A stretch of 64,000 bases of DNA from an uncultured Candidatus Saccharibacteria bacterium (GTDB taxonomy: Bacteria; Patescibacteriota; Doudnabacteria; UBA920). Every line of letters begins with the position of its first letter. Position 1 is the stretch's first letter. Of the stretch, positions 1-64,000 are shown in pieces. A program made the position numbers and the translations under genes. The stretch is taken from positions 76,961-140,960 of the forward strand of contig CAZHYL010000001.1 of the NCBI GenBank assembly GCA_964536745.1. Direction: 5' to 3'. The notes beneath the pieces were generated by a model. The model was not told the origin of the DNA. It worked only from the letters and a program-made list of their open reading frames with translations, and ran no database searches.

Positions 1-491
1 ACTCTCTTATCCGTTCACGAAACCGTGTTGAAGAAGCATGGTCAGATATTGAAGTTCAACTAAAGCGCAGATACGACCTGATTCCAAATCTAGTAAATAC
101 TGTAAAAGGTTTTGCTGCTCAAGAATCTGGTGTACTTGAAAGAGTAACCGAAGCTCGCACTAGAGCAATGGGTGCTAAGACCCCTGAAGAGCATGCAAAA
201 GATGAAAATATGCTTTCTGGAACTCTAAAAAGTTTATTTGCTGTAGCTGAAAACTATCCTGACCTAAAAAGCAATCAAAACTTTATGCAGCTTCAAAGTG
301 ATCTTACCGACACTGAAAATAAGATCCAAGCAGCTCGAAGATTTTACAATGGGAATGTTCGTGATTTCAACACAAAAGTCGAAGTCTTCCCAACCAATCT
401 TTTTGCTTCCATGTTAGGATTCACAAAGCGTGCATTCTTTGACATCGATGACAACGGACCAGAAAGCCAAAACGTCGAAGTAAAATTCTAA
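1..491 (+). CDS. lemA: LemA family protein (5' partial, begins upstream of window; frame of nt 3)
   Basis: In-frame translation from nt 3 gives SLIRSRNRVEEAWSDIEVQLKRRYDLIPNLVNTVKGFAAQE..., a typical LemA. It is followed directly by htpX, the usual lemA-htpX pairing. Confidence 0.8.
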   Translation, partial: SLIRSRNRVEEAWSDIEVQLKRRYDLIPNLVNTVKGFAAQESGVLERVTEARTRAMGAKTPEEHAKDENMLSGTLKSLFAVAENYPDLKSNQNFMQLQSDLTDTENKIQAARRFYNGNVRDFNTKVEVFPTNLFASMLGFTKRAFFDIDDNGPESQNVEVKF

Positions 492-1388
492 ATGCTTACT
501 TATACAGAGATTTCTAAAAACAAAGCCTATTCGGTTTTGTTAATCTTTATTTTCTTATTGCTAATAATCGCAATGGGATTTTTCGCTTCGCAAATTTATG
601 GTCAACCATTTATTTTGGCAGGCGCTGTAATCTTTAGTAGTATCTCTGCTCTAATTTCTTACTATTATTCCGATAAAATCACTCTAGCAATTTCAGGGGC
701 AAAAGAAATTGACCTTAAAACCCACCAAGAACTCTACCAACTTGTCGAAAATTTAACCATCACAGCTGGACTACCCATGCCAAGGGTCTATGTAATAGAA
801 GACACCGCGCTTAATGCATTCGCTACTGGGCGAAATCCAAAAAATGCAGTAATCTGTGCGACAACTGGTCTTCTTCAAAAATTGAATAAAACTGAGCTTG
901 AAGGAGTACTAGCTCACGAGCTATCCCACATTGGAAACTATGATATTCGCTTTATGACCTTAGTTGTAGTACTCGTCGGTATTATTACACTGCTTGCTGA
1001 TTGGTTACTTCGTATTTCCTTCATCGGAGGAGACGATAATAACAACGGTAAAAATCCTGTGTTTCTAATCGCTGGAATTATTCTGATATTTATCTCCCCG
1101 ATTATAGCCATGCTTATTCAACTTGCTGTTTCTAGGAAACGAGAATTCCTCGCAGATGCTACAGGCGCTCTATTAACTAGATACCCAGAAGGTCTTGCTT
1201 CTGCGCTAGAAAAAATTGCTGGTGACCACGAGCCACTTGAAGCTGCGAACAAAGCCACTGCACACTTGTATATCGCTAATCCACTGAAAGATCATGAAAA
1301 AGATTCCCAAGGTTGGTTCTCTTCCTTGTTCAACACTCATCCACCAATTGAAGAACGTATAAAAAGATTAAGAGAAATGAATTTATAA
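492..1388 (+). CDS. htpX: HtpX-like M48 zinc metalloprotease
   Basis: HELSH zinc motif and multiple TM segments; the start ATG abuts the lemA stop. Confidence 0.85.
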   Translation: MLTYTEISKNKAYSVLLIFIFLLLIIAMGFFASQIYGQPFILAGAVIFSSISALISYYYSDKITLAISGAKEIDLKTHQELYQLVENLTITAGLPMPRVYVIEDTALNAFATGRNPKNAVICATTGLLQKLNKTELEGVLAHELSHIGNYDIRFMTLVVVLVGIITLLADWLLRISFIGGDDNNNGKNPVFLIAGIILIFISPIIAMLIQLAVSRKREFLADATGALLTRYPEGLASALEKIAGDHEPLEAANKATAHLYIANPLKDHEKDSQGWFSSLFNTHPPIEERIKRLREMNL

Positions 1389-1410
1389 AAACACCCGTTG
1401 GGTGTTTTTA
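1388..1410. terminator. Bidirectional rho-independent terminator between convergent htpX and recX
   Basis: Hairpin acaccc-gtt-gggtgt flanked by an A-run upstream and a T-run downstream. Confidence 0.5.
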
Positions 1411-1413
1411 TAA

Positions 1414-1896
1414 TCAGAATAATTTCACAACAGTATCCATTGCAAATCCCCGCGACATCAGCTTCCTCATTAATTTCTGCTTATCTTGGTAATCTAATTT
1501 TTTTAGAGCCTTGGAATCATTAATTTGTTTACTCACAAACCTTTTAGCGATTTCTAGTTCATCCTCATCCGTAACTAATTCTGAAAGTTTCTGCTCAATT
1601 AAACTTGCAGGAAGTTTTTTCTCCAACATTTTCTTTTTCATCATAAATCTTCCCCAAGTTTTATAATTTTTCATACTATTAATAAAAACTTCGGCATAAT
1701 TATCATCATCTAGAAATTTATCTTCTTTCAAATTGTTTATAACTTGAATGACTACCTTTTTACCATAACCACGCTTTACCATCTTTTGTTCAACTTCAGA
1801 AACAGTGCGCATGCTTAAATTAAGCAAGAATAAGGCATATTGCCATGCGTGATCATAATCATTAGGGTCTTGTAAAGTTTTTGGTTTCTTAAACAC
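1414..1896 (-). CDS. recX: RecX family regulatory protein
   Basis: 160 aa with the RecX-like three-helical-repeat pattern (AWQYALFLLN...YAEVFINS...). Confidence 0.7.
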   Translation of the reverse strand: MFKKPKTLQDPNDYDHAWQYALFLLNLSMRTVSEVEQKMVKRGYGKKVVIQVINNLKEDKFLDDDNYAEVFINSMKNYKTWGRFMMKKKMLEKKLPASLIEQKLSELVTDEDELEIAKRFVSKQINDSKALKKLDYQDKQKLMRKLMSRGFAMDTVVKLF

Positions 1897-1980
1897 AGAT
1901 TATTAAGAGAAAAAGAATATTTTCCCTGTTTACATGTTACAATTTAAGTGTCAGAGACGTTATTATAGTAGCAAACATTC

Positions 1981-2009
1981 TTGACATCAAACGAACAATA
2001 GATTATAAA
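1981..2009 (+). promoter_or_regulatory. Sigma-70-type promoter (TTGACA-17-TATAAA) for the Hsp100 gene
   Basis: Perfect -35 TTGACA at 1981-1986, 17-nt spacer, -10 TATAAA at 2004-2009. Confidence 0.45.
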
Positions 2010-2013
2010 TAAA

Positions 2014-2040
2014 TTAGCAGTCTCACCTGTTGAGTGCTAA
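2014..2040 (+). promoter_or_regulatory. CIRCE inverted repeat (HrcA operator): TTAGCAgTC-N9-GAGTGCTAA
   Basis: Right half matches the CIRCE consensus perfectly, left half has one mismatch, and the spacer is exactly 9 nt. It sits between the promoter and the ATG at 2048. Confidence 0.6.
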
Positions 2041-2047
2041 TAATACT

Positions 2048-4588
2048 ATGAATAACTTTGCTTTTATACTAGAAAGATTGTCCAGCCGAGCGAAAAATGC
2101 CTTAATTGCCGCTCAAATGGTCTCGGAAGAACTTCATCACGACCACATTGGCACCGAGCATTTGCTTTTCGGCGTTGTAGCTGAAAAGTCTAGCTTCGCA
2201 GGAGAAATCCTTCATAAATCTAAACTCTCCCCCGACTTAATAAAGTCTGAGTTAGAAATCGTTAATCAAAACAACGAAGTTGCAGTTTGGAAACCGATTC
2301 TATCCAGCAACCTTAAAACTGCGATTGAAAAGTCGGCAATTATTGCAAGCCAGTACGGTTACCAGTTTATTGGAACCGAGCATTTTTTATTTGGTCTAAT
2401 TACTACCGACCATAACAAGGCGCGTGTGATTTTATCTAAACTTGGAATTGATATTGGTGAACTAGAGCAAAACTTGGTAGCTGTTTTTGAAAATATTTCC
2501 AAGTTCCCAGAAATGCCACAAGATGGAACAGGGCCAATGCATCAAGATCCACATTCACATGGTGGTCCAACCCCAGACCCTCGTAAAGGTAATATGCTTG
2601 AATACTTCACTACCGACTTAACCAAGAAAGCTACTCAAGGAAATATAGATCCTGTAATTGGACGAAAAAAAGAAATTGAAAGACTCATCAGCATACTTGG
2701 TCGTCGAACTAAAAATAATCCAGTGTTAATTGGTGAAGCTGGTGTTGGGAAAACTGCAATCGTTGAGGGGCTTGCTTTAGCTATCGCCAACCGAGAAGTG
2801 CCAGATACCCTATTGGACAAAAAAATTATGTCTTTAGACTTAGCCTTAGTAGTCGCCGGTTCAATGTTCCGTGGTGAATTTGAAAATAGACTGAAGCAAA
2901 TTATCGACGAAGTTAAAGCTAATCCAAATGTAATCCTGTTCATAGATGAACTTCATACTATGGTCGGAGCTGGAGCCACAACAGGAAGTTTAGATGCGGC
3001 TAATATTCTAAAACCAGCTTTAGCTAGAGGTGAACTTCGCACCATCGGTGCTACAACTTTAGCAGAATACAAAAAGTATATAGAACACGACGCTGCATTA
3101 GAACGCAGATTCCAACCTATCTTAGTAGAAGAACCAAGTAAAGAAGAGTCCGTAGCAATCCTAAAAGGCATTCGCCCAAATTACGAGAAGCATCATAACG
3201 TTCACATTACCGATGAAGCTATTCAAGCTGCTGTAGATTTATCGGATAGATATATTCAAGATCACTTCCTACCAGATAAAGCTGTAGATTTAGTAGATGA
3301 AACTGCAGCCTTCTTAAGAAGCATCCACAGCAACTCAAAGCTAGCTAAAACTAAAAGAAAAGTGGAAATAGAATTAGAAGCCCTAGAAGAAGAGAAAACC
3401 AAAGCTGTACTATCTCAAGATTTTACAACCGCTCTTCACCTACGCAGCCAAGAAGAACGTCTTTTGGCTCAGAAGAAAGAGTTAGAATCTATGGCCAAAG
3501 AAGATACTGGCCCTGTATATTCCATTACTGCTGAAGATATTGCTCATACAGTATCAATGATGACTAAAATTCCTTTAAAGAAATTGGCTCAAAATGAAAT
3601 TGGCAAACTGACCAATTTAGAAAAAGTTCTAAAAACCAGAATTGTTGGTCAGGATGACGCAGTGACAGAAATTTCGAAGACAATCCGCCGCAGTCGCGCA
3701 GGCCTTTCCGATCCAAATCGCCCTATCGGTTCTTTCATGTTTCTTGGTCCAACCGGAGTTGGTAAGACAGAAACAGCAAAAATGATTGCCCAAGAAGTGT
3801 TTGAAGATGCTGATAGTTTGATTCGCGTAGATATGTCCGAATTCATGGAACGACATAATGTTGCTCGTTTAATTGGTGCTCCAGCAGGATATGTTGGATA
3901 TGAAGAAGGCGGTCGATTAACGGAAGCTGTGCGTCGCAAGCCTTATGCTGTGGTTCTATTCGATGAAATTGAAAAAGCTCATCCAGAAGTATTTAATATT
4001 CTCTTGCAGATTCTAGAAGATGGCCAGCTCACTGATGCTCAAGGTAAAAAAGTAAATTTTGCCAACACAGTAATTATCATGACCTCTAATCTTGGTATGC
4101 AGGAACTGAACTCTGCAGCAAAGAAAATTGGTTTTGCAGATAAAGACGAGCAAGAATCAGAAAAAATTAAACTAGAAAAAGAATACGAACGGATTAAGGA
4201 AGGTTTGGTGGAAAAACTTAAGAAAGAGTTACGTCCAGAGTTCCTTAATCGTATTGATAAAATAATCATTTTCCGACCACTGGGAATTACTGAACTGAAA
4301 AAAATTACTCAACTACAAATCGTAGATTTACAAAAGCGACTTGAAGCACAAGGAATTTCTCTTAAAACCACCCCTGCGTTGATTAAATTCATTACTGAAA
4401 AGAGTTTTGATCCTCTACAAGGAGCTAGATACATTCGTAAGAATGTTCAAGATCTAATTAGCGACCCATTAGCAGAGCAAATCATTCAGCAAAGCCTTAA
4501 GGAAGGTGCCACAATTACAGTTGGCCTAGATTCCGACAATGTCTCGTTCAAGATTGAACAGAAAAAAGTTGCCGCTGTTCCTGCCTAA
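2048..4588 (+). CDS. clpC: ClpC/ClpB-type Hsp100 AAA+ chaperone
   Basis: Two N-terminal Clp_N repeats and two AAA+ modules (GEAGVGKT; GPTGVGKTE). The short linker carries a UVR-like motif ([16 protein letters not shown]). The ORF track starts at the TTG at 2030, but that lies inside the CIRCE element, so the ATG at 2048 is preferred. Confidence 0.9.
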
Positions 4589-4601
4589 AAATTACTATCA
4601 T

Positions 4602-4627
4602 AAAAAACTGCCTTATGGCAGTTTTTT
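4602..4627 (+). terminator. Rho-independent terminator after the Hsp100 gene
   Basis: Stem ctgcc/ggcag extended by A/T pairing, followed by TTTTTT. Confidence 0.6.
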
Positions 4628-4667
4628 ATTTATGAATTCTTGAACCTGTCGTTGCTAAACTGAAAGT

Positions 4668-5339
4668 ATGAAAATCTTAGATATACTTTTTCCAAAACAA
4701 TGCTTGGGTTGTGCCGCTTGGGACAGCTACCTTTGCCAAAGTTGTGTTCAAAACTTAAGATGCACAAATCATCAAAGATGTATTGTCTGTCAAAAACCTT
4801 CACTCTTTGGTTATACTCATGAAAAATGCCTTTCTAAAAACTCACCGAATAGACTAATTACAATCTTTAGCTACAATCAAACAATCGTTGCCAAAATAAT
4901 CAACAATGCAAAAACTTCTTACGCAACAGATTTAATACAGGACTTTAGTGTCATCGCCTTCAAATTTCTTAAAATCACACATCCGCAATTTCATCAATTT
5001 ACAATTTCTGCTATTCCAATTACAAGACCCATTCGGCGTTTTAGAGGTTTTAACCATTCAGAAATAATAGGAATAGAGGCTTCAAAGTACTCTGGGCTAC
5101 CAATAGACAATCTACTTCTAAAAATTAAGCCAACCAAACCACAAAAAAGTCTAAACAAATACAAAAGAAGCTTAAATTTAAAAAACTGTTTTAGACTAAA
5201 GAGTTTAGAATGTTTACCAAGCCATGTCCTTCTAATCGACGATGTAACTACCACAGGAACAACACTACTAGAAGCAACAAAGGTTTTAAAAATGGCCGGT
5301 GTTAAGGTTGTCTGGTGTCTCGCGCTTGCTCAAGACTAA
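4668..5339 (+). CDS. comFC: ComF family protein (ComFC, zinc finger plus phosphoribosyltransferase fold)
   Basis: N-terminal CxxC...CxxC motif and C-terminal PRTase motif VLLIDDVTTTGTTL. Confidence 0.75.
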   Translation: MKILDILFPKQCLGCAAWDSYLCQSCVQNLRCTNHQRCIVCQKPSLFGYTHEKCLSKNSPNRLITIFSYNQTIVAKIINNAKTSYATDLIQDFSVIAFKFLKITHPQFHQFTISAIPITRPIRRFRGFNHSEIIGIEASKYSGLPIDNLLLKIKPTKPQKSLNKYKRSLNLKNCFRLKSLECLPSHVLLIDDVTTTGTTLLEATKVLKMAGVKVVWCLALAQD

Positions 5340-5378
5340 TTGACCAAAACCAATTTTTTAAGTAAAATAACTAAGTTC

Positions 5379-5472
<94 letters not shown>

Positions 5473-5532
5473 GTGGTTTGTTTGCCACCAAGGGTGATAA
5501 ATAAACCAGTGGAATAATCGTCTAATGAAACA

Positions 5533-5562
5533 GAACGTGCCTAGCAGGTGCGTTCTTTTTAT
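5533..5562 (+). terminator. Putative terminator downstream of tRNA-Ser
   Basis: 9-bp stem with two G-U pairs and a 5-nt loop, followed by TTTTT. Confidence 0.4.
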
Positions 5563-5640
5563 TTTATTAGGCGTGCTGTGCTAAAATATAGCTAATAATG
5601 CAGTTAATAGCTGTAACAAACGCCCTTCAGGCACGTCTAT

Positions 5641-6216
5641 ATGAACGAACACACAAACATAAATAATAATCCCATTGGTAAACTTACGGAAATCCTGACA
5701 CTGGCTAAAGCTGGGAAACAAGACGCTTTGGCGGATATTTATGAAGCCTATTATGTAAGAATTTACCGCTTCATTTTTTATCGCGTATCGCATAAGGAAA
5801 CCGCTGAAGACCTAACAGAAGATGTGTTCGTAAAGGCATTTGCTGGTTTAAAGAATCTAAGTCAACTTGATGCCTTTGAAGGCTGGCTCTTCCAAATTGC
5901 TCGTAATCTGGTAATCGATTATTACCGAAAGAAGAAGCAATTAGTGCCACTGGATTCAATAGAAAATACTCTTGAGTACGACACTAATGTTGTAGATATA
6001 ATCAACCTTAAAATAGAGCAATCGATTTTAATTAAAATTATTAAAGAGTTAAACGACGAACAGCAAACAGTAATTAAGATGAAGTTCCTAGAAGAATTAG
6101 ATAATTCTACAATCGCTAAATTACTAAACAAAACTGAAGGATCGATTAGAGTTATTCAACACCGAGCTATATCGAAACTAAAAGAGATATTTTTGGACAA
6201 AATCAATAAGCAATGA
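5641..6216 (+). CDS. ECF-family RNA polymerase sigma-70 factor
   Basis: Sigma region 2 (DLTEDVFVKAF...FEGWLFQIARNLVIDYYR) and region 4 HTH (STIAKLLNKTEGSIRVIQHRAISKLK). Confidence 0.85.
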   Translation: MNEHTNINNNPIGKLTEILTLAKAGKQDALADIYEAYYVRIYRFIFYRVSHKETAEDLTEDVFVKAFAGLKNLSQLDAFEGWLFQIARNLVIDYYRKKKQLVPLDSIENTLEYDTNVVDIINLKIEQSILIKIIKELNDEQQTVIKMKFLEELDNSTIAKLLNKTEGSIRVIQHRAISKLKEIFLDKINKQ

Positions 6217-7340
6217 ACAACCTAGATAATACAATTCCAGATCAAATTTTCGAACAAGCACTTACCATGCATAAAAGCGGTAAGAGTATTTTAGAAATAT
6301 CTGATTCTTTTCCAGAGTATAAAGCTGAACTAGAAAGTTTATTTGAAGTTGTCAGTCTTTTAGACTCCATTCCAAAAACCCAGCCACCTACTCCCACTAA
6401 GACATATAGATTTGCTAAGAAAACTTCTGCGTGGTTTAAGTTTATAGAGCTACTTAGCTTTTACAGATTAGCTGCGGTTCCACTCGCATTCGTATTCGCT
6501 TTGGTAAGCTCGCTAGCTGTATTTTCTGCAGCAGAAAATAGTTTACCGGGAGACAGTTTATATTCCCTAAAAATTGCTGGAGAGAAAGCTAAACTGAATT
6601 TCACTTTTGATAAAGAAAAAATTGCTCAGCTTCATGTAGAACTTGCTCAAAAAAGATTAAACGAAGCTAAGCAAATTATTGCTAAAGATGACTCTGAAAA
6701 TGAACAAGAGGCTCTTGAATCACTTACCAAGCAAACAGAGGAAACAATTAGTACACTCTCTACCCTAGCAGCATCACAGGCAGTTTCCGAAAATAACTCT
6801 ACCCTTCTAAATAATCTGGTCGCTTTAAATAAAGAACAAAAATCTTTATTAGAGAATGACTCAGCGGTATCAGAAACAGCATTAAATCTCTCTAAATCTA
6901 CAGATAAATCTTTAGCCCAGTTACTTGCAACAGTAAACGAACAGTCGCTTCTAAATCTTCCAAATAAAATTTCTATCACCGGTACCATTAACGCGGTTAT
7001 AAATAATAAAATTACCTTAGAAAAAAATACTTTTACCCTAAACCCTGAAACAGTAATTACCAGTGCTGATGGAGAATTACTTACTTCTACTACAGATGTC
7101 AAAGGTAAGATAACCGTAATTGGTACCAGAGAAAATAATATCCTAGTCGCAAAGAAGGTAATCATCATAGATCCACTTGCAACAATCGAACCAGTCACTG
7201 CAACAGTTAAACCTACCCCAGTTCCAATCATAGTTACCCCAACCCCAGAACCAGTCCCAGAGGAAATTGAAGTACAACAGCCAAGTGAAGCCACTGCAGG
7301 GTTTATTGCAGAACCTGCAGATAACCAATACGCTCAATAA
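6213..7340 (+). CDS. Putative membrane-anchored anti-sigma factor, translationally coupled to the sigma gene (ATGA overlap)
   Basis: 4-nt overlap with the sigma gene, a short cytoplasmic N-terminal segment, one TM helix (AAVPLAFVFALVSSLAVFSAA) and a long extracytoplasmic coiled/T-P-rich domain. Confidence 0.5.
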   Translation: MNNLDNTIPDQIFEQALTMHKSGKSILEISDSFPEYKAELESLFEVVSLLDSIPKTQPPTPTKTYRFAKKTSAWFKFIELLSFYRLAAVPLAFVFALVSSLAVFSAAENSLPGDSLYSLKIAGEKAKLNFTFDKEKIAQLHVELAQKRLNEAKQIIAKDDSENEQEALESLTKQTEETISTLSTLAASQAVSENNSTLLNNLVALNKEQKSLLENDSAVSETALNLSKSTDKSLAQLLATVNEQSLLNLPNKISITGTINAVINNKITLEKNTFTLNPETVITSADGELLTSTTDVKGKITVIGTRENNILVAKKVIIIDPLATIEPVTATVKPTPVPIIVTPTPEPVPEEIEVQQPSEATAGFIAEPADNQYAQ

Positions 7341-7416
7341 TTTCGTTGACGGATGAATTGCCTCCAAAAGGAGGCAAAGATTCGGAAATGAATGCACTAG
7401 TTGAAACACAATTTGT

Positions 7417-7455
7417 CAAAAAAACAGGCCTAATCTAGAGTACGGCCTGTTTTTG
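7417..7455 (+). terminator. Rho-independent terminator after the anti-sigma gene
   Basis: Stem acaggcc/ggcctgt with a 13-nt loop, A-run before and TTTT after. Confidence 0.5.
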
Positions 7456-7500
7456 ATTTATTCAAAAAATTGCTATAATTATTTGGTAATCCCTTAACTG

Positions 7501-7588
7501 GGAGAGGTCGCATAGTGGTTTAGTGCAACGGTCTTGAAAACCGTCAGGTCTAAAAGCCTCGAGGGTTCGAATCCCTCCCTCTCCGCCA
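7501..7588 (+). tRNA. tRNA-Ser (anticodon UGA), long variable arm, encoded CCA
   Basis: 5' 22 nt and 3' ~28 nt identical to the tRNA-Ser(GCU) at 5379; anticodon loop cuUGAaa. Confidence 0.85.
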
Positions 7589-7613
7589 TGGAAACTTTTT
7601 ACTACATAAATCC

Positions 7614-7931
7614 ATGAAAAAGCGCGTCTATATAGTATCTTCAATAATTGCAGTTATCATATCTGGTATAGCAATTTGGGCATCACTGAATATACAGATT
7701 GGAAAAACCATTCCTAGCGAACCATGCTGTGACATCACTTACTATAAAGAATATGGATATCCATTCAATATTATGACTTATTCATACGATGGTAAAACTG
7801 GTGCGACACAAAAAGTTTATAATCAGAAAAATATTACCTATAATTTTGTTATTTATTTCTTACTAGCATCAGTAGGACAATTAGCTTTCTATAAATTTAT
7901 TTTACCTTCGTCACAAAAACAAACCCAATAA
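7614..7931 (+). CDS. Hypothetical small membrane protein
   Basis: 105-aa ORF with an N-terminal TM helix; no recognisable domain. Confidence 0.35.
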   Translation: MKKRVYIVSSIIAVIISGIAIWASLNIQIGKTIPSEPCCDITYYKEYGYPFNIMTYSYDGKTGATQKVYNQKNITYNFVIYFLLASVGQLAFYKFILPSSQKQTQ

Positions 7932-7932
7932 A

Positions 7933-8406
7933 ATGGCAAAAGAACCACTAATAGTTTTTGACTGGGAAGCGCCAGAATTTAGGCACTACCCAAAAAATCC
8001 AGCATGGTACATTACCTTGTGTATCATCGTAGTACTTTTGGTAGTCTATGAGATAGTTCAAAAGGATTATTTTGGTGCACTAAGTTTATTCCTGATTGGT
8101 GGGTTTGTTCTATTCTTTGCAAGGCAAACTCCGAAAGTTGTGCCTATGCAAATTAGCGATCAAGGTATTCACATTAACGACGACTTAATCCCATATCAAA
8201 GAATTAAAAGATTTTGGGTTGTAGATGATGGAATTCATAAAACTCTGAACATTGAGACCACTGCTTACTTAAACCACGAGCTTACCGTAGAACTCGAAGA
8301 AATGGATGCCGATGAAGTTCGAGACTTTCTAATAGATATTTTGCCTGAACACGAACAGGTCGAACCAACCACAGCGCAAAAAGTTGCGCATCGTTTTAAA
8401 TTTTAA
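7933..8406 (+). CDS. Hypothetical membrane protein (two TM helices plus a soluble C-terminal domain)
   Basis: 157-aa ORF, tightly packed after the preceding gene. Confidence 0.45.
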   Translation: MAKEPLIVFDWEAPEFRHYPKNPAWYITLCIIVVLLVVYEIVQKDYFGALSLFLIGGFVLFFARQTPKVVPMQISDQGIHINDDLIPYQRIKRFWVVDDGIHKTLNIETTAYLNHELTVELEEMDADEVRDFLIDILPEHEQVEPTTAQKVAHRFKF

Positions 8407-8424
8407 GAACCTGACAGTAACCTA

Positions 8425-8499
8425 CTCCTTGTAGCTCAACGGATAGAGCGCAAGCCTCCGGAGCTTGAAATGTAGGTTCGATTCCTGCCAAGGAGACCA
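8425..8499 (+). tRNA. tRNA-Arg (anticodon CCG), encoded CCA
   Basis: Acceptor ctccttg/caaggag, D-arm gctc...gagc, anticodon loop cuCCGga, T-arm GGTTCGATTCC. Confidence 0.8.
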
Positions 8500-8502
8500 G
8501 AT

Positions 8503-10557
8503 ATGCTTACATTGAACACAAAAATTGAACGACTGGCTGGAGTCGGCCCGAGTTTAAAGAAAACCCTAAATAATTTGGGTCTTTTTTATATCGAAGATTT
8601 ACTTTATCACCTGCCTTTTCGGTATGTAGATTTTTCCAAAAAAGTGCCCATCGGCTTAGCAAAAGTTGGTGAGATGGTAACCATAGAAGCGAAAATTATT
8701 TCTGTAGAAGCTAGACGTTCTTTTAAAAGTAGATTACAGTTCACTGAAGCTTTACTTGAAGATAATACTGGCCAAATAAAAGTTGTCTGGTTTAATCAAC
8801 CCTATATCGCCAAACAATTACCAATCGGCTCGGTAATTATCATTGCTGGAAAAATAGAGTGGTATAAAGAAAAGCAAATTACTAACCCATTTTTTGAAAA
8901 ATTAGAATTGGACTCGGAATCAGTTGGTAAGATTTTACCTATCTACCATCTAACAAAAGGGTTAAGTAACCTTAGGCTCGCAAAACTGATCAAACTTGCT
9001 TGGCAACAAACTACAAATAAACTAGATGATTATTTAGATAAAAAAACTCTGACAAGCTTCAACCTACTTGCCCTATCCGAGGCTATTTCAACCTTACATT
9101 TTCCGGTAAACAGCTCTGAAATTTATAAAGCCAGACTTCGTATTGCCATAGACGATTGTCTACCCCAACAAATTGCATCGAGTATAAAACAAGCCCAATT
9201 AAAAGAACAATCAGCGCCAATAATAAAAACTGACGTAGACTACATTAAACAATTGCTACAGCAATTACCTTTTAAACTAACTGATAGTCAAAAAAGGGCT
9301 ACATGGGACATATTGCAAGAATTAAGCCTAGGAGTGCCTCATAATAGGCTCCTTGAAGGTGATGTGGGCAGTGGTAAGACTGTAGTGGCTTGGTTAATTT
9401 CCATGATGGCAGTAAAAAACGGTTTTCAAGTAGCTATAATGGCACCAACGGAAATACTAGCTAAACAACACCACCAATCTTTTATATCCTTATGCGAGGG
9501 CCTATCAACAAAAATCGGACTCTTTACACAAAATTTTAATCTAGTGAACAATGAGGTCTTTACTAAGCAGGATTTAACAGCAAAGCTATCTGAAGATAAC
9601 GTGGATATTGTAATTGGTACCCACGCATTACTTTCCGAGCACTTAAAGTTTAAAAATCTTGGGGTAATTATTATCGATGAACAACACCGGTTTGGAGTTG
9701 GTCAAAGAGCTTATTTGCAAAAATCACATTCTAAGAAACTAGTCCCTCACCTGATTAGCATGTCTGCTACACCTATCCCTCGCTCATTAGGGTTAGCTTT
9801 ATTTGGAAACTTACAAATTTCCCAGGTTACCCAATTACCAAAAAATAGACAACAAATCAAAACCAAACTACTTTTAGAAGACGACAGAAAAATTGCATAT
9901 AAAAAAATTGAAGAAGAGGTGTCTTCAGGTAGACAAGTCTTTATCATTACACCAAAGGTAGAAGAGACCGACACTGAAGTTAAATCTGTAAAAGCTGAAT
10001 TCGAGAGAATTCAAAAATTATTTCCTAAATTCAAAGTTGGCTTAGTTTATGGTTCAATGAAAGGTGAAGAAAAGGACCAAGTCATGGAAGGATTTGCAAA
10101 TAACCAAATCCATATTTTAGTCGCTACAACGGTTATAGAAATTGGTATAGATGTGCCGAATGCAACTGTGATCCTAATTGAAGGCGCAGAGAACTTTGGA
10201 CTTGCCCAGCTTCATCAATTACGAGGGAGGGTGGGAAGAGGTTCTAACCAAAGCTTCTGCTACTTATTTACCACTCAAGACAGCCAGCTAGAAACTAAAA
10301 GATTACGAGTGTTTGAAACAACTACAGATGGTTTTGCCTTAGCAGAACACGACCTACAAGAAAGAGGTTTTGGTGATTTATTCGGAAAGCAACAGTCTGG
10401 TTTTGCATTTAGATTTCCAGAGTTTATGACTATCGAGGCGCTCAAAAAAGCTCATCAAATTGCAGAATCGATTTTAAAAAATAATCCAACGCTTCAAGGA
10501 TTAGATAAACTGAAACTAAATTCGAATAAGTACCTAGAAGAGATCCATAACGAATAA
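8503..10557 (+). CDS. recG: ATP-dependent DNA helicase RecG
   Basis: N-terminal wedge/OB region, helicase motifs (GDVGSGKT, DEQH, QLHQLRGRVGRG), 684 aa. Confidence 0.9.
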   Translation: MLTLNTKIERLAGVGPSLKKTLNNLGLFYIEDLLYHLPFRYVDFSKKVPIGLAKVGEMVTIEAKIISVEARRSFKSRLQFTEALLEDNTGQIKVVWFNQPYIAKQLPIGSVIIIAGKIEWYKEKQITNPFFEKLELDSESVGKILPIYHLTKGLSNLRLAKLIKLAWQQTTNKLDDYLDKKTLTSFNLLALSEAISTLHFPVNSSEIYKARLRIAIDDCLPQQIASSIKQAQLKEQSAPIIKTDVDYIKQLLQQLPFKLTDSQKRATWDILQELSLGVPHNRLLEGDVGSGKTVVAWLISMMAVKNGFQVAIMAPTEILAKQHHQSFISLCEGLSTKIGLFTQNFNLVNNEVFTKQDLTAKLSEDNVDIVIGTHALLSEHLKFKNLGVIIIDEQHRFGVGQRAYLQKSHSKKLVPHLISMSATPIPRSLGLALFGNLQISQVTQLPKNRQQIKTKLLLEDDRKIAYKKIEEEVSSGRQVFIITPKVEETDTEVKSVKAEFERIQKLFPKFKVGLVYGSMKGEEKDQVMEGFANNQIHILVATTVIEIGIDVPNATVILIEGAENFGLAQLHQLRGRVGRGSNQSFCYLFTTQDSQLETKRLRVFETTTDGFALAEHDLQERGFGDLFGKQQSGFAFRFPEFMTIEALKKAHQIAESILKNNPTLQGLDKLKLNSNKYLEEIHNE

Positions 10558-10664
10558 AAAACCTTGACACCAAGGTTTGAATTTGATATAAAGTTATGGT
10601 ATTAGCCCAGTGCAGTTTACGATGCTAATCGCCCAAAACTTGTGTAATAGGAGGAGAGATAAGA

Positions 10665-10865
10665 ATGAGTAATAAGACACCAATGCTCAAGAGAGATTAT
10701 GCGATTCTGGGAAACAAAACCATCCTAACAAGCTTTATCAGTTTCGATGGCCAGAAATGGATCCCTTATGGTCAACACCTTCGTGAGACTCACGTGAAGC
10801 TTGCGCGCCGTGCAGCCAATGCCCAAAACGGCAACAATCATCAAACTTACGCCCAAACCGCGTAG
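10665..10865 (+). CDS. Hypothetical small protein (66 aa)
   Basis: Strong SD (AGGAGG) 8 nt upstream of the ATG; lies in the convergent recG/radA gap. Confidence 0.35.
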   Translation: MSNKTPMLKRDYAILGNKTILTSFISFDGQKWIPYGQHLRETHVKLARRAANAQNGNNHQTYAQTA

Positions 10866-10917
10866 AGACCAAACGCAAAATCTCGAATTGGCCCGTTGCA
10901 ATTATGTAGCGGGCTTT

Positions 10918-12219
10918 TCATTTTATCTTCAAATCTCTGATACTTTTGGCTTTAGCAATATTATCAAACCCTAGTTTTTTAGACTCTTTTTCGCGTTTTT
11001 CTTCTTGAGAGACTTTTCTAATTTCACCTAACAATCCTACTTCACCATAAGCAACTGTTCCTTTTGGAAAGGTCTTTCCATAATAGGAAGATAAAATCGC
11101 CATCACGACTGGTAAATCTGCGGCTCGCTCACTAATCTTAAACCCACCTGCAATATTTACGTAAACATCTTGATTACTAAGATTTACACCCAAAGTTTTT
11201 TGGATGATTGCAAGCAGTAACTGAAGCCGATTTGTATCAAATCCTGAAGAAACCCTTCTTGGATAACTTGCATTCGTGGTGTTAGTTAAAGCTTGAATTT
11301 CAACTAACAAAACCTTGTTTCCTTCTAGTAAAGCTGCTACACAACTTCCGGAAAGTGGTTTATCGCGATGTTCAAGAAACATAGCAGAAGCATTAGCAAC
11401 TTCGGATAATCCGGTATCCTTCATTTCAAAAACACCAACTTCACCAATACTGCCAAATCTATTTTTACTACTTCGAAGCAAACGTAACTCTCCAAGACGT
11501 TCACCTTCTAAATAGAGAACGCAGTCTACCATATGCTCAATTGTTTTCGGCCCAGCCAATAGTCCTTCTTTAGTAACATGGCCAATAAGAATTATGGCAA
11601 TGTGGGAACTTTTTGCAGTCCTAATTAACGAGTTGGTAACATAAGAAAGTTGAGCAACACCTCCAATTACACCACCGGCTTCGCCGCTGGACATAGTCTG
11701 AATAGAATCAATAATTACCACATCTGGAGAAGTACTATCGATAGCACTAACAGCTAACTCTAAACTTGTCTCGGCAAGGACGGCAATATCACCCTTAAAC
11801 TTAAGTCTGCCATTACGCATTGCAATTTGTTGAGCAGATTCTTCGCCGGAAATATATAAAACTTTTTTATTGGCGTCGTCCAATAAATTAGCCAGTTGCA
11901 AAGCCAAAGTAGATTTCCCAATCCCTGGATCACCGCCAAGCAACACAACACTTCCTGGGACCAAACCACCACCAAGAACATTGTCTAATTCTTTAATACC
12001 AGTAGCTATTCTGGCAACCTTACTGTGTTCGACCTCTGATAACTTCACAACGCCAGCCGAACCGTTCAAACCAAAGCTAGGCTGGATTTTGCCAGTTTTG
12101 CCTGTCTGAATAGTCTTTTCAGTGAAACTATTCCATTGCTCGCAAGAAGGGCATTTCCCTTGCCATCTAGGGCTCTGGAATGAACAATTTTCGCAGATAA
12201 ATACTGTTTTTAAAGCCAT
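10918..12219 (-). CDS. radA: DNA repair protein RadA/Sms
   Basis: N-terminal C4 zinc finger (CENCSFQSP...CPSC), RecA-like Walker A (GGDPGIGKSTL), C-terminal Lon-like domain. Confidence 0.9.
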   Translation of the reverse strand: MALKTVFICENCSFQSPRWQGKCPSCEQWNSFTEKTIQTGKTGKIQPSFGLNGSAGVVKLSEVEHSKVARIATGIKELDNVLGGGLVPGSVVLLGGDPGIGKSTLALQLANLLDDANKKVLYISGEESAQQIAMRNGRLKFKGDIAVLAETSLELAVSAIDSTSPDVVIIDSIQTMSSGEAGGVIGGVAQLSYVTNSLIRTAKSSHIAIILIGHVTKEGLLAGPKTIEHMVDCVLYLEGERLGELRLLRSSKNRFGSIGEVGVFEMKDTGLSEVANASAMFLEHRDKPLSGSCVAALLEGNKVLLVEIQALTNTTNASYPRRVSSGFDTNRLQLLLAIIQKTLGVNLSNQDVYVNIAGGFKISERAADLPVVMAILSSYYGKTFPKGTVAYGEVGLLGEIRKVSQEEKREKESKKLGFDNIAKAKSIRDLKIK

Positions 12220-12311
12220 AAGTATATATTTATATTAGTATTATACCTTAATGATTCTAAAATTTAGATAAAATAAAAGGGCAACCAAATTGGTTGCCCT
12301 AATAAACTTTT

Positions 12312-13457
12312 TTACTGCATCATCAGATAATACAGAGAATTATCATTGCCATTCTTAAAGAACAAAACTTTATTATCTAAACTTACAAACATTTCCTCTA
12401 CATCCATATTTGCACCTGGATCGTACTGGGTAGTGCTGTTGCTGTACAAATCAAGTTTGTAAATCCGATCCGAACTACCAGTAGAACTTGTGGAAGGAAC
12501 AGCCATTATGATACTCAAGCTATCCTTTCCCCACAATGCTTTAGTCTCTGTTGTGTTATAACCTAAGCTTCTAATTTCACCAGTCGCTACATCGCCCATA
12601 TACAAAGCTGTGGCTTGAGTACTAGGATCTTTTCTAGTAAACAAAAACTTTTTACTATCCGGACTAAATAATACACCGCGATTATATCCATCACGCACCA
12701 AAGTCTTAAAGTTCTTGCCATCTGGAGTAACAGAGACGATACTATTTTTTGTTAAATCACTGCTTTGTGTTCTGTAAAATAATATTGTTTGGCCATCTGG
12801 AGAGACCTTGATTTCATTATCTGGTTCGTACAAATCTGTTAAGACCTGATAGTTACTTGTGTCTGGATCAGATATATTTAAAGTTGCTTTTCCATCATCG
12901 CCAACCCAAACAAACAAAATTTTATTACCTGAAGGCATCCAGTCTACACTTTTTACTTGCCTTGGTAAGTCTACATAAGAACCTGTATCTGGGTTGTAGT
13001 AACTCCATGTTCTGGAAGCACCATCACCAGACTCTGCGATATAGCTACTCCCCACTGCCGGCCATAAAATTCTTCTAATATTACTTTTTTGTGGTACAAC
13101 TAATTCTGTCTTATTACTTAGTAAAACAGTGTTGCCTGTGATAGACATTTGAGTTCTGAAAAGTTGTCCCTGATTATTGAAATATGCGATTCCATCCCCT
13201 TGGAAAAATAGTGCAGGGGTAATTACTGAATCATTGGTCAATCGCGTGGCTTGAGAAGTTGGAGTTTCTTCTTCAACAGGAACTTCCTCTTCTTCAACAG
13301 GAACCTCTACAACAGGTTCTTCAACCACTGTTGGCTCTTCGGTAGCAACTTCTTCTGGAGTCGAATTCGACGAAGAACGATACCAAATAATAAAACTTAA
13401 TGTACCTACTATTAGTACAAAAATACCTCCTAAAATGGCAATGGCTTTCTTATTCAA
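12312..13457 (-). CDS. Membrane-anchored TolB-like beta-propeller (PD40 repeat) protein
   Basis: N-terminal TM helix, an acidic Pro/Glu/Val linker, and repeated SPDG/SPDS motifs (SPDGQTILFYRT, SPDSKKFLFTRK). Confidence 0.65.
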   Translation of the reverse strand: MNKKAIAILGGIFVLIVGTLSFIIWYRSSSNSTPEEVATEEPTVVEEPVVEVPVEEEEVPVEEETPTSQATRLTNDSVITPALFFQGDGIAYFNNQGQLFRTQMSITGNTVLLSNKTELVVPQKSNIRRILWPAVGSSYIAESGDGASRTWSYYNPDTGSYVDLPRQVKSVDWMPSGNKILFVWVGDDGKATLNISDPDTSNYQVLTDLYEPDNEIKVSPDGQTILFYRTQSSDLTKNSIVSVTPDGKNFKTLVRDGYNRGVLFSPDSKKFLFTRKDPSTQATALYMGDVATGEIRSLGYNTTETKALWGKDSLSIIMAVPSTSSTGSSDRIYKLDLYSNSTTQYDPGANMDVEEMFVSLDNKVLFFKNGNDNSLYYLMMQ

Positions 13458-13521
13458 TGATTTTTAGTTAATTTTGTTTCAATATTCACCAAACTTAGGC
13501 TTTTTATTATTATAGCATATT

Positions 13522-14811
13522 TTAAAAGTTTTTGATATCTTTGCAAATATCTGACATGGTCGAGAAATACTCTGTCCCCGTTGCCCAGTCTACTAAAGAA
13601 CCAGCGGCAGAAGCGATAGTACCTATTACACCAGTGCCTCCAAAAGCAGAAGCCACACTAGACTCAACGCAAATATAAAAGAGTAGCCCAGCTAAAAATA
13701 AACTTACAATTACAAACACCACAAAATCTACGAATACTAAAATTGCTAACTCCCACTTTCGAGCAAGCCCTTGAAATTTACCAGCATCTTTAAAAAAGAT
13801 CCCAATAATTGCATATATATTTAGCACTATTAACAAAGGCACACCAAAGATCCAACCAACCACACTAAAAGTCAAACCAATGGTTATCAATAACCAAATG
13901 AACATAAGAATCGACATGTAGGCTTTTTCGGCATGGAATTTGGCTTTCTTAAGATTGCCATTTTTCAATTCAAAAGCCATATCGATTGCATCACCAATCC
14001 CTAAACTGATAGCGATATTAAGTAATAAAGAGACCAGCAATCCTAATCCTAAGGTCTCTGGACCAGACGCAGCTCCTGCTGCTGCAATTCCTGTTTGAAG
14101 TGCCTTTACTCCTGTTGCCGCAGCCTTTGCACCTTTTGCAGCAGTTGCGGCTGTCTTAGCGGTCTTAGCTGCTTTTGCAGCTCTTGCAGCTGCTTTAGCT
14201 CTCTGAGCAACTGCTTTCGCTGCCTGGAACCCCTCTTTTAAATTCCCTGGCTTCAAGCCTTTTTGAAAACCTTTTTGGAAAGCTCTATTACCAATCTTAT
14301 CGCCCACTTTATCTGACAGGTATTTCCGAGCACGCTGCTTAGCCTCTTCTTTTACCTTTTCTCGATTCTCTGGCGTGTCACTTTTAAAAGCATTCTTATC
14401 GCCTAAGAATTTTTCACCTGCCCATTTGGTTGGCTTATTTCGAACAACCGCATTAGCTCGTTTGTATGCCCTACTTGCTTGATCTCGCAAGCCACCTCTT
14501 CTAGAATCACGATACTGATCTTGGAACTCACCATCTTTCATCCCTTCTTTATTCATAGAAGGATACTCGCTATCCTGAAAATCTGATACGACTCTACCAG
14601 AAGACTGGTAGCCATCATTTGGGTCATCTTGAAAAGGCTGACGAGGATTCACAGAATTATACGAATCGTCATCCGTTAAACCGGTATTATTGTAACTATC
14701 TCGGATATTCTGACCTGGTTCATAATCATTATTAACAGAACCTCCCCCTGCAATATTGTTTGGAGGAGGTCCAGAATCGGAGCCTCGGTTTCTTGTATCG
14801 TCTAGCAACAT
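13522..14811 (-). CDS. Polytopic membrane protein with a ~230-aa disordered D/N/G/Q/K-rich N-terminus and an Ala/Lys repeat; last gene of the T4SS-like operon
   Basis: Low-complexity N-terminal region, then AKAAARAAKAAKTAKTAATAAKGAKAAATGVKA, then at least four TM helices. Confidence 0.55.
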   Translation of the reverse strand: MLLDDTRNRGSDSGPPPNNIAGGGSVNNDYEPGQNIRDSYNNTGLTDDDSYNSVNPRQPFQDDPNDGYQSSGRVVSDFQDSEYPSMNKEGMKDGEFQDQYRDSRRGGLRDQASRAYKRANAVVRNKPTKWAGEKFLGDKNAFKSDTPENREKVKEEAKQRARKYLSDKVGDKIGNRAFQKGFQKGLKPGNLKEGFQAAKAVAQRAKAAARAAKAAKTAKTAATAAKGAKAAATGVKALQTGIAAAGAASGPETLGLGLLVSLLLNIAISLGIGDAIDMAFELKNGNLKKAKFHAEKAYMSILMFIWLLITIGLTFSVVGWIFGVPLLIVLNIYAIIGIFFKDAGKFQGLARKWELAILVFVDFVVFVIVSLFLAGLLFYICVESSVASAFGGTGVIGTIASAAGSLVDWATGTEYFSTMSDICKDIKNF

Positions 14812-14815
14812 TATG

Positions 14816-16660
14816 TTAGGTATTTAGCTCTTCTTTGCTTTGCTCTATTTCTAATAACTGCTTTGGATCGGTAGTAATAATTTGATCCTCGACATAAGAT
14901 GCATAAATCTTAATTGCTGCGTGCTTAAGACCTGCGAAGAATATGCCTTCACCAACATCACTTTCGAGTAATAAATACTTTTCCCCTTCAGTTAAGAAGA
15001 AAGTTTCGGCAACAACATCAATAGCGGCTGGACTTTGCTTCAACAGCAACTGAATCGAAGAGTTCGTAACAATTGGTTTACCGTAAGGACTAGCCATAAA
15101 ATCGGCCACATCTTGAGTGATTGTGGTTAGCCCAAGATAATATTTACGAGCACGTTTTGCTATACCAAACACGAATCGTGCGCTATCTTCATGTTGCATC
15201 ATAATCCAAGCTTCATCCAAAACCAAAATTCTTCTCTTAAGCTCACTCCTAACAACGTTCCAAATATGACCTAAAATAATGTACATTGCTATTGGTCGCA
15301 GCTGATCTTCCAAATCTCGGATAGAGAAAACTAAAAGTTGATTCTTTAACACAACGTTAGTTTGGTTATTAAGCAATCCAGCAAAAGTTCCTTCTGTGAA
15401 CTTGCCTAATCTTTGAGCCAAACCTTCTCCTCCTACCATTCCAGAGAGAATCTCGATTAAATCACTCATAATTGGCATTTCTGCTGTAGCAAAATCGCTC
15501 TGTTCTGTAATATCTTTCTTAGCATAAGTTTGCCAAAGAGCCTTATCTAAAATAGCTTCTTCGGTTGGGTCCAGCTTACCAAGTACTAATCCCATTAATC
15601 CGACTAAATTAATAATTGCGCTACGTAAAATATCTCCCTTATCTTCATCGTCCAAACCAATAGGTAAATCGAAAGGATTGATACGAAAATCGGAGTTCAA
15701 AGAAATATTTATATAAGTACCACCAACTGCCTCTGCTAGATGCTGATACTCATTTTCTGGATCAATAACAATTACTTCAATACCAACCATTAACGATCGC
15801 AAGATTTCTAATTTAATCGAGTAAGATTTTCCTGCACCGGATTTAGCAAACACTACGAAATTAGCATTTTCCATTTGGAATCTATCAAACAAGATCAAAC
15901 TATTGTTATGCCGATTAATTCCATACAATATCCCATCATTACCAGTTAAATCAGAAGATACAAATGGAAAAGTACTAGATAACGGGCTAGTGTTTAGATT
16001 ACTGGTTACATCTAACTCATCTAATGCAAGAGGAAGTGTAGAATTAAATCCAGACTCCACAGCCAACATCGCTCTTTTTGTTACCACTAACTTAGCACCT
16101 AATGCACTCTCTAGAACTTTTGAATTTTTATCTAACTCGTCTAAAGTATCTGAATACAAAGTGAAGTACAGTGCGAACCGGAAAAAATGTTCTACACCTT
16201 GCTGTAGCTGATCTCGCAATTCTTCTACGTCATGATACGCAGTTTCTAGTAATGGGTTTCTTGCCAAACCTTTTTCTTGTTCAATGGTGATTTGAGATCC
16301 GATCTCACCAATCTTACTCTTTAACTTCTTAAGTACCATCCCAGAATCGATTGGATAGATAAACATAGAAACATCTAAAGCACTTTCCGAATTGATTATA
16401 AATGATAGCCAATTAGATGATAAAAACCTTGGGTAGGCCAGCACAAAGAAACTACGGCCAAATTTGCCATTTAGTTCAAAATAAGAATTAGTGAACTTAA
16501 GTGAAGACGGCGCCAATAAATCTTTTAAAGTAGTAACACCTTCCCGATACTCTTTTTCTACTTCTGCCAACTTTTTGTCCGCAGATATTTCGCCTTTAAG
16601 ATGCTCGAGTTCGGCCTTCTTCTTATCTATTTCGCTTTTATCTAATGAAAATAAAGCCAT
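14816..16660 (-). CDS. virB4: VirB4/TrbE/CagE-family type IV secretion ATPase, C-terminal ATPase module
   Basis: Walker A FAKSGAGKSY, Walker B ILVLDEAW, 614 aa. The start ATG overlaps the stop of the upstream ORF (TAATG). Confidence 0.85.
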   Translation of the reverse strand: MALFSLDKSEIDKKKAELEHLKGEISADKKLAEVEKEYREGVTTLKDLLAPSSLKFTNSYFELNGKFGRSFFVLAYPRFLSSNWLSFIINSESALDVSMFIYPIDSGMVLKKLKSKIGEIGSQITIEQEKGLARNPLLETAYHDVEELRDQLQQGVEHFFRFALYFTLYSDTLDELDKNSKVLESALGAKLVVTKRAMLAVESGFNSTLPLALDELDVTSNLNTSPLSSTFPFVSSDLTGNDGILYGINRHNNSLILFDRFQMENANFVVFAKSGAGKSYSIKLEILRSLMVGIEVIVIDPENEYQHLAEAVGGTYINISLNSDFRINPFDLPIGLDDEDKGDILRSAIINLVGLMGLVLGKLDPTEEAILDKALWQTYAKKDITEQSDFATAEMPIMSDLIEILSGMVGGEGLAQRLGKFTEGTFAGLLNNQTNVVLKNQLLVFSIRDLEDQLRPIAMYIILGHIWNVVRSELKRRILVLDEAWIMMQHEDSARFVFGIAKRARKYYLGLTTITQDVADFMASPYGKPIVTNSSIQLLLKQSPAAIDVVAETFFLTEGEKYLLLESDVGEGIFFAGLKHAAIKIYASYVEDQIITTDPKQLLEIEQSKEELNT

Positions 16661-17349
16661 TATGTTTCTATGTCCTTGATAGTTACTTTAGTTAACTGTC
16701 CAGCGTCTATTGCTGGGCCAGAGGCAAAATTATAGGAATTATAGACTAATTCGATTAACTGATCTGTTTTCATTCTTACAACTCTTAAACCTGAGCTAGA
16801 TAATGCAGCCGATACAGTATTCGTCCGCTCATCTAATTGCTTTTTATAAGCTACAAAGTTAGCTTCACGGTCGGAAATTTCTTTCGTCTTTCCAGAGCCA
16901 AACCACTTACTAAAGATACTTGTTGCCGCAGGATTGATACTGGTATCAAATGGCACAATCACATAAAAATTCTTATTCATTACATTAGCCGATTCAACTA
17001 ACCTATCGATAAATTCGATGTACTCTTGTGTTTGCATCCGCATCAACTCGTTAGTCTGCTTAAGCATCATAACTTTTAGTTTGTCTGTATACTCTGCGAT
17101 ATCCATCTTCCGAGATTGCATTAAAATCTGGACATGAAATTCCAAAGAATTCACAAAACGTTGATAGCTATAAATTAAAGCATTTTGTTCTTCTTCACTC
17201 TTTAAATCAAAATTAGTACTAGACACAGCTAAAACAGCTCGTAAAGTACCATTATTCATTACGATTACGTCATCTCTAATTTCAGACAATTTCAAAAACT
17301 GTTGAGTAGGAGAGCCTATTTTCTTTTTTGTCTTTATTTCATCTGCCAT
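16660..17349 (-). CDS. VirB4 N-terminal (CagE_TrbE_VirB-type) domain encoded as a separate ORF
   Basis: DDVIVMNNGTLRAVLAVSSTNFDLKSEEEQNALIYSYQRFVNSLEFHVQILMQSRK matches the conserved VirB4 N-domain pattern (..kDGsl.avl.l.G..fe...deel......l...l..l......H....r). No TM helices; 229 aa. Confidence 0.6.
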   Translation of the reverse strand: MADEIKTKKKIGSPTQQFLKLSEIRDDVIVMNNGTLRAVLAVSSTNFDLKSEEEQNALIYSYQRFVNSLEFHVQILMQSRKMDIAEYTDKLKVMMLKQTNELMRMQTQEYIEFIDRLVESANVMNKNFYVIVPFDTSINPAATSIFSKWFGSGKTKEISDREANFVAYKKQLDERTNTVSAALSSSGLRVVRMKTDQLIELVYNSYNFASGPAIDAGQLTKVTIKDIET

Positions 17350-17352
17350 AAT

Positions 17353-17808
17353 TTATTTTTGGATTTCCCTGTTTTGTTTGATTCTATTTATTAGATCTAA
17401 CTCTTCGGATTGTTGCTGCTGCAATATATAATTCAATTCTTTTATCTTAACTGCCGTTTCTTTAGCATTCTTGGGAGCAACTTTCTCTTCTACTATTTTT
17501 GGTGCCACTTGCTCAAATTCATCTCGCCCTTCCTTGTGATAAACATAAACTTTTGGACCAAACAAAAACTGAACAAAATTCCCAGCACTAGCATAGAGAG
17601 GTCGCCCATTTAATTTCCCAAATGTCAAAGCCAAAGCTGGAACTCCAGTGATACAACCCACTGCTATAGTAGCTGGAATGTTCTTACTCATAACGTAAAT
17701 TACAAAAGTAAATACAGATGCGCCAAAAACGATTGCAAATTGCTTAAAAGTTAAGCCAGCAATAATTTTATCTTCAACGTCTGTAAATTGTGGGACTGGA
17801 AACTGCAT
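17353..17808 (-). CDS. VirB3/PrgI-like small membrane protein
   Basis: 151 aa with two hydrophobic helices near the N-terminus, located immediately upstream of VirB4 as VirB3 usually is. Confidence 0.5.
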   Translation of the reverse strand: MQFPVPQFTDVEDKIIAGLTFKQFAIVFGASVFTFVIYVMSKNIPATIAVGCITGVPALALTFGKLNGRPLYASAGNFVQFLFGPKVYVYHKEGRDEFEQVAPKIVEEKVAPKNAKETAVKIKELNYILQQQQSEELDLINRIKQNREIQK

Positions 17809-17834
17809 AAAACTTACTTTACTATTATATCAAA

Positions 17835-18674
17835 CTAAATTCGGTTAACTTTAAGAGAAAGTAACAAATCGGTGATAAACTCAAACTCTTCTTGAGATAA
17901 AGGTAATACCCCATTCACCCCGCCAGCCAATTTCTGTTTACCATACTCTAAATAGTCTTTATAAAGCGGGCTTTGCTCTATATTACTCAATACTTGAAAA
18001 TAACCATACTGGCTCACAAACCCGAGCAGCTTCTGATAAAACTCCGATCGATACGATCCAGATAACACCGCTGAAGTAACTCCAGCTACATCATTGATGC
18101 TTTGAATGCTTAAACCAGAATCTTCATCCCTACCCATTGGCCTAACTCTTGAAGTAATGGGTTGCTTAGCTACCTCGACGCTGACATCGGACTGCGGCGG
18201 TTCAGGAACAGGGCTTGGCTTAGCTACAGGAGGTACCGGAGATGATCTTCGGTGAGACAGCTGATTAGGCATATTGCTAATATGAGGCATCGCCGTTGCC
18301 TTCGTACTCATCAATGGCAAACTAGAACCAGATGGTTTTGGTGGAAGAGGTCCAGAGGATTGCATTGGTCTAAGTCCCTCTGTATTTGATCTCTGAACAG
18401 GAATAGGTGTTGATGGTCTTGCCACCGGAGGGGGCACAACTGGACGAGAAACTTGAGGAGGGCTCACAGGTTGTGGTTTAACAAATTGAGGTGAAGTAGT
18501 TGTTGAGTTAGTAGTCGAGGGTTGAGGGGTTTTTAAAATCTCTTCCAATTCTGCAATCTGCTTATCATTCATCAAGGATGTTAAAGCCAACCAATCTTGT
18601 TTTTCTTGAGAGGTTAGAATGCTGGAGGTTTGTACCAACTGTTTAATTTGTAAAAGTCTTGCTTGGTCTATCAT
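17835..18674 (-). CDS. Hypothetical proline-rich protein (T4SS-like operon)
   Basis: 279 aa, a central Pro/Ser/Thr/Val-rich low-complexity segment, no TM helix. Confidence 0.55.
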   Translation of the reverse strand: MIDQARLLQIKQLVQTSSILTSQEKQDWLALTSLMNDKQIAELEEILKTPQPSTTNSTTTSPQFVKPQPVSPPQVSRPVVPPPVARPSTPIPVQRSNTEGLRPMQSSGPLPPKPSGSSLPLMSTKATAMPHISNMPNQLSHRRSSPVPPVAKPSPVPEPPQSDVSVEVAKQPITSRVRPMGRDEDSGLSIQSINDVAGVTSAVLSGSYRSEFYQKLLGFVSQYGYFQVLSNIEQSPLYKDYLEYGKQKLAGGVNGVLPLSQEEFEFITDLLLSLKVNRI

Positions 18675-19571
18675 TTATTTCTTTTTGCGTTGTTTTAAGT
18701 CTTCTAATTTTGCTTGAATCTCTTCTTCTTGTTTTGACTTAATCGTTTCATCTATATCGACATTGGTTCCTTGATCGAAAACCAGACCACGCCTTGGTTG
18801 GGCTTTCAAATCCAAATCTTTTGCTAACGGAATCTTGAAATCAGAAACCGTTCGCTCTTGCTTCTGAGGAACTATTGGGGGTAAAGGCCCTTCAGCAACA
18901 GAAGTCACATCTTCTTCATCTATTCCCGAAAAAGCCATATTTATATCTAATTCAGAAATTTGCTCTGGGACATCTTTAGGATCTACAACCTCTGGCAACA
19001 TTTCCCACATCAAGACATTTCTATCACAAAAATTGTACAACTTAAATATGGATTGAAGTATGAACTTCTGATATGGATCTAAATTTTTTACATTTTCACC
19101 ATCATTAAAATATTTAACTAGACCTAAAGCATCGCTACCCAAACCTTTTGATGAGGCAAAAGATAGATAATCACTTAGCCAACTAGAAATAACAGGCGCG
19201 CCCTTTTTAGAAGAAACAACAATTTCTTTTCCTCCCACCGGTTCATTATTGGTGCTGATTATATTTTTAACCTGTTTACATAACTCGACCTCATCCGGAA
19301 TGAAATTATACTGTGCCAAATACTCCTCAAACTGCTCAGCTAAATCAAACCCTTCTATCTCATAAGCGAGTAGTAAAGATTGCTTCATTAAGCTAGCAAG
19401 TTGTGTCGCGGATAAGCTATTCATTCTAATATAGCTTAACTGAATCTTTAACTCATTAGTTAAGGGTTGTCCTGTTTCATCTACTCCAGCAGTCAACACC
19501 TTGATCGCTAAGTACTGATCCTTTGTATTAAGAATATCTTGCAGCTTTATAATTTGATTTTGAGCGCTCAT
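18675..19571 (-). CDS. Hypothetical protein (T4SS-like operon)
   Basis: 298 aa, no TM helix; its start overlaps the stop of the upstream giant ORF (ATGA). Confidence 0.55.
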   Translation of the reverse strand: MSAQNQIIKLQDILNTKDQYLAIKVLTAGVDETGQPLTNELKIQLSYIRMNSLSATQLASLMKQSLLLAYEIEGFDLAEQFEEYLAQYNFIPDEVELCKQVKNIISTNNEPVGGKEIVVSSKKGAPVISSWLSDYLSFASSKGLGSDALGLVKYFNDGENVKNLDPYQKFILQSIFKLYNFCDRNVLMWEMLPEVVDPKDVPEQISELDINMAFSGIDEEDVTSVAEGPLPPIVPQKQERTVSDFKIPLAKDLDLKAQPRRGLVFDQGTNVDIDETIKSKQEEEIQAKLEDLKQRKKK

Positions 19572-22500
19572 ATTTTACCTCTTGCTTTGCCTAAGGAAGC
19601 GACAACGTCACCACCTAAACCTGTTAACGCACCAGCAGCATGCTTCTTTAATATTTCTGCAGCTGTGTAAGAACTCATCCTACTCTCCAGCTGTGCCAAA
19701 GCTTTTTTGTTACCTGAAAGCTTTTTAAGTTCTTCGACCTCGCCAGAAATGAATTCATTGTCACCACTTTCATTTTCGTAAAAGATTTCGTTTGGCTTCT
19801 TTTCCCAAACTTTTTTCTTTCCAGCGGTTTTAGATAACTTCTCCATCTGTTCTGAGCGGGAATTCCAATTCACCACACCCTGTGAATTAATATTTGTAGC
19901 TTTACCTAATGCCCGATTACCATTTTGCATATTTAAATTGGACAACTCGCTTGCCATTTGATTCCTGACAACAACTGGGACTCTACCAAATTTATCCGAC
20001 ATGAATTTTTTAAACCCATCGATATTATTCTTAAACCCATGCTCCGAAAGTAGATCTTTAAATCCTCCTTCTTTCGCGATTTTCTTGGCAATTGCCGAAG
20101 CTTGAGCTAGATTATTATTTTTCATGGCATTGTTAAACGCAGCTCTTAATGAGTCGACATCATCAACGCCTTCAAACTTTTTACCTTCTTCATGCTCACT
20201 CGCAAGTCTATCTGTTTGCTGTTGCTGACTTGCTGGGAATTGACGTTCTGCAACAATTTTCTCCATCCCAGCAAGTACTGTTGCTCGATCATTCGCATCC
20301 CACTTACTAACACCTAAATCAGTCCTTAAGTTATCATCCGCTGTTAGATCGCCTTGTAACTTGTCTATATCTGCTTGGATTACCTCAGCGTTAATCTCTA
20401 GAGCCTTATCCGCTTCCAGTACTGATGGCATAACCACAGCAGTAGACGGGACTGCCGTCGCCGGTAAAGCCTTAAGTATATTATCAATATTTTCTTTCGA
20501 AGTTTCGAGTGGGTTTCTTCGCGACTCATAGCCAGCCCGAATACTATCTATTTCAGTCTGTAGTTCTGTACCCCTTTGATTATTACCAGCTGCCAAAGCC
20601 TTAGCTCTTTGTTCATTCAACGGTGCTAGTTCTGTTTCTTCTGCCTTGTTTAATTCGTTAATATCCTCACCTAGACGTTTTTGATACACTTCTGCTTGTG
20701 CTTTGGTAATCTGATCACTGCCCAATCTTCGATAACTCGCGATGTCCGATAAGTCTGTCCTGCCTTGAGAAATTTTATCGCCGTTCTGAATCCTTTCATC
20801 ATCTGTTAACAGGCCTGCAAATCTATCTGACCTCCTCTGGACAGCTTTTGCACTATTACCTGTTAATTTCCAGGCTAACATTTTTGCTGCCTGTACCTTA
20901 TTTAGACCAGCCTGCTTGGCATAATCATCAAGTGGCTTTCTGGCTTTTTCTAAACGCTCCATTTGTGCTTTCTTTGGCTCAGACCACAAGCGATCCTTCA
21001 ATTTCTTACCCGTAATCATTGGTTGAGCGAGGGCAGACACACCAGCCGCCAATCGTGGATTATTCTCTTTTAGTCTATTAGATATCGAGTCTGCTGCATT
21101 ATCTTTAGCCCACATTCCAAGAGCTTTTGGACCTTTCCTAGTTGTCCAGTCCATACCCTTCTTAGCAAAGTCAACTACTTGTTTCGCGCCAGCGCCACCA
21201 AATGAAAGAGCAAACTTCATACCAATAAACAAGAACAACAAAACAATGAAATGAGAAATCACTGTTAATGCAAACTCGGTTAACTCTCCTGCGAACGTAC
21301 CTGTAGATTTAATCACATCTCCCATTCTTCCAGAGAAAGTAACTGCTACAAGAGCTGTAATATTTAAAAAGAAGGCAAGAATAGGTACTGTGAATGCATA
21401 CTTCAAAAAGTGACTCCACCACTGATTAGCATAAGTTCTTGTTTCTGGCAGGATCCTTCCAACATAAGCCAGAGGCGACAGCATATACAATACCCACAGA
21501 GCTACCAGCCGAATAAACATAAAAGCGATTAAAGCAACGAATGACCAAAACGCAGCCCCTGCAAGCACCCACAAAGCGATCGGTTTGAATAAATCACTGG
21601 CACTACCATCCACAGTAAAGGTATTCCCACTATCAGTTACACTATACTCGCCACTCCTAAAAGTTTTGATTGGATCTACCATTAACTTTTGCCCAAGAGC
21701 TTCTACAACTTTACTCTTAGCGGGTAAAAATTGAGACTGAACTGTGTCTGCGATACCAACAATACCTTGACCAATCACCAAACTAAAGTTAACTAACAAT
21801 GCCATTAACACTAAAGTGACAATAAACCCACGAGACTTTGAAGCATCTTCTTGCTGGAATAGAATTCTAAGTCCCATAACCAGCAGAGCGATAATGAAAG
21901 CAATATTGGAAATATTTCTAATAATAACCCAGCCTGGATAAATTACATTTACAAACTCGTCTCTGTATGGCTGAATTTTTAACAGTGCGTTCAATACAGG
22001 AACCAAAATGTACGCAAAAATATAGTACATTATGGACGTCATCAATAGAATTATGTACGCGATTACTTTTCGAAGAAAAGCAAATAGATTACTTGCAATT
22101 CCACCGTCTTGAAGCTCTGAACTCTTGGCCTCTGCTGTGACAGTATCCGCAAATCCATATTTCGCAAAGTTTGGATCAGAGTCACACTTACTCTTTTGAT
22201 CTTCTGGAACATCCGCCTTACAAGCTGTTTTAATCTCGTCTAGAGTACGATAAACCTCAACAGTAAACTTAGCTTCGCTATTATATAAAACATATACATT
22301 GGTATTTTGACCAATCCCTACTTTTGCAGAAAAACCTTTTATAAAAGCAACAACCTTAAACTCATTAGTAGCGATGGGTTTACCTGCTTCAGCTTTATCA
22401 TTCCTATTACGAAGCCAAGCAGAACTATTTAAGACAGGGCTAAACTGATCTGGTAAGGGTTTTTCCGTACCGTTACCGTTAGTCAAACCTTTATCTGATT

Positions 22501-23587
22501 CAAAAAATGCTTTCGAACAATCGGTACTAAAATAGGCTGGGGCGCAAGACTCTAAATTTTTAACCGGAGTATCAGCATAATTAAACCCTAAATTTGAACC
22601 CTTATATGCAGGTTCTAAATCATAATTGAACCAAGAATTATCCTTTTTTGGTAATGTAAAAGTATCGTTGACAGTCAATTGCAAAGCAGGATCTTCGGAT
22701 GTCCACTTCATGTAGATCGGATCCGGTCCATTATTCCCGCTAAAGGTCATGGAGTTATCTGAAAGCAATACTCTGTATTTTGAACGCAAACCTTTTCCCG
22801 CACTGTTTGCAGTTACAGTCATCCCAATTTTTGTATAATCAACCCCCGTCTTAGCACCGGTACCAACAGGCCCCCCTGCTGTTACGCCATCGGGTAGTGG
22901 TGGAAGTTGAGTTGGCTGGTCACCCTGTATAGCTTGATCACTATAAGAAATGCCAAGAATTCCCGGGAACTTATAGGAAGTCCAAGATTGTCCGTAATAT
23001 ACATATACAGAAGTGTTAATCAAACAAGGCTGCTTATCACAAACTGTTGAATTTGAAGTGGGAGCATTAGGGAAAAACGACTTCACTGTAGCAGGAACCC
23101 TTGCCGCATAGCCATACTCAGTGATTTTAGTCTTATCTGATGAATCTGCCACAGTATAAAACTGGGCTGGAACTTCCAGTGGTTTATCAGATTTTACAGT
23201 CCTTGTTACTACGTCACCCCTTGCTGATAAAGTCTGTATAGTTGCATAAGCGTAAATATAAAAATTATGCTTTTGTTTGTTATCTTTACAATACTTTGCA
23301 AGCTCTAATGTATAAGAGTCTTTTATATCAAAAGCAACAGCAAACTGAATATTAAACTGTTCATTCCAATTCAATTTCTTTCTGTCAGAGATAGGTCCAG
23401 TGGGAATGGATTTCCAACCGCTACTATCTAATTCACAAGAAGAAACAGCAGCATTAACCGTAGGGGTAATGGCAAAAACAGGCATAAACAAAGAAGCTAT
23501 GATAACACTTAACAGTGCTACCATGCTTCTTTTCTTCAAATTTTGAGTCAGAAATTTAAATAATTTTGATATTGGTTTCAAAGCCAC
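19568..23587 (-). CDS. Giant VirB6/TrbL-like polytopic membrane protein (1339 aa) with a signal peptide, a large N-terminal extracellular domain and a ~540-aa hydrophilic coiled-coil C-terminal extension
   Basis: Signal/TM at aa ~20-45, a ~450-aa extracytoplasmic domain, at least six TM helices between aa ~500-790 in a VirB6-like arrangement, then a charged coiled-coil tail. Confidence 0.6.
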   Translation of the reverse strand: MALKPISKLFKFLTQNLKKRSMVALLSVIIASLFMPVFAITPTVNAAVSSCELDSSGWKSIPTGPISDRKKLNWNEQFNIQFAVAFDIKDSYTLELAKYCKDNKQKHNFYIYAYATIQTLSARGDVVTRTVKSDKPLEVPAQFYTVADSSDKTKITEYGYAARVPATVKSFFPNAPTSNSTVCDKQPCLINTSVYVYYGQSWTSYKFPGILGISYSDQAIQGDQPTQLPPLPDGVTAGGPVGTGAKTGVDYTKIGMTVTANSAGKGLRSKYRVLLSDNSMTFSGNNGPDPIYMKWTSEDPALQLTVNDTFTLPKKDNSWFNYDLEPAYKGSNLGFNYADTPVKNLESCAPAYFSTDCSKAFFESDKGLTNGNGTEKPLPDQFSPVLNSSAWLRNRNDKAEAGKPIATNEFKVVAFIKGFSAKVGIGQNTNVYVLYNSEAKFTVEVYRTLDEIKTACKADVPEDQKSKCDSDPNFAKYGFADTVTAEAKSSELQDGGIASNLFAFLRKVIAYIILLMTSIMYYIFAYILVPVLNALLKIQPYRDEFVNVIYPGWVIIRNISNIAFIIALLVMGLRILFQQEDASKSRGFIVTLVLMALLVNFSLVIGQGIVGIADTVQSQFLPAKSKVVEALGQKLMVDPIKTFRSGEYSVTDSGNTFTVDGSASDLFKPIALWVLAGAAFWSFVALIAFMFIRLVALWVLYMLSPLAYVGRILPETRTYANQWWSHFLKYAFTVPILAFFLNITALVAVTFSGRMGDVIKSTGTFAGELTEFALTVISHFIVLLFLFIGMKFALSFGGAGAKQVVDFAKKGMDWTTRKGPKALGMWAKDNAADSISNRLKENNPRLAAGVSALAQPMITGKKLKDRLWSEPKKAQMERLEKARKPLDDYAKQAGLNKVQAAKMLAWKLTGNSAKAVQRRSDRFAGLLTDDERIQNGDKISQGRTDLSDIASYRRLGSDQITKAQAEVYQKRLGEDINELNKAEETELAPLNEQRAKALAAGNNQRGTELQTEIDSIRAGYESRRNPLETSKENIDNILKALPATAVPSTAVVMPSVLEADKALEINAEVIQADIDKLQGDLTADDNLRTDLGVSKWDANDRATVLAGMEKIVAERQFPASQQQQTDRLASEHEEGKKFEGVDDVDSLRAAFNNAMKNNNLAQASAIAKKIAKEGGFKDLLSEHGFKNNIDGFKKFMSDKFGRVPVVVRNQMASELSNLNMQNGNRALGKATNINSQGVVNWNSRSEQMEKLSKTAGKKKVWEKKPNEIFYENESGDNEFISGEVEELKKLSGNKKALAQLESRMSSYTAAEILKKHAAGALTGLGGDVVASLGKARGKI

Positions 23588-23659
23588 AATCGTGAAAATA
23601 ATGAGCTATTTTTCTCTCAATCTTTAAAATAATTATACCACACCGACCCAAATTTTCCC

Positions 23660-23698
23660 AAATAATTTTAAAAGGCAATCCCGTGACAGGATTGCCTT
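23660..23698 (-). terminator. Intra-operon hairpin plus U-run (attenuator/partial terminator) between the Cys-rich gene and the VirB6-like gene
   Basis: aaggcaatcc-cgtgaca-ggattgcctt is a perfect 10-bp stem. On the minus strand it is followed by TTTTAAAATTATTT. Confidence 0.45.
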
Positions 23699-23709
23699 CA
23701 AAATTCTTG

Positions 23710-24846
23710 CTATTGAGCCAGACAGTCTTGGATTCCGATAGACGAATCTAGACCGAATATACATTCTGTGATCGTACTTATGGATTCAGTGGCCTTCTGT
23801 CTACCAAGGTTTGTATAATTTTGTGCTTGTGTCTGTGTAGTATTGTACTGACTATCACACTGACTCACACTATCAGCGAATACATCTCCTTCTTGAGGTG
23901 AACTTGTTTGTGATGGAGAAATAATTGGAGGTGAAGTTGTGGCTTGCTTATTTGTGATACACCCCAAATAACTTTGTGGTTGGTATGTTGTTGAAGGATT
24001 AGTTCCTCCTCCAGTGTCTGTTCCTGGATCTAATACATCAGATAATCCCGGTACTGCAGATAAATTGTCTATCGAAACATTTAGCACCCGACCCGGCCTT
24101 CCTTGGCCATCCCATACTCCAGATAATCTAGAAACCTCTGTGAACAAATCATTGCATTCTGGATTAGATGGAGTAGAAGAACAATACTCCACACAACTCT
24201 TCGCATCACTACAACCCGCTGGTGCATTACCAGCGTAAATTAAATTATTCAAGCTGCCGATAATATTATTTTCCAAACCACTGATCGCACCGACTCCATA
24301 GTTAAACGATTTATCCTTACTTACATCTTGAGCTCCAAGAACTCTAGAACCTTGCTCTAAGCCAAGTGCCAAAACAGCACATTCTTGTTCGGAAGATTTT
24401 TGATCACACAGCTCTGCGCAACTGTTCAACCCATCACAGGTTGCAAAATAACCTGCTTGTAAATAACTAGAAAAAGTTAGGGTCTTTTTTAATTGCTCCG
24501 CTGTCATACTTCCGTTACGGAAACTAACTAGTGCGCAAATTTCTAAGTTGTTTGAATCTTCACAAAATTCAAAACAAGATTTTTGATCCATACAATTTCC
24601 AAGTTGTGCAATCGGATAAACAAAACCTCGAGGAAAAAATGGAATACTCACATTCTGCCCAAGAACATTACCTGAAGATTTAGAAAGAGTTGGTGAGCTC
24701 AACTGTTGGCTAATACGCTGGGTTAGTTCTAATTTTGTTGTCGCCGCAGTTGCAAAATTCTGTGACACTAAGAAAAGACCTAGCAGCATTACAGCTACCA
24801 GAGTATATGAATAAAGATACTTTTTAATTTGCGAATGGGTTAACAT
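23710..24846 (-). CDS. Secreted cysteine-rich protein with three tandem C-x4-C-x3-C-x7-9-C modules
   Basis: Signal peptide, then repeats CMDQKSCFEFCEDSNNLEIC / CDGLNSCAELCDQKSSEQEC / CSDAKSCVEYCSSTPSNPEC. Confidence 0.65.
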   Translation of the reverse strand: MLTHSQIKKYLYSYTLVAVMLLGLFLVSQNFATAATTKLELTQRISQQLSSPTLSKSSGNVLGQNVSIPFFPRGFVYPIAQLGNCMDQKSCFEFCEDSNNLEICALVSFRNGSMTAEQLKKTLTFSSYLQAGYFATCDGLNSCAELCDQKSSEQECAVLALGLEQGSRVLGAQDVSKDKSFNYGVGAISGLENNIIGSLNNLIYAGNAPAGCSDAKSCVEYCSSTPSNPECNDLFTEVSRLSGVWDGQGRPGRVLNVSIDNLSAVPGLSDVLDPGTDTGGGTNPSTTYQPQSYLGCITNKQATTSPPIISPSQTSSPQEGDVFADSVSQCDSQYNTTQTQAQNYTNLGRQKATESISTITECIFGLDSSIGIQDCLAQ

Positions 24847-25078
24847 AAATATCTTTTAAAGGGTTAGCTTGAGTGCTACTTTCAGACTCACCTAGCACCT
24901 CGCCAGCAGACGGTAATTCTGCAGGATTCTCTGTTGGAGCTGAGCTTAAATCGATGTTTGTTGGTTTTGGTAATTCTGCTGAAAAAATTCCACCCCTAAC
25001 AAATAAGGCATAATATACTCCAAAGACCAGTAAAACTACCCCTATTAATAAAGCTATATTTTTTAAGTTAAAAGTCAT
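24824..25078 (-). CDS. Small bitopic membrane protein (84 aa), overlapping the downstream gene by 23 nt
   Basis: N-terminal TM helix (IALLIGVVLLVFGVYYALFV) and a Pro/Glu-rich tail; tightly spaced in the operon. Confidence 0.4.
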   Translation of the reverse strand: MTFNLKNIALLIGVVLLVFGVYYALFVRGGIFSAELPKPTNIDLSSAPTENPAELPSAGEVLGESESSTQANPLKDIYVNPFAN

Positions 25079-25080
25079 TA

Positions 25081-27039
25081 CTAGAATCCTCCCCCATAGT
25101 AACCTCTCGGTGAGTTATATGGTATTACCCTAAGTGTTGTAGTCGCACCGTTTACAGCAGGGGATGGACTAGGCGCAGAATGCTGAGCAGTATTAACTGT
25201 TATATTGCTATTAGTAATTGGAATTGTTCCACTCGTTGGATTGGTCTTCTTTGGCGGTGTTTTTAAAGCTTGGCTAAATATTGTCTCTAAGAACGATTTA
25301 CCTGTTTCGGTTAACACAGAAGGGGTTTTACTTGGATTCAAAATAATTCCACCAAGTACCTTGCTCATAAGGTTTTCTGCATTCTTTGAAGCTTGTTGTG
25401 GATTGTCTTGGTTGTAACGAATTTGCTCGCCAACCATTTCTTGTGTAATTCCTTCGATGACACCCTTAGATAAACTTCCTGCATCATTAATTGAACTACA
25501 CTGCTCTGTAATACCACCATCAACTTTCGTAACGACATCTTTCATATTGTCTATCGCAGCCTTTGTTTCATTAACTGCTGGAATATATTCTGAATGAGCC
25601 ATCTCGTGCTGTGCTTCGTACTGTTTTTGAGTCTGAGAAGCTTCTAAATATTTTTTGGCTGCTTCGTATGCATCAGTAATTTTTTGCTTATCGGCTTCTT
25701 CGACTGGTTTACAAGTTCGTGTGCTTAAGAATCCTGCACCATTATTCACTTCTAATTTTGCAGATTCACGGCTAGCAGCCATTAGTTTTCCAAACTCTTC
25801 TTGGTACTGACTAAATACAATAGAAGAGTCGCACTCATTAGACATAACTCCACTTATTTTTCTGAAGACTCTTTCGTCATTCCAGTTTTCTAGCTCATAC
25901 ATCTGATAACATTTATCATAGAGCTCGGTTTCCACTAATGCCTTAGCTGTATCCAATGCTTGCTTTTTTGCGGTTTCGTCTGTAGCAAGCTCTGCGTTCA
26001 AGAATGAAGTCATAATTAGTTGCTTTTGCTTGTTCCCATCATAATTCTTTTTAATCATTGCCGGTGCATAGACTTGCTTTGCAAGCGCATCTACAATTTT
26101 TTCATAATTCTGAACAGTGAGTTTTGGTTTCACTTCATTTATTGCTTCGGTTGTCTTTTGTTCTGTAACATCTACAGCAACTGATGCCGCGATAGCTTTA
26201 AAAATATCTTGCTTAGCTTTATTTAACTGTTGTTCCAAACTTGCAACATGCCCATTGATAGCACTCATTCTTGGTTCTATTTCAGCCAAAGTATCTACAT
26301 ATGCTTCTTTTAATTGTTCGTTCCAAGCCGCAATCACTAAAGTCTGTTTTAATGTCTGCTGAACTGTCTTGTAGCAAACTTGGCGATATTTAAGAATTCC
26401 CAATTTCTTTGTGATATACAATGTTAAATTAGCTTTGGTTTGATCGCCTAATGTTAACAAACTAGTGGAAAGTTTTTCATTGTTGGTAGCTCTTGGAGCT
26501 TTGGTTGGAATTTGATTTGCCGCTTCGTGAATAATAGTTTGGTTACTTGCAACAGTCGTTGAATCCCCTGCTACATCGCTATTACCAGAGCCTCCCCCTG
26601 TATTGCCACTGCCATTATCGTACCCATCTGGAACATTATAGTTATCTGGAATTACAAGTCTATCATCTAACTCTTCAATGTTTACTCCATCCGAGCCATT
26701 GTTGCTTGTTAAATCATTAAGAGTACTAATAGCCGATAAGTCACCTCCGAGAACATCACAAGTCGACGTAGCTATTCCTAAACCTCGTCTTACTGGACCA
26801 TACTGAACAGGTAAGCCTTCAACAAATTGTTTTACAGTTTGCAATGATGCCTGCACAGTGTTCATCGCTGAATCAATTCCAAGCAACGCACCCTGAATTG
26901 CGTGACCAACAACCTGAATCCCTGCATTGAGCCAATCAAACCCCCACAACGCATCACTGTTCTTTGGTTGAAAAACTACAGTAGCGCTTAGGACTAAACA
27001 GATTGCAATAATTATTTTTTTAAATCTAAATAATTTCAT
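25081..27039 (-). CDS. Large secreted protein (652 aa), T4SS-like operon
   Basis: N-terminal signal peptide, a Gly/Asn/Ser-rich segment, 8 Cys, coiled-coil-prone alpha regions. Confidence 0.6.
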   Translation of the reverse strand: MKLFRFKKIIIAICLVLSATVVFQPKNSDALWGFDWLNAGIQVVGHAIQGALLGIDSAMNTVQASLQTVKQFVEGLPVQYGPVRRGLGIATSTCDVLGGDLSAISTLNDLTSNNGSDGVNIEELDDRLVIPDNYNVPDGYDNGSGNTGGGSGNSDVAGDSTTVASNQTIIHEAANQIPTKAPRATNNEKLSTSLLTLGDQTKANLTLYITKKLGILKYRQVCYKTVQQTLKQTLVIAAWNEQLKEAYVDTLAEIEPRMSAINGHVASLEQQLNKAKQDIFKAIAASVAVDVTEQKTTEAINEVKPKLTVQNYEKIVDALAKQVYAPAMIKKNYDGNKQKQLIMTSFLNAELATDETAKKQALDTAKALVETELYDKCYQMYELENWNDERVFRKISGVMSNECDSSIVFSQYQEEFGKLMAASRESAKLEVNNGAGFLSTRTCKPVEEADKQKITDAYEAAKKYLEASQTQKQYEAQHEMAHSEYIPAVNETKAAIDNMKDVVTKVDGGITEQCSSINDAGSLSKGVIEGITQEMVGEQIRYNQDNPQQASKNAENLMSKVLGGIILNPSKTPSVLTETGKSFLETIFSQALKTPPKKTNPTSGTIPITNSNITVNTAQHSAPSPSPAVNGATTTLRVIPYNSPRGYYGGGF

Positions 27040-27773
27040 AAGTCGTAATTATACTTACGAATCAAATCCATACGTTCCGATTCCATTGCATTTGTAATTT
27101 CAAAAAATAAAACTCCAGCCGCTGCGCGGTCCTTAGAGCTTTGATTATGAGCGATGGTATCCAGCATGTTTAAAACTACACCGTACTGCATCAATTTTAA
27201 TCTGTGAAATCGAACAAGAGGTTTTGGAACAGCAAGTGTTTTTAATTCACTAACAATTCTTTCGGCAACTGGAATAGCTTCAGCTGCTGCAGTAGAATCT
27301 TTGGTGCTTAACACACTCAGAACAATTACCGATCCATAGTAGTCTTCAATCAAAGTGGATTGATCTACATATGACTCGATTGAAAACTCATCTACATCTA
27401 CTGCGTTAACAGGAATAGTTTGTAAATTGTCGTCGCTTAAAATATGGCTTATACTTTGTTCAGCCTCTGTAGATAAACCTAGAACCGAACCCTCTGAAAA
27501 GGCAGGATCGATTAAAGCAGATAGATTATTTTTTTCTTCAACTAAATTATCAATTCCAGTGGAAGAGACTGGTGGTAAGTTTACCTCATCTATCGATTTC
27601 ACTTCTGTTGTATCGTTCGCTTGAAGAAACTTAAGTCCGGTTAAGTTACCAAGTAATAAAGGTTCCCTTGCAAAAGTAAGTCCAATTGTGACGATAACAA
27701 AAAATCCAATAAGTCCATAATGACCTAAAGTAAATCCGAGCGATTCAAACTTCCCAAATAGTTTTTGTTTCAT
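27036..27773 (-). CDS. Bitopic membrane protein, first gene of the T4SS-like operon (VirB8-like by size and topology only)
   Basis: 245 aa with a single TM at aa ~20-42 and an extracytoplasmic domain; ATGA overlap with the next gene. Confidence 0.5.
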   Translation of the reverse strand: MKQKLFGKFESLGFTLGHYGLIGFFVIVTIGLTFAREPLLLGNLTGLKFLQANDTTEVKSIDEVNLPPVSSTGIDNLVEEKNNLSALIDPAFSEGSVLGLSTEAEQSISHILSDDNLQTIPVNAVDVDEFSIESYVDQSTLIEDYYGSVIVLSVLSTKDSTAAAEAIPVAERIVSELKTLAVPKPLVRFHRLKLMQYGVVLNMLDTIAHNQSSKDRAAAGVLFFEITNAMESERMDLIRKYNYDL

Positions 27774-27795
27774 TTTCTAGATCTGCTATCATCGC

Positions 27796-27830
27796 AAATC
27801 TTCCTAAAACATAATGTTTGAGGAAGATTT
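27796..27830. promoter_or_regulatory. 35-bp near-perfect palindrome immediately upstream of the T4SS-like operon
   Basis: aaatcttcctaaaacataatgtttgaggaagattt: the 9-nt arms aatcttcct/aggaagatt are perfect reverse complements and the core acataatgt is near-palindromic. Confidence 0.4.
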
Positions 27831-27911
27831 TAGAAAAAATTAAATTGTTTTTTGATTTTTGTTTCGAAAACTCTTAACTTGTACTATAATTATAGCAGAA
27901 ATTAAGAAAAT

Positions 27912-28370
27912 TTGCAAGTCATGAAACGTTCATTCATTGCCATTCTAATTTTAGTTCCCCTACTGCTTTTTGTTAGCTGTGTTTCGTTAAAAAACAGTGG
28001 CAATTACGATCATACTATTTCAGTAGATGGTAAAAACTTATTAGTTGAAATTGTAAACACCGACGATAGCAGGAGCAAAGGACTATCTGGGAGATCTAGT
28101 CTCACAGAAGAACAAGGCATGTTGTTTGATTTCACAAATTCTGAATTCCGTAGGCCAGGGTTTTGGATGAAAGATATGAAATTTGACATAGACATCATTT
28201 GGATTAACAATAATGAAATTGTTGGCATCACAGATAATGTTCCCGCAACCTATAACAATGTTAACCTACCGTCGTACTACCCACCATCGGACATAACTCA
28301 TGTACTGGAAGTAAATTCTGGTTGGGCAGAAAGAAACAATGTGAATGTTGGTGACAAAGTTAACTTCTGA
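27912..28370 (+). CDS. DUF192 (COG1430) family secreted protein
   Basis: Signal peptide; GLSGR..L....GMLFDF......FWMKDM...DIIWI pattern typical of DUF192. Confidence 0.7.
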   Translation: MQVMKRSFIAILILVPLLLFVSCVSLKNSGNYDHTISVDGKNLLVEIVNTDDSRSKGLSGRSSLTEEQGMLFDFTNSEFRRPGFWMKDMKFDIDIIWINNNEIVGITDNVPATYNNVNLPSYYPPSDITHVLEVNSGWAERNNVNVGDKVNF

Positions 28371-28403
28371 ATAAAAGAGAGTCTAACCAAGACTCTCTTT
28401 AAA

Positions 28404-29225
28404 TTATTTTATTTTACTGCAAAGGTCTAGCCAGTTATCGATTGTAAGCTCTTGTGGTCTTGCCGTGGCATCTAAACCAATTTCCTGCAAAACATTTTCT
28501 ACTTGCGATTTAGGCAATCCTAAATTTTTTGTTAAGGTATTATGAATCTGTTTTCGCTTTCCAGAAAAGCAAGCTTTCAAAATCCTAAACAATTTTTTTT
28601 CATCGTCAACCTTGTACTTTTGTTTTGTGTGCAACTTAATCTGAATTACTGCACTATCAACTTTGGGTGCTGGATAAAATTTTTCTGCTCTAACAATTTC
28701 TATTAACTGAGGATCAGCAAAAAGTTGGACCGAGATCGCAAGCAAGTTTAGGTTACCAGGTTTCGCGACAATATTTTGAGCTACCTCTTTTTGCATCAAC
28801 AATGTCATGCTGATCGGCTTACGATTGGTCTGGATAAACTTCTGTACTAATTTGCCGGTCGCGTAATATGGAATGTTAGCGACAACTTTATAATCCCCTG
28901 CTGGTAGTTCTTTATCTAAATCCACTTCTAGAGCATCATTTAAAATGTAACTAAAATTTTTGTACTTCTTTTTTAATGAGTTAAGAACAGGTACGAATTG
29001 AGGGTCTTTTTCAATTGCAATCACTTGCTTAGAACTTTCCAATAAAAACTTTGTAAGATTACCAATCCCAGGCCCAACCTCTAGTACCAAATCGGTTTTG
29101 GAAATACCTGCTGAAGCAACCATATCTTGCAAAACAATTTCATCCAACAAAAAATTCTGTCCATACGTTTTGTTTGGACTTAAACCATAATCTCCAAGTA
29201 GTTGTTTTAGTGTTTCGATGGTCAT
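28404..29225 (-). CDS. rsmA: 16S rRNA (adenine1518/1519-N6)-dimethyltransferase RsmA/KsgA
   Basis: YGQNFLLD N-terminus, SAM motif LEVGPGIGNLT. Confidence 0.9.
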   Translation of the reverse strand: MTIETLKQLLGDYGLSPNKTYGQNFLLDEIVLQDMVASAGISKTDLVLEVGPGIGNLTKFLLESSKQVIAIEKDPQFVPVLNSLKKKYKNFSYILNDALEVDLDKELPAGDYKVVANIPYYATGKLVQKFIQTNRKPISMTLLMQKEVAQNIVAKPGNLNLLAISVQLFADPQLIEIVRAEKFYPAPKVDSAVIQIKLHTKQKYKVDDEKKLFRILKACFSGKRKQIHNTLTKNLGLPKSQVENVLQEIGLDATARPQELTIDNWLDLCSKIK

Positions 29226-29257
29226 AAATACATACTTATCAATATCATACTAAAGTT

Positions 29258-31384
29258 TTACTCAAATGGCTCGTAAGTATTTTCGTCTGTCTCTACAAAA
29301 CTATCTAAATTCCCATTCAGCTTAATATGTTCTTTGGGGAGTGCATGCAATATTCTGGATGGTGAATTTGCCTGAAAACTACCATACATCTGTCTTTGCT
29401 TGGCATAAACCAAAAATAACTGCTTTCGAGCTCTCGTAAGTCCTACATAAGCTAGTCGGATTTCTTCTGCTAATTCTGAAGGGTCCAGCAGACTATTTGA
29501 ATGGGGTAAAATACCTTCTTCCAAACCAACGAAAAAAACAGTATCAAATTCTAACCCTTTAGCAGCGTGAAGGGTCATAAGGGTTACCGAATTTGGTTCA
29601 GAATTTTTATCTAAATCGGTGATCAGAGCCACTTCTTCTAAAAATTCCTGTAAACCTTCCTGCCAAGCAAGGTGATCGAACTTTGAAGTCACGTTAAACA
29701 ACTCTCTAATATTTTCTATTCTAACCTCGCCCTGCTCTGTGCCATCCCTAAAGTAATCTTCAATACCAGCCAATTTAACCAGCACCTTCAGTAGTTCACT
29801 AAGAGTGGTTTCTTGAGGAATAATTTTGGCTTTGTGCAAAATTGAATAAAAACTGTGCAAGCCTGTAGTTTGCTTCGGTGGTAAATTAATTTTTGTGATG
29901 GCACTAACTGCAGATGCAAAATCTTGTGGTTTATCTTGAGATAAAATAAATTGACGAATCACTTCGAGTGATTTTTCTCCAATCCCACGCGGTGGTAAAT
30001 TAACAACACGACGCAAGGACACGAAATCAAAAGGATTAACTAATAACCGAAGCCAAGCTAAAACGTCTTTAATTTCCCTTCTTTCGTAATATTTAACCCC
30101 ACCAATAATTTGATAAGGGATACCTGCTTCTATAAATACTTCTTCTAACTCACGAGATTGAGCGTGTGTTCTATAGAGTACAGCGATTTGCTGAAGATCT
30201 CCATGGCCCTTAGGTAACTGTGGTACGAAGCCCATACGGAATTGACTTCTGCCAAATCTGGAACTATTTTTCTGTTTCGCTAAGAACTTATCTAATATAG
30301 AATACTCAACAGACTGCTCTTCTTCTTCATATTCTAACTCTTCTTCATAATCATCACCCGAGGCTATTCTCACGATTTGCTTAGCTACGAAAACAGCTTC
30401 AGCGTGCCCATCATATACTTCCTCTATTATTACTTTATCGCCGTTAGGATTATCGGTCCATAAAGTTTTAGGTTTTTGGTCTTTATTCAACTCAATTACC
30501 TTTTGTGCTGCTGCTAAAATATTCTTAGTGGAACGATAATTTTGCTCTAGCTTGATAACTTGAGCATTCGGAAAATCTTTTTCAAAATTTAAAATGTTTG
30601 CAATATTGCTACCCCTAAAACCATAAATACTTTGGGCATCATCACCTACGACAAACAAGTTACCCTTTGCAGATAACAAATGCAAGAACATGTACTGTGC
30701 CTGATTTGTATCTTGATACTCATCTACTAATACATACTGCCAAAGCTCGCGAAACTTCCTAAGGACTTCAGGAAAACTTTGGAATAACAAAATAGGAAGC
30801 ATAAGCAAGTCGTCGAAATCCAAACTGTTTTGCTTAAAAAGAAAATCTTGATACTTAACATAAACCTGTTGAACTATTTCAGACAAATATCCATCAAGCC
30901 CAACTTCCATCTGCTTTGGAGTCTGTAATAAATTCTTCGCACCAGAAATATACGCCCTAAATAAAGGCGCCCCGTACTGTTTAGGAACATCTAAATCTTT
31001 AAGTATATCTTTTAGTATCTTTAACTGATCATCGCTATCCAAAATTACAAAACTTGGATCGTACCCAAGCTTGCCGATATGTTTTCGCAAAATCCTTGCA
31101 CCTATTGAATGGAAGGTTCCCAAAGTCGGCTGGGAAGTTAACTTCGGACCAGATGATCCTTTTAATAGAGTATTGATTCTGCTTTGCATTTCTTTAGCAG
31201 CCTTGTTAGTAAAAGTCACAGCTAGGATTTGGCTGGGAGAAAAGAGACCCTGCTCTATTAAGTAAGCAATCCTATAAGTTAATACCCTAGTTTTTCCACT
31301 ACCTGCACCTGCCAAAACCAAAACCGGCCCCAGAGGGGCGGTGACTGCTTCTGCTTGTGGTTTGTTGAGAATTGAGAGATTCAT
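29258..31384 (-). CDS. uvrD: UvrD/PcrA/Rep-family ATP-dependent DNA helicase
   Basis: Walker A AGAGSGKTRVL, DEYQDT motif, 708 aa. Confidence 0.9.
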   Translation of the reverse strand: MNLSILNKPQAEAVTAPLGPVLVLAGAGSGKTRVLTYRIAYLIEQGLFSPSQILAVTFTNKAAKEMQSRINTLLKGSSGPKLTSQPTLGTFHSIGARILRKHIGKLGYDPSFVILDSDDQLKILKDILKDLDVPKQYGAPLFRAYISGAKNLLQTPKQMEVGLDGYLSEIVQQVYVKYQDFLFKQNSLDFDDLLMLPILLFQSFPEVLRKFRELWQYVLVDEYQDTNQAQYMFLHLLSAKGNLFVVGDDAQSIYGFRGSNIANILNFEKDFPNAQVIKLEQNYRSTKNILAAAQKVIELNKDQKPKTLWTDNPNGDKVIIEEVYDGHAEAVFVAKQIVRIASGDDYEEELEYEEEEQSVEYSILDKFLAKQKNSSRFGRSQFRMGFVPQLPKGHGDLQQIAVLYRTHAQSRELEEVFIEAGIPYQIIGGVKYYERREIKDVLAWLRLLVNPFDFVSLRRVVNLPPRGIGEKSLEVIRQFILSQDKPQDFASAVSAITKINLPPKQTTGLHSFYSILHKAKIIPQETTLSELLKVLVKLAGIEDYFRDGTEQGEVRIENIRELFNVTSKFDHLAWQEGLQEFLEEVALITDLDKNSEPNSVTLMTLHAAKGLEFDTVFFVGLEEGILPHSNSLLDPSELAEEIRLAYVGLTRARKQLFLVYAKQRQMYGSFQANSPSRILHALPKEHIKLNGNLDSFVETDENTYEPFE

Positions 31385-31787
31385 CCAGAGGTATTATATC
31401 ATCCTAATCGATTGGAAAGTTAATCTTATTGGGCCGCCTAATAATAGTAGAATAATGCTAAATTTTCCCTTATTTAAGCGCATTGTGGAAAAAAATCGGC
31501 TTAGAGTAGGGCTGAATTCCGACTAATCCCCAGTTCGACTTGTCTAAGAAATATTGCCTTGTTAAGATAGATAAGTAATTGCTGGTGTGGTAAGTAACTA
31601 CAGTTAATTTCCGCATAAATAAGCAAGTTTTTTTATTCAATAATCCGAATTTATGGTAGCGATGGAGGGCTAAACTAATCTCTTGTAGTCTAGTCGCTGA
31701 TCATTCTAACGGTCTAAATGCCAAATTGATACTAATACCCAAATTTTTGGGTTAGTTGGCTGAAAGTAATTTATACCCGCTTCACAA

Positions 31788-33014
31788 TTGTCACAATTTT
31801 TGAAGAAAAAACTAAAGCGCTACTGGCTTATTAGTCAGTACTTGTTTAATAAAGTAAAACACTCATTAGTGAGCCGATACCCTCGCCTCTCTAAGCTTTA
31901 TACAGACCATTTTCCTTCTGTACAGATTGGCCAGAAAATGGATGTCTGGGATTATAGTATTAATTTTTCCAGCGAGATCCTCGTTGGTCTTATTGTGATT
32001 ATTGCTGCAATTAGCAATATCATTATATTTAATCCACTCAAAGCTGATTATAACCATACAGATAAAAGCCTAGCTGCAGAGTTATTAGGTAATCATCCTA
32101 ATCTAAATGAACAGCTTGCTCTTAAACAAAACACTATTAGCACGAAGGTTGTTAGTGAATCTTTATTCTCGCAGGCTAGTGCTAACAATAGTGATTTGTT
32201 AAGCACAGGTTCTGGTATGGTACTTGGTGCAACAGATGAAATCCAAATAGATGACAGTGGTATTACAAAACCAAATCCAGATAGTATCCAAAGCTTAGCA
32301 GCAAGACAAGTACAAATCTACGAAACCCAACCATTTGATACTGTGTACACAGTTGCCGAAAAATTTAAGCTTTCTACTAAAACAATTCGCGAAACAAACA
32401 GCTTACCAAACAATGCCCTTCTTGCAGGGTGGCAGTTAATTATTCCACCGGTTGATGGAATCGTAATTCAAGTTACTAACCCAAACCTTACCTTAACAGA
32501 CGTAGCTGGAGCATACTCCGCAGACATTAATGCTATCGTTGCAAAGAATGGTTTGGAAGATGCAGAAGATATGGTAGATGTTGGTGGTTATTTAGTTATC
32601 CCTGGTGGCAGATTACCTGCTCCAAAGGTAGTTGAAAATACTAGCCCAACCACATCAAAAAAGTTTTCACCTTCAATTCCAAAAGCATCTTCTATCGCAG
32701 GTAACCACAAATTTGCTCCTGGCTACTGCACAGACTACGTAGCTAGAAAAGTTCCAGGAATCACTTGGGGTGGTAACGCAAACCGTTGGATTGCTAACTC
32801 CAAAGCACATGGTGCAACTGTTGACCGTAACCCTGTTGCTGGTGCTATCCTTGTAACCAGTGAAAACCGTCGCTACGGACACGTTGCTTATATCGAAAGC
32901 GTAAAAGGTAGCGAAGTTACTATCAGTGAATGGAACTACGAAGGACTATATATTAAATCTGTTAGAACTCTAGATATCTCGGACAAACGAATTCAAGGTG
33001 TCATCCATCCATAA
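31788..33014 (+). CDS. LysM and CHAP domain peptidoglycan hydrolase with an N-terminal TM anchor
   Basis: LysM (YETQPFDTVYTVAEKFKLSTKTIRETNSL) and a C-terminal CHAP domain (GYCTDYVA...GHVAYIESV). The start may instead be the internal Met at aa 51. Confidence 0.8.
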   Translation: MSQFLKKKLKRYWLISQYLFNKVKHSLVSRYPRLSKLYTDHFPSVQIGQKMDVWDYSINFSSEILVGLIVIIAAISNIIIFNPLKADYNHTDKSLAAELLGNHPNLNEQLALKQNTISTKVVSESLFSQASANNSDLLSTGSGMVLGATDEIQIDDSGITKPNPDSIQSLAARQVQIYETQPFDTVYTVAEKFKLSTKTIRETNSLPNNALLAGWQLIIPPVDGIVIQVTNPNLTLTDVAGAYSADINAIVAKNGLEDAEDMVDVGGYLVIPGGRLPAPKVVENTSPTTSKKFSPSIPKASSIAGNHKFAPGYCTDYVARKVPGITWGGNANRWIANSKAHGATVDRNPVAGAILVTSENRRYGHVAYIESVKGSEVTISEWNYEGLYIKSVRTLDISDKRIQGVIHP

Positions 33015-33035
33015 CTCATACTAAAACTCTGATCT

Positions 33036-33063
33036 AAAAACCCCCTACTGGGGGTTTTATTTT
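33036..33063. terminator. Bidirectional rho-independent terminator
   Basis: aaaaccccc-tact-gggggtttta, serving the convergent genes on either side. Confidence 0.6.
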
Positions 33064-33075
33064 ATGATAAATATC

Positions 33076-34881
33076 TTATTGAGCTTTTACTCTACCAGCA
33101 GATGAACCGCTAGAAATGTTTGTAGTAGAAAGGTCGTCTAAATCTAAACCGACATTTTCTGATGTATAATCATCAACTGCTTGGAAAGTTATACCCTTAA
33201 ATAATGTGATCCCCTGTCCGACCTGAGAGCTTGAAGGCGTAAACCTAACAATAAATTCCAAGTATCGTTCTGGCTTATGTACGCCAGCATGAGCTACCAA
33301 TTGACCAACATCCCAAATTAACTTCCCTGTACTAGAGTCATACTTTACTAAATTTCTTTCAGTCGCCGTGATACTTCCGGAATCTAATGTTAATCCAATT
33401 GGAACAAACCCGATTAACTGTCCATTGCGATAATCATTACTACTGTTATCGATTGCGATTTTCACTCTAAATCCGCTTTGAGCCCCAACCACTGGGGGTA
33501 ACTGGCCATCTACATGAGAAACATTGCCCACTAGCTGTGAAGGACTGGAGATTTTTAATTCCATTTCTGGCCCAGAAATTAAATTTACATTCTGGTTAGA
33601 CTTGATCTTCGGTCTCACAATAATGTGTAAGTTCTTCTCGTCCAAACTCGTTGCAGGTCGGGAAATTTGGAACTGCACTTTTACAGTACCTCCATCATTT
33701 GGGTTTAAATTTTCCAACAAACCCAATGATGAAGCGTTCCAAGTAATAGTTTGGTCTTGAACATAACCTGATTCTGTTTTTATAGAACCTGGAACAATAC
33801 TGCCACCTTCAATTTGAGCAACGACTTGCACTCCTGTATTTACAACTTGAGTATTATTACGGAACTGTAATTCTACATTCACTGTATCACCAGGTTCAAC
33901 AATCCCATCTGCGCTTGAACTGGTGAATTTTCCAGAAACACTTAATGGTTGTGAGGATATAGAAGTGGTGAAATTAGCACTAGATTGAGTAAAGAACTCG
34001 CCATTATCATCTGGTACTTGGAACTCCGCTGTAAAATTAAACCCTTGGTTAATTTGCGCGCTGCGGAACGATCCTTCAAAAACAATTTTACCGTTGCTAT
34101 TTGCTTTCAAAGTGCCAATATTCCAAGTGTTGTTAGAAATGGATGTAGAAGGACTACTGGAAGCAAACTCAAAACCATCTGGATATGATACTTTTAGACG
34201 GGCGCTGTCTATGTCGCGCTTTGAACTATTTCTATAGAACAATTCATACTTGACCACTTCGGCAGTATTCGCCTTCTCTGGACCAGACAAATCCAAAACT
34301 ACATCTGTTGCGACCAAGCGAACCTTAGAAGAAGCCTCCGCAGTAAATGGTGAGTTGAAATTATCAAAACGATATCGCAATCTAGCTACTAATTTTTTAC
34401 TATCATTAACACTTCCCTGGGCTAAAACTTTCACAATAACAACTGCATTTTGTCCTGTATTCAAATCTGGGATTTCATAACTAGTGCCAGAAAGGTTTTC
34501 AGATTTAGGGGAACTTGAAACATAGCTTACCCCATCGTCATAAATTAACTCCAGATTCATATCCACCAACTTAACAGGGTCCTCATTCTGGACTTTGATC
34601 TTATAGATTACCTCTCCGCCAGACTGAGCTGTTTCAGGGGCGTCTATTGTTAGTTCAACCTTAGCTTTTTCGGTCCGCTCTTCTTGCTGAGGCCAAAACG
34701 CAAAAACAGCCAAACTGGCTATTATAATAAAACCTAAAACGATAGCGGCTACATACCACTTATTCTCTACCAAAAAAGATTTTATTCTAGACCAACGGCT
34801 TTCTTGGATAATTGAATTTTCCGGTGGAAATTGTTTAGGGTCATCTGGGCCCTGTACCGGTTGAGGTGTAAAATCTGCCAT
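33076..34881 (-). CDS. Membrane-anchored surface protein with repeated Ig/CARDB-like beta domains
   Basis: Short cytoplasmic N-terminus, one TM helix, ~540-aa beta-rich extracellular region. Confidence 0.55.
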   Translation of the reverse strand: MADFTPQPVQGPDDPKQFPPENSIIQESRWSRIKSFLVENKWYVAAIVLGFIIIASLAVFAFWPQQEERTEKAKVELTIDAPETAQSGGEVIYKIKVQNEDPVKLVDMNLELIYDDGVSYVSSSPKSENLSGTSYEIPDLNTGQNAVVIVKVLAQGSVNDSKKLVARLRYRFDNFNSPFTAEASSKVRLVATDVVLDLSGPEKANTAEVVKYELFYRNSSKRDIDSARLKVSYPDGFEFASSSPSTSISNNTWNIGTLKANSNGKIVFEGSFRSAQINQGFNFTAEFQVPDDNGEFFTQSSANFTTSISSQPLSVSGKFTSSSADGIVEPGDTVNVELQFRNNTQVVNTGVQVVAQIEGGSIVPGSIKTESGYVQDQTITWNASSLGLLENLNPNDGGTVKVQFQISRPATSLDEKNLHIIVRPKIKSNQNVNLISGPEMELKISSPSQLVGNVSHVDGQLPPVVGAQSGFRVKIAIDNSSNDYRNGQLIGFVPIGLTLDSGSITATERNLVKYDSSTGKLIWDVGQLVAHAGVHKPERYLEFIVRFTPSSSQVGQGITLFKGITFQAVDDYTSENVGLDLDDLSTTNISSGSSAGRVKAQ

Positions 34882-34902
34882 TTATATAATTATAACACGA
34901 AG

Positions 34903-35637
34903 CTACGAATGCACGGTACTTATAAAATATTGTGCGGATTTTAAATCTCTCTCTAATTGATACTCAGTAAACGTTGAAAGGACCTCCAACAATTCCTTCG
35001 CCGACCTAAAATTAAAATTGGCGAAATCAGTAATAAAATCTTCCTTAAACATCTGCTTATATAACTCATGGGCTAGATTCGAGACTGGACGATCGTTTAA
35101 AGAGTTTTGTTTAGAAAGAAACTTACCGGTATCCATAGCAAAGAAGATCTGCTTGCCATCTTCTGCATCTGTCACTACAGACTCTGGAGAAAAACCCAAG
35201 GATTTTAAACTCTGAACAAAAAAGTTGACCACAATATAGAGAACACTATCGTCACCCTCGGTCGCAAGCTGGTCTAGAGACTTTTTATACAATGTATATA
35301 GCGAAGAATTCGGTTGTTGGTCTGGTAAGGACCGCAGGATTAATTCCTGAAGTACAGACAGAGCTTGAACTTTTTGCTGACTGTCTAGTAACTTAGCATA
35401 TTCAGAAACTACTTCTGCCCCAATTAGTTTAGGCAGACCACCGTTACCCACTGATGTGATGTCAATTTCAAAATATGGCTGAAGTTTACCACTCAACTTA
35501 CTTGTCATCCGTTTTGCAGATTTAGCTAAAAATCTTAGCTTACCTTCTTCAAAAGTAAAAAAGGTGAGGAGCAAATCAGCCTCACCTAAATCTTGGGTTT
35601 TAACAATAAATCCTGTTAACTTTTGCTCCTGAGACAT
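34903..35637 (-). CDS. recO: DNA repair protein RecO
   Basis: N-terminal OB fold (GFIVKTQDLGEADLLLTFFTFEEGKLRFLAKSAKR). The start is taken at the internal ATG (MSQEQK), which sits 1 nt after the upstream gene's stop; the ORF track extends to 35703. Confidence 0.75.
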   Translation of the reverse strand: MSQEQKLTGFIVKTQDLGEADLLLTFFTFEEGKLRFLAKSAKRMTSKLSGKLQPYFEIDITSVGNGGLPKLIGAEVVSEYAKLLDSQQKVQALSVLQELILRSLPDQQPNSSLYTLYKKSLDQLATEGDDSVLYIVVNFFVQSLKSLGFSPESVVTDAEDGKQIFFAMDTGKFLSKQNSLNDRPVSNLAHELYKQMFKEDFITDFANFNFRSAKELLEVLSTFTEYQLERDLKSAQYFISTVHS

Positions 35638-35638
35638 A

Positions 35639-36346
35639 TTACGGTTTAATGCTTGGCGTATAAATAGGATCTGGGTTACCTTGAAAAATATTTGGGTCTG
35701 CAACGTAAATTATGCCAGCCATAAAACCTACAATAAACAACACAATAGTTGCAGTTAGCCAAATATTTGCTCTGGCTTTAGCAACAATTGCAAAACTAGA
35801 CATAAAATGGCTTTGAGTGAATTCGACCTGTTCATCTATCATTCGAGGCTTTGCCACTACCTCTTTGGCAGGAATATAAGAATTACGAACCATGTCTGGC
35901 GAGAAAAACTTAATAAGGTCTGATCTAGAAATAACCCCGACTAATTTATTAGTACTGTCTGTTACTGGGACCGGATTTACGCGGTCTTCCGCGAACATTC
36001 TTGAAACCTCTTCGATAGTAGTTTCTGGTCTAGCAAAAGGGATATTCTGATTCATAATATCCTGTGCCTTTGAGTTAACAATTTGCTCCACCACGTGCGG
36101 TAATTTACTCCCTGCACCCTGAACATAATCCATATTAGAGAGCATATGGATATAGGTTGGTAAGTATAAATGAGAATCCGCAGTAATAAAATCGCGCTCA
36201 GAAATTGTACCAAGCACTCTTCCCTCATCATTAACTACAGGGACACCTGTAAAATGATGGGAATGAAGTAATTCGGCTACTTCACTTACTAACGTATCTG
36301 GCTTCACAGTGACAACTTTAGTTGTCATTAAATCTTTAACTAACAT
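35639..36346 (-). CDS. CBS-pair domain protein with a C-terminal TM anchor
   Basis: Two CBS motifs and a C-terminal hydrophobic helix. The start is taken at MLVKDLMTTKV, because the longer TTG-started ORF runs into the upstream terminator hairpin. Confidence 0.7.
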   Translation of the reverse strand: MLVKDLMTTKVVTVKPDTLVSEVAELLHSHHFTGVPVVNDEGRVLGTISERDFITADSHLYLPTYIHMLSNMDYVQGAGSKLPHVVEQIVNSKAQDIMNQNIPFARPETTIEEVSRMFAEDRVNPVPVTDSTNKLVGVISRSDLIKFFSPDMVRNSYIPAKEVVAKPRMIDEQVEFTQSHFMSSFAIVAKARANIWLTATIVLFIVGFMAGIIYVADPNIFQGNPDPIYTPSIKP

Positions 36347-36357
36347 ATGTATATTAT

Positions 36358-36384
36358 AGCAAAACCCCCGCGGTAGCGGGGGCA
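36358..36384 (-). terminator. Rho-independent terminator (minus strand) after the small membrane protein gene
   Basis: Stem cccccgc/gcggggg with a 4-nt loop, followed on the minus strand by a U-run. Confidence 0.5.
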
Positions 36385-36425
36385 AAATACCAAGTTTGTA
36401 TAATAAAATCTAAATCATAAACTAC

Positions 36426-36710
36426 TTAACGATAGTTAGCGCTCCATCCTGATGAGCTTTGACATACAAACCCAAAATCTTCCCATTCAGCTACTACCCC
36501 TCTGCGGATAACACCATTACTATTAGTATATGAACAACTATGTCCTACTTTAGTTGATTCACCTCCACCACCTTGCACCATTGCACTGGACTTTTGCCCC
36601 GCATCTCTTAATGGCATATTTAATCCATAAGAATTAACGTACGCACCACCAATAATTACACCTAGCACAAAGGCTACTAACATAAACCCAATTAACTTAT
36701 TTTTCTCCAT
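36426..36710 (-). CDS. Hypothetical small secreted/membrane protein (94 aa)
   Basis: N-terminal TM/signal; the C-terminal part contains two Cys. Confidence 0.4.
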   Translation of the reverse strand: MEKNKLIGFMLVAFVLGVIIGGAYVNSYGLNMPLRDAGQKSSAMVQGGGGESTKVGHSCSYTNSNGVIRRGVVAEWEDFGFVCQSSSGWSANYR

Positions 36711-36985
36711 ATTTTTTTATTAATTATTTTTAAATTTATTTAGAATTTTGTTCGCAAAGCCAATTACACTCTAGCCCTGCCGAAGCAGAGTTAGCAACAG
36801 GTTGAACATGAGTATCTTCTAAGAAAGCCTGAATAACCTGCTTAGCTTCGGCTTCCGTTTTTACCTGAGCAACTGCTTTAGAGAATGCTTCTTGTTTTTT
36901 ATGCAATTGTCTCTCTATTGTTTAACAATATATCTATATTATAGCCTAATTTCTCTGATGGTTGTGGATAAGTCGATCCCTAATC

Positions 36986-39961
36986 CTAAATCTCTACCAA
37001 ACCGAGCCAAATCGCTTGACCTTCAATAGTAGTCTGCACTTCATAGTCAGCATCTACCTCTAAACTGGTCTTAATTTGATTGATAAATGTTTTCTTTCTA
37101 TCAACCAAGTTTACCAAGCTATCTATTAAACCTTGGTCGGTAGTATTGTAATATAGGTCGACAATTTGCCCAACTTTAAGGCCACTCTTTTTTCTTAAAT
37201 CTTGAATCGCGCGCTCGATATCACGGGCCACACCTTCTTGTTTCAACTCAGGTGTAAGCTGAGTATTCAAAGCAACCGACATTACCCCTTCGGATTTATC
37301 CACCCAACCACTTCGAGAAATAATCTCTGTGCTAGTAACCTTCTTTACATTTAACTCTTCTGCCAAAATTGCTTCCAAAGACTGATCCAAGCTAACATCT
37401 TCGCCAGAAAGTGAATACTGAATTTCTGCCAATGGCTGTCTAACCTTAATGTTATGCTCTTTACGCAACGATAAGCCAAGCTCTACTAATCCACGAAGCT
37501 GAACCATTTCATCTAGACTGCTCTGTCTAAAGTCACGTACCTCACTCCACTTTGCTAAATGCACGGAAGTCTCGCCAGTTAAATCTCGATAAATATGTTC
37601 AGACAAAAATGGCATAATTGGCGCCAGCATTTTGCTAATCTCCATCAATACGAAACCAAGCACTTCCAATGCAGTAGTTGCGTCACTATCGCCGGCTTTG
37701 ATTCGGTCGCGACTGCGACGAACATACCAAGTAGATAAATCTGTAACCAGTTCCTGAAGCGCGCGGCCAGTTTTAACAGTGTTAAATTTATCCATTTGTT
37801 CCGTTACAAATTTATGAGTTTCGAACAAACGAGATAAAATCCACACATCTAAACTATGATTGGAGCTTGGTACAGTACCTGTCACCGATGACTTACTGTA
37901 CATTCTGAAGAACTGCCAAGTATTCCAGAAAATTAAACTTAATTTTCTGTTAACCTCGGCTACACCGCTTTCCGAAAAACTTAAATCTTCACCACCAACA
38001 ACCGGACTGGTTAATAAATAATAACGAATAGCATCCATGCCATAGCGTCCAATTACATCATATGGATCTGGGAAATTATTCTTCGACTTAGACATCTTGC
38101 TACCATCTTCTGCCAAAATTGTACCCGTGGTAACTACATTTCGAAACGGTTCTTTGTCGAATAAAATTGTCCCTAAAACATGCATCACATAAAACCAAGC
38201 ACGGGTTTGGGGAATATATTCAGCTACAAAATGAGCTGGATAACGTTGTTTAAACAATTCTTCATTTTCAAATGGTGCATGCAGTTCTGCAAATGGCATG
38301 CTAGCAGATTCTACCCAACAATCCACAACTTCTGGAACACGATTCATTTTCCCGCCACAATTCTTACAATCCATAACCACCTTATCTATAAATGGCTTAT
38401 GTAAATCTAACTTATCTAAATTTGCAGGATCGTAGTCGGGATAAACTTCAGAAAAATTATTACTTTGCGACTTTAGCTCTTCGACAGAACCAATACAAAC
38501 CACATTATCGCAAGCCTCGCTTGTGCACTTCCAAAATGGTAGAGCAGTTGCCCAATAACGATTTCGAGAAATATTCCAGTCTGGTGCGTTTTCAATACCT
38601 TGCCCAAATCGGCCTTCCTTTAAATGCTCTGGGTACCAGTTGATATTCTGGTTAAGCTCTTTCATTCTTGGCTTAATTTTTTGAATATCAATAAACCAAG
38701 CAGGTAAAGCAGAGTAATACAAAGGAGTCCCACAGCGCCAACAATGTGGATAGCTGTGAGTAAAACTTAATACTTTATAAACCAAGCCCTTGGCTTGTAA
38801 CTCATTTAATACGATTCGATCTGCATCTTTGAAGAATACCCCGCGCAAATTCTCTGGTGCAGCATCCATAAACTCACCTTTTGCATCAAGCATTTGCATT
38901 CGTGGCAAGTTGCGTTGCTTTGCAGCCTGATAATCTACTTCTCCATACATCGCTGCATTATGAACAATACCTGTGCCATCGGTCGTAGTAACGTAATCTT
39001 CAATATAAATTTTGAAGGCTGTATTATTTGGATTAGCGATTACACCATTGTATAAAGGTTCGTAGCTAATACCTTCAAGAGATCTTGCCGAAACTTCCAA
39101 CTTAACTTCATACTCACCATCTAATACCTCCAGCCTATCCTTCGCCAAAACAAAGAAATTGCCCTGCTGTTCTACTATTACATATGTAATTTCTGGACCT
39201 ATATTTAAAGCAGTGTTACCAGGTAAAGTCCAAGGGGTTGTGGTCCAGGCAAGAGCATAAGTTTTATCATTGGTCATGAAATCAACAATACGCTGACCAC
39301 TGGTTAATTTAAACTTCGCAAACACTGAATCTTCAGTTACATCTTTATAGCTGTTATCCATTGCCACTTCAAAATTCGACAATGGGGTCTCACAACGGCT
39401 GCAATACATTAATACCTTGCTATCTTGGTAAATTAAACCTTTATCCCAAACTTGTTTTAACCCCCACCACACACTTTCCATGAAAGAGGTATCCATGGTT
39501 TTATAAGAATGTTCAAAATCCACCCATCGCGCCATGCGATTTACCATTTTGCCCCAATCGGCAACATAGGTTAAAACATTTTCTCTGCATGCTGCATTAA
39601 ACTTATCTACCCCGATTTCTTCAATCTGTTTTTTTCCAGAGATACCTAACTTACCTTCAACAATATTCTCGATCGGCAGCCCATGGCAATCCCAGCCCCA
39701 AACACGGCGAACATAATTCCCCTTCATCGTTTGGTATCTGCCAACAGCGTCTTTTACCGTAGAACCTAAAATATGACCATAGTGTGGTGTTCCAGTTGCA
39801 AAAGGAGGACCATCATAAAAAATGAACGGTGAGCCGTCTTTGGTATGCTCGAGAGATTTTTCAAACATTTTCTGCTCGTTCCAGTAAGCTAGAGTTTCTA
39901 ACTCGGTTTGATTAAAATCTGGTGCATTACTCTTTGGTTTTTCAGTATTTTCTTCTGTCAT
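36986..39961 (-). CDS. ileS: Isoleucyl-tRNA synthetase, type 2 (eukaryote-like)
   Basis: FYDGPPFATGTPHYGHIL HIGH region characteristic of type-2 IleRS, KMSKS motif (GSKMSKSKNN), 991 aa. Confidence 0.92.
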   Translation of the reverse strand: MTEENTEKPKSNAPDFNQTELETLAYWNEQKMFEKSLEHTKDGSPFIFYDGPPFATGTPHYGHILGSTVKDAVGRYQTMKGNYVRRVWGWDCHGLPIENIVEGKLGISGKKQIEEIGVDKFNAACRENVLTYVADWGKMVNRMARWVDFEHSYKTMDTSFMESVWWGLKQVWDKGLIYQDSKVLMYCSRCETPLSNFEVAMDNSYKDVTEDSVFAKFKLTSGQRIVDFMTNDKTYALAWTTTPWTLPGNTALNIGPEITYVIVEQQGNFFVLAKDRLEVLDGEYEVKLEVSARSLEGISYEPLYNGVIANPNNTAFKIYIEDYVTTTDGTGIVHNAAMYGEVDYQAAKQRNLPRMQMLDAKGEFMDAAPENLRGVFFKDADRIVLNELQAKGLVYKVLSFTHSYPHCWRCGTPLYYSALPAWFIDIQKIKPRMKELNQNINWYPEHLKEGRFGQGIENAPDWNISRNRYWATALPFWKCTSEACDNVVCIGSVEELKSQSNNFSEVYPDYDPANLDKLDLHKPFIDKVVMDCKNCGGKMNRVPEVVDCWVESASMPFAELHAPFENEELFKQRYPAHFVAEYIPQTRAWFYVMHVLGTILFDKEPFRNVVTTGTILAEDGSKMSKSKNNFPDPYDVIGRYGMDAIRYYLLTSPVVGGEDLSFSESGVAEVNRKLSLIFWNTWQFFRMYSKSSVTGTVPSSNHSLDVWILSRLFETHKFVTEQMDKFNTVKTGRALQELVTDLSTWYVRRSRDRIKAGDSDATTALEVLGFVLMEISKMLAPIMPFLSEHIYRDLTGETSVHLAKWSEVRDFRQSSLDEMVQLRGLVELGLSLRKEHNIKVRQPLAEIQYSLSGEDVSLDQSLEAILAEELNVKKVTSTEIISRSGWVDKSEGVMSVALNTQLTPELKQEGVARDIERAIQDLRKKSGLKVGQIVDLYYNTTDQGLIDSLVNLVDRKKTFINQIKTSLEVDADYEVQTTIEGQAIWLGLVEI

Positions 39962-39976
39962 AGATAGTTAATATTA

Positions 39977-41713
39977 CTACATTTGCTCTGGAGCTTCAAT
40001 TCCGAGTAACCCCAAACCGTTCTTCAAAACTTGAGCTGTTCCTAAGATTAAACCAGCACGAAATTGTTGTTTTACAGAATCGGTTTCTTTTAAAATCGGA
40101 ACAACTTCATAAAATGAATTGAACACCTGCGAAAGTTCGAATAAATAATTACAAATTAGGTTTGGAGAATAATTTTCGGAAGCAGTGCCAATAATTTCTG
40201 GAAATTGATTTAATTTTCGCAAAACCATAGTCTCTTGATCGTTTAATGTAACCCGCTCTGGAATGGAATTAGGTATTGCTAAATTTGCTTTTCTAAACAC
40301 ACCATTAATTCTTGCGTAAGTGTATTGCATATATGGGCCTGTATTTCCTTCAAAAGATAAGGCCTTATCCCAAGTGAATACAATATCACTTTTATAGTTA
40401 TGAGAAAGATCGAAGTACTTTATCGCGGCTTGCATCACTTGTTTACTAACCACTGGCTTATTAGATAAATCCGGATTCTTCTCTTCAATAATTTGCAGAG
40501 CCTGGGTCTGGGCCTTTTGAATTAATTCGTTAGCTCCAATAATTGTTCCTTTGCGAGTACTCATAGCTCCTTCTGGCAAACTTAAGAATCCATAAGCAAT
40601 ATGTATGGCCTCATTTGGCATCTCTATATATCCAAGTAATTCTAAAATTTTGAAAGTCTGGTTTAAAGTATGACTCTGGCGGTTATCTACAACATATATT
40701 TGTTTAGCGAAGCCTTGTTGTTTTCTATATATATAGGTGGCAAGATCACGAAGTAAGTAGGTAGTACCACCATCACTTTTTACGACAATAGCTACACCTA
40801 AACCATAATCTTCTAAATTTACAATTTGTGCACCTTGAGATTCAACTAACAACTTCTTTTGCTTAAGTTCGTCTAGTACCGAAGGCATTTTGTCCGCAAA
40901 AAAACTTTCTGGCCAATCATTATCAGATTTTCTAACTCCAAGGTCATCGTAAATTACACTATACTCTTGCCAGCTCCAGTCTCGGAACTGTTGCCAAATC
41001 TTTTTTACTTCCTCATCGCCTTGTTCTAACTTTACAAACTCTTGTTTGCCCTCTTCTCTCAACTCTGGATTAGATTCAATTTCTGTGTTAATCCGAACAT
41101 ATAATTTATTTAATTCGGTGATTGGATCTTTTTCAATTACTGCTAAATCTCCCCATTTTTTATAAGCCAATAAAAGTAAACCAAACTGCGTTCCCCAATC
41201 TCCAAGATGAGTATCGCTCTCAACATTAAATCCTGTTGCATTTAAAATTTTAAAAAGACTATCACCAATAATTGCTGTTCGTAGGTGGCCTAAATGAAGA
41301 GGCTTAGCCATATTAGGTTGAAAATACTCTACTAATACTTTTGTACCATTACCTAAATCAGTTTTTCCAAAATCACTCTTCTCTTCTAAAATGTTTTCTA
41401 AATTTTTCAAAAGATAATCTTCAGATAACCAAATATTTATAAATCCTCCAACAGACTCTACTTTTGAAAAAGAGTTTTTTCTGTCTAACTCTGCGAGCTT
41501 AGTAGCCAAAAGTGTAGCTAGCTCTTGAGGATTCTTACTAGGAGCTTCATTAAATTTCTTGAACAAAACCATGGCAGCGTTGGTAGCGTAATCACCTAAA
41601 CCTGCCTTGGGATACGACACGTCAAAAATACCACTACCTAATACGGTACTGGCTTCATCAGGAGAAATTGCGGTAACCGCCTCTCTAATTAGCTCTGAAA
41701 TATAAGCTTTCAT
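39977..41713 (-). CDS. argS: Arginyl-tRNA synthetase
   Basis: HIGH region MAKPLHLGHLRTAIIGD, the class I anticodon-binding DALR region, 578 aa. Confidence 0.92.
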   Translation of the reverse strand: MKAYISELIREAVTAISPDEASTVLGSGIFDVSYPKAGLGDYATNAAMVLFKKFNEAPSKNPQELATLLATKLAELDRKNSFSKVESVGGFINIWLSEDYLLKNLENILEEKSDFGKTDLGNGTKVLVEYFQPNMAKPLHLGHLRTAIIGDSLFKILNATGFNVESDTHLGDWGTQFGLLLLAYKKWGDLAVIEKDPITELNKLYVRINTEIESNPELREEGKQEFVKLEQGDEEVKKIWQQFRDWSWQEYSVIYDDLGVRKSDNDWPESFFADKMPSVLDELKQKKLLVESQGAQIVNLEDYGLGVAIVVKSDGGTTYLLRDLATYIYRKQQGFAKQIYVVDNRQSHTLNQTFKILELLGYIEMPNEAIHIAYGFLSLPEGAMSTRKGTIIGANELIQKAQTQALQIIEEKNPDLSNKPVVSKQVMQAAIKYFDLSHNYKSDIVFTWDKALSFEGNTGPYMQYTYARINGVFRKANLAIPNSIPERVTLNDQETMVLRKLNQFPEIIGTASENYSPNLICNYLFELSQVFNSFYEVVPILKETDSVKQQFRAGLILGTAQVLKNGLGLLGIEAPEQM

Positions 41714-41814
41714 ATTGTTTATTATACTTTATTATTGCCGATTTTAGAAGATAGTATTGACAAAACTACTAAAAAGTTGTATTCTAAGTGGTATTTCTGA
41801 AGGAGGACAAGATA

Positions 41815-42054
41815 ATGAGCAAACGACCAAATTTCAAAATTGGCGACAAAGTTACCTGGCGCGAATCTGATGGTAGTTGGATGAAAAGTTTACGGGAAAA
41901 ACATGGGGATGGGCCATTCACTGTTTACGACGCAAGCTGGCAAGCATACGGAACGCCTAATGTGAAAATCATGACAGAGGAAAACAGACCCATCTTGGTT
42001 CACGGCGATAACCCATGGATAAATTCCGCCTGCTTTCAATTGTTACAAGATTAG
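41815..42054 (+). CDS. Hypothetical small protein (79 aa from the ATG at 41815)
   Basis: AGGAGG SD 8 nt upstream of the ATG at 41815; the ORF track's longer start has no SD. Confidence 0.45.
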   Translation: MSKRPNFKIGDKVTWRESDGSWMKSLREKHGDGPFTVYDASWQAYGTPNVKIMTEENRPILVHGDNPWINSACFQLLQD

Positions 42055-42064
42055 TGGAGGCGAA

Positions 42065-42355
42065 ATGCTAAATTCAATTGCAAACATGGTAGGATTTAGA
42101 AACGCAAATCACCTTGCTTATTTTCTAATTTCATTTAACTGTATTGTCTTCACGACAATTTTGGTTTTTAAGAATAAGGATCTCAGCAGATGGCCAATTC
42201 TTATATTTCTTGCGGTACTACATTTCCTCACAACATTCTTAGCCATTGATGTAGTATTTATAAAAAAATGGAAAAGTAATGTTTATTCAAAAGATTGCAT
42301 CTGGTATAACGCCCTTTTAGGAATTGGCTATCTGTCAATTTACTTCGTTTCGTAA
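42065..42355 (+). CDS. Hypothetical membrane protein (96 aa, three predicted TM helices)
   Basis: Hydrophobic ORF immediately after the previous gene. Confidence 0.4.
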   Translation: MLNSIANMVGFRNANHLAYFLISFNCIVFTTILVFKNKDLSRWPILIFLAVLHFLTTFLAIDVVFIKKWKSNVYSKDCIWYNALLGIGYLSIYFVS

Positions 42356-42410
42356 GCAGCTCCGGCTGCTTTTTTATTTATGACAATTATTTTTATAAAA
42401 TAAAAAGGCG

Positions 42411-42740
42411 TCATTTGACGCCTGTGTTGCTATTCGAATTAACTCTTGAATTTACCGTTGACTTATTACTGACTTCAGTATTAGTCGGACTGGTAACTTT
42501 CTGAGATAATTTTTCACATGGGACATAAGTCACAGAGACGAACTGTCTCACTGAGCCTTCGGAAGAAATCTGACTTGCTCCAAAAAATGCATAGCATACC
42601 CCAGGGTTATTTGGATCTTCCTTGTAAGTAACCTGCTTTACGAACTCTTCTGCTGATCCATGAGAAACCTTACTCGGCTCCACAGAGCAAGCAGAAAGAA
42701 TCATTAAAAGAGATGTTAATAAAATTAATTTCGTTTTCAT
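42411..42740 (-). CDS. Putative lipoprotein (109 aa)
   Basis: Signal peptide with a lipobox-like LSAC; Cys-containing mature part. Confidence 0.5.
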   Translation of the reverse strand: MKTKLILLTSLLMILSACSVEPSKVSHGSAEEFVKQVTYKEDPNNPGVCYAFFGASQISSEGSVRQFVSVTYVPCEKLSQKVTSPTNTEVSNKSTVNSRVNSNSNTGVK

Positions 42741-42827
42741 CTAGCCTCCTACGATTGTATGTCTTCGGAAAGACTGGTTATAATACTCTGATTTTATGCT
42801 TCTGTCAATCCTTGCTAAAATATACTT

Positions 42828-43265
42828 ATGAAATCCTTAGCATCCAACAAAAGAGCTAAATTCGACTTCGACATCACAGACACCTATGATGCTGGTTTAG
42901 TTTTGACTGGAGCAGAAGTGAAGGCACTAAAATCTGGCAATGCTTCCCTCACAGGTAGCTATGTAAAAATCTCACCTACTGGTGCGTCATTAATTAATGC
43001 TCATATTGGTGCATATAAATACGCAGTACAGGATGGCTATGAACCAACCAAATCAAGAAAACTTTTGCTGAATAAAAAAGAAATAAATGCTCTTATTGGA
43101 AAAGACAAAGGCGCTACAATTATCCCTTTAGAAATCTATGTGGGGCAAAGAAATTTGGTTAAATTAAAAATTGGTGTTGGGCGAGGTCGTAAAAAAGAAG
43201 ACAAACGCGAATATATCAAAAAGCGCGACACAAAGCGTGAAGTTAGCAAGTCTATAGATAAATAA
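42828..43265 (+). CDS. smpB: SsrA-binding protein SmpB
   Basis: NKRAKFDFDITDTYDAGLVLTGAEVKALKSG... and a basic C-terminal tail. Confidence 0.9.
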   Translation: MKSLASNKRAKFDFDITDTYDAGLVLTGAEVKALKSGNASLTGSYVKISPTGASLINAHIGAYKYAVQDGYEPTKSRKLLLNKKEINALIGKDKGATIIPLEIYVGQRNLVKLKIGVGRGRKKEDKREYIKKRDTKREVSKSIDK

Positions 43266-43293
43266 AAGTTGTTCGAACAGAACAACTTTTTTA
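43264..43293 (+). terminator. Rho-independent terminator after smpB
   Basis: 8-bp stem agttgttc/gaacaact with a 5-nt loop, followed by TTTTTT. Confidence 0.55.
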
Positions 43294-43339
43294 TATCTTC
43301 TTTTGATTAACTTTATAGACAATAGTCTATAATGAAAAC

Positions 43340-43906
43340 ATGAAGATCAATAAAGACCTTGTATACTTAACCATAATAATTGGACTAATCGCTTCCTGCG
43401 CACAGATTTACTATACATTTCAATTTAAACCTTCATGGCAAGCAAAACAAGCTAGTCAAATAACAGTTGTCTATAATAAAGAAGTCTCTGCAAATGAGCT
43501 GGTAATAGATGAGATTAGACAAGCTAACCAATTCGTAAACTTTGCTATCTACACCTTCACTCGCACGGACATCAAAGATGCTCTCATTGCAGCAAAATAT
43601 CGAGGGTTGCAAGTTAAAGGTGTAGTAGATAAAGAACAAACAGATAAGATTGAAGAACAAAAATCCATAATTACCGAGATGACCAATGCTGGAATTCCAA
43701 TTGTATTCGATGATCATAGTGGAATTATGCACCTTAAAGTTTTAGTGACTGATAAATCGTATGTTTCAGGCTCTTATAACTGGACTGCCAGTGCTACAAC
43801 CTCAAACGATGAAGTCTTGGAAATAGGCCATGAGGAATCTGTTAGGTTAATGTATAAAAGACTAACAGACAAACTTTTTAACAAGTACTCTGCAAGCAGT
43901 TTGTGA
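43340..43906 (+). CDS. Phospholipase D-like (HKD motif) nuclease, membrane-anchored or secreted
   Basis: HKD signature HLKVLVTDKSYVSGSYNWT; N-terminal signal/TM; 188 aa (Nuc/BfiI-like size). Confidence 0.75.
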   Translation: MKINKDLVYLTIIIGLIASCAQIYYTFQFKPSWQAKQASQITVVYNKEVSANELVIDEIRQANQFVNFAIYTFTRTDIKDALIAAKYRGLQVKGVVDKEQTDKIEEQKSIITEMTNAGIPIVFDDHSGIMHLKVLVTDKSYVSGSYNWTASATTSNDEVLEIGHEESVRLMYKRLTDKLFNKYSASSL

Positions 43907-43918
43907 TATAATTACTGA

Positions 43919-44185
43919 ATGGAATACATAACTTTAACCGATTTATTTTTCTGGGTAACTGGAATTGCGGTGATAATTATCACTACGCTTTTAGTTATCG
44001 CTTTACTGTATTTAATATTCTTCTTAAGAACGATTAAGAAAGTTTTAGATACAGCTAAAAAAACCGCGGATTTTATTTCGGACGATGTTAATACACTTCG
44101 TAAAAATATTAAAAAAGATGGTTTCAGTCTAAAGGCTCTAATTAAGTTCGCCTTGGGCTTAAACAATAAAGGAAAGAATAAATAA
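43919..44185 (+). CDS. Hypothetical small membrane protein (88 aa)
   Basis: Plus-strand ORF in the same orientation and tight spacing as its neighbours; chosen over the overlapping minus-strand ORF 43912-44226. Confidence 0.35.
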   Translation: MEYITLTDLFFWVTGIAVIIITTLLVIALLYLIFFLRTIKKVLDTAKKTADFISDDVNTLRKNIKKDGFSLKALIKFALGLNNKGKNK

Positions 44186-44186
44186 T

Positions 44187-44633
44187 ATGGCAAAAGCACA
44201 ATCAAATAAGGGAAAAGCAATCGCAATTGGCGCAGGACTAGCAGCTGTTGCAGCAGCAGCGGCTGGGGTCTACTTCTTCACTGGAAAGAATGCCAAAAAT
44301 AGGAAGAAAGTCGCAAAATGGGCAACACAGATGCAAGAAGACGTAGTAAAAGAACTTAGTAAAGCTGGCAAGCACACCAAAGCTAGTTATGCGAAAGTGG
44401 TAGATCAGGTCTCCAAGAACTACAAAGGTCTAAAAAATGTGAGCGCAACAGAACTATCGAGTTTAGCTAAAGAATTAAAAGGTCACTGGAATGCAATTAA
44501 TTCTGAAGTAAGTAAAGCAACTAAAACCGTGCGAAAAGTTGTACCTAAGGCTGTTAAATCAGTTTCAAGAAAAGTAAAAGTTACCACAGCAAAAAAAGTA
44601 GTAAAGAAAGTGGCAAAGAAATCTCGTCGTTAA
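44187..44633 (+). CDS. Lys/Ala-rich basic protein with an N-terminal hydrophobic segment
   Basis: SD aaaggaaag upstream; 148 aa, about 25% K; a TM-like GAGLAAVAAAAAGVYFF segment. Confidence 0.5.
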   Translation: MAKAQSNKGKAIAIGAGLAAVAAAAAGVYFFTGKNAKNRKKVAKWATQMQEDVVKELSKAGKHTKASYAKVVDQVSKNYKGLKNVSATELSSLAKELKGHWNAINSEVSKATKTVRKVVPKAVKSVSRKVKVTTAKKVVKKVAKKSRR

Positions 44634-44635
44634 TT

Positions 44636-44667
44636 CAAATCCCCTGCAGGTTGCAGGGGATTTTTTT
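44636..44667. terminator. Bidirectional rho-independent terminator
   Basis: cccctgca-ggtt-tgcagggg followed by TTTTTTT; convergent genes on both sides. Confidence 0.65.
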
Positions 44668-45208
44668 ACATAAAGATTTTTTGCAAACTTGGGAATGTTT
44701 TTATAACCCAAGGAATAGCCCATCTGTCTAAACCAAACCAACCAGCTGTTCTCCACGCGACAATTAAGAAAGCTTGCAAAACAAACATTAATGGATTAAG
44801 CCCTGCAGAACCAGCAAGCATGTAAGCAAGGTTCATTGCGCCGCCCCAAAATGCAGCCTTCCCAACCGCGACTCCCAAAATTAATGCGACTCCAACAGCG
44901 ATCTCACCATAGGTAACCAAGTAAGAAAACAATTCAGCGTTCGGCAAAGCAACATTTTGGATAAAACTTCCATACCAACCAAGCACTGCAGGATGATCTC
45001 CTGTTGTTAAGGTGAGTGCATGTTGAAGAAAACCGGACACAGCTGTGCCAGCTTTTTCACCTGTCCATGCGGCGTCGCCAAACTTAACCCAACCCGCCTC
45101 TAGCCATAACCAACCAACGTATAGTCTAATTATTAGCCATAGCCAAGAAAGCTGTGTGCTCTCGCTTATAAAAGCAAAAGCCCGATACTGTGGGAATTGC
45201 GTTTTCAT
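44666..45208 (-). CDS. DoxX family membrane protein
   Basis: Four-TM DoxX-like pattern (LWLIIRLYVGWLWLEAGWVKF...). Confidence 0.7.
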   Translation of the reverse strand: MKTQFPQYRAFAFISESTQLSWLWLIIRLYVGWLWLEAGWVKFGDAAWTGEKAGTAVSGFLQHALTLTTGDHPAVLGWYGSFIQNVALPNAELFSYLVTYGEIAVGVALILGVAVGKAAFWGGAMNLAYMLAGSAGLNPLMFVLQAFLIVAWRTAGWFGLDRWAIPWVIKTFPSLQKIFM

Positions 45209-45261
45209 AAAATTAAGATTAATTTACTACCACTTTAATTATATTCCTTTTGTTTGGTAAA

Positions 45262-45298
45262 TAAAAGAAACCATTCTTGTGGAAGTAAGAATGGTTTT
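45262..45298 (-). terminator. Rho-independent terminator (minus strand) after the 131-aa gene
   Basis: 11-bp stem aaaccattctt/aagaatggttt with an 8-nt loop and a U-run on the minus strand. Confidence 0.5.
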
Positions 45299-45324
45299 AA
45301 GTAAAACGGATGCCGAAACATAGA

Positions 45325-45720
45325 TCAATTCATTTTCGGATTTCCTCTGTTAGACATCCGACCCACGATAGCCGAGGCCATCCGACCGGTATCGCCAATG
45401 ATGTCACAGATCTTCGGATCGCTTTCGATTAACGAACGCAGCTGATCTTCATCTTTCAAAATGTAAAATTTATGAAGCAGTGAGCCGTAGCCAGAACTAT
45501 GGTACACCATTCCATCCTCAAACTTTTTGAAAGTAGATCGTAAAAATCCGTAGACCTTACCGTTGGGATGAATTGGATCTTCATCGATCCAGATGTCATC
45601 ACCTTTTTTTAGACTTTGCAGTTCTTCAAGCGTAGCAGGTGCAAAGCACTTACCCACCTCACGATTTTGAAGTCCAGTCCACTGATTGAAATACAACGCA
45701 ACGTTCAATTGTTTAGCCAT
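45325..45720 (-). CDS. Hypothetical protein (131 aa)
   Basis: Strong SD (AAGGAGGA) 7 nt upstream of the ATG; no recognised domain. Confidence 0.5.
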   Translation of the reverse strand: MAKQLNVALYFNQWTGLQNREVGKCFAPATLEELQSLKKGDDIWIDEDPIHPNGKVYGFLRSTFKKFEDGMVYHSSGYGSLLHKFYILKDEDQLRSLIESDPKICDIIGDTGRMASAIVGRMSNRGNPKMN

Positions 45721-45766
45721 CGATTTTTCCTCCTTGATTAAGTGTTAAAATACCTTAGCAAGAAAC

Positions 45767-45795
45767 TTGACAAATGTCAATATTTACAGTACAAT
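45767..45795 (+). promoter_or_regulatory. Sigma-70 promoter of ssrA (TTGACA-17-TACAAT)
   Basis: Consensus -35, 17-nt spacer and near-consensus -10, about 28 nt upstream of the mature tmRNA 5' end. Confidence 0.55.
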
Positions 45796-45823
45796 TATGC
45801 TACCCAATTACGGGAAAAGATCT

Positions 45824-46212
45824 GGGGATGCCGGATTTTGACAGGACTTTACAATCGTTTTATATGCAAGACGAGCCAGCTTGCAAGCTCGATAATCTTA
45901 CAAGCATCAATATGTGCTAACGCATACAAAAAGGTCGTTGCTGCATTTCAAAATGCGCAACTTGCACCTGCTTTCGCTTAACATTTAAGCAAAGCCCAGC
46001 CTCTAGCTTTTCTTCGCGCTAGAACCAGCTTGGATTATTAGAAGATATAATTTTGTGATCTGATATACATTACAAAATCGAAAATTTGTATATCGCCTAG
46101 CATTCTTCGTTGTCCGTTGGTTAGGGTGCTAGTACTATAACGGACTAATCTTGTGAATAATGGAACGGTTAGTTAGTTTTGGACGCGGGTTTAACTCCCG
46201 CCATCTCCACCA
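45824..46212 (+). ncRNA. ssrA: tmRNA (SsrA), ~389 nt
   Basis: 5' GGGGAUGCCGGAUUUUGACAGGAC pairs with the 3' CAUCUCC-A-CCA, including a G3:U70 wobble (Ala identity). T-arm gcggg-TTTAACT-cccgc. Internal tag reading frame ...AAFQNAQLAPAFA-TAA. smpB lies 2.5 kb away. Confidence 0.8.
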
Positions 46213-46294
46213 CGATTGACAAATACCACTATATGTGGTATTTTTGTTTGTCTATCTAAATGAGTAGACTATTTAATTTACGGAGGATAATAAA

Positions 46295-47029
46295 TTGGAT
46301 TTAGCAGATTTTGGAATGCTGGTTAACTCAATGGACGGTAATCGTGGAGGCGATGGGGATTCTGGTTCAATATTCCCTCGTTCCGACGCAACCGACCTCG
46401 GCAATGGTGCACGTTTCATTCCTGGCGAAGTCACTACGGCGCGACGAGCAGGAAAGAAAGTGCAATTTCAGCAGCCCTGCAAGAATCAGTGTTGTTGGTT
46501 CTGGCAAATGCCAGATGGATCAAGAATCTATCACTACGAGATCTCTTCGAGCGAGCAGTTGAAGAAAGAAAATGAAGGGGTTTGCCCGAATTGTGGGAAC
46601 GATTACATCAATGGCGGAACGATGTCAGTAGAGCAAGCCACGGCCCACAATCAAAAAACAACTGTCACCAATACCGCGACGCTTCCCAATGTAAGGAAGG
46701 CCGCCGTCGATGTTCTCGAAATCAATGATCCCACTTTCATTTACAATCAGGAAGCCGCCGGTCAAGAAGAGCTCGTCAAGAGCGACACCTTACCGAGCAA
46801 TATAGATAGTGAATCAAAGAAGATTCTTGAAGAAGCGGGAGTTAAATTCGGTAACCCTGTTGATGGCGATCCCATCTTCACTTACGCCGAACTCCCAGCA
46901 GGTTGGAAAAAAGTCCCCACCGATCATTCAATGTGGTCAAACCTCGTCGACGAGACAGGTAAAGTCAGAGCGCAAATCTTTTACAAAGCCGCGTGCTACG
47001 ACCGCAGAGCAAACATCCATCTTGTCTGA
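46295..47029 (+). CDS. Hypothetical protein with CxxC clusters; GC-rich relative to the flanks; TTG start
   Basis: SD GGAGGA 6 nt before the TTG at 46295; CKNQCCWFWQ...CPNCGN zinc-ribbon-like motifs; local GC is visibly higher (~50%) than the window average. Confidence 0.5.
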   Translation: MDLADFGMLVNSMDGNRGGDGDSGSIFPRSDATDLGNGARFIPGEVTTARRAGKKVQFQQPCKNQCCWFWQMPDGSRIYHYEISSSEQLKKENEGVCPNCGNDYINGGTMSVEQATAHNQKTTVTNTATLPNVRKAAVDVLEINDPTFIYNQEAAGQEELVKSDTLPSNIDSESKKILEEAGVKFGNPVDGDPIFTYAELPAGWKKVPTDHSMWSNLVDETGKVRAQIFYKAACYDRRANIHLV

Positions 47030-47057
47030 AACTGAAAATCCACAATCTATCACGAGG

Positions 47058-47087
47058 CACGCTTGCAAATGCGAGTGTGTCTTTTTT
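47058..47087 (+). terminator. Rho-independent terminator after the GC-rich gene
   Basis: 9-bp stem with two G-U pairs (cacgcttgc/gcgagtgtg), loop aaat, followed by TCTTTTTT. Confidence 0.5.
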
Positions 47088-47092
47088 ATACC

Positions 47093-47121
47093 TTGACGAT
47101 TTTTATAAAATGTGGTAAAGT
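47093..47121 (+). promoter_or_regulatory. Sigma-70 promoter with extended -10 for csp (TTGACG-17-TGgTAAAGT)
   Basis: -35 TTGACG, 17-nt spacer, TGn-extended -10; about 80-nt 5' UTR, as is typical of cold-shock genes. Confidence 0.4.
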
Positions 47122-47202
47122 TAGTAAATCAAGTTTATCTCTAGGAAAAATCGTCGAGCTCCAATATATATTTAAATTTGCTTTATTATTTAAATTACAA
47201 CT

Positions 47203-47400
47203 ATGAACGGTGTAGTCAAGAAAAAGACTGACAAGGGTTTTGGATTCATCACCCCTGAAGGTTCTGACAAAGACTTATTCTTCCATAGCAATTCTCTCGT
47301 TGGGGTTTCCTTTGACGAAATTCGTGAAGGTGACAATGTTACTTTCGAAGAAGAAGATTCTGCTAAAGGTAAGAATGCTGTAAACGTACAACGCGTTTAA
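47203..47400 (+). CDS. cspA: Cold-shock protein (CspA family)
   Basis: RNP1 motif KGFGFI and RNP2 motif FFHS, 65 aa. Confidence 0.9.
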   Translation: MNGVVKKKTDKGFGFITPEGSDKDLFFHSNSLVGVSFDEIREGDNVTFEEEDSAKGKNAVNVQRV

Positions 47401-47412
47401 TCTTTAAAGCTT

Positions 47413-47438
47413 AAAACCGCCCATTGGGCGGTTTTTTG
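47413..47438. terminator. Bidirectional rho-independent terminator
   Basis: accgccc-att-gggcggt with an A-run before and TTTTTT after. Confidence 0.65.
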
Positions 47439-47460
47439 TTTATAAATGATGATTACTGAA

Positions 47461-48825
47461 CTAAGTAAGGGCCCAAATTGCCCCGACTGCCGAGACAGTC
47501 ATCAAAACTAAAGCAGTATAACCAAATATTTTTGAAAGCATTCCATTCGCCCATTTCCCCATCAGTGATTTATCACTAGAAATCCGAACTATGAAATACA
47601 AAATGATTGGTGAAATTATTCCATTTAATACAGCAGAATATATTAAAGCATGGATTGGATTAATGCCTACCATATTTAAGATGAACCCTAAGACCATAGC
47701 AAAGATAATTACTCCATAAAATGCATAAGCATGACGTAAACCTCTGCTAAATCCAAATGACCAATGAAAACTTTCTGATAAAGCATACGCCGCACTGCCA
47801 GCTAAGACAGGGACAGCTAAAAGACCGGTACCAATAATACCCAATGCGAAAAGAGTGTAAGCTTGACTACCAGCAAGCGGTAGCAGTGCCCTTGCGGCAT
47901 CTTCAGCTGTATTAACTTCAATCCCTTGAGGAAATAGCACAGCAGCCGAAGTTACAATTACGAAAAACATTACTATATTAGACAACGTCATTCCCACGAA
48001 TACATCGAAGCGCATTCTACTAATTTCAGACTTCCTCACAGACTGATGGCGGAGTTTTACATTAATCTTTCCACTCATTCTGCGTTCCTCAACCTCTTGA
48101 GCTGTTTGCCAAAAGAATAAATATGGAGAAATTGTTGTTCCAAGGATAGCAGTGATCAAAATAAAACTATCCCGATTCAGTTCAAACATTGGCAACAAAG
48201 TTCTATGCCAAATTTCTGGCCACGGTAGATAATCTAAACTCAAAGCTGTAACTATATAGAGGAGCAGAACCAGCGTTAAATACTTTAGATACCTAGCGTA
48301 ACTTGAGTAAGAAACAAAAACCTGCAACGATAAACTGATAATAGTGAACAGTAACAGGTATGTTAAAAAATTAACGCTTGGAAAAATTAACTGAGCAGCC
48401 TTACTCATTGCTCCAAGATCGGCGCCCAAGTTAAAAACATTAGTAATAAACAATATCGCCGCCAATGAATACAGGACTACCTTTGGGTAACGCAAACGGA
48501 TATTGCCAGCCAAACCCCGCCCTGTAGCAATACCAATCCGAGCGCACATCTCTTGTACTGCTATCATTAATGGCCAAGTGAATAAGGCTGTCCATAACAA
48601 AGCAAAGCCAAATTTTGCACCAGCCTGTGAGTAAGTTGCGATCCCTGAAGGGTCATCATCCGATGCCCCTGTCGTTAAACCAGGGCCCACTGCATACCAA
48701 TAGCCTTCTGCCTCTCGTAAAGGTCGTCTAATATTAGTCAAAGCCTGCTCACTTTTAACAATAACCTCGTCCAAAGCCTTGGCTGGGGCTTCTGCTATCT
48801 CGGTAATAATTTTTTCTGTTTTCAT
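47461..48825 (-). CDS. mntH: NRAMP-family divalent metal (Mn2+/Fe2+) transporter
   Basis: DPSGIATYSQAG signature and about 11 TM helices. Confidence 0.85.
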   Translation of the reverse strand: MKTEKIITEIAEAPAKALDEVIVKSEQALTNIRRPLREAEGYWYAVGPGLTTGASDDDPSGIATYSQAGAKFGFALLWTALFTWPLMIAVQEMCARIGIATGRGLAGNIRLRYPKVVLYSLAAILFITNVFNLGADLGAMSKAAQLIFPSVNFLTYLLLFTIISLSLQVFVSYSSYARYLKYLTLVLLLYIVTALSLDYLPWPEIWHRTLLPMFELNRDSFILITAILGTTISPYLFFWQTAQEVEERRMSGKINVKLRHQSVRKSEISRMRFDVFVGMTLSNIVMFFVIVTSAAVLFPQGIEVNTAEDAARALLPLAGSQAYTLFALGIIGTGLLAVPVLAGSAAYALSESFHWSFGFSRGLRHAYAFYGVIIFAMVLGFILNMVGINPIHALIYSAVLNGIISPIILYFIVRISSDKSLMGKWANGMLSKIFGYTALVLMTVSAVGAIWALT

Positions 48826-48941
48826 TTTGATTTCAGAACCTTTTGATTAAGGTAATTATCTCATATTTTATGGCTTTGACAAAATCCACAATAAAAGTTA
48901 TAATTTACACCAGTTAAAGATAATCTTTCTAAATAAGAGCA

Positions 48942-49448
48942 TTGCAAAAAACTCGTATAAATAAGCAAATCACGGCTCCTGAAATCAGGTTGCTAAATGA
49001 TATGGGCGAACAGCTTGGAATTTTTCCAGTCTCTGAAGCCCTAAAATTAGCAGAAGAGCATGATTTAGATTTAGTGGAAATTTCCCCACACGCGCAGCCA
49101 CCTGTTGTGAAGTTAATAAGCTTCGACAAGTTCAAGTATCAGCAAAAGAAGCTTGAACAGCAACAAAAGAAGCGCGTTAAAAAAGTGGAAGTTAAAACCG
49201 TAAGACTTGGTGCTAAAACAGCTAGTCACGATATCGCTACTAAAGCTAAACAAGCCGACCAATTCCTGCAAGATGGTGATTGGGTAAAGCTAGAATTACG
49301 CATGAGAGGCAGAGAACAAGCCTTTTTGGATCTTGCTCAAGCTCAACTAGAAAGTTTTAAAACTGCTCTATCCGCCCCCTATCGGATTGAGGTGCCTCCT
49401 AAACGAGCCGGAAATACATTAAGTATGACCTTAGCTCCCTCAAAATAA
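48942..49448 (+). CDS. infC: Translation initiation factor IF-3
   Basis: INKQITAPEIRLL...; heads an infC-rpmI-rplT operon. The start is non-AUG (TTG at 48942 or the in-frame ATA at 48933). Confidence 0.85.
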   Translation: MQKTRINKQITAPEIRLLNDMGEQLGIFPVSEALKLAEEHDLDLVEISPHAQPPVVKLISFDKFKYQQKKLEQQQKKRVKKVEVKTVRLGAKTASHDIATKAKQADQFLQDGDWVKLELRMRGREQAFLDLAQAQLESFKTALSAPYRIEVPPKRAGNTLSMTLAPSK

Positions 49449-49458
49449 TTTATTTATT

Positions 49459-49653
49459 ATGCCTAAATTAAAAACTCATCAAGGAACAGCTAAGCGTTTC
49501 CGAAAAACTAAATCCGGAAAAATTATGCACCGCACCAGTGGTCAGGACCATTTCAATACTCGTGAGACTGGTAAAGTTGTAAAGAATAAACGCCGTGATT
49601 CTAGTTTAAGCCCAGCTAATAAGCGCGTTGCTAAACTAATCGTTCACAAATAA
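49459..49653 (+). CDS. rpmI: 50S ribosomal protein L35
   Basis: MPKLKTHQGTAKRFRKTKSGKI... Confidence 0.9.
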   Translation: MPKLKTHQGTAKRFRKTKSGKIMHRTSGQDHFNTRETGKVVKNKRRDSSLSPANKRVAKLIVHK

Positions 49654-49672
49654 TCTATCCAATTAATATCCT

Positions 49673-50020
49673 ATGACAAGAATCAAACGAGGCGTTGCTG
49701 CGAGCAAGCGCCGTAAGAATTTAATAAAAAGAGCTAAAGGTTTTGATAACCGCCGTAGCACTAACTTTGCTCAGGCCCGCGAAGCTCTTCTAAAAGCTGA
49801 TACCTATGCCTACCGAGACCGTCGTAACAAAAAGCGCGATCAACGTGCATTATGGTTAGTAAGACTAGGAGCAGCTCTTCGCGAGAACGGAACCACTTGG
49901 AGTAAATTCGCATCAGTCTTAAAGAAGCAAGGAATTGCACTTAACCGTAAAGTTCTTTCTGAAATAGCTATAAAGGCACCTGCAGGATTCGACAAGATGG
50001 TTGCAGACCTTACAAAGTAA
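49673..50020 (+). CDS. rplT: 50S ribosomal protein L20
   Basis: MTRIKRGVAASKRRKNLIKRAKGF... Confidence 0.9.
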   Translation: MTRIKRGVAASKRRKNLIKRAKGFDNRRSTNFAQAREALLKADTYAYRDRRNKKRDQRALWLVRLGAALRENGTTWSKFASVLKKQGIALNRKVLSEIAIKAPAGFDKMVADLTK

Positions 50021-50026
50021 TACTAA

Positions 50027-50052
50027 GAAAACCTTCAATGAAGGTTTTCTTT
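50027..50052 (+). terminator. Rho-independent terminator after rplT
   Basis: aaaaccttc-aatg-gaaggtttt followed by a T-run. Confidence 0.55.
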
Positions 50053-50056
50053 TTAA

Positions 50057-50088
50057 ATAAAAAACCCCTGCAAACGCAGGGGTTTTTG
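50057..50088. terminator. Second, bidirectional terminator hairpin
   Basis: Perfect 7-bp stem cccctgc/gcagggg with loop aaac, an A-run upstream and TTTTT downstream; also serves the minus-strand gene ending at 50098. Confidence 0.6.
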
Positions 50089-50097
50089 TGAACCAAA

Positions 50098-50745
50098 TTA
50101 TTTGGTTGGTGTAGCTGGAGCTTGTGTAGCTGGAGCTTGGGTAGCAGGAGCTTGTGTAGCTGGAGCTTGCTGTGTGTTTTGTGCTGGAGGATTCTTTTGG
50201 TATTCACGAATCGCAGTCATCACACGACCATCTTCTTTGATATCTTCGTAGAATAAGATTTGGTCTCGGTTGATCTTCATTTCGTCTACAGGACCATGAA
50301 GTTCATTACCTAACTTAACTAAAGATAATTGAGCTTGTGCTTGAGCTTGTGCTTGAGTCTGAGCTGCAGTTGGCTGCCCGCCAGTCCCTTGGGAAGCTTG
50401 TTGTACTGGAGGCTGGGTTACCTGAAGATAATAAATATCGTTCAATGTAGCGTAGGTTGCACTTACATCGGATAATTTACCGAAATAAACTTGTCCGTTA
50501 GTAAGGAATACTGCTTGATAACCAGAAAGCTGTTGCTCTTCTGTTTGAGTTGCTGTACCATCATCTTTTCCAGGGAATAGCTTATCTCGGAACAAGATTG
50601 CTGCGATAATGATAACCAAAACTACTACTGCTAATACAATCCATGGCATGTTATTGCCATTACCGGAACCCATGCGAGAAGGCATGCCTCCACCTAAAGA
50701 ATCACCACGGCCGTCTGGACGACCAACACGAATATCATCTGACAT
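50098..50745 (-). CDS. Bitopic membrane protein with tandem AQ/TQ and (PATQA)x4 repeats
   Basis: Gly-rich N-terminus, one TM helix, C-terminal repeats AQTQAQAQAQAQ and PATQAPATQAPATQAPATPTK. Confidence 0.55.
   Translation of the reverse strand: MSDDIRVGRPDGRGDSLGGGMPSRMGSGNGNNMPWIVLAVVVLVIIIAAILFRDKLFPGKDDGTATQTEEQQLSGYQAVFLTNGQVYFGKLSDVSATYATLNDIYYLQVTQPPVQQASQGTGGQPTAAQTQAQAQAQAQLSLVKLGNELHGPVDEMKINRDQILFYEDIKEDGRVMTAIREYQKNPPAQNTQQAPATQAPATQAPATQAPATPTK
50111..50170. repeat. Four tandem copies of the 15-nt unit gtagctggagcttgt (coding the PATQA repeats)
   Basis: Directly visible: gtagctggagcttgt / gtagctggagcttgg / gtagcaggagcttgt / gtagctggagcttgc. Confidence 0.85.
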
Positions 50746-50796
50746 AAAATTTATTTTAAATAATTAATTAAACTCACTTCCCTCCAGTTGTTCGAC

Positions 50797-51336
50797 CTAA
50801 CACCTCATAGAGATGGTGGTATACATATTTTGCCTGTCGGCATGATAATCATAAAGTGAAAGTTTTGCGTAATCCGACCTTACTTCCGCGCTAAATTTTA
50901 GCCTCCCCACTACAAATGCGGTTGATTGCGGGATAGCTGGCAAGTTCCGCGAGTCTTGGATAGGCGACAAACCATCTTCAGTATATAGATCTTTAATTTC
51001 TAGGCTTGCAACTTTTACTGAAGGGACGTCTGATGGTGCTGTTACAACTCGCAGACTTTGGGTTTGGGTTTGGGTTTGAACTTCTAATGAATCGCAAGCT
51101 TGCCAGATTAACCAGTCGATTCTTTCTAGAGAAAGACCAGAGAAACCACATAAACTTGCTGTATTGGCCTCAGAAACAACCACACTCGATGAAGAAGTGC
51201 TACTCACCACTTCTATCGGTACCTGAGTAGATTCCGGCTCCACAACGCTCACAGAGCTTCCACTTGCCACTTGAGGGCCCAGAAGTCCTAATAATAAGCT
51301 TGCGCTTGCTAAAATTTTAATAAATATTGATTTCAT
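50797..51336 (-). CDS. Secreted protein with Ser/Val-rich segments and a QTQTQTQ repeat
   Basis: Signal peptide; (tttggg)x3 hexamer repeat at 51056-51077; 4-nt overlap with the upstream gene. Confidence 0.5.
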   Translation of the reverse strand: MKSIFIKILASASLLLGLLGPQVASGSSVSVVEPESTQVPIEVVSSTSSSSVVVSEANTASLCGFSGLSLERIDWLIWQACDSLEVQTQTQTQSLRVVTAPSDVPSVKVASLEIKDLYTEDGLSPIQDSRNLPAIPQSTAFVVGRLKFSAEVRSDYAKLSLYDYHADRQNMYTTISMRC

Positions 51337-52175
51337 TCTTGTATAGTAACCGAATCACCAGCGACTTGAGGTACAACCTCGGCATCATTTTGATGATAAT
51401 AAATTGTCTGAGCAACTGAAGGCACCTGCATCTCTGGCAAAAGAGCTAAAATACCAATCGGGATTGCTACTAACATTACTGCTAAAGCTGGCCATAACCA
51501 AACCCATTGCTTGGCTGGCTCAGAAATTGCTTCGGGAGCATCTATAACAGTAATTAAACCCTCTGGCTTAGTAACTGTCCTAGAAACAACACTTAAGCTA
51601 GGTGAAAAATTCTCTGTAAGGTCAATTTTCTGTTTGGCTTGGCTTGCTAAAGCGTGGATCATCTGTTCATGTTCTACTAATTTCTGGTTGATAGACTGAA
51701 CATTAACTGCAATTTGCAGTACTTCCTGCTTAAGAGAATCCAGCTTCATCCTTGTAATAAGACTTTGAACAGAATGTTCTGCTCTAGCAGGTACTTGGGT
51801 ACGCAAAGCAATATCCATTCCTTCCACCTCGCTGATGACTTCACTATCCACAACTACCGAGTTCCTTACTTTTACAATATCAGTTACCTGTCTCTGGATT
51901 GGTGTGACCTGCTTCACACTCTGAACCTGCTCCATAACTACCTCACTTGCAGAACCTGTGTCTTCATCCGAGTCTTCGAGATCTAAACCTTGGCCAGAAA
52001 GAAGTATCTTTAGCTCTGTCTGCGTGGTGTACCAATTTCTCCCGATTTTATCAGCTCTTATTTTGCCCATACGACAAAGCTGACCCAAATAATCCTGGTG
52101 ATACCCAGATATTTCGGCAGCTTGTGACAGTGAGATACGGTGTGGAAATTGAGATTGTGTTAAAGTAGAATCCAC
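51333..52175 (-). CDS. Membrane protein with an N-terminal excisionase/MerR-like HTH (HTH_17) and a C-terminal TM helix
   Basis: ISLSQAAEISGYHQDYLGQLCRMGKIRADKIGRNWYT HTH; TM WVWLWPALAVMLVAIPIGILALL near the C-terminus. Confidence 0.55.
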   Translation of the reverse strand: MDSTLTQSQFPHRISLSQAAEISGYHQDYLGQLCRMGKIRADKIGRNWYTTQTELKILLSGQGLDLEDSDEDTGSASEVVMEQVQSVKQVTPIQRQVTDIVKVRNSVVVDSEVISEVEGMDIALRTQVPARAEHSVQSLITRMKLDSLKQEVLQIAVNVQSINQKLVEHEQMIHALASQAKQKIDLTENFSPSLSVVSRTVTKPEGLITVIDAPEAISEPAKQWVWLWPALAVMLVAIPIGILALLPEMQVPSVAQTIYYHQNDAEVVPQVAGDSVTIQE

Positions 52176-52306
52176 GATTTTATGAATTTGATTTCTTTTT
52201 CACTTGAATTTAAATCTAGAAATATTATAGCATATTTTGAAAGTAAAGGGAGGTTTTGTCAACTTATTTAACTTTTTATACTTGACGGTATGAAAACTAA
52301 AAAGGT

Positions 52307-52816
52307 ATGATGAAATCACGTTATTATTTTAAATTCATGCCCAGACCGCTAGCTAAATTCTCTCAAGATATTCTGTTGTTTTTGCAGAAACAAGGCCCAC
52401 AAATGCTCCATCAATTATATAAAGAGTTCGATGGCCAAGCAAATAAAAAGAAAATATACGACACCATATTCCGACTTCAAACTCAAGGAGTTGTAAATTT
52501 ACACAATGATCGCTACAGCGTGAGTGATGATGCCAGCATACTTATGCACACCATCACTAAGCAACGAGATGGAATTTGGAAGATGGTTATTTTTGATATC
52601 CCCGAAACCCAACGCCAAGTGCGTAACGTACTTCGAGCAAAACTTATCTCATTAGGTTTCAAAAAATGGCAAAATAGTATCTGGATGTGTCCCTATACCC
52701 TAGCACCAGAGATTGAAGCTGAATTAAATGAACTAGCGAAGAAATTTTTTATCCGTCTGATTAAAACCTCGGATATCAATGTAACTGAAGATTTAGAAAA
52801 GTTGTTTAAGGATTAA
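52307..52816 (+). CDS. Small winged-helix plus Cas2-fold (PaaX C-terminal-like) putative regulator
   Basis: C-terminal WKMVIFDIPETQRQVRNVLRAKLISLGFKKWQNSIWMC matches the PaaX_C/Cas2-like pattern. A TTGACG-18-TATGAT promoter-like motif overlaps the annotated ATG, so the true start may be the Met at 52337. Confidence 0.5.
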   Translation: MMKSRYYFKFMPRPLAKFSQDILLFLQKQGPQMLHQLYKEFDGQANKKKIYDTIFRLQTQGVVNLHNDRYSVSDDASILMHTITKQRDGIWKMVIFDIPETQRQVRNVLRAKLISLGFKKWQNSIWMCPYTLAPEIEAELNELAKKFFIRLIKTSDINVTEDLEKLFKD

Positions 52817-53064
52817 AAAACCAGCCTGCAATAGCTGGCTGGATTGACTCCGATCTTTTCCCTTAGCAGAACCCGCCTCGGAAGAAAATGTAAAAAGCTG
52901 CTCTTATCATTAAGATAAACATTGTTTCCCTCCTAAATTTCTGGCTTAGTAACTTAGCTAGAGCAGTATAGCCCAAACCAGCTCATTTGACAAGAAACTA
53001 AAATATAAACTTACGCAATAAAAATACGCTACCTAGACGGTCTAAGTAGCGTATTTATGATAAT

Positions 53065-54099
53065 TTACCAATCCAGAGTGCCGCCGGTTTGGTACTCGAT
53101 GACACGAGTTTCAAAGAAATTCTTTTCTTTATTCAAATCTACAGCTTCACTCATCCAAGGGAATGGATTCTCGACATTATACTGGGTTGGTAAACCAACA
53201 CTGCTTAAGCGGCGGTCAGCAATATGTTCGATATACTGCTTGAACCCTTCAGCGTTCATTCCAAAGATTCCCTTAGGAAAGACGGTTTGAGCGAAAGTAT
53301 ATTCCAAAACGGTTGCTTCTTTTACCAACGCTACCATTTTAGCTTGGAACTCCGGTGTCCAAATTTCTGGCTGTTCTTGCTTGATAGTATTTATAAGATA
53401 TATTCCAAAGTTTAAGTGCATTGATTCGTCACGCATAATATATTGAATCTGTTCGGCGCTTCCGACCATTTTCTTCTGTCTCTGAAAACCAAACATCACG
53501 GCAAATGCGCTATAGAAGAAAATACCTTCCATAATTAATGAAAATACAACGATATTTTCTACAAACTTTTGATCGCTTTCTAATGTTCCGGTCTTAAAGT
53601 TAGGATCAAAAATTCCTTCATTGAAAGTCAGAATAAACGAAGCTTTATTGTAAATTGAATCGATTTCTCGATACATGTTAAAGATTTTACCCTCATCCAT
53701 TGCCAAGCTTTCTACAATATATTGATAAGCGTGAGTATGGATAGCTTCTTCAAAGGCCTGGCGTAATAAATACATTCTTACCTCAGGTGAAGTAATATGC
53801 CTGTAAGTGGCCATCACAATATTATTAGCAGCAATAGAGTCTGCGGTTGTAAAGAACCCTAAAACAGTCTCGAATGCCTGTCGTTCATCGGCAGAAAGAA
53901 CATTAGAATTTTTCCATTGTTCAATGTCTAACTGCATGCCGATTTCAGTTGGTAGCCAGTGATTAGCATTAGCAGCTAAGTAAGTATCCCAAGCGTACTT
54001 ATGCTTCATTGGATATAGCTGAATTACATCCGCATCTTTTCCATTTATGATTTTACGATCGTTGATATTTACTCTCTGATTAGTTTTTTGAATTGGCAT
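53065..54099 (-). CDS. nrdB: Ribonucleotide reductase class Ia beta subunit (R2)
   Basis: Ferritin-like diiron ligands (EEAIHTHAY, MRDESMHLNF) and the radical Tyr region. Confidence 0.9.
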   Translation of the reverse strand: MPIQKTNQRVNINDRKIINGKDADVIQLYPMKHKYAWDTYLAANANHWLPTEIGMQLDIEQWKNSNVLSADERQAFETVLGFFTTADSIAANNIVMATYRHITSPEVRMYLLRQAFEEAIHTHAYQYIVESLAMDEGKIFNMYREIDSIYNKASFILTFNEGIFDPNFKTGTLESDQKFVENIVVFSLIMEGIFFYSAFAVMFGFQRQKKMVGSAEQIQYIMRDESMHLNFGIYLINTIKQEQPEIWTPEFQAKMVALVKEATVLEYTFAQTVFPKGIFGMNAEGFKQYIEHIADRRLSSVGLPTQYNVENPFPWMSEAVDLNKEKNFFETRVIEYQTGGTLDW

Positions 54100-54116
54100 A
54101 GAATTCTAAAGATTAA

Positions 54117-57100
54117 TTACTGACAAGCCATACAGTCTGGATCATCCAATCGGCACAGTTTAAATTCAGTCTGCAACATGCTTACTGGATCTGGTGCTGT
54201 CTCGGTTACCTCATTAACGACCTGCTCTTCTAAGCCTAGTCTAGAGGATAAATCTTCTGTGACTACAGTAGATTCCATGACTGCTTCGGTTTCGGTAATC
54301 TTAGCAGTAAATGAAGTCTGTGTCTGCATAGCTGTTCCATCTGACCCAAGCACCGTTCCAATAGTAGCTCCTGCCATAGCGATTTCTGGAACTGGTGTAT
54401 TAATTTCCACAGGGGTTGCTAAGGCATCGGCCAATGGGCTAGCGCCACGTAAATGAGTCTTACCAAAAGTAGCGGTGTCCACAGTGGACTTCTCTACCTG
54501 TGATGCTGCCATAGTTCTTAGATAGTAAGTAGTCTTTACGCCCATATCCCAAGCGTACAAGTAAATATCATTAATTTCTTTACCGCTCTTGCCGGCATAG
54601 AAAATATTTAAACTTTGGGATTGATCGATCCATTTACCGCGGAAGGCAGCAGCCTTAATCAACCAACGAGAATCAATTTCAAATACTTCTTTATACTTCT
54701 CTTTTAGGTCCTGAGGGACTTCTGGAATTTCTGTCACCCTTCCATCAAAGAACTTAAGCTTAGTAAGCATATCCTCGTTCCATAAACCACGATCCTTCAA
54801 GTCCTTCACTAAGTAATGGTTTACTACAACGAAGTCTCCAGAAATGTTTGCCTTTACATAAATGTTCTTGTAAATCGGTTCGATAGCAGGAATAGCACCA
54901 GAGATATTAGAAATAGTGGCAGTTGGTGCGATTGCCATACAGTTGGAATTTCGCATACCATGCTCTTTGATGGAATCGCGGACAACACTCCAGTCTAACA
55001 GACCGGTTCGAGACACAGGAATTTGAGTTCCCCTCTCTTCTTCCAGTAAGGCAATCGTATCTACTGGCAAAATACCTCGATCCCACTTTGAGCCACGGAA
55101 ACTTGCATAAGCGCCACGTTCTTTTGCTAATTGCGAAGAAGCTAAAATAGCATAATAGCTAATGGCTTCTTGGCTAGAATCTGCCAACTGAACCATTTCT
55201 TCACTATCAAAGTTGATATTCATCTGATACAACGCATCGTGGAAACCCATTACACCAAGCCCTACAGGACGATGCTTCATATTGGAATTTTTTCCTTCAA
55301 TAGTAGGATAGAAATTTAGGTCGATGACATTATCTAACATTCTCATTGCAACTGTTACTGTGTACTGAATTTTTTGAATATCCAACTGGCCATTCATGAC
55401 ATGACGAGCTAGGTTGATAGACCCTAAGTTACATACAGCAGTTTCATTGCTAGTGGTGTTTAGAGTAATTTCAGTACAAAGGTTGGAGCTGTGGACTACG
55501 CCAACGTGGTCTTGAGGTGAGCGAATATTAGAAGGGTCCTTAAAGGTAACCCAAGGATGACCAGTTTCAAACAACATGGTTAACATTTTCTTCCATAAAT
55601 CTTTTGCTGGCATTTGACGGAACAATCGTAATTCACCAGCCAACCCTAGTTGTTCATATTGTTCGTAGCGTTTTTTGAATTCAACACCATAAAGGTCATG
55701 CAAATCTGGAGTTTCGTCTGGGCTAAACAAGGACCACATTTTATCTTCCTTAACTCTTTGCATAAACAGATCTGGCACCCAATTAGCAGTGTTCATATCA
55801 TGAGTACGACGACGTTCATCACCAGTGTTTTTGCGAAGTTCAAGAAAATCTTCAATATCCCAATGCCAAGATTCTAAGTAAGCACAAGTTGCACCGCGCC
55901 TGCGACCACTTCGATTAATCGCTACAGTTGTGTCGTTAGCAATTTTTAGGAATGGGATTACTCCTTGGCTCTCTACACCGGTTCTTTTAATCTGCGCACC
56001 TGTGCCACGAAGATTACTCCAGTCATTAGCAACGCCGCCTGCCCATTTGGACATTTGAGCGTTATCACCAAGTGACTTAAAGATATTATCTAAATCGTCT
56101 TCAATGGTAGTTAAATAACAAGAAGACAACTGTGGGTGAATTGTTCCAGCGTGGAATAAGGTTGGAGATGAAGGAACAAAGTGAAGAGTGGAAGTAATTC
56201 TGTAAAATTCTACAGCACGAGCTTCTTTGTCGTGCTCTAACAAAGCCACGCCCATTGCCACACGCATCCAAAACATTTGAGGAGTTTCCAAAATCTGCTT
56301 AGTATCGGGGTTTTTTGTGAAGTAACGATCGTATAGTGTTTGTACACCTAAATAATTAAGTAAGTTGTCTCGCTCCATTACTAACTCAGATGCCAAATAC
56401 TCTAAATTGAAAGTAAGCATTCGTGGGTCTAAACGACCAATAGAAACACCTTCTTGAATGCGTTTTATAAACGCCTGCCTCATTTGCTGTTCTACCTTAC
56501 CGCCTGCAAAATCAATTACATCTTCACCGATAACCTCTTTGTATAACTTATTAGTAAGGAGTCTGGCAGCAACGAAAGAATAAGCTGGATCCTTTTCAAT
56601 AAACGACCGAAGTACCATTATTAAAGCTCTCTCAATTTCTGCTGTTTTTATATCTTCGTAAAGTTCTAAACGCAATTGGTTCATAATTGCATTCACATCA
56701 ATATCAGCTGAATATTCACCAAGAATTTTTTCTAAGCTGGCTTTAACTTTATTCACATCGAAAGGTTGCTTTGAACCATCTCTTTTAACAACCATAAACT
56801 CACTAGTGGAAATCTTTTCCAAAACCTCTGCCTGTTTCTGCTGTCTCTCTTTGGTGTGTTCGTAGCGATAAATAATGTAAGCCTTAGCAACCTCAAACAA
56901 ACCCTTTTCCATTAACTTTCGTTCAACTACATTTTGAACATCTTCTACACTTGGAGCAGAGTCAACAAAGTTTGCATCTAAATCTGCAATAACAGCTTTG
57001 GCAATTTCGGTCGTTAAAGACTGATTGGTCTTAAAATAAACTTGTACATAAGCTTTGCTTATTGCAACATCAATTTTATTTGGGTCGAAGTCTACAATTT

Positions 57101-57146
57101 CACCACTTCGCTTTTTAATCTGGGTTAGGTTTTGAGTTTGTATCAT
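54117..57146 (-). CDS. nrdA: Ribonucleotide reductase class I alpha subunit with two N-terminal ATP-cone domains and an extended C-terminal tail
   Basis: Two ATP cones (KKRSGEIVDFDPNKI; VVKRDGSKQPFDVNKV), catalytic motifs (PSSPTLFHAGT, SNLCTEI), C-terminal Cys pairs (CRLDDPDCMACQ). Confidence 0.92.
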   Translation of the reverse strand: MIQTQNLTQIKKRSGEIVDFDPNKIDVAISKAYVQVYFKTNQSLTTEIAKAVIADLDANFVDSAPSVEDVQNVVERKLMEKGLFEVAKAYIIYRYEHTKERQQKQAEVLEKISTSEFMVVKRDGSKQPFDVNKVKASLEKILGEYSADIDVNAIMNQLRLELYEDIKTAEIERALIMVLRSFIEKDPAYSFVAARLLTNKLYKEVIGEDVIDFAGGKVEQQMRQAFIKRIQEGVSIGRLDPRMLTFNLEYLASELVMERDNLLNYLGVQTLYDRYFTKNPDTKQILETPQMFWMRVAMGVALLEHDKEARAVEFYRITSTLHFVPSSPTLFHAGTIHPQLSSCYLTTIEDDLDNIFKSLGDNAQMSKWAGGVANDWSNLRGTGAQIKRTGVESQGVIPFLKIANDTTVAINRSGRRRGATCAYLESWHWDIEDFLELRKNTGDERRRTHDMNTANWVPDLFMQRVKEDKMWSLFSPDETPDLHDLYGVEFKKRYEQYEQLGLAGELRLFRQMPAKDLWKKMLTMLFETGHPWVTFKDPSNIRSPQDHVGVVHSSNLCTEITLNTTSNETAVCNLGSINLARHVMNGQLDIQKIQYTVTVAMRMLDNVIDLNFYPTIEGKNSNMKHRPVGLGVMGFHDALYQMNINFDSEEMVQLADSSQEAISYYAILASSQLAKERGAYASFRGSKWDRGILPVDTIALLEEERGTQIPVSRTGLLDWSVVRDSIKEHGMRNSNCMAIAPTATISNISGAIPAIEPIYKNIYVKANISGDFVVVNHYLVKDLKDRGLWNEDMLTKLKFFDGRVTEIPEVPQDLKEKYKEVFEIDSRWLIKAAAFRGKWIDQSQSLNIFYAGKSGKEINDIYLYAWDMGVKTTYYLRTMAASQVEKSTVDTATFGKTHLRGASPLADALATPVEINTPVPEIAMAGATIGTVLGSDGTAMQTQTSFTAKITETEAVMESTVVTEDLSSRLGLEEQVVNEVTETAPDPVSMLQTEFKLCRLDDPDCMACQ

Positions 57147-57175
57147 GTGTTTAGGTTGTTAATTTGTTTTCTTAG

Positions 57176-57622
57176 TTATAACTTAAGGATTTCTTCTTTA
57201 AATGCTTTGATATCTTCGAATTGACGATAGACACTGGCGAATCTTATATAGGCGACCTTATCGACTTTTCGAATTACTTTCATTACTATCTCGCCGATTT
57301 GTTCACTAGGAATCTCGCCGTTACAAGCTTTCTTCTGTATCTCTTGCTCGGCTTCGGAAACTACTTTTCGAAACATATAATCGGTAAGGTTCCTTTTCTC
57401 GAAAGCACGGCGCAAACCACGTTCTAATTTATCTCGGACATAAGGCTGTTTGGTACCATCACGTTTTACAACTGTAAGGTCTAAAATTTCGATCTGCTCA
57501 TAAGTTGAAAATCTGAATTCGCATTTTTCACACTCTCTGCGCCTACGAATTGCTCCAGCATCATCCACTGGTCTTGAGTCCACCACTTTAGTGTCTTGGT
57601 TAAGACATTTTGGACATTTCAT
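57176..57622 (-). CDS. nrdR: Transcriptional repressor NrdR
   Basis: Zinc ribbon CPKC...CEKC plus an ATP-cone (VVKRDGTKQPY). Confidence 0.9.
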   Translation of the reverse strand: MKCPKCLNQDTKVVDSRPVDDAGAIRRRRECEKCEFRFSTYEQIEILDLTVVKRDGTKQPYVRDKLERGLRRAFEKRNLTDYMFRKVVSEAEQEIQKKACNGEIPSEQIGEIVMKVIRKVDKVAYIRFASVYRQFEDIKAFKEEILKL

Positions 57623-57677
57623 AAATTTATTATGGCCAAAACATAATAATTATTACGATTTGGCCAATTGATTAAAA

Positions 57678-57725
57678 ACACAACATTTAGTGTATATAAT
57701 AGAATTATACCCCTAGATGTTGTGT
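57678..57725. promoter_or_regulatory. Tandem NrdR boxes (ACACAACATTTAGTGT and, on the opposite strand, ACACAACATCTAGGGG), centres 32 bp apart
   Basis: Two ACAC...GTGT-type 16-mers at the canonical three-helical-turn spacing, 56-103 nt upstream of nrdR. Confidence 0.55.
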
Positions 57726-57732
57726 TGGCCAA
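57704..57732 (-). promoter_or_regulatory. Putative nrdR-nrdAB promoter (minus strand: TTGGCC-17-TATAAT) interleaved with the NrdR boxes
   Basis: Perfect -10 TATAAT abutting box 2; the -35 matches the consensus at 4 of 6 positions. Confidence 0.4.
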
Positions 57733-57844
57733 ATTTTGCTTGGTTGTGCGACAGAACCACAATTAGGCACGACTTAGGTACTTTTTATGACCCTGCGACC
57801 GTCGGTCTCGATGGACATTTTACTTATCCACACGGAAATAAAAA

Positions 57845-57873
57845 TCCCCATCGGGGGACTTTATTTTTTCTTA
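57845..57873 (-). terminator. Putative terminator (minus strand) after the 2-hydroxyacid dehydrogenase gene
   Basis: tcccc-atc-gggga hairpin with a U-run on the minus strand. Confidence 0.4.
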
Positions 57874-57916
57874 CACAACCCTACTTAACTTAACAACCCA
57901 AAGTCGGCTGGAAATT

Positions 57917-58900
57917 TTAGATTATGGTTTTTATCTTTTGTCCTTTTCCAAAAGCTGAAATTAACTCGATTGTATGCCTAAAAATTCTCTCTGCAGATTC
58001 AACGGTGGCGTGGGCAATGTGAGGAGTAAAAAGTACTTTTGGGTGTTTTGCTAACAATTTTTGAAATACCACGATCTGCCTCTGGCTAGGGGTAAGTTTG
58101 CTCTTTTTCATGGTCATCCATGCCTCATGTTCCAACACATCTGCTGCGTAACCAAAAAGCTTCCCAGAGTTCAAAGCTCTAAGGAGAGCTTTTTCACTAA
58201 CTACACTCCCTCGAGCAGTATTTATTAACAACATACCTGGTTTTGCATGAGAAAGCAGTTGGTTATTCACCAAATTTTCGGTCATTGGCGTTGCAGGGAC
58301 ATGTAGAGTAACAATATCAGAACGTCCAAAAACCTGTTTTAGACTCATGTACTTAATTTTGGTATGTTTTATTAAATCTGAATTTTTGTGGTTATCAAAA
58401 CCAACAACTTCCATACCGAACTCCTTAGCAATCTGAGCGACCTTCGCGCCAATTGCTCCAGTTCCCACTACTCCCAAAGTTTTTCCTGCTAACTCCATGC
58501 CAGTAAGGTCTGGATCATTAAAGTCCATAACTAGCCCAGCCTTTGCTCCTGCTACCAACTTGCGATACATACCAAGCATTAATGTAACCGTAAACTCTGC
58601 CACAGAGACCGCATTAAGTCCTGGACAGTTAACCACCTGCACTCCAAATCGCTTGCAAGCCGAAAGGTCGATATGATCGTACCCAGCTGTTCTAGCAATG
58701 ATTAATTTTAAATTTGGCAATTTCTTTACGATATCACCTGTTACTACAGAATCTGTATGAATAGTTAATATCTGACAATCCTTTGGCGGTAAATTAGTAA
58801 GACTCAAAGAACCAGACATATTCTTCACAGTCCACTTTTTAAATTGCTTCTTAAGAAGTGTGGCCTGAGATTTTTTTAAACCATAGTTTACTAAATACAT
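57917..58900 (-). CDS. D-isomer-specific 2-hydroxyacid dehydrogenase (hydroxypyruvate/glycerate dehydrogenase-like)
   Basis: NAD-binding GVVGTGAIGAKVA, catalytic His/Glu/Arg region (TPHIAHATVESAER). Confidence 0.8.
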   Translation of the reverse strand: MYLVNYGLKKSQATLLKKQFKKWTVKNMSGSLSLTNLPPKDCQILTIHTDSVVTGDIVKKLPNLKLIIARTAGYDHIDLSACKRFGVQVVNCPGLNAVSVAEFTVTLMLGMYRKLVAGAKAGLVMDFNDPDLTGMELAGKTLGVVGTGAIGAKVAQIAKEFGMEVVGFDNHKNSDLIKHTKIKYMSLKQVFGRSDIVTLHVPATPMTENLVNNQLLSHAKPGMLLINTARGSVVSEKALLRALNSGKLFGYAADVLEHEAWMTMKKSKLTPSQRQIVVFQKLLAKHPKVLFTPHIAHATVESAERIFRHTIELISAFGKGQKIKTII

Positions 58901-58909
58901 ATAAATTAA

Positions 58910-60199
58910 TTAATTTCGAATGCAAACAATTAAATCGGAAATGTTTGAACCGGTGATGCCGGTCATGATCGCACTATTTAATTCCAAAACAATATTATAT
59001 TCATCATGTCGACTCAAAGCCTCCTTTAAATCGATCCCCAATGCCTTTGCTTTTTGCATTGAACTAGCATCAACAATTGCTCCAGCCACATCGCTATTAT
59101 CTCTACCGTCTGATGCTAGCGTAGCAAAGACAGTATCTGGAGGTAAACTGGTTAACGCGACTAAAGCTAATTCCTGATTTCTTCCACCACTACCTTTCGC
59201 CGTGCCTGGTTTAATAGTAACCACACTTTCACCACCAGCCAGCCAGCACTCATTAGACTTTATACTGCTGGTAATTTCTTTGGCTATATCTGAAGCTTCT
59301 CCACTGAAAGCAGATTGCCAAATCTTAGGTTTAAGACCGAGATCAGCAGCTTTATTTTCCATTGCCGAAAGAGCAGTTTCGCTACTACAAAACAGAAAAT
59401 TATGGACATTTGTGAAATAAATCGCTTCTTTAGGAGTTTCCACCAAACCACAATGATTCATCTTACATCGATCCAAAATCTTATATTTATTTAACACTGC
59501 CATTGCATCGTTCATGGTTGTATTATCCAAAACCGTAGGGCCACTAGCGACTTCAGAAAGCGCGTTACCAGGCACGTCACTAAAAATTAGACCTATCACC
59601 GTAGCAGGATATGCCAATTTCGCCAAACTTCCACCCTTTACCTTGCTTAGATGCTTCCGAACGGTATTCATTTCCCCAATGGTACTGCCCGCATCCATCA
59701 ACGCTTGAATAATACTCCTCTCTTCTTCTAACGATACGCTCTTAGGACCACATAATAAACTACTTCCCCCACCACCAATAATCGCAATTACTAAATCTTC
59801 TTCAGTTAGTTTTTCTAACATCGAGACAATCTCATCGGTTGCTTGAGTGTTTGCTGTACTTGGTAAAGGATGAGTCCCAACTCTTGATTCTAAAATTTTA
59901 AAATTAGCGGGAACTATATCGATTACTAATCCTCCAGACAATCTTGCCCCCAACTTACGTTCGATCACCGTAGCTGCATTTGCTGCTATTTTTCCGGCTC
60001 CCACCACAACCACATTTTTATACTTAGATAACAAAAATTCCTGACCCATGACATACAGTATGTCTTTTTTTGCATCATATGCAAATTGATTGTCGGTAAC
60101 TTTTTCTGTATCGATCGCGTTAAGCCCCGCTTCTAAAATCCGCAAACATTGCTTGCGGAGTTCAGACGTTGCCAGACTTTCAAAATTCTTTATTCTCAT
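58910..60199 (-). CDS. Glycerate 2-kinase, MOFRL family (DUF4147 plus MOFRL domains)
   Basis: N-terminal LRILEAGLNAID...VVVVGAGKIAANAA pattern and the C-terminal MOFRL region; 429 aa. Confidence 0.75.
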   Translation of the reverse strand: MRIKNFESLATSELRKQCLRILEAGLNAIDTEKVTDNQFAYDAKKDILYVMGQEFLLSKYKNVVVVGAGKIAANAATVIERKLGARLSGGLVIDIVPANFKILESRVGTHPLPSTANTQATDEIVSMLEKLTEEDLVIAIIGGGGSSLLCGPKSVSLEEERSIIQALMDAGSTIGEMNTVRKHLSKVKGGSLAKLAYPATVIGLIFSDVPGNALSEVASGPTVLDNTTMNDAMAVLNKYKILDRCKMNHCGLVETPKEAIYFTNVHNFLFCSSETALSAMENKAADLGLKPKIWQSAFSGEASDIAKEITSSIKSNECWLAGGESVVTIKPGTAKGSGGRNQELALVALTSLPPDTVFATLASDGRDNSDVAGAIVDASSMQKAKALGIDLKEALSRHDEYNIVLELNSAIMTGITGSNISDLIVCIRN

Positions 60200-60462
60200 T
60201 CTTTAAGCTTTGGTTTCTTACTCGGACCGATTAATTGTACTGCCCCAAAACCTGCGATTATGAGTAACCCAATAGCTCCAAAAACATAAACTACCTTAGT
60301 CTTGTTAAAGTTTGAAATTGCTTCTTTTTTGGCAGTGGTGCTTGCTTCCTCTTGTGTAAGAATTCTCCTGTTACCTTTAACAGTAGTTTCTGGACTAAGT
60401 TGAGCAAAAGCTAGTTGAGGAATTAAAAGTAAAGTGAAAATGATAATTGAAATATATTTCAT
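60196..60462 (-). CDS. Small secreted protein with a C-terminal TM anchor and basic tail; last gene of the pilin operon
   Basis: Signal peptide (LLLIPQLAFA), C-terminal TM helix plus KKPKLKE; ATGA overlaps on both sides. Confidence 0.4.
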   Translation of the reverse strand: MKYISIIIFTLLLIPQLAFAQLSPETTVKGNRRILTQEEASTTAKKEAISNFNKTKVVYVFGAIGLLIIAGFGAVQLIGPSKKPKLKE

Positions 60463-62219
60463 GGGACAATAATATAAGTTCCATCTACTTTGGCCCAGCT
60501 CCCTCCAGGACCATTCGAAAATGTTACACTAGCCAAACCAGATTGATATGTGATCGTAGAATTATTACTTAAATCTATACCGTATCCTGTAAGCTGGTAG
60601 GCGCCGGCATTATTGGATACCAAAACCCTACCACGAGAAGCATAGTAAATTGCTCCAGAGGTGTTATTACTCAAACTGATTGCTGTATTACCGGAGTTAG
60701 TTGAAAGTACTAACGGATAGCTGCCAGCAAAGTTATTACCAACAATGTCTGCATTATTACCGATGTAAATCAATCCTTTTGTGCTCGGACTGCTGGTACT
60801 ATCTGCAATAATCGCAACACCATTGGCGCCTAAGCTTTGGTCGATTCGGATAATTGAGTTATTACTCACACTAATATCTCCGTCAACCCATATAGGTCCA
60901 GTTATGTATAAAGTAACATTATTGTTTAAGGTTAAATTGCCAGAAATTTTTAAAGGACCAATTGTAGCAGTTTGACCATTTGTTAAACTATAATTTCCAT
61001 TATAAGTTCCACCGCTTTCAGCTACAGACTTCCATTCATCAATTTGTGATTGGGAGATTGGCATCGATTGCTGTGGGGAGTCCGGCTCACCAGAATGAGT
61101 TGTACCTGAAACCGAGCAAGAATTCGTTGTATCAAAGTACGCATCACCACCCACGGTACAGCCAGTCATAGAATGAGCCCTAGCATCTCCGGCAACACTA
61201 ACTCCGCTTAAGCTGGTAGTAGCACCACCCATATAAGTTTTAAAGTTCAAATCTTTACTAATAGCTGCCCAAGATGGTGTGGACCAAGTGCTGGTAGATT
61301 TTGCAGTGCCTGTGGTACAACTATCGTTACTATCGGTTGCCCAGCTATAGTAATTACTTGTAGTACTGGCAGTATCCAACAAAAGCCAATAACTAGTACC
61401 AGAAGTTAAGTTCGGATTAGTAGAAAAAGTTGCATCAACCCAACCATAATTAGTAGTTACGCTTGAACTGGCAATTGTTCCTGAACCACCAACTTGGGTT
61501 GTACTTGGCGACCCTGCATTATCCGTAACCACACGAACTGTTATATTACTTGGAGATCCAGACTTTTTAATGTAAACGCTAACTTTAGTGAGTACCGTTG
61601 TTACACTAGAAGTAAACTTCTGAGCAACATCTCGTTTTGCTGTAGCATTAAAATCATAATTTCCACCATTTGTAGTACACTGCTGATCTATTGTAGGATT
61701 GCCACCGCCTGCAACAGTTGCATCACCACTGATATCTCCGGATCCAGAAATACTACCATTGGAGTAAACATTTCCTGTAATAGTAGAATTATTCCCCATC
61801 GTTAATCCGCCCTCACCGACTTGCACACCAAAATTAAAGGCAACATTAGATAAGTCCAAAGTCACATTCATTTTAACAGTCACTTGCGATGTAGGATTCG
61901 AACTGTCAGGGATGTAGGCAGTGGAAACAATTTGTTTATTATTTGCATCAATCGAAGTCACGGAAGTAGTAAACTCACCCGGACCAAAAGCAACATCCGC
62001 CTCACCGTTAAATGATGAGTCTTGATTGAGTTCATAAATTGCTTTGTCTATTCCGGCTTCAGCTAAATTTAAAGCTTGGCTCTGTGATACTGCCTGCCTG
62101 CTCGATTTTATTTGCAGGGTTGTGTATCCCCAAAGTGATGCAGACATAGTAAGAAGCACTGCCATTATCACAATGCCTAAGATTAAAATTTGCCCTTGTT
62201 GTTTGGGTTTGTTAATCAT
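60459..62219 (-). CDS. Large (586 aa) pilin-like protein with an N-terminal hydrophobic helix and a Ser/Thr/Gly/Asn-rich beta domain (putative pilus tip or minor pilin adhesin)
   Basis: N-terminus KPKQQGQILILGIVIMAVLL resembles a degenerate prepilin leader; overlaps the upstream pilin gene by 4 nt. Confidence 0.5.
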   Translation of the reverse strand: MINKPKQQGQILILGIVIMAVLLTMSASLWGYTTLQIKSSRQAVSQSQALNLAEAGIDKAIYELNQDSSFNGEADVAFGPGEFTTSVTSIDANNKQIVSTAYIPDSSNPTSQVTVKMNVTLDLSNVAFNFGVQVGEGGLTMGNNSTITGNVYSNGSISGSGDISGDATVAGGGNPTIDQQCTTNGGNYDFNATAKRDVAQKFTSSVTTVLTKVSVYIKKSGSPSNITVRVVTDNAGSPSTTQVGGSGTIASSSVTTNYGWVDATFSTNPNLTSGTSYWLLLDTASTTSNYYSWATDSNDSCTTGTAKSTSTWSTPSWAAISKDLNFKTYMGGATTSLSGVSVAGDARAHSMTGCTVGGDAYFDTTNSCSVSGTTHSGEPDSPQQSMPISQSQIDEWKSVAESGGTYNGNYSLTNGQTATIGPLKISGNLTLNNNVTLYITGPIWVDGDISVSNNSIIRIDQSLGANGVAIIADSTSSPSTKGLIYIGNNADIVGNNFAGSYPLVLSTNSGNTAISLSNNTSGAIYYASRGRVLVSNNAGAYQLTGYGIDLSNNSTITYQSGLASVTFSNGPGGSWAKVDGTYIIVP

Positions 62220-62788
62220 TTGTTTCGTAAAAAGATAGTTTCCTGAAGAGTAGAAGTGACAGATTGATTACCCCTGTAAGCGGCTTGGGTAGTTACAACT
62301 ACACTCACTTCACTTGCCGCCGTGACATCACCATTGTTATAAGTTAGTGAGAATGAATTTAATTTATCGCTTAAAATTTTTGTACCGGCTGGTCGAGCGC
62401 TTCCTGACCCAGCTTCAGTAATTTGATACAAATTTGTGCCAGTGGAATAGTAAGCAACGTAATCATAAACTGAAGGAATCAAATCCCCACTACTACTATA
62501 AGCGGGGAGTTGAACAACTACACTTCCTCCCCCAGTAGTGTAATTTGTGCCGTTGATAGTTCTGGAAGATTCTAATCTAATACCTTGAGCTAAAGTGAAG
62601 GTTAAACTATTCATCGCGGTTCGCGCACTCCCTGTTGCTTGAACCTCTGCTTGTTCAAAATTGTAAATTTTATTTTGCCAATCAAAAATACTTAACAAGC
62701 CAAGCAATAAAATGGTAAACAATGCAATTACGATTGAGACTTCAATAATTGTGAAGCCATTTTGTTGTTTTACCGAGTTAGAAATCAT
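62216..62788 (-). CDS. Type IV pilin/pseudopilin with a class III signal peptide
   Basis: QQNGFTIIEVSIVIALFTILLLGL matches the canonical prepilin peptidase site G|FT(L/I)IE plus the hydrophobic alpha1 helix. Confidence 0.75.
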   Translation of the reverse strand: MISNSVKQQNGFTIIEVSIVIALFTILLLGLLSIFDWQNKIYNFEQAEVQATGSARTAMNSLTFTLAQGIRLESSRTINGTNYTTGGGSVVVQLPAYSSSGDLIPSVYDYVAYYSTGTNLYQITEAGSGSARPAGTKILSDKLNSFSLTYNNGDVTAASEVSVVVTTQAAYRGNQSVTSTLQETIFLRNK

Positions 62789-63186
62789 TTACCTAACCCC
62801 CCTTGCCAGATATAACTTGATAAACTGACTTGTTGACTTCCGGTTCCAGTAGTATTGTTCCATGTTACTGTTACCACAGCCTCGGTTAATCCATCCTGAA
62901 CCTCTGTTAACGTCATCTGACCTGCGCCATTCGGAATTTCTGATAGCTGACTATTGTTAAAGCTACCCGAAGCAGGAAGGCTTCCATAAGGAGTGGTGCG
63001 CAGATCTTGCAACTGGTGCTCGGCAACTCGCAAAGCAACTTCTTTATATTTATTGTACTTGTTTAGTACTACAGAATTCGAAACCACCTGAAATAAAAGA
63101 AGAGTTACCCCAATCAAAAATATGGTGATAACCACCTCAAGAATCCCAAAACCTTTTTGATTTATTTTTTTATGATTTACAAACAC
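62785..63186 (-). CDS. Type IV minor pilin/pseudopilin-like protein
   Basis: NQKGFGILEVVITIFLIGVTLLLF has a G|FxxLE prepilin-like N-terminus; 133 aa; first gene of the operon. Confidence 0.65.
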   Translation of the reverse strand: MFVNHKKINQKGFGILEVVITIFLIGVTLLLFQVVSNSVVLNKYNKYKEVALRVAEHQLQDLRTTPYGSLPASGSFNNSQLSEIPNGAGQMTLTEVQDGLTEAVVTVTWNNTTGTGSQQVSLSSYIWQGGLGK

Positions 63187-63253
63187 TTTTTTATTTCGTT
63201 ATATAAGGGACTTTCATGTATATAATATCACGAAACCACCCTTTATTCATAGA

Positions 63254-63289
63254 GAAATAAAAAACGACTTACTTAGTCTGTAAGTCGTT
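63254..63289 (-). terminator. Rho-independent terminator (minus strand) overlapping the stop codon of the 194-aa gene
   Basis: 10-bp stem aacgacttac/gtaagtcgtt with a U-run on the minus strand. Confidence 0.45.
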
Positions 63290-63857
63290 TATGATCGATC
63301 ACTCCCTCCCAATATTGATCAAACTGGAAATTCGTTCCTTGAGCTAATTGTGCAGCTCTCCAAAGAATAAGCGGGATAAGCTTCATAGCAGGGTGCTCAA
63401 GCGACATGTCATCTAGCAACCTATTATACAATCCTGCTTGAATGATATTTGGGCCATGACCACGCCCATGCACGCGAGGGTAACCCTGTCCTCCGATAAT
63501 CTTTAGCAGTGGTTCAGCCTCAAAGACAGTATCGATGTACTCTACATTAAGTGCGGAGCCCCAAAGAACAAAAACATTGCGATTAAGCCAAACACGAAAA
63601 CCAATTGATGCTGGGTAACCAGTTAAAATATGCCTAAAATTAAGGGATTGGACCTGCCAATCACTACCACCATTTCTGGTTTTATAGATCTCGCCTTCAC
63701 CTAGATATCGCGACAGCTCTTCAAAAATTCGAACAGGAATTGCAGAAAATGAGCCATCCCATTGATCAGGTTCAGTAAGACTACCGCTTGTTTGTTCAAA
63801 CATATCCAGACTCTCTAATTGCCCTTCAGAAAAGTGAAATTTATCGTTGCCCATCAT
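63273..63857 (-). CDS. Hypothetical protein (194 aa)
   Basis: Trp-rich soluble protein with no recognised motif; strong SD (aaggagg) upstream of the ATG. Confidence 0.5.
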   Translation of the reverse strand: MMGNDKFHFSEGQLESLDMFEQTSGSLTEPDQWDGSFSAIPVRIFEELSRYLGEGEIYKTRNGGSDWQVQSLNFRHILTGYPASIGFRVWLNRNVFVLWGSALNVEYIDTVFEAEPLLKIIGGQGYPRVHGRGHGPNIIQAGLYNRLLDDMSLEHPAMKLIPLILWRAAQLAQGTNFQFDQYWEGVIDHKRLTD

Positions 63858-63967
63858 GCCTCCTTATTGTAGAACACCTAATCTTACTCTAAACACCACC
63901 TCAGGTCAAGGTATTGATTTAACATCATATTTTTGTTAAAATAGTCTAGTATTCAAAATACAATATT

Positions 63968-64000
63968 CGGGAGTAGCTCAGCGGTAGAGCTATCGGCTGT
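63968..64000 (+). tRNA. tRNA, 5' portion only (runs off the window); anticodon begins GU-
   Basis: UAGCUCAGCGGUAGAGC D-arm, then the anticodon stem and loop ...cuGU; identity undetermined. Confidence 0.5.

Follow-up and report, generated by a model that had tools for sequence, protein, structure and literature searches.

The Patescibacteria clade of type IV secretion systems (T4SS) is nested in MPF-FATA, with TrsD and PrgI as commonest partners and no relaxase (Quinonero-Coronel et al. 2025, PMC12102498). Its systems are chromosomal and combine TrsD, PrgI, VirB6 and VirB4, with KsgA, radA, recG and comF nearby (PMC12102498). In Southlakia epibionticum, growth on the host requires the T4SS cluster (Wang et al. 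2023, PMC10633639), in which no coupling or relaxase protein is recognisable (PMC10633639; PMC12857230). Our comparison with this clade draws on PMC12102498, PMC10633639 and McLean et al. 2020 (PMC7427843). The cluster described here lies in a 64-kb window, the whole stretch of DNA that was analysed. Very probably it is a chromosomally fixed, vertically inherited T4SS of a Doudnabacteria-like Patescibacteria genome, belonging to the published 'Patescibacteria clade' from monoderm MPF-FATA; we infer this placement of its VirB4 from identity levels and not from a tree. Because T4SS of this clade have already been described (2020-2025), the locus is a further example and the system itself is not new. 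The initial annotation had also proposed a chromosomal, non-conjugative T4SS as in ultra-small epibiotic bacteria, which the relatives, the flanks and the published description support.

Like other members of the clade, the locus is chromosomal and relaxase-less, shows the order giant VirB6 ... PrgI - TrsD-like - VirB4, has a VirB6 extended by a long cytoplasmic tail, includes many unannotated partners and lies near KsgA and recombination and competence genes. The VirB4 of S. epibionticum (cluster SEML1_0006-0019) measures 612 aa, compared to 614 aa here. In contrast to Saccharimonadia, neither the locus nor the window yielded a VirB2-like pilin array (PF18895). Downstream of virB4 we found O11 and a PD40 propeller instead of a DD-peptidase or lysozyme; no peptidoglycan hydrolase was detected within the operon and no NTF2/VirB8-like protein in the cluster. 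Moreover, two soluble proteins (O6 and O7) stand between VirB6 and PrgI, and PrgI is short (151 aa versus 300 aa). The linkage to radA, recG and comF was reported for class ABY1, whereas the relatives of our locus are labelled Doudnabacteria; the genome table of the same study has at least one Doudnabacteria entry (PMC12102498). These local differences, namely a pilin and an in-operon hydrolase that were not detected and six lineage-specific proteins, are modest.

Table 1. Features of the T4SS locus, in order of transcription, with positions in the 64-kb window.
Feature	Coordinates	Strand	Basis or remark
Promoter-like site TTGCAA-17-TGcTATAAT (extended -10)	27889..27917	-	5' of first gene O1; consensus match only
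O1, 245 aa, bitopic: one N-terminal TM helix plus helical ectodomain	27036..27773	-	Hydropathy, AF2; lineage-specific
O2, 652 aa, secreted, signal-peptide-like N-terminus, long helical middle	25081..27039	-	Lineage-specific
O3, 84 aa, single TM	24824..25078	-	Part of variable insert
O4, 378 aa, secreted	23710..24846	-	Part of variable insert
Terminator-like hairpin with U-tract	23668..23697	-	Immediately 3' of O4 stop codon; inverted repeat I16
Internal promoter-like site TTGGGA-18-TGgTATAAT	23632..23661	-	Ahead of VirB6 gene; 10/12 plus TG; consensus match only
O5, extended VirB6/TrbL-like, 1339 aa	19568..23587	-	PF04610
O6, 298 aa, soluble (cytoplasmic), without TM segment	18675..19571	-	Lineage-specific
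O7, 279 aa, soluble	17835..18674	-	AF2, homologue alignment
O8, PrgI/VirB3-like, 151 aa, two TM helices	17353..17808	-	PF12666
O9, TrsD-like protein, 229 aa	16660..17349	-	NCBIfam VirB4/TrsD partial profile matches
O10, VirB4 ATPase, 614 aa	14816..16660	-	NF045971 profile match
O11, 429 aa, membrane, at least 4 TM helices	13522..14811	-	Hydropathy, composition
PD40/TolB-like beta-propeller, N-terminal membrane anchor, 381 aa	12312..13457	-	PF07676 PD40; beyond originally reported interval
Intrinsic-terminator-like hairpin with U-tract	12278..12300	-	3' of PD40 gene; separates cluster from radA

A co-directional cluster on the minus strand, from 27773 to 13522, had been proposed and is borne out by the ORF calls. 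However, the interval holds 11 ORFs, all intact, and not 13 genes; the gene calls on public contigs with an identical VirB4 agree with 11. From O1 to O11, the intergenic distances are -4, +2, -23, +122, -4, 0, +26, +3, -1 and +4 nt. The tight spacing noted earlier thus holds for most gaps, but not for the 122 nt between O4 and O5, where we found a terminator-like hairpin (minimum free energy -23.3 kcal/mol, z = -5.2; none of 200 shuffles equally stable). Because this hairpin is followed by a promoter-like site, the sequence suggests that the cluster comprises two transcription units, split between genes 4 and 5. The site upstream of O1 was the top match in the consensus scan (10/12 plus TG), and a palindrome (27872-27907, I5) overlaps its -10. 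No hairpin was found in the 64-nt spacer between O11 and the PD40 gene, whereas a strong terminator follows the latter (-17.6 kcal/mol, z = -4.0; equally stable shuffles 0/200). The PD40 gene is therefore probably the twelfth gene and the last of the second unit.

The T4SS core claimed by the initial annotation, a VirB4 ATPase, a VirB3/PrgI-like protein and a VirB6-like giant, was recovered. O10 scores above the cutoff of the NCBIfam CD1110-family VirB4 profile NF045971 (347.6 bits, cutoff 325, E 1.4e-103, profile positions 161-728/752) and matches Pfam P-loop_TraG (2.6e-25). It carries a Walker A motif (AKSGAGKS, aa 272-279), retained in 77/78 VirB4 orthologues, and a Walker B motif (ILVLDE, aa 478-483). 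Among PDB sequences its best match is 4AG5 ('type IV secretory pathway VirB4 components-like protein', E 1.8e-43), and TrwK is matched at 6e-5. About 160 N-terminal positions of the VirB4 profile are missing from O10. The preceding O9, whose stop codon overlaps the VirB4 start (TAATG), matches NCBIfam VirB4_plasma at positions 97-233/894 (E 2.6e-9), CD1110 VirB4 at positions 2-131/752 and VirB4_CagE at positions 19-182, as well as TrsD under the cutoff (E 2.6e-6). A protein identical to O9 has a precomputed PF26593 TraC-like match, and on Firmicute plasmids O9 homologues are located directly upstream of virB4. Judged from these sequences, O9 is the detached N-terminal part of VirB4, which appears split into a TrsD-like gene and an ATPase gene.

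O8 passes the PF12666 gathering score (34 bits versus 27, E 4.5e-8) and a PrgI/VirB3 protein is present in 70/80 related loci. O5 opens with a signal peptide and a ~450-aa ectodomain, followed by six or seven TM helices (aa ~497-801) and, on the cytoplasmic side, a tail of ~540 aa. At full length it falls just under the PF04610 gathering score of 25.9 (25.3 bits, E 1.5e-5, profile positions 2-214/215), whereas its TM domain alone exceeds it (28.7 bits), and 33/41 orthologues match the family. Searched against PDB sequences, the VirB6 family profile gave TrwI (R388 VirB6) as sole match (E 0.04). VirB6 orthologues range from ~800 to 1430 aa and are conserved mainly in the TM domain. The VirB6 and TrsD assignments thus have scores near or under curated cutoffs.

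The remaining proteins include six that are lineage-specific: three in or outside the membrane (O1, O2 and O11), two cytoplasmic (O6 and O7) and the PD40 propeller. Homologues of O1 form 16 clusters, none with a Pfam domain, and relatives encode a ~240-aa protein at its position. Its AF2 model has a mean pLDDT of 68 and an all-alpha C-terminal domain (pLDDT 80-91), for which no PDB fold was matched at E<=0.001; an hhalign alignment with PrgL covers the TM helix only. O1 had been described as a 'VirB8-sized' bitopic protein, and given the all-alpha model and the lack of a PDB fold match we reject it as a VirB8 candidate on the basis of this prediction. O2, probably an extracellular component, has homologues in ten clusters, without a Pfam domain in any of them and without PDB sequence or Pfam matches of its own; relatives encode a secreted ~650-aa protein at its position. 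In the O2 alignment (A8), C94, C222, C443 and C514 are invariant and C377 nearly so. O3 and O4 are a variable two-gene insert. O3 was found in 1/80 related loci (L018), many of which end short of its upstream position, whereas O4 is present in L018 and L029, and no O4-type ORF was seen at the equivalent position in L010, L001 and L069. O4 contains three C-x6-C-x3-C-x8-C motifs (aa 85-104, 137-156 and 212-231) and matched nothing in Pfam or NCBIfam.

O6 gave no match in Pfam, NCBIfam or PDB; it has a BLASTP match in 29 related loci, at the equivalent position in those examined. In O7, a disordered, Pro-rich linker of ~135 aa (pLDDT ~50) joins a three-helix N-domain to a helical C-domain (pLDDT 80-96 in both domains), and neither the fold nor the sequence of O7 matched the PDB. 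Its homologues form 39 clusters, the few taxon-labelled ones being Doudnabacteria MAGs, and the invariant residues include E24, W28, M35-Q39, Y225, S235, Y241 and G245. O7 is possibly an adaptor or scaffold. O11, found at the equivalent position in 19 related loci, combines an acidic, disordered N-terminus with a basic segment rich in Ala and Lys (aa 111-245, net charge +23); no match was obtained in Pfam or NCBIfam and none that was meaningful in PDB. Two further polytopic proteins had been counted, but besides VirB6 and PrgI we found only O11. The PD40 gene product matches the TolB propeller under the cutoff (E 6.6e-10), and its gene stands beside T4SS genes in 71/80 loci.

Compared to the monoderm MPF-FATA systems (pCF10 Prg/Pcf; pGO1 and pSK41 Trs/Tra), the locus shares a VirB4 of the CD1110 family, in which pCF10 PrgJ is also annotated, a PrgI-family VirB3, the lack of outer-membrane core components and a TrsD-like gene adjoining VirB4, as on Firmicute plasmids. 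TrsD has been assigned to the pGO1 subclass (PMC12102498). In contrast to these systems, the locus is chromosomal and vertically inherited instead of mobile, and has no T4CP (PcfC), relaxase (PcfG), PrgK-type hydrolase, PrgL/PrgD VirB8-like protein or LPXTG adhesin; its VirB4 is only ~24% identical to PrgJ. ComB of Helicobacter pylori and the archaeal Ced importer are likewise VirB4-based and relaxase-less, ComB also being without VirD4 and VirB11, and our locus has many recombination and competence genes in its neighbourhood. ComB, a diderm system, includes VirB7, VirB9 and VirB10, and the CedB model scores far under its cutoff. Bordetella Ptl and Brucella VirB also function without a coupling protein (PMC12102498; PMC12857230). 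However, both belong to the diderm MPF-T type and include VirB2 and VirB5-11; their substrates cross the inner membrane via Sec, and their sequence affinity to the locus is limited to the T4SS core.

Could the locus be a conjugative element, i.e. an ICE or integrated plasmid with relaxase, coupling protein and oriT outside the window? This is highly improbable and close to refuted. The closest relatives of VirB4 and TrsD outside Patescibacteria are indeed on plasmids: in the plasmid collection, VirB4 matched Firmicute or Actinobacterial replicons only, at <=36% identity among the matches listed, with a shared order of large membrane protein, small protein, TrsD-like protein and VirB4. No relatives were found on viral contigs. 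VirD4, VirB11 and relaxase had been reported as missing, and in fact no T4CP/VirD4, VirB11 or relaxase family matched any non-shadow ORF >=100 aa in the 64-kb window; neither the window nor any of 80 related loci gave a six-frame match to pCF10 PcfC or PcfG. For VirD4 this absence holds for the window, and a VirD4-like gene may be encoded elsewhere in the genome, as in most Patescibacteria. Since such matches, found in 2,918 genomes, are mostly encoded far from virB4 (PMC12102498), genome-wide absence cannot be claimed. Relaxases, on the other hand, occurred in only 103/3,035 surveyed genomes and rarely near virB4 (PMC12102498). The window also has no integrase and no flanking direct or att-like repeats, its GC content is uniform (0.35-0.42), and housekeeping genes (RadA, RecG, KsgA, PcrA, tRNA synthetases and RNR) flank the cluster, which is 13 kb from one end of the window and 36 kb from the other. 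Patescibacteria MAGs, mostly labelled Doudnabacteria, account for all of the closest VirB4 relatives (61-96% identity), and dozens of Doudnabacteria-labelled MAGs keep the gene order. At 83-96% VirB4 identity this order is VirB6-O6-O7-PrgI-TrsD-VirB4-O11-PD40-RadA-RecG; below ~80%, O6 and O11 were not detected, and the core VirB6-O7-PrgI-TrsD-VirB4-PD40-RadA-RecG is still seen down to ~74%. The RadA/RecG synteny persists across genomes with 25-50% RadA difference. VirB4 shares 95.6% of its amino acids with its closest relative, whereas third-codon positions are only 46% identical; such saturation of synonymous sites argues against recent transfer. The idea that the locus is what is left of an ancient conjugation system, decaying and without function, would fit the missing canonical VirB8, VirB1 and T4CP, but is scarcely credible and, judged by sequence conservation, already contradicted: the ORFs and Walker A are preserved, identical VirB4 proteins occur on 21 contigs from several metagenomes, and VirB4 has a lower rate of evolution than RadA and RecG. 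It was more conserved than RadA in 54/54 loci (median divergence ratio 0.49). Because it changes at about half the rate of RadA while synonymous sites are saturated, VirB4 is a core gene that has been inherited vertically and is under strong constraint.

The locus might instead import DNA or nucleotides like H. pylori ComB or Sulfolobales Ced, the VirB4/VirB6 channel feeding host or environmental DNA to the neighbouring recombination proteins. The ComB-like set of VirB4, VirB3 and VirB6 without VirD4, VirB11 and relaxase is consistent with this, as are the surrounding genes (RecX, ComFC/GntX and RecO in addition to RecG, RadA and PcrA), the conserved T4SS-PD40-RadA-RecG order and the strongly basic cytoplasmic segment of O11. 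Moreover, comF, recG and radA co-localise with T4SS in class ABY1 (PMC12102498), GntX lies within the TM7x T4SS region (PMC7427843), and T4SS have been named a candidate route of nucleotide acquisition (PMC11665869). However, a strong terminator lies between the cluster and radA, recG is on the opposite strand, and the linkage is class-specific, other classes having dnaA and dnaN beside virB4 (PMC12102498). Southlakia competence needs comEC, whose deletion leaves viability unaffected, whereas the T4SS is essential (PMC12857230). In addition, the CedB model reaches 47.9 bits versus a cutoff of 700, and genes for ComEC, ComEA and DprA were not found in the window, so we consider a ComB- or Ced-like importer unlikely. 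Even less probable is an apparatus without translocation, in which VirB4 would only assemble an extracellular filament or adhesin from O2, O1 and the VirB6 ectodomain. VirB4 does function in pilus biogenesis (PMC12102498), and the secreted and ectodomain parts evolve fastest, as expected for host-contact surfaces (O2 is ~24% identical and the VirB6 ectodomain barely alignable where VirB4 is 96% identical). Yet no VirB2-like pilin was detected in locus or window, and the conserved cytoplasmic O6 and O7 and the 540-aa VirB6 tail suggest cytoplasmic partners or substrates.

In the T4SS that we favour, a VirB4 hexamer, docked to the membrane via PrgI and TrsD, would drive both the assembly of a VirB6-based channel and the transport through it. 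Outside the cell, this channel would consist of the VirB6 ectodomain together with the secreted O2 and O1 and would contact the host bacterium. No substrate, effector or secretion signal was identified for the locus; export of proteins or effectors is a tentative assignment, import of DNA or nucleotides is doubtful, and the remainder falls to other functions or assembly only. The machine would move macromolecules between epibiont and host and not serve conjugation. By analogy with S. epibionticum, which belongs to a different class (Saccharimonadia), the cluster is probably needed for the epibiotic lifestyle.

On the minus strand, from 27773 down to 13522, we found 11 ORFs of at least 60 aa (O1 to O11 in this order). 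The initial annotation had counted 13 for the same interval, but the gene calls of public contigs encoding an identical VirB4 contain the same series of 11. Their spacings are, in order, -4, +2, -23, +122, -4, 0, +26, +3, -1 and +4 nt, so that the previously reported range of -23 to +26 nt applies to all gaps except the one of 122 nt between O4 and O5. This gap contains a terminator-like hairpin followed by an extended -10 promoter-like site. Another strong terminator-like hairpin (z = -4.0) was predicted by folding downstream of the PD40 gene that follows O11, and the 64-nt spacer after O11 has no hairpin. The hairpin and promoter-like site in the O4/O5 gap and the terminator behind the PD40 gene therefore suggest two transcription units, O1-O4 and O5-O11 plus the PD40 gene (12 genes, 12312-27773), in a model built on consensus matches and folding predictions. 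Of the 80 related loci compared (the best 80 of 330), 71 have the PD40 gene in synteny with the T4SS, and the terminator of the cluster lies after this gene, which therefore probably belongs to the system as its twelfth gene. A 36-nt palindrome overlaps the -10 element of the promoter-like site 5′ of O1 and may be an operator.

Features of the type IV secretion cluster and its surroundings (coordinates refer to the window)
Feature	Coordinates	Strand	Size (aa)	Remarks
RecX	1414-1896
ComFC/GntX	4668-5339
Three tRNA genes	5379-5472, 7501-7588, 8425-8499
ECF-type sigma factor, then DUF5667 protein	5641-7340	+		between ComFC and RecG
Two small membrane proteins	7614-8406	+		between tRNA genes
RecG	8503-10557
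RadA	10918-12219
PD40/TolB-like beta-propeller	12312-13457	-		membrane-anchored; adjoins the 13522-27773 interval, outside its end
O11		-	429
Short imperfect repeats in O11	14120-14206			encode the basic segment
O10, VirB4 ATPase	14816-16660	-	614	NCBIfam NF045971, 347.6 bits vs cutoff 325, E 1.4e-103
O9, TrsD-like	16660-17349	-	229	overlaps VirB4 start via TAATG
O8, PrgI/VirB3	 	-	151	PF12666, 34 bits vs gathering score 27; two TM segments; two genes 5′ of VirB4
O7		-	279
O6		-	298
O5, extended VirB6/TrbL		-	1339	full length 25.3 bits vs gathering score 25.9
Extended -10 promoter-like site				TTGGGA-18-TGgTATAAT; consensus match in the 122-nt O4/VirB6-gene gap, after the hairpin
Terminator-like hairpin with U-tract	within 23632-23697	-		directly 3′ of O4 stop; MFE -23.3 kcal/mol, z = -5.2
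O4	23710-24846	-	378
O3		-	84
O2		-	652
O1		-	245
Promoter-like site				TTGCAA-17-TGcTATAAT; upstream of O1; best consensus match of the region
Palindrome	27872-27907			candidate operator
PcrA/UvrD	29258-31384
CHAP+LysM hydrolase	31788-33014	+
RecO	34903-35703
SmpB	42828-43265
tmRNA	45824-46212			tag ANAYKKVVAAFQNAQLAPAFA
ORFs of 179-280 aa	46295-47029, 50098-52175			no family match
Pilin-like gene run	60196-63857	-		N_methyl and PilX_N matches

The VirB4 ATPase, the PrgI/VirB3-like protein and the giant VirB6-like protein proposed from the sequence were all recovered in profile searches. VirB4 (O10) scored above the cutoff of NF045971 ('VirB4-like conjugal transfer ATPase, CD1110 family') and covers positions 161-728 of the 752 in this profile. 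In addition, it matched P-loop_TraG, AAA_10 and DUF87 in Pfam, has intact Walker A (AKSGAGKS, aa 272-279) and Walker B (ILVLDE, aa 478-483) motifs, and has as its closest PDB sequence 4AG5, a 'type IV secretory pathway VirB4 components-like protein' (E 1.8e-43). O9 aligned to positions 2-131 of the CD1110 model, 97-233 of the Mbov_0397 VirB4 model and 19-182 of VirB4_CagE. In total five VirB4/TrsD models, the TrsD/TraD family among them, were matched at their N-terminal parts in a mutually consistent way, with every score below the curated cutoff, and a precomputed Pfam match to PF26593 (TraC-like) is recorded for a protein identical to O9. Searching PDB sequences with the O9 family profile gave no match, and hhalign of this family against full-length PrgJ of pCF10 was not significant, a single-sequence target being a weak test. 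As O9 matches the N-terminal VirB4 region that is absent from O10, VirB4 appears, by its profile matches, to be split here into two genes, the TrsD-like O9 and the ATPase O10, both of whose products are predicted to be soluble. O9-like genes are found directly 5′ of virB4 on Firmicute and Actinobacterial replicons too, among the matches listed.

The full-length O5 fell just short of the VirB6/TrbL gathering score, whereas its TM domain by itself exceeded it (28.7 bits). TrbL was also matched by 33 of 41 orthologues, and the sole PDB sequence match of the family profile was TrwI, the VirB6 of R388 (E 0.04). On profile scores O5 can thus be placed, marginally, in the VirB6/TrbL family. By hydropathy, a signal peptide and an ectodomain of some 450 aa precede six or seven TM helices, after which comes a cytoplasmic tail of some 540 aa.

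The other cluster proteins (O1-O4, O6, O7 and O11) have no Pfam or NCBIfam match. Signal-peptide-like N-termini are present on O2 and O4 as well as on O5, a single N-terminal anchor on O1, O3 and the PD40 protein, and O6 and O7 are soluble, without TM segment. O11 (13522-14811) consists of a disordered acidic region, an Ala/Lys-rich segment and at least four TM helices. The Ala/Lys-rich segment (aa 111-245) is histone-H1-like, carries a net charge of +23 and is encoded by short imperfect DNA repeats. When the family profiles of O2, O6, O7 and O11 were compared to all PDB sequences, nothing meaningful was obtained; one match to O11 was low-complexity Lys/Ala and was dismissed. In its AF2 model, O7 has a helical domain at each end, of three helices at the N-terminus, joined by a disordered, Pro-rich linker of about 135 aa; among PDB folds the model retrieved only generic three-helix bundles (E>2). 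Homologues of O7 form 39 clusters, the few taxon-labelled ones being Doudnabacteria MAGs. The secreted, fast-evolving O2 has four invariant Cys and one that is nearly invariant. In O4, which has no database match, a C-x6-C-x3-C-x8-C motif occurs three times. O3 and O4 were found in some relatives only (loci L018 and L029) and therefore represent a variable insert.

O1 had been put forward as a bitopic protein of VirB8 size. VirB8 has an NTF2-like fold. The AF2 model of O1, built from a 16-sequence alignment, has a confident all-helical ectodomain (pLDDT 80-91) with no PDB fold at E<=0.001, and hhalign against PrgL of pCF10 aligned the TM helix only, and we rejected the assignment. The initial annotation thus holds in part, with its gene number, one of its counts of membrane proteins and the VirB8 suggestion corrected.

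Our Pfam scan covered all non-shadow ORFs of the window from 100 aa upwards, plus several shorter ones. In agreement with what had been noted for VirD4, VirB11 and relaxase, no VirD4/TcpA-type coupling protein, VirB11, relaxase or integrase was detected among these ORFs, and tblastn with PcfC (coupling protein) and PcfG (relaxase) of pCF10 gave zero matches in the window and in the 80 related loci. Likewise, tandem and dispersed repeat scans of the DNA revealed no flanking att-like repeats, only the coding repeats of the Ala/Lys part of O11 and chance matches. The lack of these parts in the window, together with the uniform GC content and the synteny kept in relatives, makes it very unlikely that the cluster is a conjugative element, either an ICE or a conjugative plasmid. 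No VirB4 relatives were found on viral contigs. All plasmid VirB4 matches listed belong to Firmicute or Actinobacterial replicons and are at most 36% identical; on a Pontibacillus plasmid, for instance, the order is a pilin-like, a 779-aa, a 116-aa and a 274-aa protein, VirB4 and an endopeptidase.

Several canonical T4SS parts were also searched for. No window ORF has a Pfam VirB8 match, PF04956/PF18895 (VirB2-like pilins) were unmatched in any scanned ORF, and there are no two-TM small ORFs in or beside the operon. Of the two small membrane proteins encoded between the tRNA genes, the second (DUF5673) has a sub-threshold match to the conjugal membrane protein TcpD (E 0.002). Within the operon there is no VirB1-type peptidoglycan hydrolase. 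A CHAP+LysM hydrolase, which also has a PcsB-like match, is encoded 4 kb from the cluster on the opposite strand and shares 40% identity with pCF10 PrgK in the CHAP domain. It may fill the VirB1-like role, or it may just act in cell division.

The window is ordinary chromosome. Its GC content is 0.35-0.42 throughout, and it encodes ClpB, ComFC/GntX, RecX, an ECF sigma factor, RecG, RadA, KsgA, PcrA/UvrD and RecO, as well as IleRS, ArgRS, SmpB, tmRNA, IF3, L20, ribonucleotide reductase, NrdR and type IV pilin-like genes. Six recombination/competence genes (RecX, ComFC/GntX, RecG, RadA, PcrA/UvrD and RecO) lie around the T4SS within about 25 kb. The DUF5667 protein encoded after the sigma factor may be an anti-sigma factor. 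The tmRNA gene has SmpB nearby, and one of the ORFs without family match has a Thr/Gln/Ala/Pro-rich low-complexity tail. Near the end of the window, a run of genes with type IV pilin-like N-termini probably encodes minor pilins of a type IV pilus. Public contigs with identical proteins added nothing new past about 0.8 kb beyond the window ends. An identical VirB4 was present on 21 contigs from several metagenome samples (L083-L087; P0017), ERZ28614697 and SRR34704505 among them, and an identical O2 on a 141,566-bp NCBI contig. Public data thus contain the organism, or strains very close to it, more than once.

A search for VirB4 relatives with one genome per GTDB species yielded 330 stretches, of which we compared the best 80. 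These show 61-96% VirB4 identity and are all from Patescibacteria MAGs, mostly labelled Candidatus Doudnabacteria or generically 'uncultured Saccharibacteria'. In loci with 83-96% VirB4 identity to the window the order VirB6-O6-O7-PrgI-TrsD-VirB4-O11-PD40-RadA-(RecG) is retained. In more distant loci O6 and O11 were undetected, and VirB6-O7-PrgI-TrsD-VirB4-PD40-RadA-RecG is kept down to about 74% VirB4 identity. L076, a locus with about 65% VirB4 identity, still has most of the core order, without an O7 or RecG match. On the 5′ side of VirB6, relatives encode proteins resembling O1 (about 240 aa) and O2 (about 650 aa, secreted).

The proteins of the system differ greatly in their rate of evolution. 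Compared to the closest relative, L010, identity is 95.6% for VirB4, 82% for TrsD, 78% for PrgI, 68% for RadA, 53% for PD40, 52% for O11, 44% for VirB6, 38% for O6 and O7 and about 24% for O2. Third codon positions of VirB4 are 46% identical to those of L010, and of the residues that are identical, 56% are encoded by different codons. Purifying selection, and not recent transfer, therefore explains why the proteins are so similar. VirB4 was more conserved than RadA in all 54 related loci in which the two were compared, with a median divergence ratio of 0.49 for VirB4/RadA and 0.39 for VirB4/RecG, synonymous sites of VirB4 being saturated. The fastest-evolving genes of the operon encode secreted or ectodomain proteins.

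By its gene content and order, the locus corresponds to the MPF-FATA-derived T4SS described for Patescibacteria (PMC12102498), which upholds the earlier interpretation as a chromosomal, non-conjugative system of the kind found in ultra-small epibionts. In that survey, 2,417 of the 3,035 Patescibacteria genomes had a VirB4, and almost all of these proteins grouped in a single clade inside MPF-FATA; TrsD was the most frequent partner, and PrgI and VirB6 were common (PMC12102498, Quinonero-Coronel et al. 2025). The identities of O10, 61-96% to VirB4s of Patescibacteria MAGs and at most 36% to the plasmid VirB4s listed, point indirectly to a place in this clade. VirB8 and VirB1 were rarely detectable and relaxases almost absent (PMC12102498); VirB8 is therefore not required for a T4SS of this clade. 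The systems are chromosomal, often with KsgA close by, and linkage to comF, recG and radA was reported for class ABY1 (PMC12102498). Doudnabacteria is a class separate from ABY1, with a single entry in the genome table, in the accessible part of that source (PMC12102498). As our relatives are labelled Doudnabacteria, the radA/recG/comF neighbourhood reaches beyond ABY1. Southlakia epibionticum cannot grow on its host without the homologous cluster, in which no coupling or relaxase protein could be recognised (PMC10633639, Wang et al. 2023), and our locus shares the core order of that cluster, a VirB6-like protein, PrgI, a 293-aa protein and a 612-aa VirB4 (PMC10633639). TM7x encodes VirB4, VirB6 and PrgI together with GntX (PMC7427843, McLean et al. 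2020). VirB2-like pilins near virB4 are common in Saccharimonadia and Microgenomatia, but not universal. Unlike Saccharimonadia, the window has no detectable VirB2-like pilin array or NTF2-like protein and no hydrolase 3′ of virB4, the CHAP+LysM gene on the other strand being the only candidate, whereas the lineage-specific O1, O2, O6, O7 and O11 and the PD40 propeller are extra. These differences are modest and class-specific, and the system itself is already known. The locus does not group with the ComB/Ced systems by sequence: CedB scored 47.9 bits vs a cutoff of 700 and CedD 19 vs 600, values that, as profile scores, indicate generic VirB4 similarity only.

Judging from established T4SS biology, a VirB4 hexamer would be held at the membrane by PrgI/VirB3 and the detached TrsD-like N-domain, and would energise a VirB6-based channel. 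In this monoderm, the channel would probably be continued outside the cell by the ectodomain of VirB6 together with the secreted proteins O2 and O1. In place of the coupling protein there may be cytoplasmic adaptors, for which O6, O7, the tail of VirB6 and the basic domain of O11 are candidates. A slow motor combined with fast ectodomain evolution fits a host-contact device.

Reviews treat the Patescibacteria T4SS as established (PMC12857230, PMC11665869), its role being stated to be completely unknown (PMC11665869). As to the cargo, conjugation is very unlikely, and protein/effector export and DNA/nucleotide import are each compatible with the locus. In a more specific reading, the T4SS would be dedicated to the import of DNA or nucleotides from the host and would work with the surrounding ComFC, RecG, RadA, RecX, RecO and PcrA. 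The role of the coupling protein would then fall to the basic Ala/Lys-rich domain of O11 and to the soluble proteins O6 and O7, and the contrast between the highly conserved VirB4 and the hypervariable ectodomains would arise because an essential uptake motor works behind contact surfaces that are specific to the host. The recombination-rich neighbourhood slightly favours DNA import, but a terminator separates the cluster from radA, the linkage to recombination genes is lineage-specific (PMC12102498), and in Southlakia the T4SS is essential while comEC is not (PMC12857230). We regard the dedicated importer as unlikely; if true, it would give the Patescibacteria T4SS a concrete function.

Whatever the cargo, the locus is a well-resolved example from a class that has been sampled only sparsely. 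Patescibacteria, which depend on host cells, account for a large share of the bacterial diversity that is uncultivated, and to our knowledge the Southlakia system is the first T4SS that has proved essential to the growth of its carrier. While the current picture of the system is unchanged, the locus shows VirB4 to evolve at a lower rate than RadA and RecG. The split VirB4, PrgI and the TM core of VirB6 emerge from it as the invariant parts, and O1, O2, O6, O7, O11, PD40 and the ectodomains as the lineage-specific or hypervariable ones, a division that helps to choose targets for structural and genetic work.

Follow-up and report, generated by a model that had tools for sequence, protein, structure and literature searches.

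An operon of Patescibacteria very probably encodes VirB4 as two polypeptides, a TrsD-like protein and a VirB4-family ATPase

VirB4 is the only ATPase that every type IV secretion system shares. Its N-terminal domain, with limits as given in PMC9259494, spans about 400 residues in TrwK, and in the R388 structure this domain is wrapped by VirB3 and mediates VirB4 dimerisation (PMC9259494). A shorter VirB4 is found in Staphylococcus aureus on pGO1, a subclass of MPF-FATA, where trsC encodes a VirB3-like protein, trsD a protein of 227 aa and trsE an N-terminally short VirB4-like ATPase of 672 aa. In Patescibacteria, a 2025 survey reports TrsD homologues, remotely homologous to the N-terminus of VirB4, in 2,221 assemblies, and in 1,664 cases they adjoin virB4 (PMC12102498). 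[quoted passage not shown] TrsD is named as a component in these papers, and VirB4 is not termed 'split' in their passages on the secretion system (PMC12102498; PMC10633639).

[quoted passage not shown] VirB4 in this lineage very probably consists of two polypeptides made from adjacent genes of one operon, a TrsD-like protein of 229 aa and an ATPase of 614 aa. The operon is a tightly packed gene row on the minus strand, headed by the gene for a large VirB6/TrbL-like membrane protein (1339 aa; 19568..23587). Its product matched Pfam PF04610 TrbL with E 1.5e-05 and 25.3 bits, slightly below the cut-off of 25.9. Two genes for proteins of 298 and 279 aa (17835..19571, minus strand) lie between this gene and that of a PrgI/VirB3-like small membrane protein; their products gave no match in a Pfam scan, and the order of the pair is kept in assemblies L083-L089. 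The PrgI-like gene (151 aa; 17353..17808, minus strand) has a product matching Pfam PF12666 PrgI (E 4.5e-08, 34 bits, cut-off 27) and occupies the position of trsC in pGO1 and of PrgI before the fused VirB4 in L081. After a gap of 3 nt follows the TrsD-like gene (229 aa, ATG start; 16660..17349, minus strand), and then the VirB4-family ATPase gene (614 aa, ATG start; 14816..16660, minus strand), identified by family models and PDB matches. The next gene, 4 nt further on (429 aa; 13522..14811, minus strand), encodes a product that has a low-complexity stretch rich in Ala and Lys and is hydrophobic in its C-terminal half, and for which a Pfam scan gave no match; in other assemblies, too, this gene is located downstream of the ATPase gene. 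Both VirB3- and VirB6-like inner-membrane partners are thus found in the row of the ATPase gene, and the TrsD-like gene is placed between the VirB3-like and the ATPase genes. The junctions from 23587 to 13522 measure, in order, -4, 0, 26, 3, -1 and 4 nt, and the tight junction between the 229-aa and 614-aa genes is not special within the operon.

The 614-aa protein scores above the curated threshold of a whole-protein family, as it matched the NCBIfam model NF045971 of CD1110-family VirB4 with 347.6 bits (cut-off 325), residues 19-577 corresponding to positions 161-728 of 752. Residues 43-564 correspond to positions 213-724 of TIGR00929, and the score of 113 bits is below the cut-off of 643, as expected because the first module is missing. 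Its P-loop ATPase domain is homologous to the VirB4 C-terminal domain: PDB 4AG5, which is that domain, matches residues 237-596 (E 1.8e-43), and Pfam matches are P-loop_TraG, AAA_10 and DUF87. The Walker A motif AKSGAGKS (residues 272-279; 15824..15847, minus strand) and the Walker B motif ILVLDE (residues 478-483; 15212..15229, minus strand) can both be read from the sequence, as the sequence-only reading had stated. Additionally, residues 141-563 match residues 302-735 of TrwK. The N-terminal domain is not complete in this polypeptide, where some 200 residues from the start of a full-length VirB4 are missing, and the missing part is found in the upstream ORF. By these alignments, the 614-aa protein comprises the complete ATPase domain and about the latter half of the N-terminal domain, and the break falls within the N-terminal domain and not at the border of the ATPase domain.

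In the VirB4 N-terminal domain, the 229-aa protein corresponds to about the first 200 residues. Family models and fused homologues both connect it to this part of VirB4, with residues 25-195 corresponding to positions 19-182 of the NCBIfam model TIGR00929 VirB4_CagE and residues 16-144 to positions 2-131 of the NCBIfam CD1110 VirB4 model. It contains the peptide VIVMNNGTLRAVLAVSSTNFDLKSEEEQNALIY, which had been picked out earlier as the conserved N-terminal pattern. Against the TrsD/TraD model NF041427 it reached E 2.6e-06 and 27.4 bits, which is below the cut-off of 200, and a profile comparison with TrsD of pGO1 was weak (hhalign E 0.012). It is a remote relative of the TrsD/TraD family and no curated member of it. 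PF26593 TraC-like is the precomputed database label of the 229-aa protein, of all its relatives and of the N-terminus of fused VirB4, while a local Pfam scan (hmmscan) of the ORF returned nothing even at E 10, PF26593 included. No PDB entry was matched when the N-domain alignment was used in a sequence-profile search. When the model of the 229-aa protein alone (pLDDT 67) was searched with Foldseek, 11 of the 13 top matches were TrwK chains, but with E of only 0.05-0.4. The division into an N-domain protein and an ATPase, as first proposed from the sequence, is therefore not supported as worded: the 229-aa protein is only the first module of the N-domain, and the 614-aa protein keeps about the second half of the N-domain besides the ATPase.

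Together, the two ORFs tile VirB4: on a VirB4 profile of 792 positions, they cover 19-182 and 213-724. Natural fused homologues in other Patescibacteria, of which there are at least 117 clusters, are collinear with both. In the fused protein P0368 (797 aa), residues 8-211 correspond to the 229-aa ORF (39% identity, E 3e-44) and residues 226-796 to the 614-aa ORF (53% identity), and in P0356 (898 aa) the two ORFs are found at residues 5-230 (35% identity, E 4e-46) and 323-890. P0368 is a real gene, next after PrgI on its own contig, and its AF2 model matched full-length TrwK/VirB4 with a Foldseek E of 1e-26 and a TM of 0.61 over about 820 alignment columns. The check proposed with the sequence-only reading, that both ORFs should align along full-length VirB4, is thereby answered by the VirB4 models as well as by P0368 and P0356. 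Two ATPase relatives of 804-807 aa, P0227 and P0240, were also considered as fusions and rejected, as their extension is a Pro/Glu-rich N-terminal stretch without an N-domain.

This tiling bears on whether the 614-aa protein is already a complete VirB4, with the 229-aa protein an additional paralogue of the VirB4 N-terminus or an accessory protein unrelated to it. Such a role might be suggested by the treatment of TrsD as a separate component in the literature (PMC12102498), and by a weak internal similarity that links the N-ORF with the beginning of the ATPase ORF. However, on the full-length models the 614-aa protein begins only at about position 161-213 and is without what the N-ORF supplies, and fused homologues hold each part once and in the same order. 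We therefore consider an extra copy or accessory very unlikely.

The fission might lie exactly between two ancient copies, in tandem, of a single module of about 190 residues that together make up the VirB4 N-terminal domain, a tentative idea that we hold to be rather doubtful. In the AF2 model of P0368, the 11-element order E E E H E H H E H E H is found in residues 14-207 and 239-391 alike. BLASTP and hhalign agree on the register of the modules, but neither reaches significance (E 0.31 and 2; P 0.07), and profile-profile alignment did not detect a significant internal duplication (E 0.49; P 0.072). If this is true, one copy of the ~190-residue module would stand by itself as the TrsD-like protein. 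Separation, as in the window, in pGO1-type plasmids and in many Patescibacteria, versus fusion, as in Colwellbacteria-type Patescibacteria and most other type IV secretion systems, would then be a recurrent and tolerated switch.

The two genes meet in the sequence TAATG (16658..16662, minus strand), where the stop of the 229-aa gene and the start of the 614-aa gene have A16660 in common; on the minus strand the junction reads ...GAA ACA TAATG GCT... The overlap of one nucleotide, correctly described in the sequence-only reading, is also the trace that a single-base indel could leave, and an assembly artefact does exist in the family: P0409 (600 aa, L093), the only 'short' VirB4 of the fused clade, was considered as an independent fission and rejected because of a run of N in its scaffold. 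Nevertheless, there is next to no probability that a sequencing or assembly indel at 16660 broke a single VirB4 gene, as the exact gene pair and the overlap are identical in 10 independent assemblies, made from different samples with different pipelines (ENA, Logan). Furthermore, all 78 related loci with both halves are split, and their junction sequences and frames differ.

The same loci allow a comparison of the split across species. The database holds 646 clusters of ~228-aa proteins and hundreds of ~614-aa proteins, and among the best 150 representatives at 50% identity, 148 are standalone proteins. In 78/78 species loci holding both halves, the first gene ends in a stop and the second has a start of its own, so the same split is present throughout the orthologues that the earlier reading had proposed to inspect. 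The junctions are TAATG in 7 loci, ATGA in 2 and gaps of 1-10 nt in 25, while longer gaps measure 11-50 nt in 12 loci, 51-200 nt in 12 and more than 200 nt in 20, with a maximum of about 500 nt. An extra small gene is found between the halves in 16 loci.

Since the ORFs overlap in different frames, like some frameshift genes, a programmed ribosomal frameshift or readthrough could be thought to produce a single fused VirB4. This is extremely unlikely. Before its ATG, the ATPase frame has just 9 open codons, beyond which a TAA at 16690-16688 closes it, and a slippery heptamer of the type X XXY YYZ was not found in this 9-codon stretch. Among relatives, all three relative frames of the second gene are used (0, +1 and +2 in 21, 26 and 31 loci, respectively), in-frame stops, 50-500 nt or another gene often lie between the halves, and the ATPase gene always starts at its own ATG aligned with residue 1. 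The conserved slippery site, fixed frame relation and long open overlap of a programmed frameshift are thus missing.

Where reduced genomes contain split genes, these are often pseudogenes, and a recently broken VirB4 with one or both halves non-functional must therefore be weighed against two working genes. Across the 78 species, both halves are full-length and keep their motifs, with identities of 50-87% for the N-ORF and 70-96% for the ATPase. Synonymous sites are saturated, so that a dN/dS ratio is not computable; dN values are 0.09-0.24 in the N-ORF and 0.04-0.11 in the ATPase. Both Walker motifs are intact, and the TrsD homologue of S. epibionticum is reported to be essential (PMC12102498). 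Both genes are intact and under purifying selection, and decay can be set aside with near certainty. Collectively, the tiling, the 78/78 loci and the 10 assemblies agree with the earlier proposal of a genuine two-cistron VirB4, as opposed to an indel, a frameshift or a pseudogene.

The earlier argument for this proposal, that a clean stop/start coincidence is more typical of a genuine two-cistron arrangement, does not carry it, as an overlap is found in just 9/78 relatives. In the window genome, the 1-nt stop/start overlap may lead to termination-reinitiation coupling. A weak Shine-Dalgarno-like AAGGA (16673..16677, minus strand) is located 12 nt before the ATPase ATG, inside the end of the upstream gene, and might act as a ribosome-binding site. 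Among relatives whose junctions are tight, several have GGAGG 7-10 nt upstream and others have no such motif. The TAATG junction is not conserved among related species, and neither is overlap or near-abutment in general, with gaps above 10 nt in 44/78 orthologous loci. Given overlaps in 9/78 loci, gaps above 50 nt in 32/78 and an inserted gene in 16, coupling is possible but neither conserved nor required. The translational coupling first proposed is thus plausible for this genome and does not extend to its relatives; if present, it would follow locally from the close packing of the genes and would not be an essential feature.

At the protein level, the two products would reassemble non-covalently into a VirB4-like subunit. 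By analogy with the contacts between VirB3 and the VirB4 N-terminal domain in R388, the TrsD-like piece would be placed beside the PrgI/VirB3-like membrane protein. The split also gives structural biologists a natural cut site within the N-terminal domain. Annotators should not label the 229-aa gene 'hypothetical' or the 614-aa gene 'truncated'.

Compared with full-length VirB4, i.e., TrwK of R388 and the fused VirB4 of Colwellbacteria/Parcubacteria-type Patescibacteria, the two window proteins cover the same sequence span and have the same fold by homology. The full-length forms are single polypeptides of 775-823 aa, whereas the window has two, and a linker of about 13 residues in the fused form is replaced by a stop and a restart. 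The 19-aa tail of the 229-aa ORF and the Lys/Glu-rich leader of about 40 aa in the window ATPase have no counterpart in the fused form. VirB3-VirB4 fusion proteins occur in some conjugative systems. They are the opposite event, fusion as compared to fission in the window, and show how fluid gene boundaries around the module of VirB3 and the VirB4 N-terminus are in evolution; for Patescibacteria, the survey reports none (PMC12102498).

The gene order of the window is that of trsC-trsD-trsE in pGO1/pSK41. Residue 47 of the window ATPase aligns with residue 36 of TrsE (24% identity, E 4e-37), and therefore the N-termini coincide. The similarity between the N-ORF and TrsD is marginal, so both a shared origin and convergence of the split are possible. 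The systems differ in that pGO1 is a conjugative plasmid with relaxase and coupling protein and has a trsD-trsE gap of 14 nt, while the window is a chromosomal locus in which the pair overlaps. TraC/TraD of the pELF plasmid were considered as related proteins and rejected, as they are unrelated. In Southlakia epibionticum, the described part of the locus (SEML1_0006-0019) clusters PrgI/VirB3, the TrsD homologue, VirB4 and VirB6 as the window does, although that strain is a cultured member of Saccharimonadia and the window belongs to a Doudnabacteria-like lineage. As TrsD adjoining VirB4 is already described for pGO1 and, in the passages on TrsD, for Patescibacteria (PMC12102498), the arrangement is genuine but known, and since the TrsD-VirB4 pairing is already catalogued, the window leaves the current picture unchanged.

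As the sequence-only reading had described, the ORF list and the sequence place two minus-strand genes side by side, a TrsD-like gene of 229 aa (16660-17349, the N-ORF) and a VirB4-family gene of 614 aa (14816-16660, the ATPase ORF), joined by TAATG (16662->16658), in which the TAA stop and the ATG start have one base in common. The N-terminal peptide quoted in that reading was found in the ORFs, as were Walker A (AKSGAGKS, ATPase ORF residues 272-279) and Walker B (ILVLDE, residues 478-483). Successive genes of the minus-strand row are spaced by -4, 0, 26, 3, -1 and 4 nt. The junction is thus locally unexceptional, and its overlap fits the tight packing of the operon.

The row is headed by a VirB6/TrbL-like gene (1339 aa). 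Between it and the PrgI/VirB3-like gene (17353-17808, minus strand) upstream of the N-ORF are two conserved minus-strand genes of 298 aa and 279 aa (17835-19571), the latter Pro-rich, for which the Pfam scan gave no match. Nor did the scan give one for the minus-strand 429-aa ORF (13522-14811) that follows the ATPase gene after 4 nt; in this ORF, several hydrophobic segments come after a repeat region rich in Ala and Lys (AKAAKTAKTAATAAKGAKAAATG...), and its position is kept in other assemblies. With RecG, RadA, KsgA and UvrD-like genes flanking the T4SS row, the context is chromosomal and not plasmid. The plus strand carries a tmRNA gene (45824-46212, tag ANAYKKVVAAFQNAQLAPAFA) and three tRNA genes at 5379-5472, 7501-7588 and 8425-8499 (Ser-GCT, Ser-TGA, Arg-CCG). 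In the lineage with fused VirB4 (loci L081:544-2937 and L093), the T4SS genes are at most a few kb away from rnpA, yidC and dnaA, which agrees with a published note that the system is often near the replication origin; no dnaA-type domain was found among the fifteen window ORFs scanned with Pfam.

The 614-aa product belongs to the VirB4 family of ATPases. It matches P-loop_TraG, AAA_10 and DUF87 in Pfam, passes the curated cut-off of the NCBIfam CD1110-family VirB4 model (347.6 vs 325 bits), and aligns with the VirB4 C-terminal domain structure 4AG5 (E 1.8e-43). Its alignment begins late in full-length models, at position 161 of 752 (CD1110) and 213 of 792 (TIGR00929), and the N-ORF covers the missing part (positions 2-131 and 19-182, respectively). 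The N-ORF matches the TrsD/TraD family model weakly (E 2.6e-06) and, because it falls below the curated threshold (27 vs 200 bits), is classed as TrsD-like and kept outside that NCBIfam family. The database's precomputed Pfam annotation assigns PF26593 (TraC-like) to its product, whereas our local Pfam-A scan gave no match to PF26593 even at E 10; this discrepancy looks like a difference in library version and not biology.

The exact 229-aa protein, followed by a 614-aa gene whose start codon takes in the final base of the preceding stop, is present in 10 assemblies from different samples and pipelines, which rules out a sequencing indel at the junction. A scan with one genome per species gave 80 related loci, 78 of which contain both halves, and in all 78 a stop codon closes the first gene while the second begins at a start codon of its own. 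Among these loci the junction is TAATG in 7 and ATGA in 2, with gaps of 1-10 nt in 25, 11-50 nt in 12, 51-200 nt in 12 and more than 200 nt in 20; the second gene lies in frame 0, +1 or +2 relative to the first in 21, 26 and 31 loci. TAA-T-ATG in the closest relatives is one base from the window's junction. A programmed frameshift is excluded by these varying frames and gaps together with the short open frame, as the ATPase frame is open for just 9 codons ahead of its ATG and this stretch of the window holds no slippery heptamer. The two-cistron arrangement proposed from the sequence was thus correct. Purifying selection acts on both genes: compared with nine relatives, the N-ORF has a dN of 0.09-0.24 and the ATPase ORF one of 0.04-0.11, with synonymous sites saturated.

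The same TrsD-like/virB4 junction is repeatedly occupied in different species. In 16 of the 78 loci, a small same-strand gene lies in a spacer of about 430-525 nt (L044:5706-6101, L048:5752-6123, L069:3472-3879 and 13 further loci, none in the window). Eight encode 23S_rRNA_IVP / four-helix-bundle proteins (PF05635) and eight PDDEXK_3 proteins (PF13366), two families typical of 23S rRNA intervening sequences.

As a Rosetta-stone test, 1.8 billion representatives were searched with a profile built from the 229-aa family. This gave 2,959 relatives, and among the best 150 of these, 148 are standalone (157-443 aa) and 2 are long. In the first fused homologue, P0368 (797 aa), residues 8-211 align with the N-ORF (39% identity, E 3e-44) and residues 226-796 with the ATPase ORF (53% identity); in the second, P0356 (898 aa), the N-ORF aligns at 5-230 and the ATPase ORF at 323-890. 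The P0368 gene is real and uninterrupted and follows PrgI on its contig. Its fused relatives number at least 117, are 775-807 aa long and come from Colwellbacteria or Parcubacteria where named. The AF2 model of P0368, with a mean pLDDT of 67, matches full-length TrwK, the VirB4 of R388 (Foldseek E 1e-26, TM 0.61, ~820 alignment columns). Given these collinear alignments, and as the family models agree, the two ORFs tile a complete VirB4, once each and in order. A short protein of the fused clade, P0409, was rejected as a split VirB4 because it reflects a scaffold gap, and it exemplifies how an artefact looks in this family.

Of the fused form, only a ~13-residue linker is replaced: in its stead the N-ORF ends in a 19-aa tail and the ATPase ORF opens with a Lys/Glu-rich leader of ~40 aa. 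In the relatives P0227 and P0240, the ATPase has a Pro/Glu-rich low-complexity N-terminal extension of ~190 aa, which occupies the place the N-domain would have in a fusion; at L054:5688-7207, a ~1.4 kb open frame lies upstream of the conserved ATPase start.

The initial division into an N-domain ORF and an ATPase ORF holds as regards two genes, while its boundary was slightly misplaced. TrwK has its N-terminal domain at residues 15-400 and its C-terminal ATPase domain at 400-823 (PMC9259494). The ATPase ORF aligns with TrwK 302-735 through its residues 141-563 and with the 4AG5 domain through residues 237-596; hence the 614-aa protein retains ~200 residues of the N-terminal domain. These alignments put the break in the middle of the N-terminal domain and not at its border with the ATPase; extrapolation places it close to TrwK residue ~200. 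In the P0368 model, residues 14-207 (the N-ORF, 16660-17349) and 239-391 (the start of the ATPase ORF, about 15950-16550) are alike in the order of 11 secondary-structure elements. Sequence comparisons of the two halves pick the same register, with statistics that are not significant. The VirB4 N-terminal domain may have arisen by an old tandem duplication, with the present break falling between its copies.

Translational coupling, as first proposed, does not hold generally: junctions vary across the 78 loci, so it is not a conserved feature, nor is it required. The window's overlap and a weak AAGGA 12 nt upstream of the ATPase start could permit termination-reinitiation in this genome; relatives cope with spacers of hundreds of bases. 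One operon would supply both proteins, which would then come together as a VirB4-like subunit. The VirB4 N-terminal domain of R388 has VirB3 wrapped around it and also forms the VirB4 dimer interface (PMC9259494). Because of this contact, the PrgI/VirB3-like protein, whose gene lies 3 nt upstream, is the likely partner of the TrsD-like module.

The gene order is the same as on the Staphylococcus aureus plasmid pGO1, with trsC (VirB3-like), trsD (227 aa) and trsE (672 aa), and TrsE and the window's ATPase share a starting point (ATPase ORF residue 47 aligns with TrsE residue 36). Quinonero-Coronel et al. (2025, PMC12102498) describe TrsD as the most abundant Patescibacteria T4SS component, remotely homologous to the N-terminal portion of VirB4 and essential in S. 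epibionticum, with 1,664 of 2,272 homologues adjoining virB4. Since this pairing is published there, the gene pair is already catalogued and its arrangement known. Our additions to the known picture are modest: they show explicitly that the halves are complementary and not redundant, that the phylum has both fused and split VirB4, and that the junction between the halves is evolutionarily unconstrained.

What the first reader, a model, noticed from the sequence alone, without database searches (positions are those of the whole stretch)
19568..23587. A 1339-aa VirB6-like protein with a large extracellular N-domain and a long coiled-coil cytoplasmic tail
The architecture is a signal/TM segment, a ~450-aa extracytoplasmic domain, a ~290-aa region with at least six TM helices, and a ~540-aa charged coiled-coil C-terminus rich in K/E/A/Q. 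This far exceeds canonical VirB6 (~300 aa). It resembles the extended VirB6/TcpH/TraG-like proteins of obligate intracellular or epibiotic bacteria, whose N-domains are proposed to reach the surface. The extracellular domain is a candidate host-contact module.
Basis: inference. Interest (0 to 1): 0.55.

Follow-up and report, generated by a model that had tools for sequence, protein, structure and literature searches.

The report
Extended VirB6 of Patescibacteria T4SS
This gene encodes an unusually large version of VirB6, the central membrane subunit of the chromosomal type IV secretion machine that ultra-small Patescibacteria need to live on other bacteria; its outward-facing domain evolves very fast and may be a host-contact part, but the protein family itself is already known.

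Summary
The ORF is real: 19568-23587, minus strand, 1339 aa, GTG start.

- **Membrane core (about 497-800).** It belongs to the TrbL/VirB6 superfamily. Pfam TrbL matches end to end at 25.3 bits (cut-off 25.9). The five best Foldseek PDB hits are all TrwI/VirB6 of plasmid R388.
- **Operon.** The gene is first in a translationally coupled operon that also encodes PrgI/VirB3, TrsD and VirB4. The setting is chromosomal, with no relaxase or coupling protein. This is the known Patescibacteria T4SS, which is essential in Southlakia epibionticum.
- **N-terminal region.** It has a cleavable signal peptide and two confidently modelled beta-rich subdomains with four cysteine pairs.
- **Tail.** It is not a 540-aa coiled coil. 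It is a confidently modelled all-helical domain (pLDDT 90) with no PDB structural match. Its length is strikingly constant across the family (median 525 aa).
- **New observations.** The N-domain is hypervariable although VirB4 is 83-96% identical in the same loci. The N-domain, core and tail show largely uncoupled similarity patterns, which suggests module exchange.

Host contact by the N-domain remains an inference. The number of membrane passes is unresolved. Verdict: a member of a known family with an undescribed but plausible functional twist.

The parts
23632..23661 (-). Promoter-like site (TTGGGA, 18 nt, TG-TATAAT) upstream of the gene
   Evidence: Consensus scan, 10 of 12 matches with an extended -10 TG. 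The number of such sites in the region is not above the shuffle expectation, so this is only suggestive.
23670..23696 (-). Hairpin GGCAATCC-7 nt-GGATTGCC followed by TTTT, between the upstream Cys-rich gene and the VirB6 gene
   Evidence: Read directly from the sequence. The terminator scan did not report it because the T-run is short.
23450..23587 (-). Residues 1-46: basic n-region, hydrophobic core 22-40, VNA|A cleavage-type site (Sec signal peptide)
   Evidence: Hydropathy and charge. An A-x-A motif before the first conserved Cys is present in homologues.
22883..23449 (-). N1 ectodomain, residues 47-235: beta-rich, Cys51/100/183/188, hypervariable
   Evidence: AF2 strands 60-216, pLDDT mostly 80-92. 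C51 and C100 are invariant in 56 sequences. BLAST detects N1 in 1 of 15 long syntenic loci. phmmer detects it in 9 of 152 representatives, 2 of which are the query itself.
22118..22882 (-). N2 ectodomain, residues 236-490: beta-sandwich-like, with conserved GLRxKYRV and FxVEVY motifs and Cys348/357/456/468
   Evidence: AF2 pLDDT mostly above 90. Conserved motifs are seen in the alignments. N2 is detectable in 39 of 152 representatives. Only weak Ig-like, adhesin or pilin fold matches were found.
21143..22117 (-). VirB6/TrbL membrane core, residues 491-815 (helices 497-537, 543-576, 582-600, 602-620, 627-645, 667-702, 717-758, 765-796)
   Evidence: Pfam TrbL E=1.5e-5, residues 565-785 against profile 2-214 of 215. 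Foldseek top hits are TrwI/VirB6 (8rtd_L, 8rt9_F, 7o3v_F/J/G), probability 1.00. TrwI is the only PDB sequence hit of the core profile. The core is 45-69% identical in syntenic loci with VirB4 at 79% identity or more, falling to 30-40% in the most distant loci.
20303..21142 (-). Tail part A, residues 816-1095: basic juxtamembrane segment, then five long helices (27-40 residues each)
   Evidence: AF2 model of residues 801-1339, pLDDT 90.3, pTM 0.70. Heptad-like signal at about 1000-1083 only. There are 11 K/R in residues 791-850.
19571..20302 (-). Tail part B, residues 1096-1339: compact domain of short helices with small beta hairpins
   Evidence: AF2. No PDB fold match, best E=0.32. Detectable in 55 of 152 representatives.
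18675..19571 (-). Translationally coupled downstream gene (298 aa, no TM segment, no family match)
   Evidence: Its ATG overlaps the VirB6 TGA as ATGA, and AAGAGG lies upstream. It follows the VirB6 gene directly in nearly all related loci.
17835..18674 (-). Conserved 279-aa soluble protein with a Pro-rich centre; unknown T4SS-linked component
   Evidence: Synteny. No TM segment. No Pfam or NCBIfam match.
17353..17808 (-). PrgI / VirB3-like protein (151 aa, two hydrophobic segments)
   Evidence: Pfam PrgI E=4.5e-8, 34 bits against a cut-off of 27.
16660..17349 (-). TrsD-like protein (229 aa), homologous to the N-terminal part of VirB4
   Evidence: NCBIfam TrsD/TraD E=2.6e-6 and VirB4 N-terminal regions. 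Described as typical of Patescibacteria T4SS in PMC12102498.
14816..16660 (-). VirB4 ATPase (614 aa), CD1110 / MPF-FATA type
   Evidence: NCBIfam conju_CD1110 at 347.6 bits against a cut-off of 325. Pfam TraG P-loop. It is 83-96% identical in the closest syntenic loci.

Best explanation
**What it is.** The gene encodes the VirB6-family subunit of a chromosomally fixed, conjugation-derived type IV secretion system (MPF-FATA-like) of a Patescibacteria bacterium, probably Candidatus Doudnabacteria or a close relative.

**Proposed working.**
1. A Sec signal peptide exports the N-terminus.
2. Two disulfide-stabilised beta-rich subdomains (residues 47-490) stay outside the cell. They are tethered to the first hydrophobic helix of the VirB6 core.
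3. By analogy with R388 TrwI and the modelled PrgH, the core (about 497-800) assembles as a ring, probably a pentamer. It sits in the cytoplasmic membrane above the VirB4/TrsD/PrgI ATPase complex and forms the translocation and assembly platform.
4. The roughly 525-aa all-helical C-terminal domain lies in the cytoplasm. There it probably docks the ATPase complex and the two conserved soluble proteins encoded immediately downstream. It may stand in for the coupling or receptor functions that this system lacks.
5. The ectodomain projects through the thin wall. Because it diverges far faster than the rest of the machine, it is the best candidate in the locus for contact with the host cell surface.

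**Shown.** ORF, domain layout, TrbL/VirB6 relationship of the core, operon context, family-wide architecture, and hypervariability with mosaic similarity.

**Inferred.** Pentamer, topology details, cytoplasmic partners and host contact.
For: **Core is VirB6-like.**
- Pfam TrbL covers the full profile at E=1.5e-5. Homologues score 17.5-38 bits around the 25.9 cut-off.
- The AF2 model of residues 1-820 has pLDDT 82.
- The five best Foldseek PDB hits are all TrwI/VirB6 chains: probability 1.00, TM-score on target 0.42-0.58, 275-293 aligned columns.
- The core profile hits only TrwI among 177,635 PDB sequences (E=0.26).

**Context.**
- The operon order is VirB6, 298-aa protein, 279-aa protein, PrgI, TrsD, VirB4, with an ATGA overlap to the next gene.
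- The same order, flanked by UvrD, KsgA, RadA and RecG, occurs in dozens of Patescibacteria MAGs.
- No relaxase or coupling-protein-sized ORF lies in the 64 kb window.

**Literature.**
- The Patescibacteria T4SS has TrsD, PrgI, VirB4 and VirB6, and usually no relaxase (PMC12102498).
- It is essential in Southlakia epibionticum. There SEML1_0011 (998 aa) and SEML1_0013 (1088 aa) are VirB6-like by structure and carry C-terminal helical 'ARM repeat' domains (PMC10633639 supplements).

**Compartments.**
- The signal peptide and AXA site are conserved.
- Family N-regions carry a median of 5 Cys, even in 87% of members. Tails carry a mean of 0.06 Cys.
- The segment after the last hydrophobic helix has 11 K/R in 60 residues.

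**Tail.** pLDDT 90.3, pTM 0.70. Family tail length has an interquartile range of 498-550 aa.

**Variability.**
- In loci where VirB4 is 83-96% identical, the core is 48-69% identical. The tail is 27-46% where BLAST detects it. N2 is 33-38% in only 4 of 15 loci. N1 is detectable in 1 of 15.
- Locus L009 shares the upstream genes closely, but its N-domain is about 20% identical.
Against: - The Pfam score is just below the gathering cut-off, and NCBIfam gives no match.
- Fold similarity to TrwI is moderate (TM-score 0.42-0.58, rmsd 6-9 A).
- Topology is not settled. Hydropathy gives 6-8 hydrophobic segments, and a plain six-pass reading would put the tail outside.
- No oligomer model could be made.
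- The ectodomain has no confident match to any adhesin or receptor-binding fold. There were only low-probability Ig-like, arrestin, Cna or pilin hits, plus probability 0.9-0.99 matches of about 165 columns to Ig/FnIII-like accessory domains.
- Fast divergence could reflect relaxed constraint rather than host-driven selection.
- No VirB2-like pilin was recognised in the window, so the 'pilus platform' role known for other VirB6 proteins may not apply here.
Confidence: 0.8

Rival explanations
1. The identity is the same (VirB6 of the Patescibacteria T4SS), but the N-domain is a structural, wall-spanning part of the machine. It would stand in for the missing VirB5, VirB8 or VirB9-10 stalk and channel elements, and it would not recognise the host. 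Its divergence would reflect weak constraint on a scaffold.
For: - No VirB5 or VirB8 homologue is recognised in the locus.
- VirB8 is rarely detectable in Patescibacteria (PMC12102498).
- In R388 a VirB5 pentamer sits directly on VirB6 (PMC12624023), so a fused ectodomain could fill that position.
- Conserved motifs and Cys pairs in N2 point to a conserved scaffold.
Against: - N1 is lost to BLAST detection in loci where VirB4 is over 90% identical. N-domain length ranges from 77 to 606 aa across the family. That is more variation than expected for a fitted structural part.
- Locus L009 keeps all neighbouring extracytoplasmic genes similar but has a different N-domain.
Confidence: 0.3
2. The protein is a transporter permease, for example ABC-2 type as KEGG assigns to the Southlakia homologues (K01992), with accessory domains. 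It would not be a T4SS component.
For: - KEGG K01992 labels and an 'ABC transporter permease' label appear for SEML1_0011 and SEML1_0013 in the supplements of PMC10633639.
- The Pfam TrbL score is marginally below the cut-off.
Against: - All high-probability PDB fold hits for the membrane core are TrwI/VirB6. No ABC-2 permease appears among them.
- TrwI is the only PDB sequence hit of the core profile.
- Viral-library hits are also TrbL-like proteins.
- There is no ABC ATPase gene in the operon. The gene is instead fixed next to PrgI, TrsD and VirB4 in every locus examined.
Confidence: 0.03
3. The locus is a conjugative element (ICE) of Gram-positive type, and this is its TcpH/PrgH/Orf15-like VirB6 used for DNA transfer.
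For: - VirB4 is of the CD1110 / MPF-FATA conjugative type.
- PrgI and TrsD are conjugation-system families.
Against: - No relaxase, coupling protein, integrase or repeats of an element were seen in the 64 kb window. The flanks are housekeeping genes: RecG, RadA, UvrD, KsgA, RecO, IleRS, ArgRS, RNR.
- The same chromosomal neighbourhood is kept across species whose VirB4 is 67-96% identical.
- The literature reaches the same conclusion for the phylum (PMC12102498).
Confidence: 0.07

Closest known systems
VirB6 homologues of the Patescibacteria T4SS (e.g. Southlakia epibionticum SEML1_0011 and SEML1_0013; Quinonero-Coronel et al. 2025, Wang et al. 2023)
   Same: - Chromosomal T4SS with VirB4, TrsD and PrgI and no relaxase.
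- Large proteins (998 and 1088 aa) with a VirB6-like membrane region and a C-terminal helical domain.
- The locus is essential for epibiotic growth in Southlakia.
   Different: - This protein is longer (1339 aa), because of a 450-aa signal-peptide-led ectodomain.
- This lineage has one copy in the locus rather than two.
- No VirB2-like pilin array lies beside it.
- The papers I read do not describe the domain architecture or its variability.
TrwI/VirB6 of plasmid R388 (PDB 7O3V, 8RT9, 8RTD) and A. tumefaciens VirB6
   Same: - Fold of the polytopic helical core.
- A conserved stretch aligns with TrwI residues 142-231, and a local GWLIIR match is present.
- It sits next to VirB3 and VirB4 genes.
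   Different: - TrwI is 342 aa, with no ectodomain and no large cytoplasmic domain.
- It works in a diderm with VirB5, VirB2 and VirB7-10, none of which is recognised here.
- Sequence identity is only 13-16%.
Extended VirB6 proteins of Rickettsiales (RvhB6a-e, 674-1154 aa)
   Same: - A VirB6/TrbL domain flanked by large hydrophilic extensions.
- Found in host-dependent bacteria with reduced genomes (PMC2653234; PMC12857230).
   Different: - Diderm alpha-proteobacterial P-type system with several tandem paralogues.
- No detectable sequence relationship of the extensions was found here.
TcpH (pCW3) and PrgH (pCF10), Gram-positive VirB6-like proteins; F-plasmid TraG
   Same: - Monoderm-type T4SS context (PrgH, TcpH).
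- TcpH has a large C-terminal cytoplasmic domain (own knowledge).
- F TraG joins a VirB6-like region to a large domain that meets the recipient cell (own knowledge).
- PrgH is modelled as a pentameric platform (bioRxiv 10.64898/2025.12.18.695078).
   Different: - No Pfam or NCBIfam match to these families.
- Their extra domains are C-terminal, not an N-terminal exported domain.
- They serve conjugation.

Membership tests
TrbL/VirB6 superfamily (Pfam PF04610) | Match to the family HMM at or above the curated score | tested here: inconclusive
   25.3 bits against a cut-off of 25.9, E=1.5e-5, covering profile positions 2-214 of 215. Of 7 homologues scanned, 5 score 17.5-38 bits and 2 have no match at E<=0.01; 2 of the 7 pass the cut-off.
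TrbL/VirB6 superfamily (Pfam PF04610) | Fold of the polytopic helical core like solved VirB6 (TrwI) | tested here: met
   Foldseek against the PDB: ranks 1-5 are TrwI chains, probability 1.00, TM-score on target 0.42-0.58. TrwI is the sole PDB sequence hit of the core profile.
TrbL/VirB6 superfamily (Pfam PF04610) | Encoded with VirB4 and VirB3 homologues | tested here: met
   PrgI, TrsD and VirB4 lie in the same operon. The arrangement is conserved in related loci.
TrbL/VirB6 superfamily (Pfam PF04610) | N-terminus outside, C-terminus inside, five passes with a large external loop (A. tumefaciens topology; own knowledge) | tested here: inconclusive
   Loop charges fit a five-pass register for residues 550-790. 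Loops 606-668 and 750-771 are acidic, loop 713-730 is basic and the tail start is basic. The extra hydrophobic helix 497-537 is unplaced. No topology predictor was available.
TrbL/VirB6 superfamily (Pfam PF04610) | Pentameric ring at the centre of the inner-membrane complex | not testable with these tools
   Only monomer predictions could be run.
Extended VirB6 (as defined in PMC12857230 after Alvarez-Martinez and Christie 2009) | Five or more hydrophobic helices plus one or more large hydrophilic domains | tested here: met
   Core with 6-8 hydrophobic segments, a 450-aa N-domain and a 525-aa C-domain. The definition is quoted. That definition mentions central or C-proximal domains, so the N-terminal one is additional.
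Patescibacteria-clade T4SS (PMC12102498) | MPF-FATA-type VirB4 with TrsD and PrgI nearby, chromosomal, no relaxase close by | tested here: met
   All 36 related loci come from MAGs or a SAG: 32 are titled as Patescibacteria lineages, 3 carry Gammaproteobacteria or Micavibrio labels and 1 is unclassified.
TcpH / F-type TraG families | Sequence match to the family models (e.g. Pfam TraG_N; NCBIfam conjugation models) | tested here: not met
   No such family appears in the Pfam scan at E<=10 or in the NCBIfam scan at E<=0.01.

The most novel reading that the evidence does not exclude
In this pilin-poor branch of Patescibacteria, the exported N-terminal domain fused to VirB6 may be an exchangeable host-recognition tip of the secretion machine. 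It would be a functional counterpart of VirB5 or of adhesins. Its cassette-like replacement between lineages, independent of the membrane core and the cytoplasmic tail, would set which host bacteria the epibiont can exploit.
Probability: 0.25. Interest if true: 0.7.

Novelty: new member of a known kind. Interest (0 to 1): 0.42.

Why it matters
The T4SS is one of the few systems shown to be essential for the epibiotic life of Patescibacteria, and what it transports and how it meets the host are unknown. VirB6 is the only recognised T4SS component in this locus with a large exported domain. That domain is the fastest-evolving part of an otherwise extremely conserved machine, so it is a concrete and testable candidate for host specificity. 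The conserved 525-aa cytoplasmic domain, together with the two coupled soluble proteins, is a candidate for the missing substrate-recruitment function in a system without a coupling protein.

Tried and rejected

1. The search for homologous proteins returned only 5-6 relatives for the full protein and for residues 1-820. For the N-domain alone it returned only a 100%-identical fragment of the same protein. Its word index is too insensitive here, so the N-domain result says nothing about modular reuse.
2. A sequence profile of the whole family against PDB sequences gave only weak helical-repeat hits, such as apolipoproteins (E 0.1-1), for the tail.
4. The BFVD viral library gave no receptor-binding-protein match for the N-domain, only TrbL-like membrane proteins.

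**Readings considered and rejected**
5. Lipoprotein: C51 is not preceded by a lipobox in homologues (DVT, DLV, AGT), and it is paired with the invariant C100.
6. Second copies in the same MAG:
   - L035/L014 is one gene split at a contig end.
   - L008 and L016 sit on short contigs.
   - L008, the only one of the two that extends past the gene, is followed by the same downstream gene.
   - They are more likely co-binned populations than paralogues.
7. Tail co-variation with the downstream 298-aa protein: the two loci with the closest tails (L002, L003) also have the closest 298-aa proteins. Over 13 loci, however, the correlation is weak (rho 0.23, p 0.46).

**Not found or not attempted**
8. 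No VirB2-like pilin was found among the small membrane ORFs of the window.
9. dN/dS was not attempted, because the closest orthologues are only 40-50% identical.
Full report
**Observation.** The ORF exists as described, at 19568..23587 on the minus strand: 1339 aa with a GTG start. The deposited copy of the same protein starts at the internal Met22 (1318 aa). The upstream 21 residues are conserved in homologues and supply the basic n-region of a signal peptide, so I keep the GTG start.

Hydropathy gives the following layout:
- a signal-type segment at 22-40, followed by VNA|A;
- a hydrophilic region from 47 to about 495, containing eight cysteines;
- six to eight hydrophobic segments between 497 and 790;
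- a hydrophilic, Cys-free tail at 815-1339.

**What the core is.** Pfam TrbL/VirB6 matches residues 565-785 across the whole profile (2-214 of 215). The E-value is 1.5e-5 and the score is 25.3 bits, 0.6 bit below the curated cut-off. Of seven homologues scanned, five score 17.5-38 bits and two give no match, so the family straddles the threshold.

An AlphaFold2 model of residues 1-820, built on 56 sequences, has mean pLDDT 82. Foldseek against the PDB puts TrwI/VirB6 chains of the R388 T4SS at ranks 1-5, with probability 1.00, TM-score on target 0.42-0.58 and 275-293 aligned columns. A profile of the core alone finds TrwI as the only PDB sequence at E<=10 (E=0.26). The viral structure library also returns TrbL-like proteins. 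No transporter fold competes with these hits.

**Context.** The gene heads a tight operon:
- VirB6 gene;
- 298-aa soluble protein, whose ATG overlaps the VirB6 stop as ATGA;
- 279-aa soluble protein;
- PrgI/VirB3;
- TrsD-like protein;
- VirB4 of the CD1110/MPF-FATA type;
- a 429-aa membrane protein.

Upstream lie four exported or membrane-anchored proteins of unknown family (245, 652, 84 and 378 aa). The flanks are housekeeping genes: RecG, RadA, UvrD, KsgA, RecO, IleRS, ArgRS, RNR and ClpB-like. The window has no relaxase, no ORF of coupling-protein size and no integrase.

A scan of one genome per species found 36 related loci, nearly all in Patescibacteria MAGs. They are labelled Candidatus Doudnabacteria, 'uncultured Candidatus Saccharibacteria' or Patescibacteria group. 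Gene order is the same there, including the housekeeping flanks.

This is the chromosomal Patescibacteria T4SS described by Quinonero-Coronel et al. (PMC12102498). Wang et al. found it essential in Southlakia epibionticum (PMC10633639). In their supplementary tables two proteins of 998 and 1088 aa in that cluster are VirB6/T4SS-like by structure. Both carry C-terminal helical domains, and both are scored essential.

**Family-wide architecture.** An exhaustive HMMER search with residues 1-820 found 10,413 cluster representatives at E<=1e-3. Among 144 full-length representatives in the top 150:
- the region before the core is 77-606 aa long (median 313);
- the tail is tightly distributed (median 525 aa, interquartile range 498-550);
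- N-regions carry a median of 5 Cys, with an even number in 87% of members;
- tails carry almost no Cys (mean 0.06).

Together with the conserved signal peptide and the basic segment after the last hydrophobic helix (11 K/R in residues 791-850), this places the N-domain outside and the tail inside.

That arrangement needs an odd number of membrane passes. Loop charges and the TrbL/TrwI register fit the canonical five-pass VirB6 topology for residues 550-790. The long hydrophobic helix 497-537 remains unplaced, and a seven-pass alternative also exists. I could not resolve this with the tools available.

**The N-domain.** The model shows two beta-rich subdomains: N1 (about 55-230) and N2 (about 250-490). 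Most blocks have pLDDT above 85. Fold matches are generic. Matches of probability 0.9-0.99 over about 165 columns go to Ig/FnIII-like accessory domains (GH3 enzymes, AlkC). Low-probability matches go to arrestin, the Cna collagen adhesin and fimbrial pilins. C51 and C100 are invariant in 56 sequences, and N2 has conserved GLRxKYRV and FxVEVY motifs.

**The tail.** A separate model of residues 801-1339 is very confident (pLDDT 90.3, pTM 0.70). It has five long helices of 27-40 residues, then a compact domain of short helices. It has no PDB structural match (best E=0.32) and no family match. A crude heptad scan exceeds shuffles mainly at residues about 1000-1083. 'Coiled-coil tail' is therefore an overstatement. 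It is a conserved folded domain.

**Variability.** In the 11 syntenic loci where VirB4 is 83-96% identical, the comparison gives:
- TrsD 63-87% and PrgI 57-78%, while the housekeeping proteins UvrD and RadA are only about 58-77%;
- VirB6 core 48-69%;
- tail 27-46% where BLAST detects it;
- N2 33-38%, detectable in only 4 of the 15 syntenic loci examined;
- N1 detectable in 1 of those 15.

Among 152 representatives, N1 is found in 9 (two of them the query itself), N2 in 39, tail part A in 19, tail part B in 55 and the core in all.

Similarity ranks are discordant:
- P0002 has the best N-domain match (N1 40%, N2 53%) but only 54% in the core and 26% in tail part B.
- P0010 has the best core match (71%) but only 37% in N2.
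- P0045 has the best tail match (46% and 56%) but no detectable N-domain similarity.

Locus L009 shares the four upstream genes closely, but its N-domain is about 20% identical.

Over 51 representatives, pairwise distances in the core do not correlate with those in N2 (Mantel r=-0.03) or N1 (r=0.09). They correlate weakly with the tail (r about 0.22). N1 correlates with N2 (r=0.37), and tail part A with tail part B (r=0.57). Saturation and alignment noise in the N-domain weaken this test. The pattern is nevertheless what module exchange would give.

**Interpretation.** The protein is the VirB6 subunit of the essential, non-conjugative Patescibacteria T4SS. By analogy with R388, and with the modelled PrgH pentamer, its core should form the central ring above VirB4.

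Two large appendages are specific to this family: an exported, disulfide-bonded, fast-evolving ectodomain, and a conserved cytoplasmic helical domain. I consider host-surface contact the most likely role of the ectodomain. A purely structural, wall-spanning role is a serious rival. For the tail I propose docking of the ATPase complex and of the two coupled soluble proteins, in a system that lacks a coupling protein. That proposal is inference only.

**Novelty.** The family and its T4SS role are published, and the protein itself is in public databases with a TrbL tag. This is therefore a new member of a known kind. The following points are not described in the papers I could read:
- the signal-peptide-led ectodomain;
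- the constancy and confident fold of the tail;
- the hypervariable, mosaic behaviour of the modules.

They make the host-specificity question testable.

Noticed in passing
window 14816-17808 (-) and loci L002-L012: VirB4 is 83-96% identical, and TrsD and PrgI are also highly conserved, between species whose housekeeping proteins (UvrD, RadA, KsgA) are only about 53-77% identical. The ATPase module is therefore under unusually strong constraint.
   Followed up: partly
window 23710-25078 (-): A 378-aa exported, Cys-rich protein and an overlapping 84-aa single-TM protein lie just upstream of the VirB6 gene. They are present in only some related loci (L009, L013, L015, L018), so they form a variable insert in an otherwise fixed gene order.
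   Followed up: partly
window 25081-27773 (-): Two conserved-in-synteny proteins have one N-terminal TM or signal segment and no family match (652 aa and 245 aa). The 245-aa one has the bitopic layout expected of a VirB8-like component, but no sequence evidence supports that. They are only about 20-25% identical between species, except in L009.
   Followed up: partly
window 13522-14811 (-): A 429-aa protein downstream of VirB4 has a disordered, acidic/Asn-rich N-terminus, a Lys/Ala-rich stretch and three to four C-terminal TM helices. It is conserved in synteny and matches no family.
   Followed up: no
locus L024, 17038-20364: In one related genome the VirB4 ORF is 1108 aa instead of about 614. 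This could be a fusion with the downstream gene or a missed stop or frameshift.
   Followed up: no
window 31788-33014 (+) and 33076-34881 (-): A LysM-CHAP peptidoglycan hydrolase and a DUF11 surface protein are kept at the edge of the T4SS neighbourhood in most related loci. The hydrolase is a candidate VirB1-like wall-opening enzyme.
   Followed up: no
window 60196-63186 (-): A cluster of small proteins carries prepilin-type N-terminal methylation motifs (62216-62788, 62785-63186) next to a 586-aa exported protein. It is probably a type IV pilus or pseudopilus locus.
   Followed up: no
window 45824-46212 (+); 5379-5469, 7501-7585, 8425-8496 (+): A tmRNA gene and three tRNA genes.
   Followed up: no
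loci L023, L034, L037: Three related loci sit in MAGs labelled Gammaproteobacteria or Micavibrio. They are on short or divergent contigs. They probably reflect mis-binning or mislabelling, but transfer outside Patescibacteria was not excluded.
   Followed up: no
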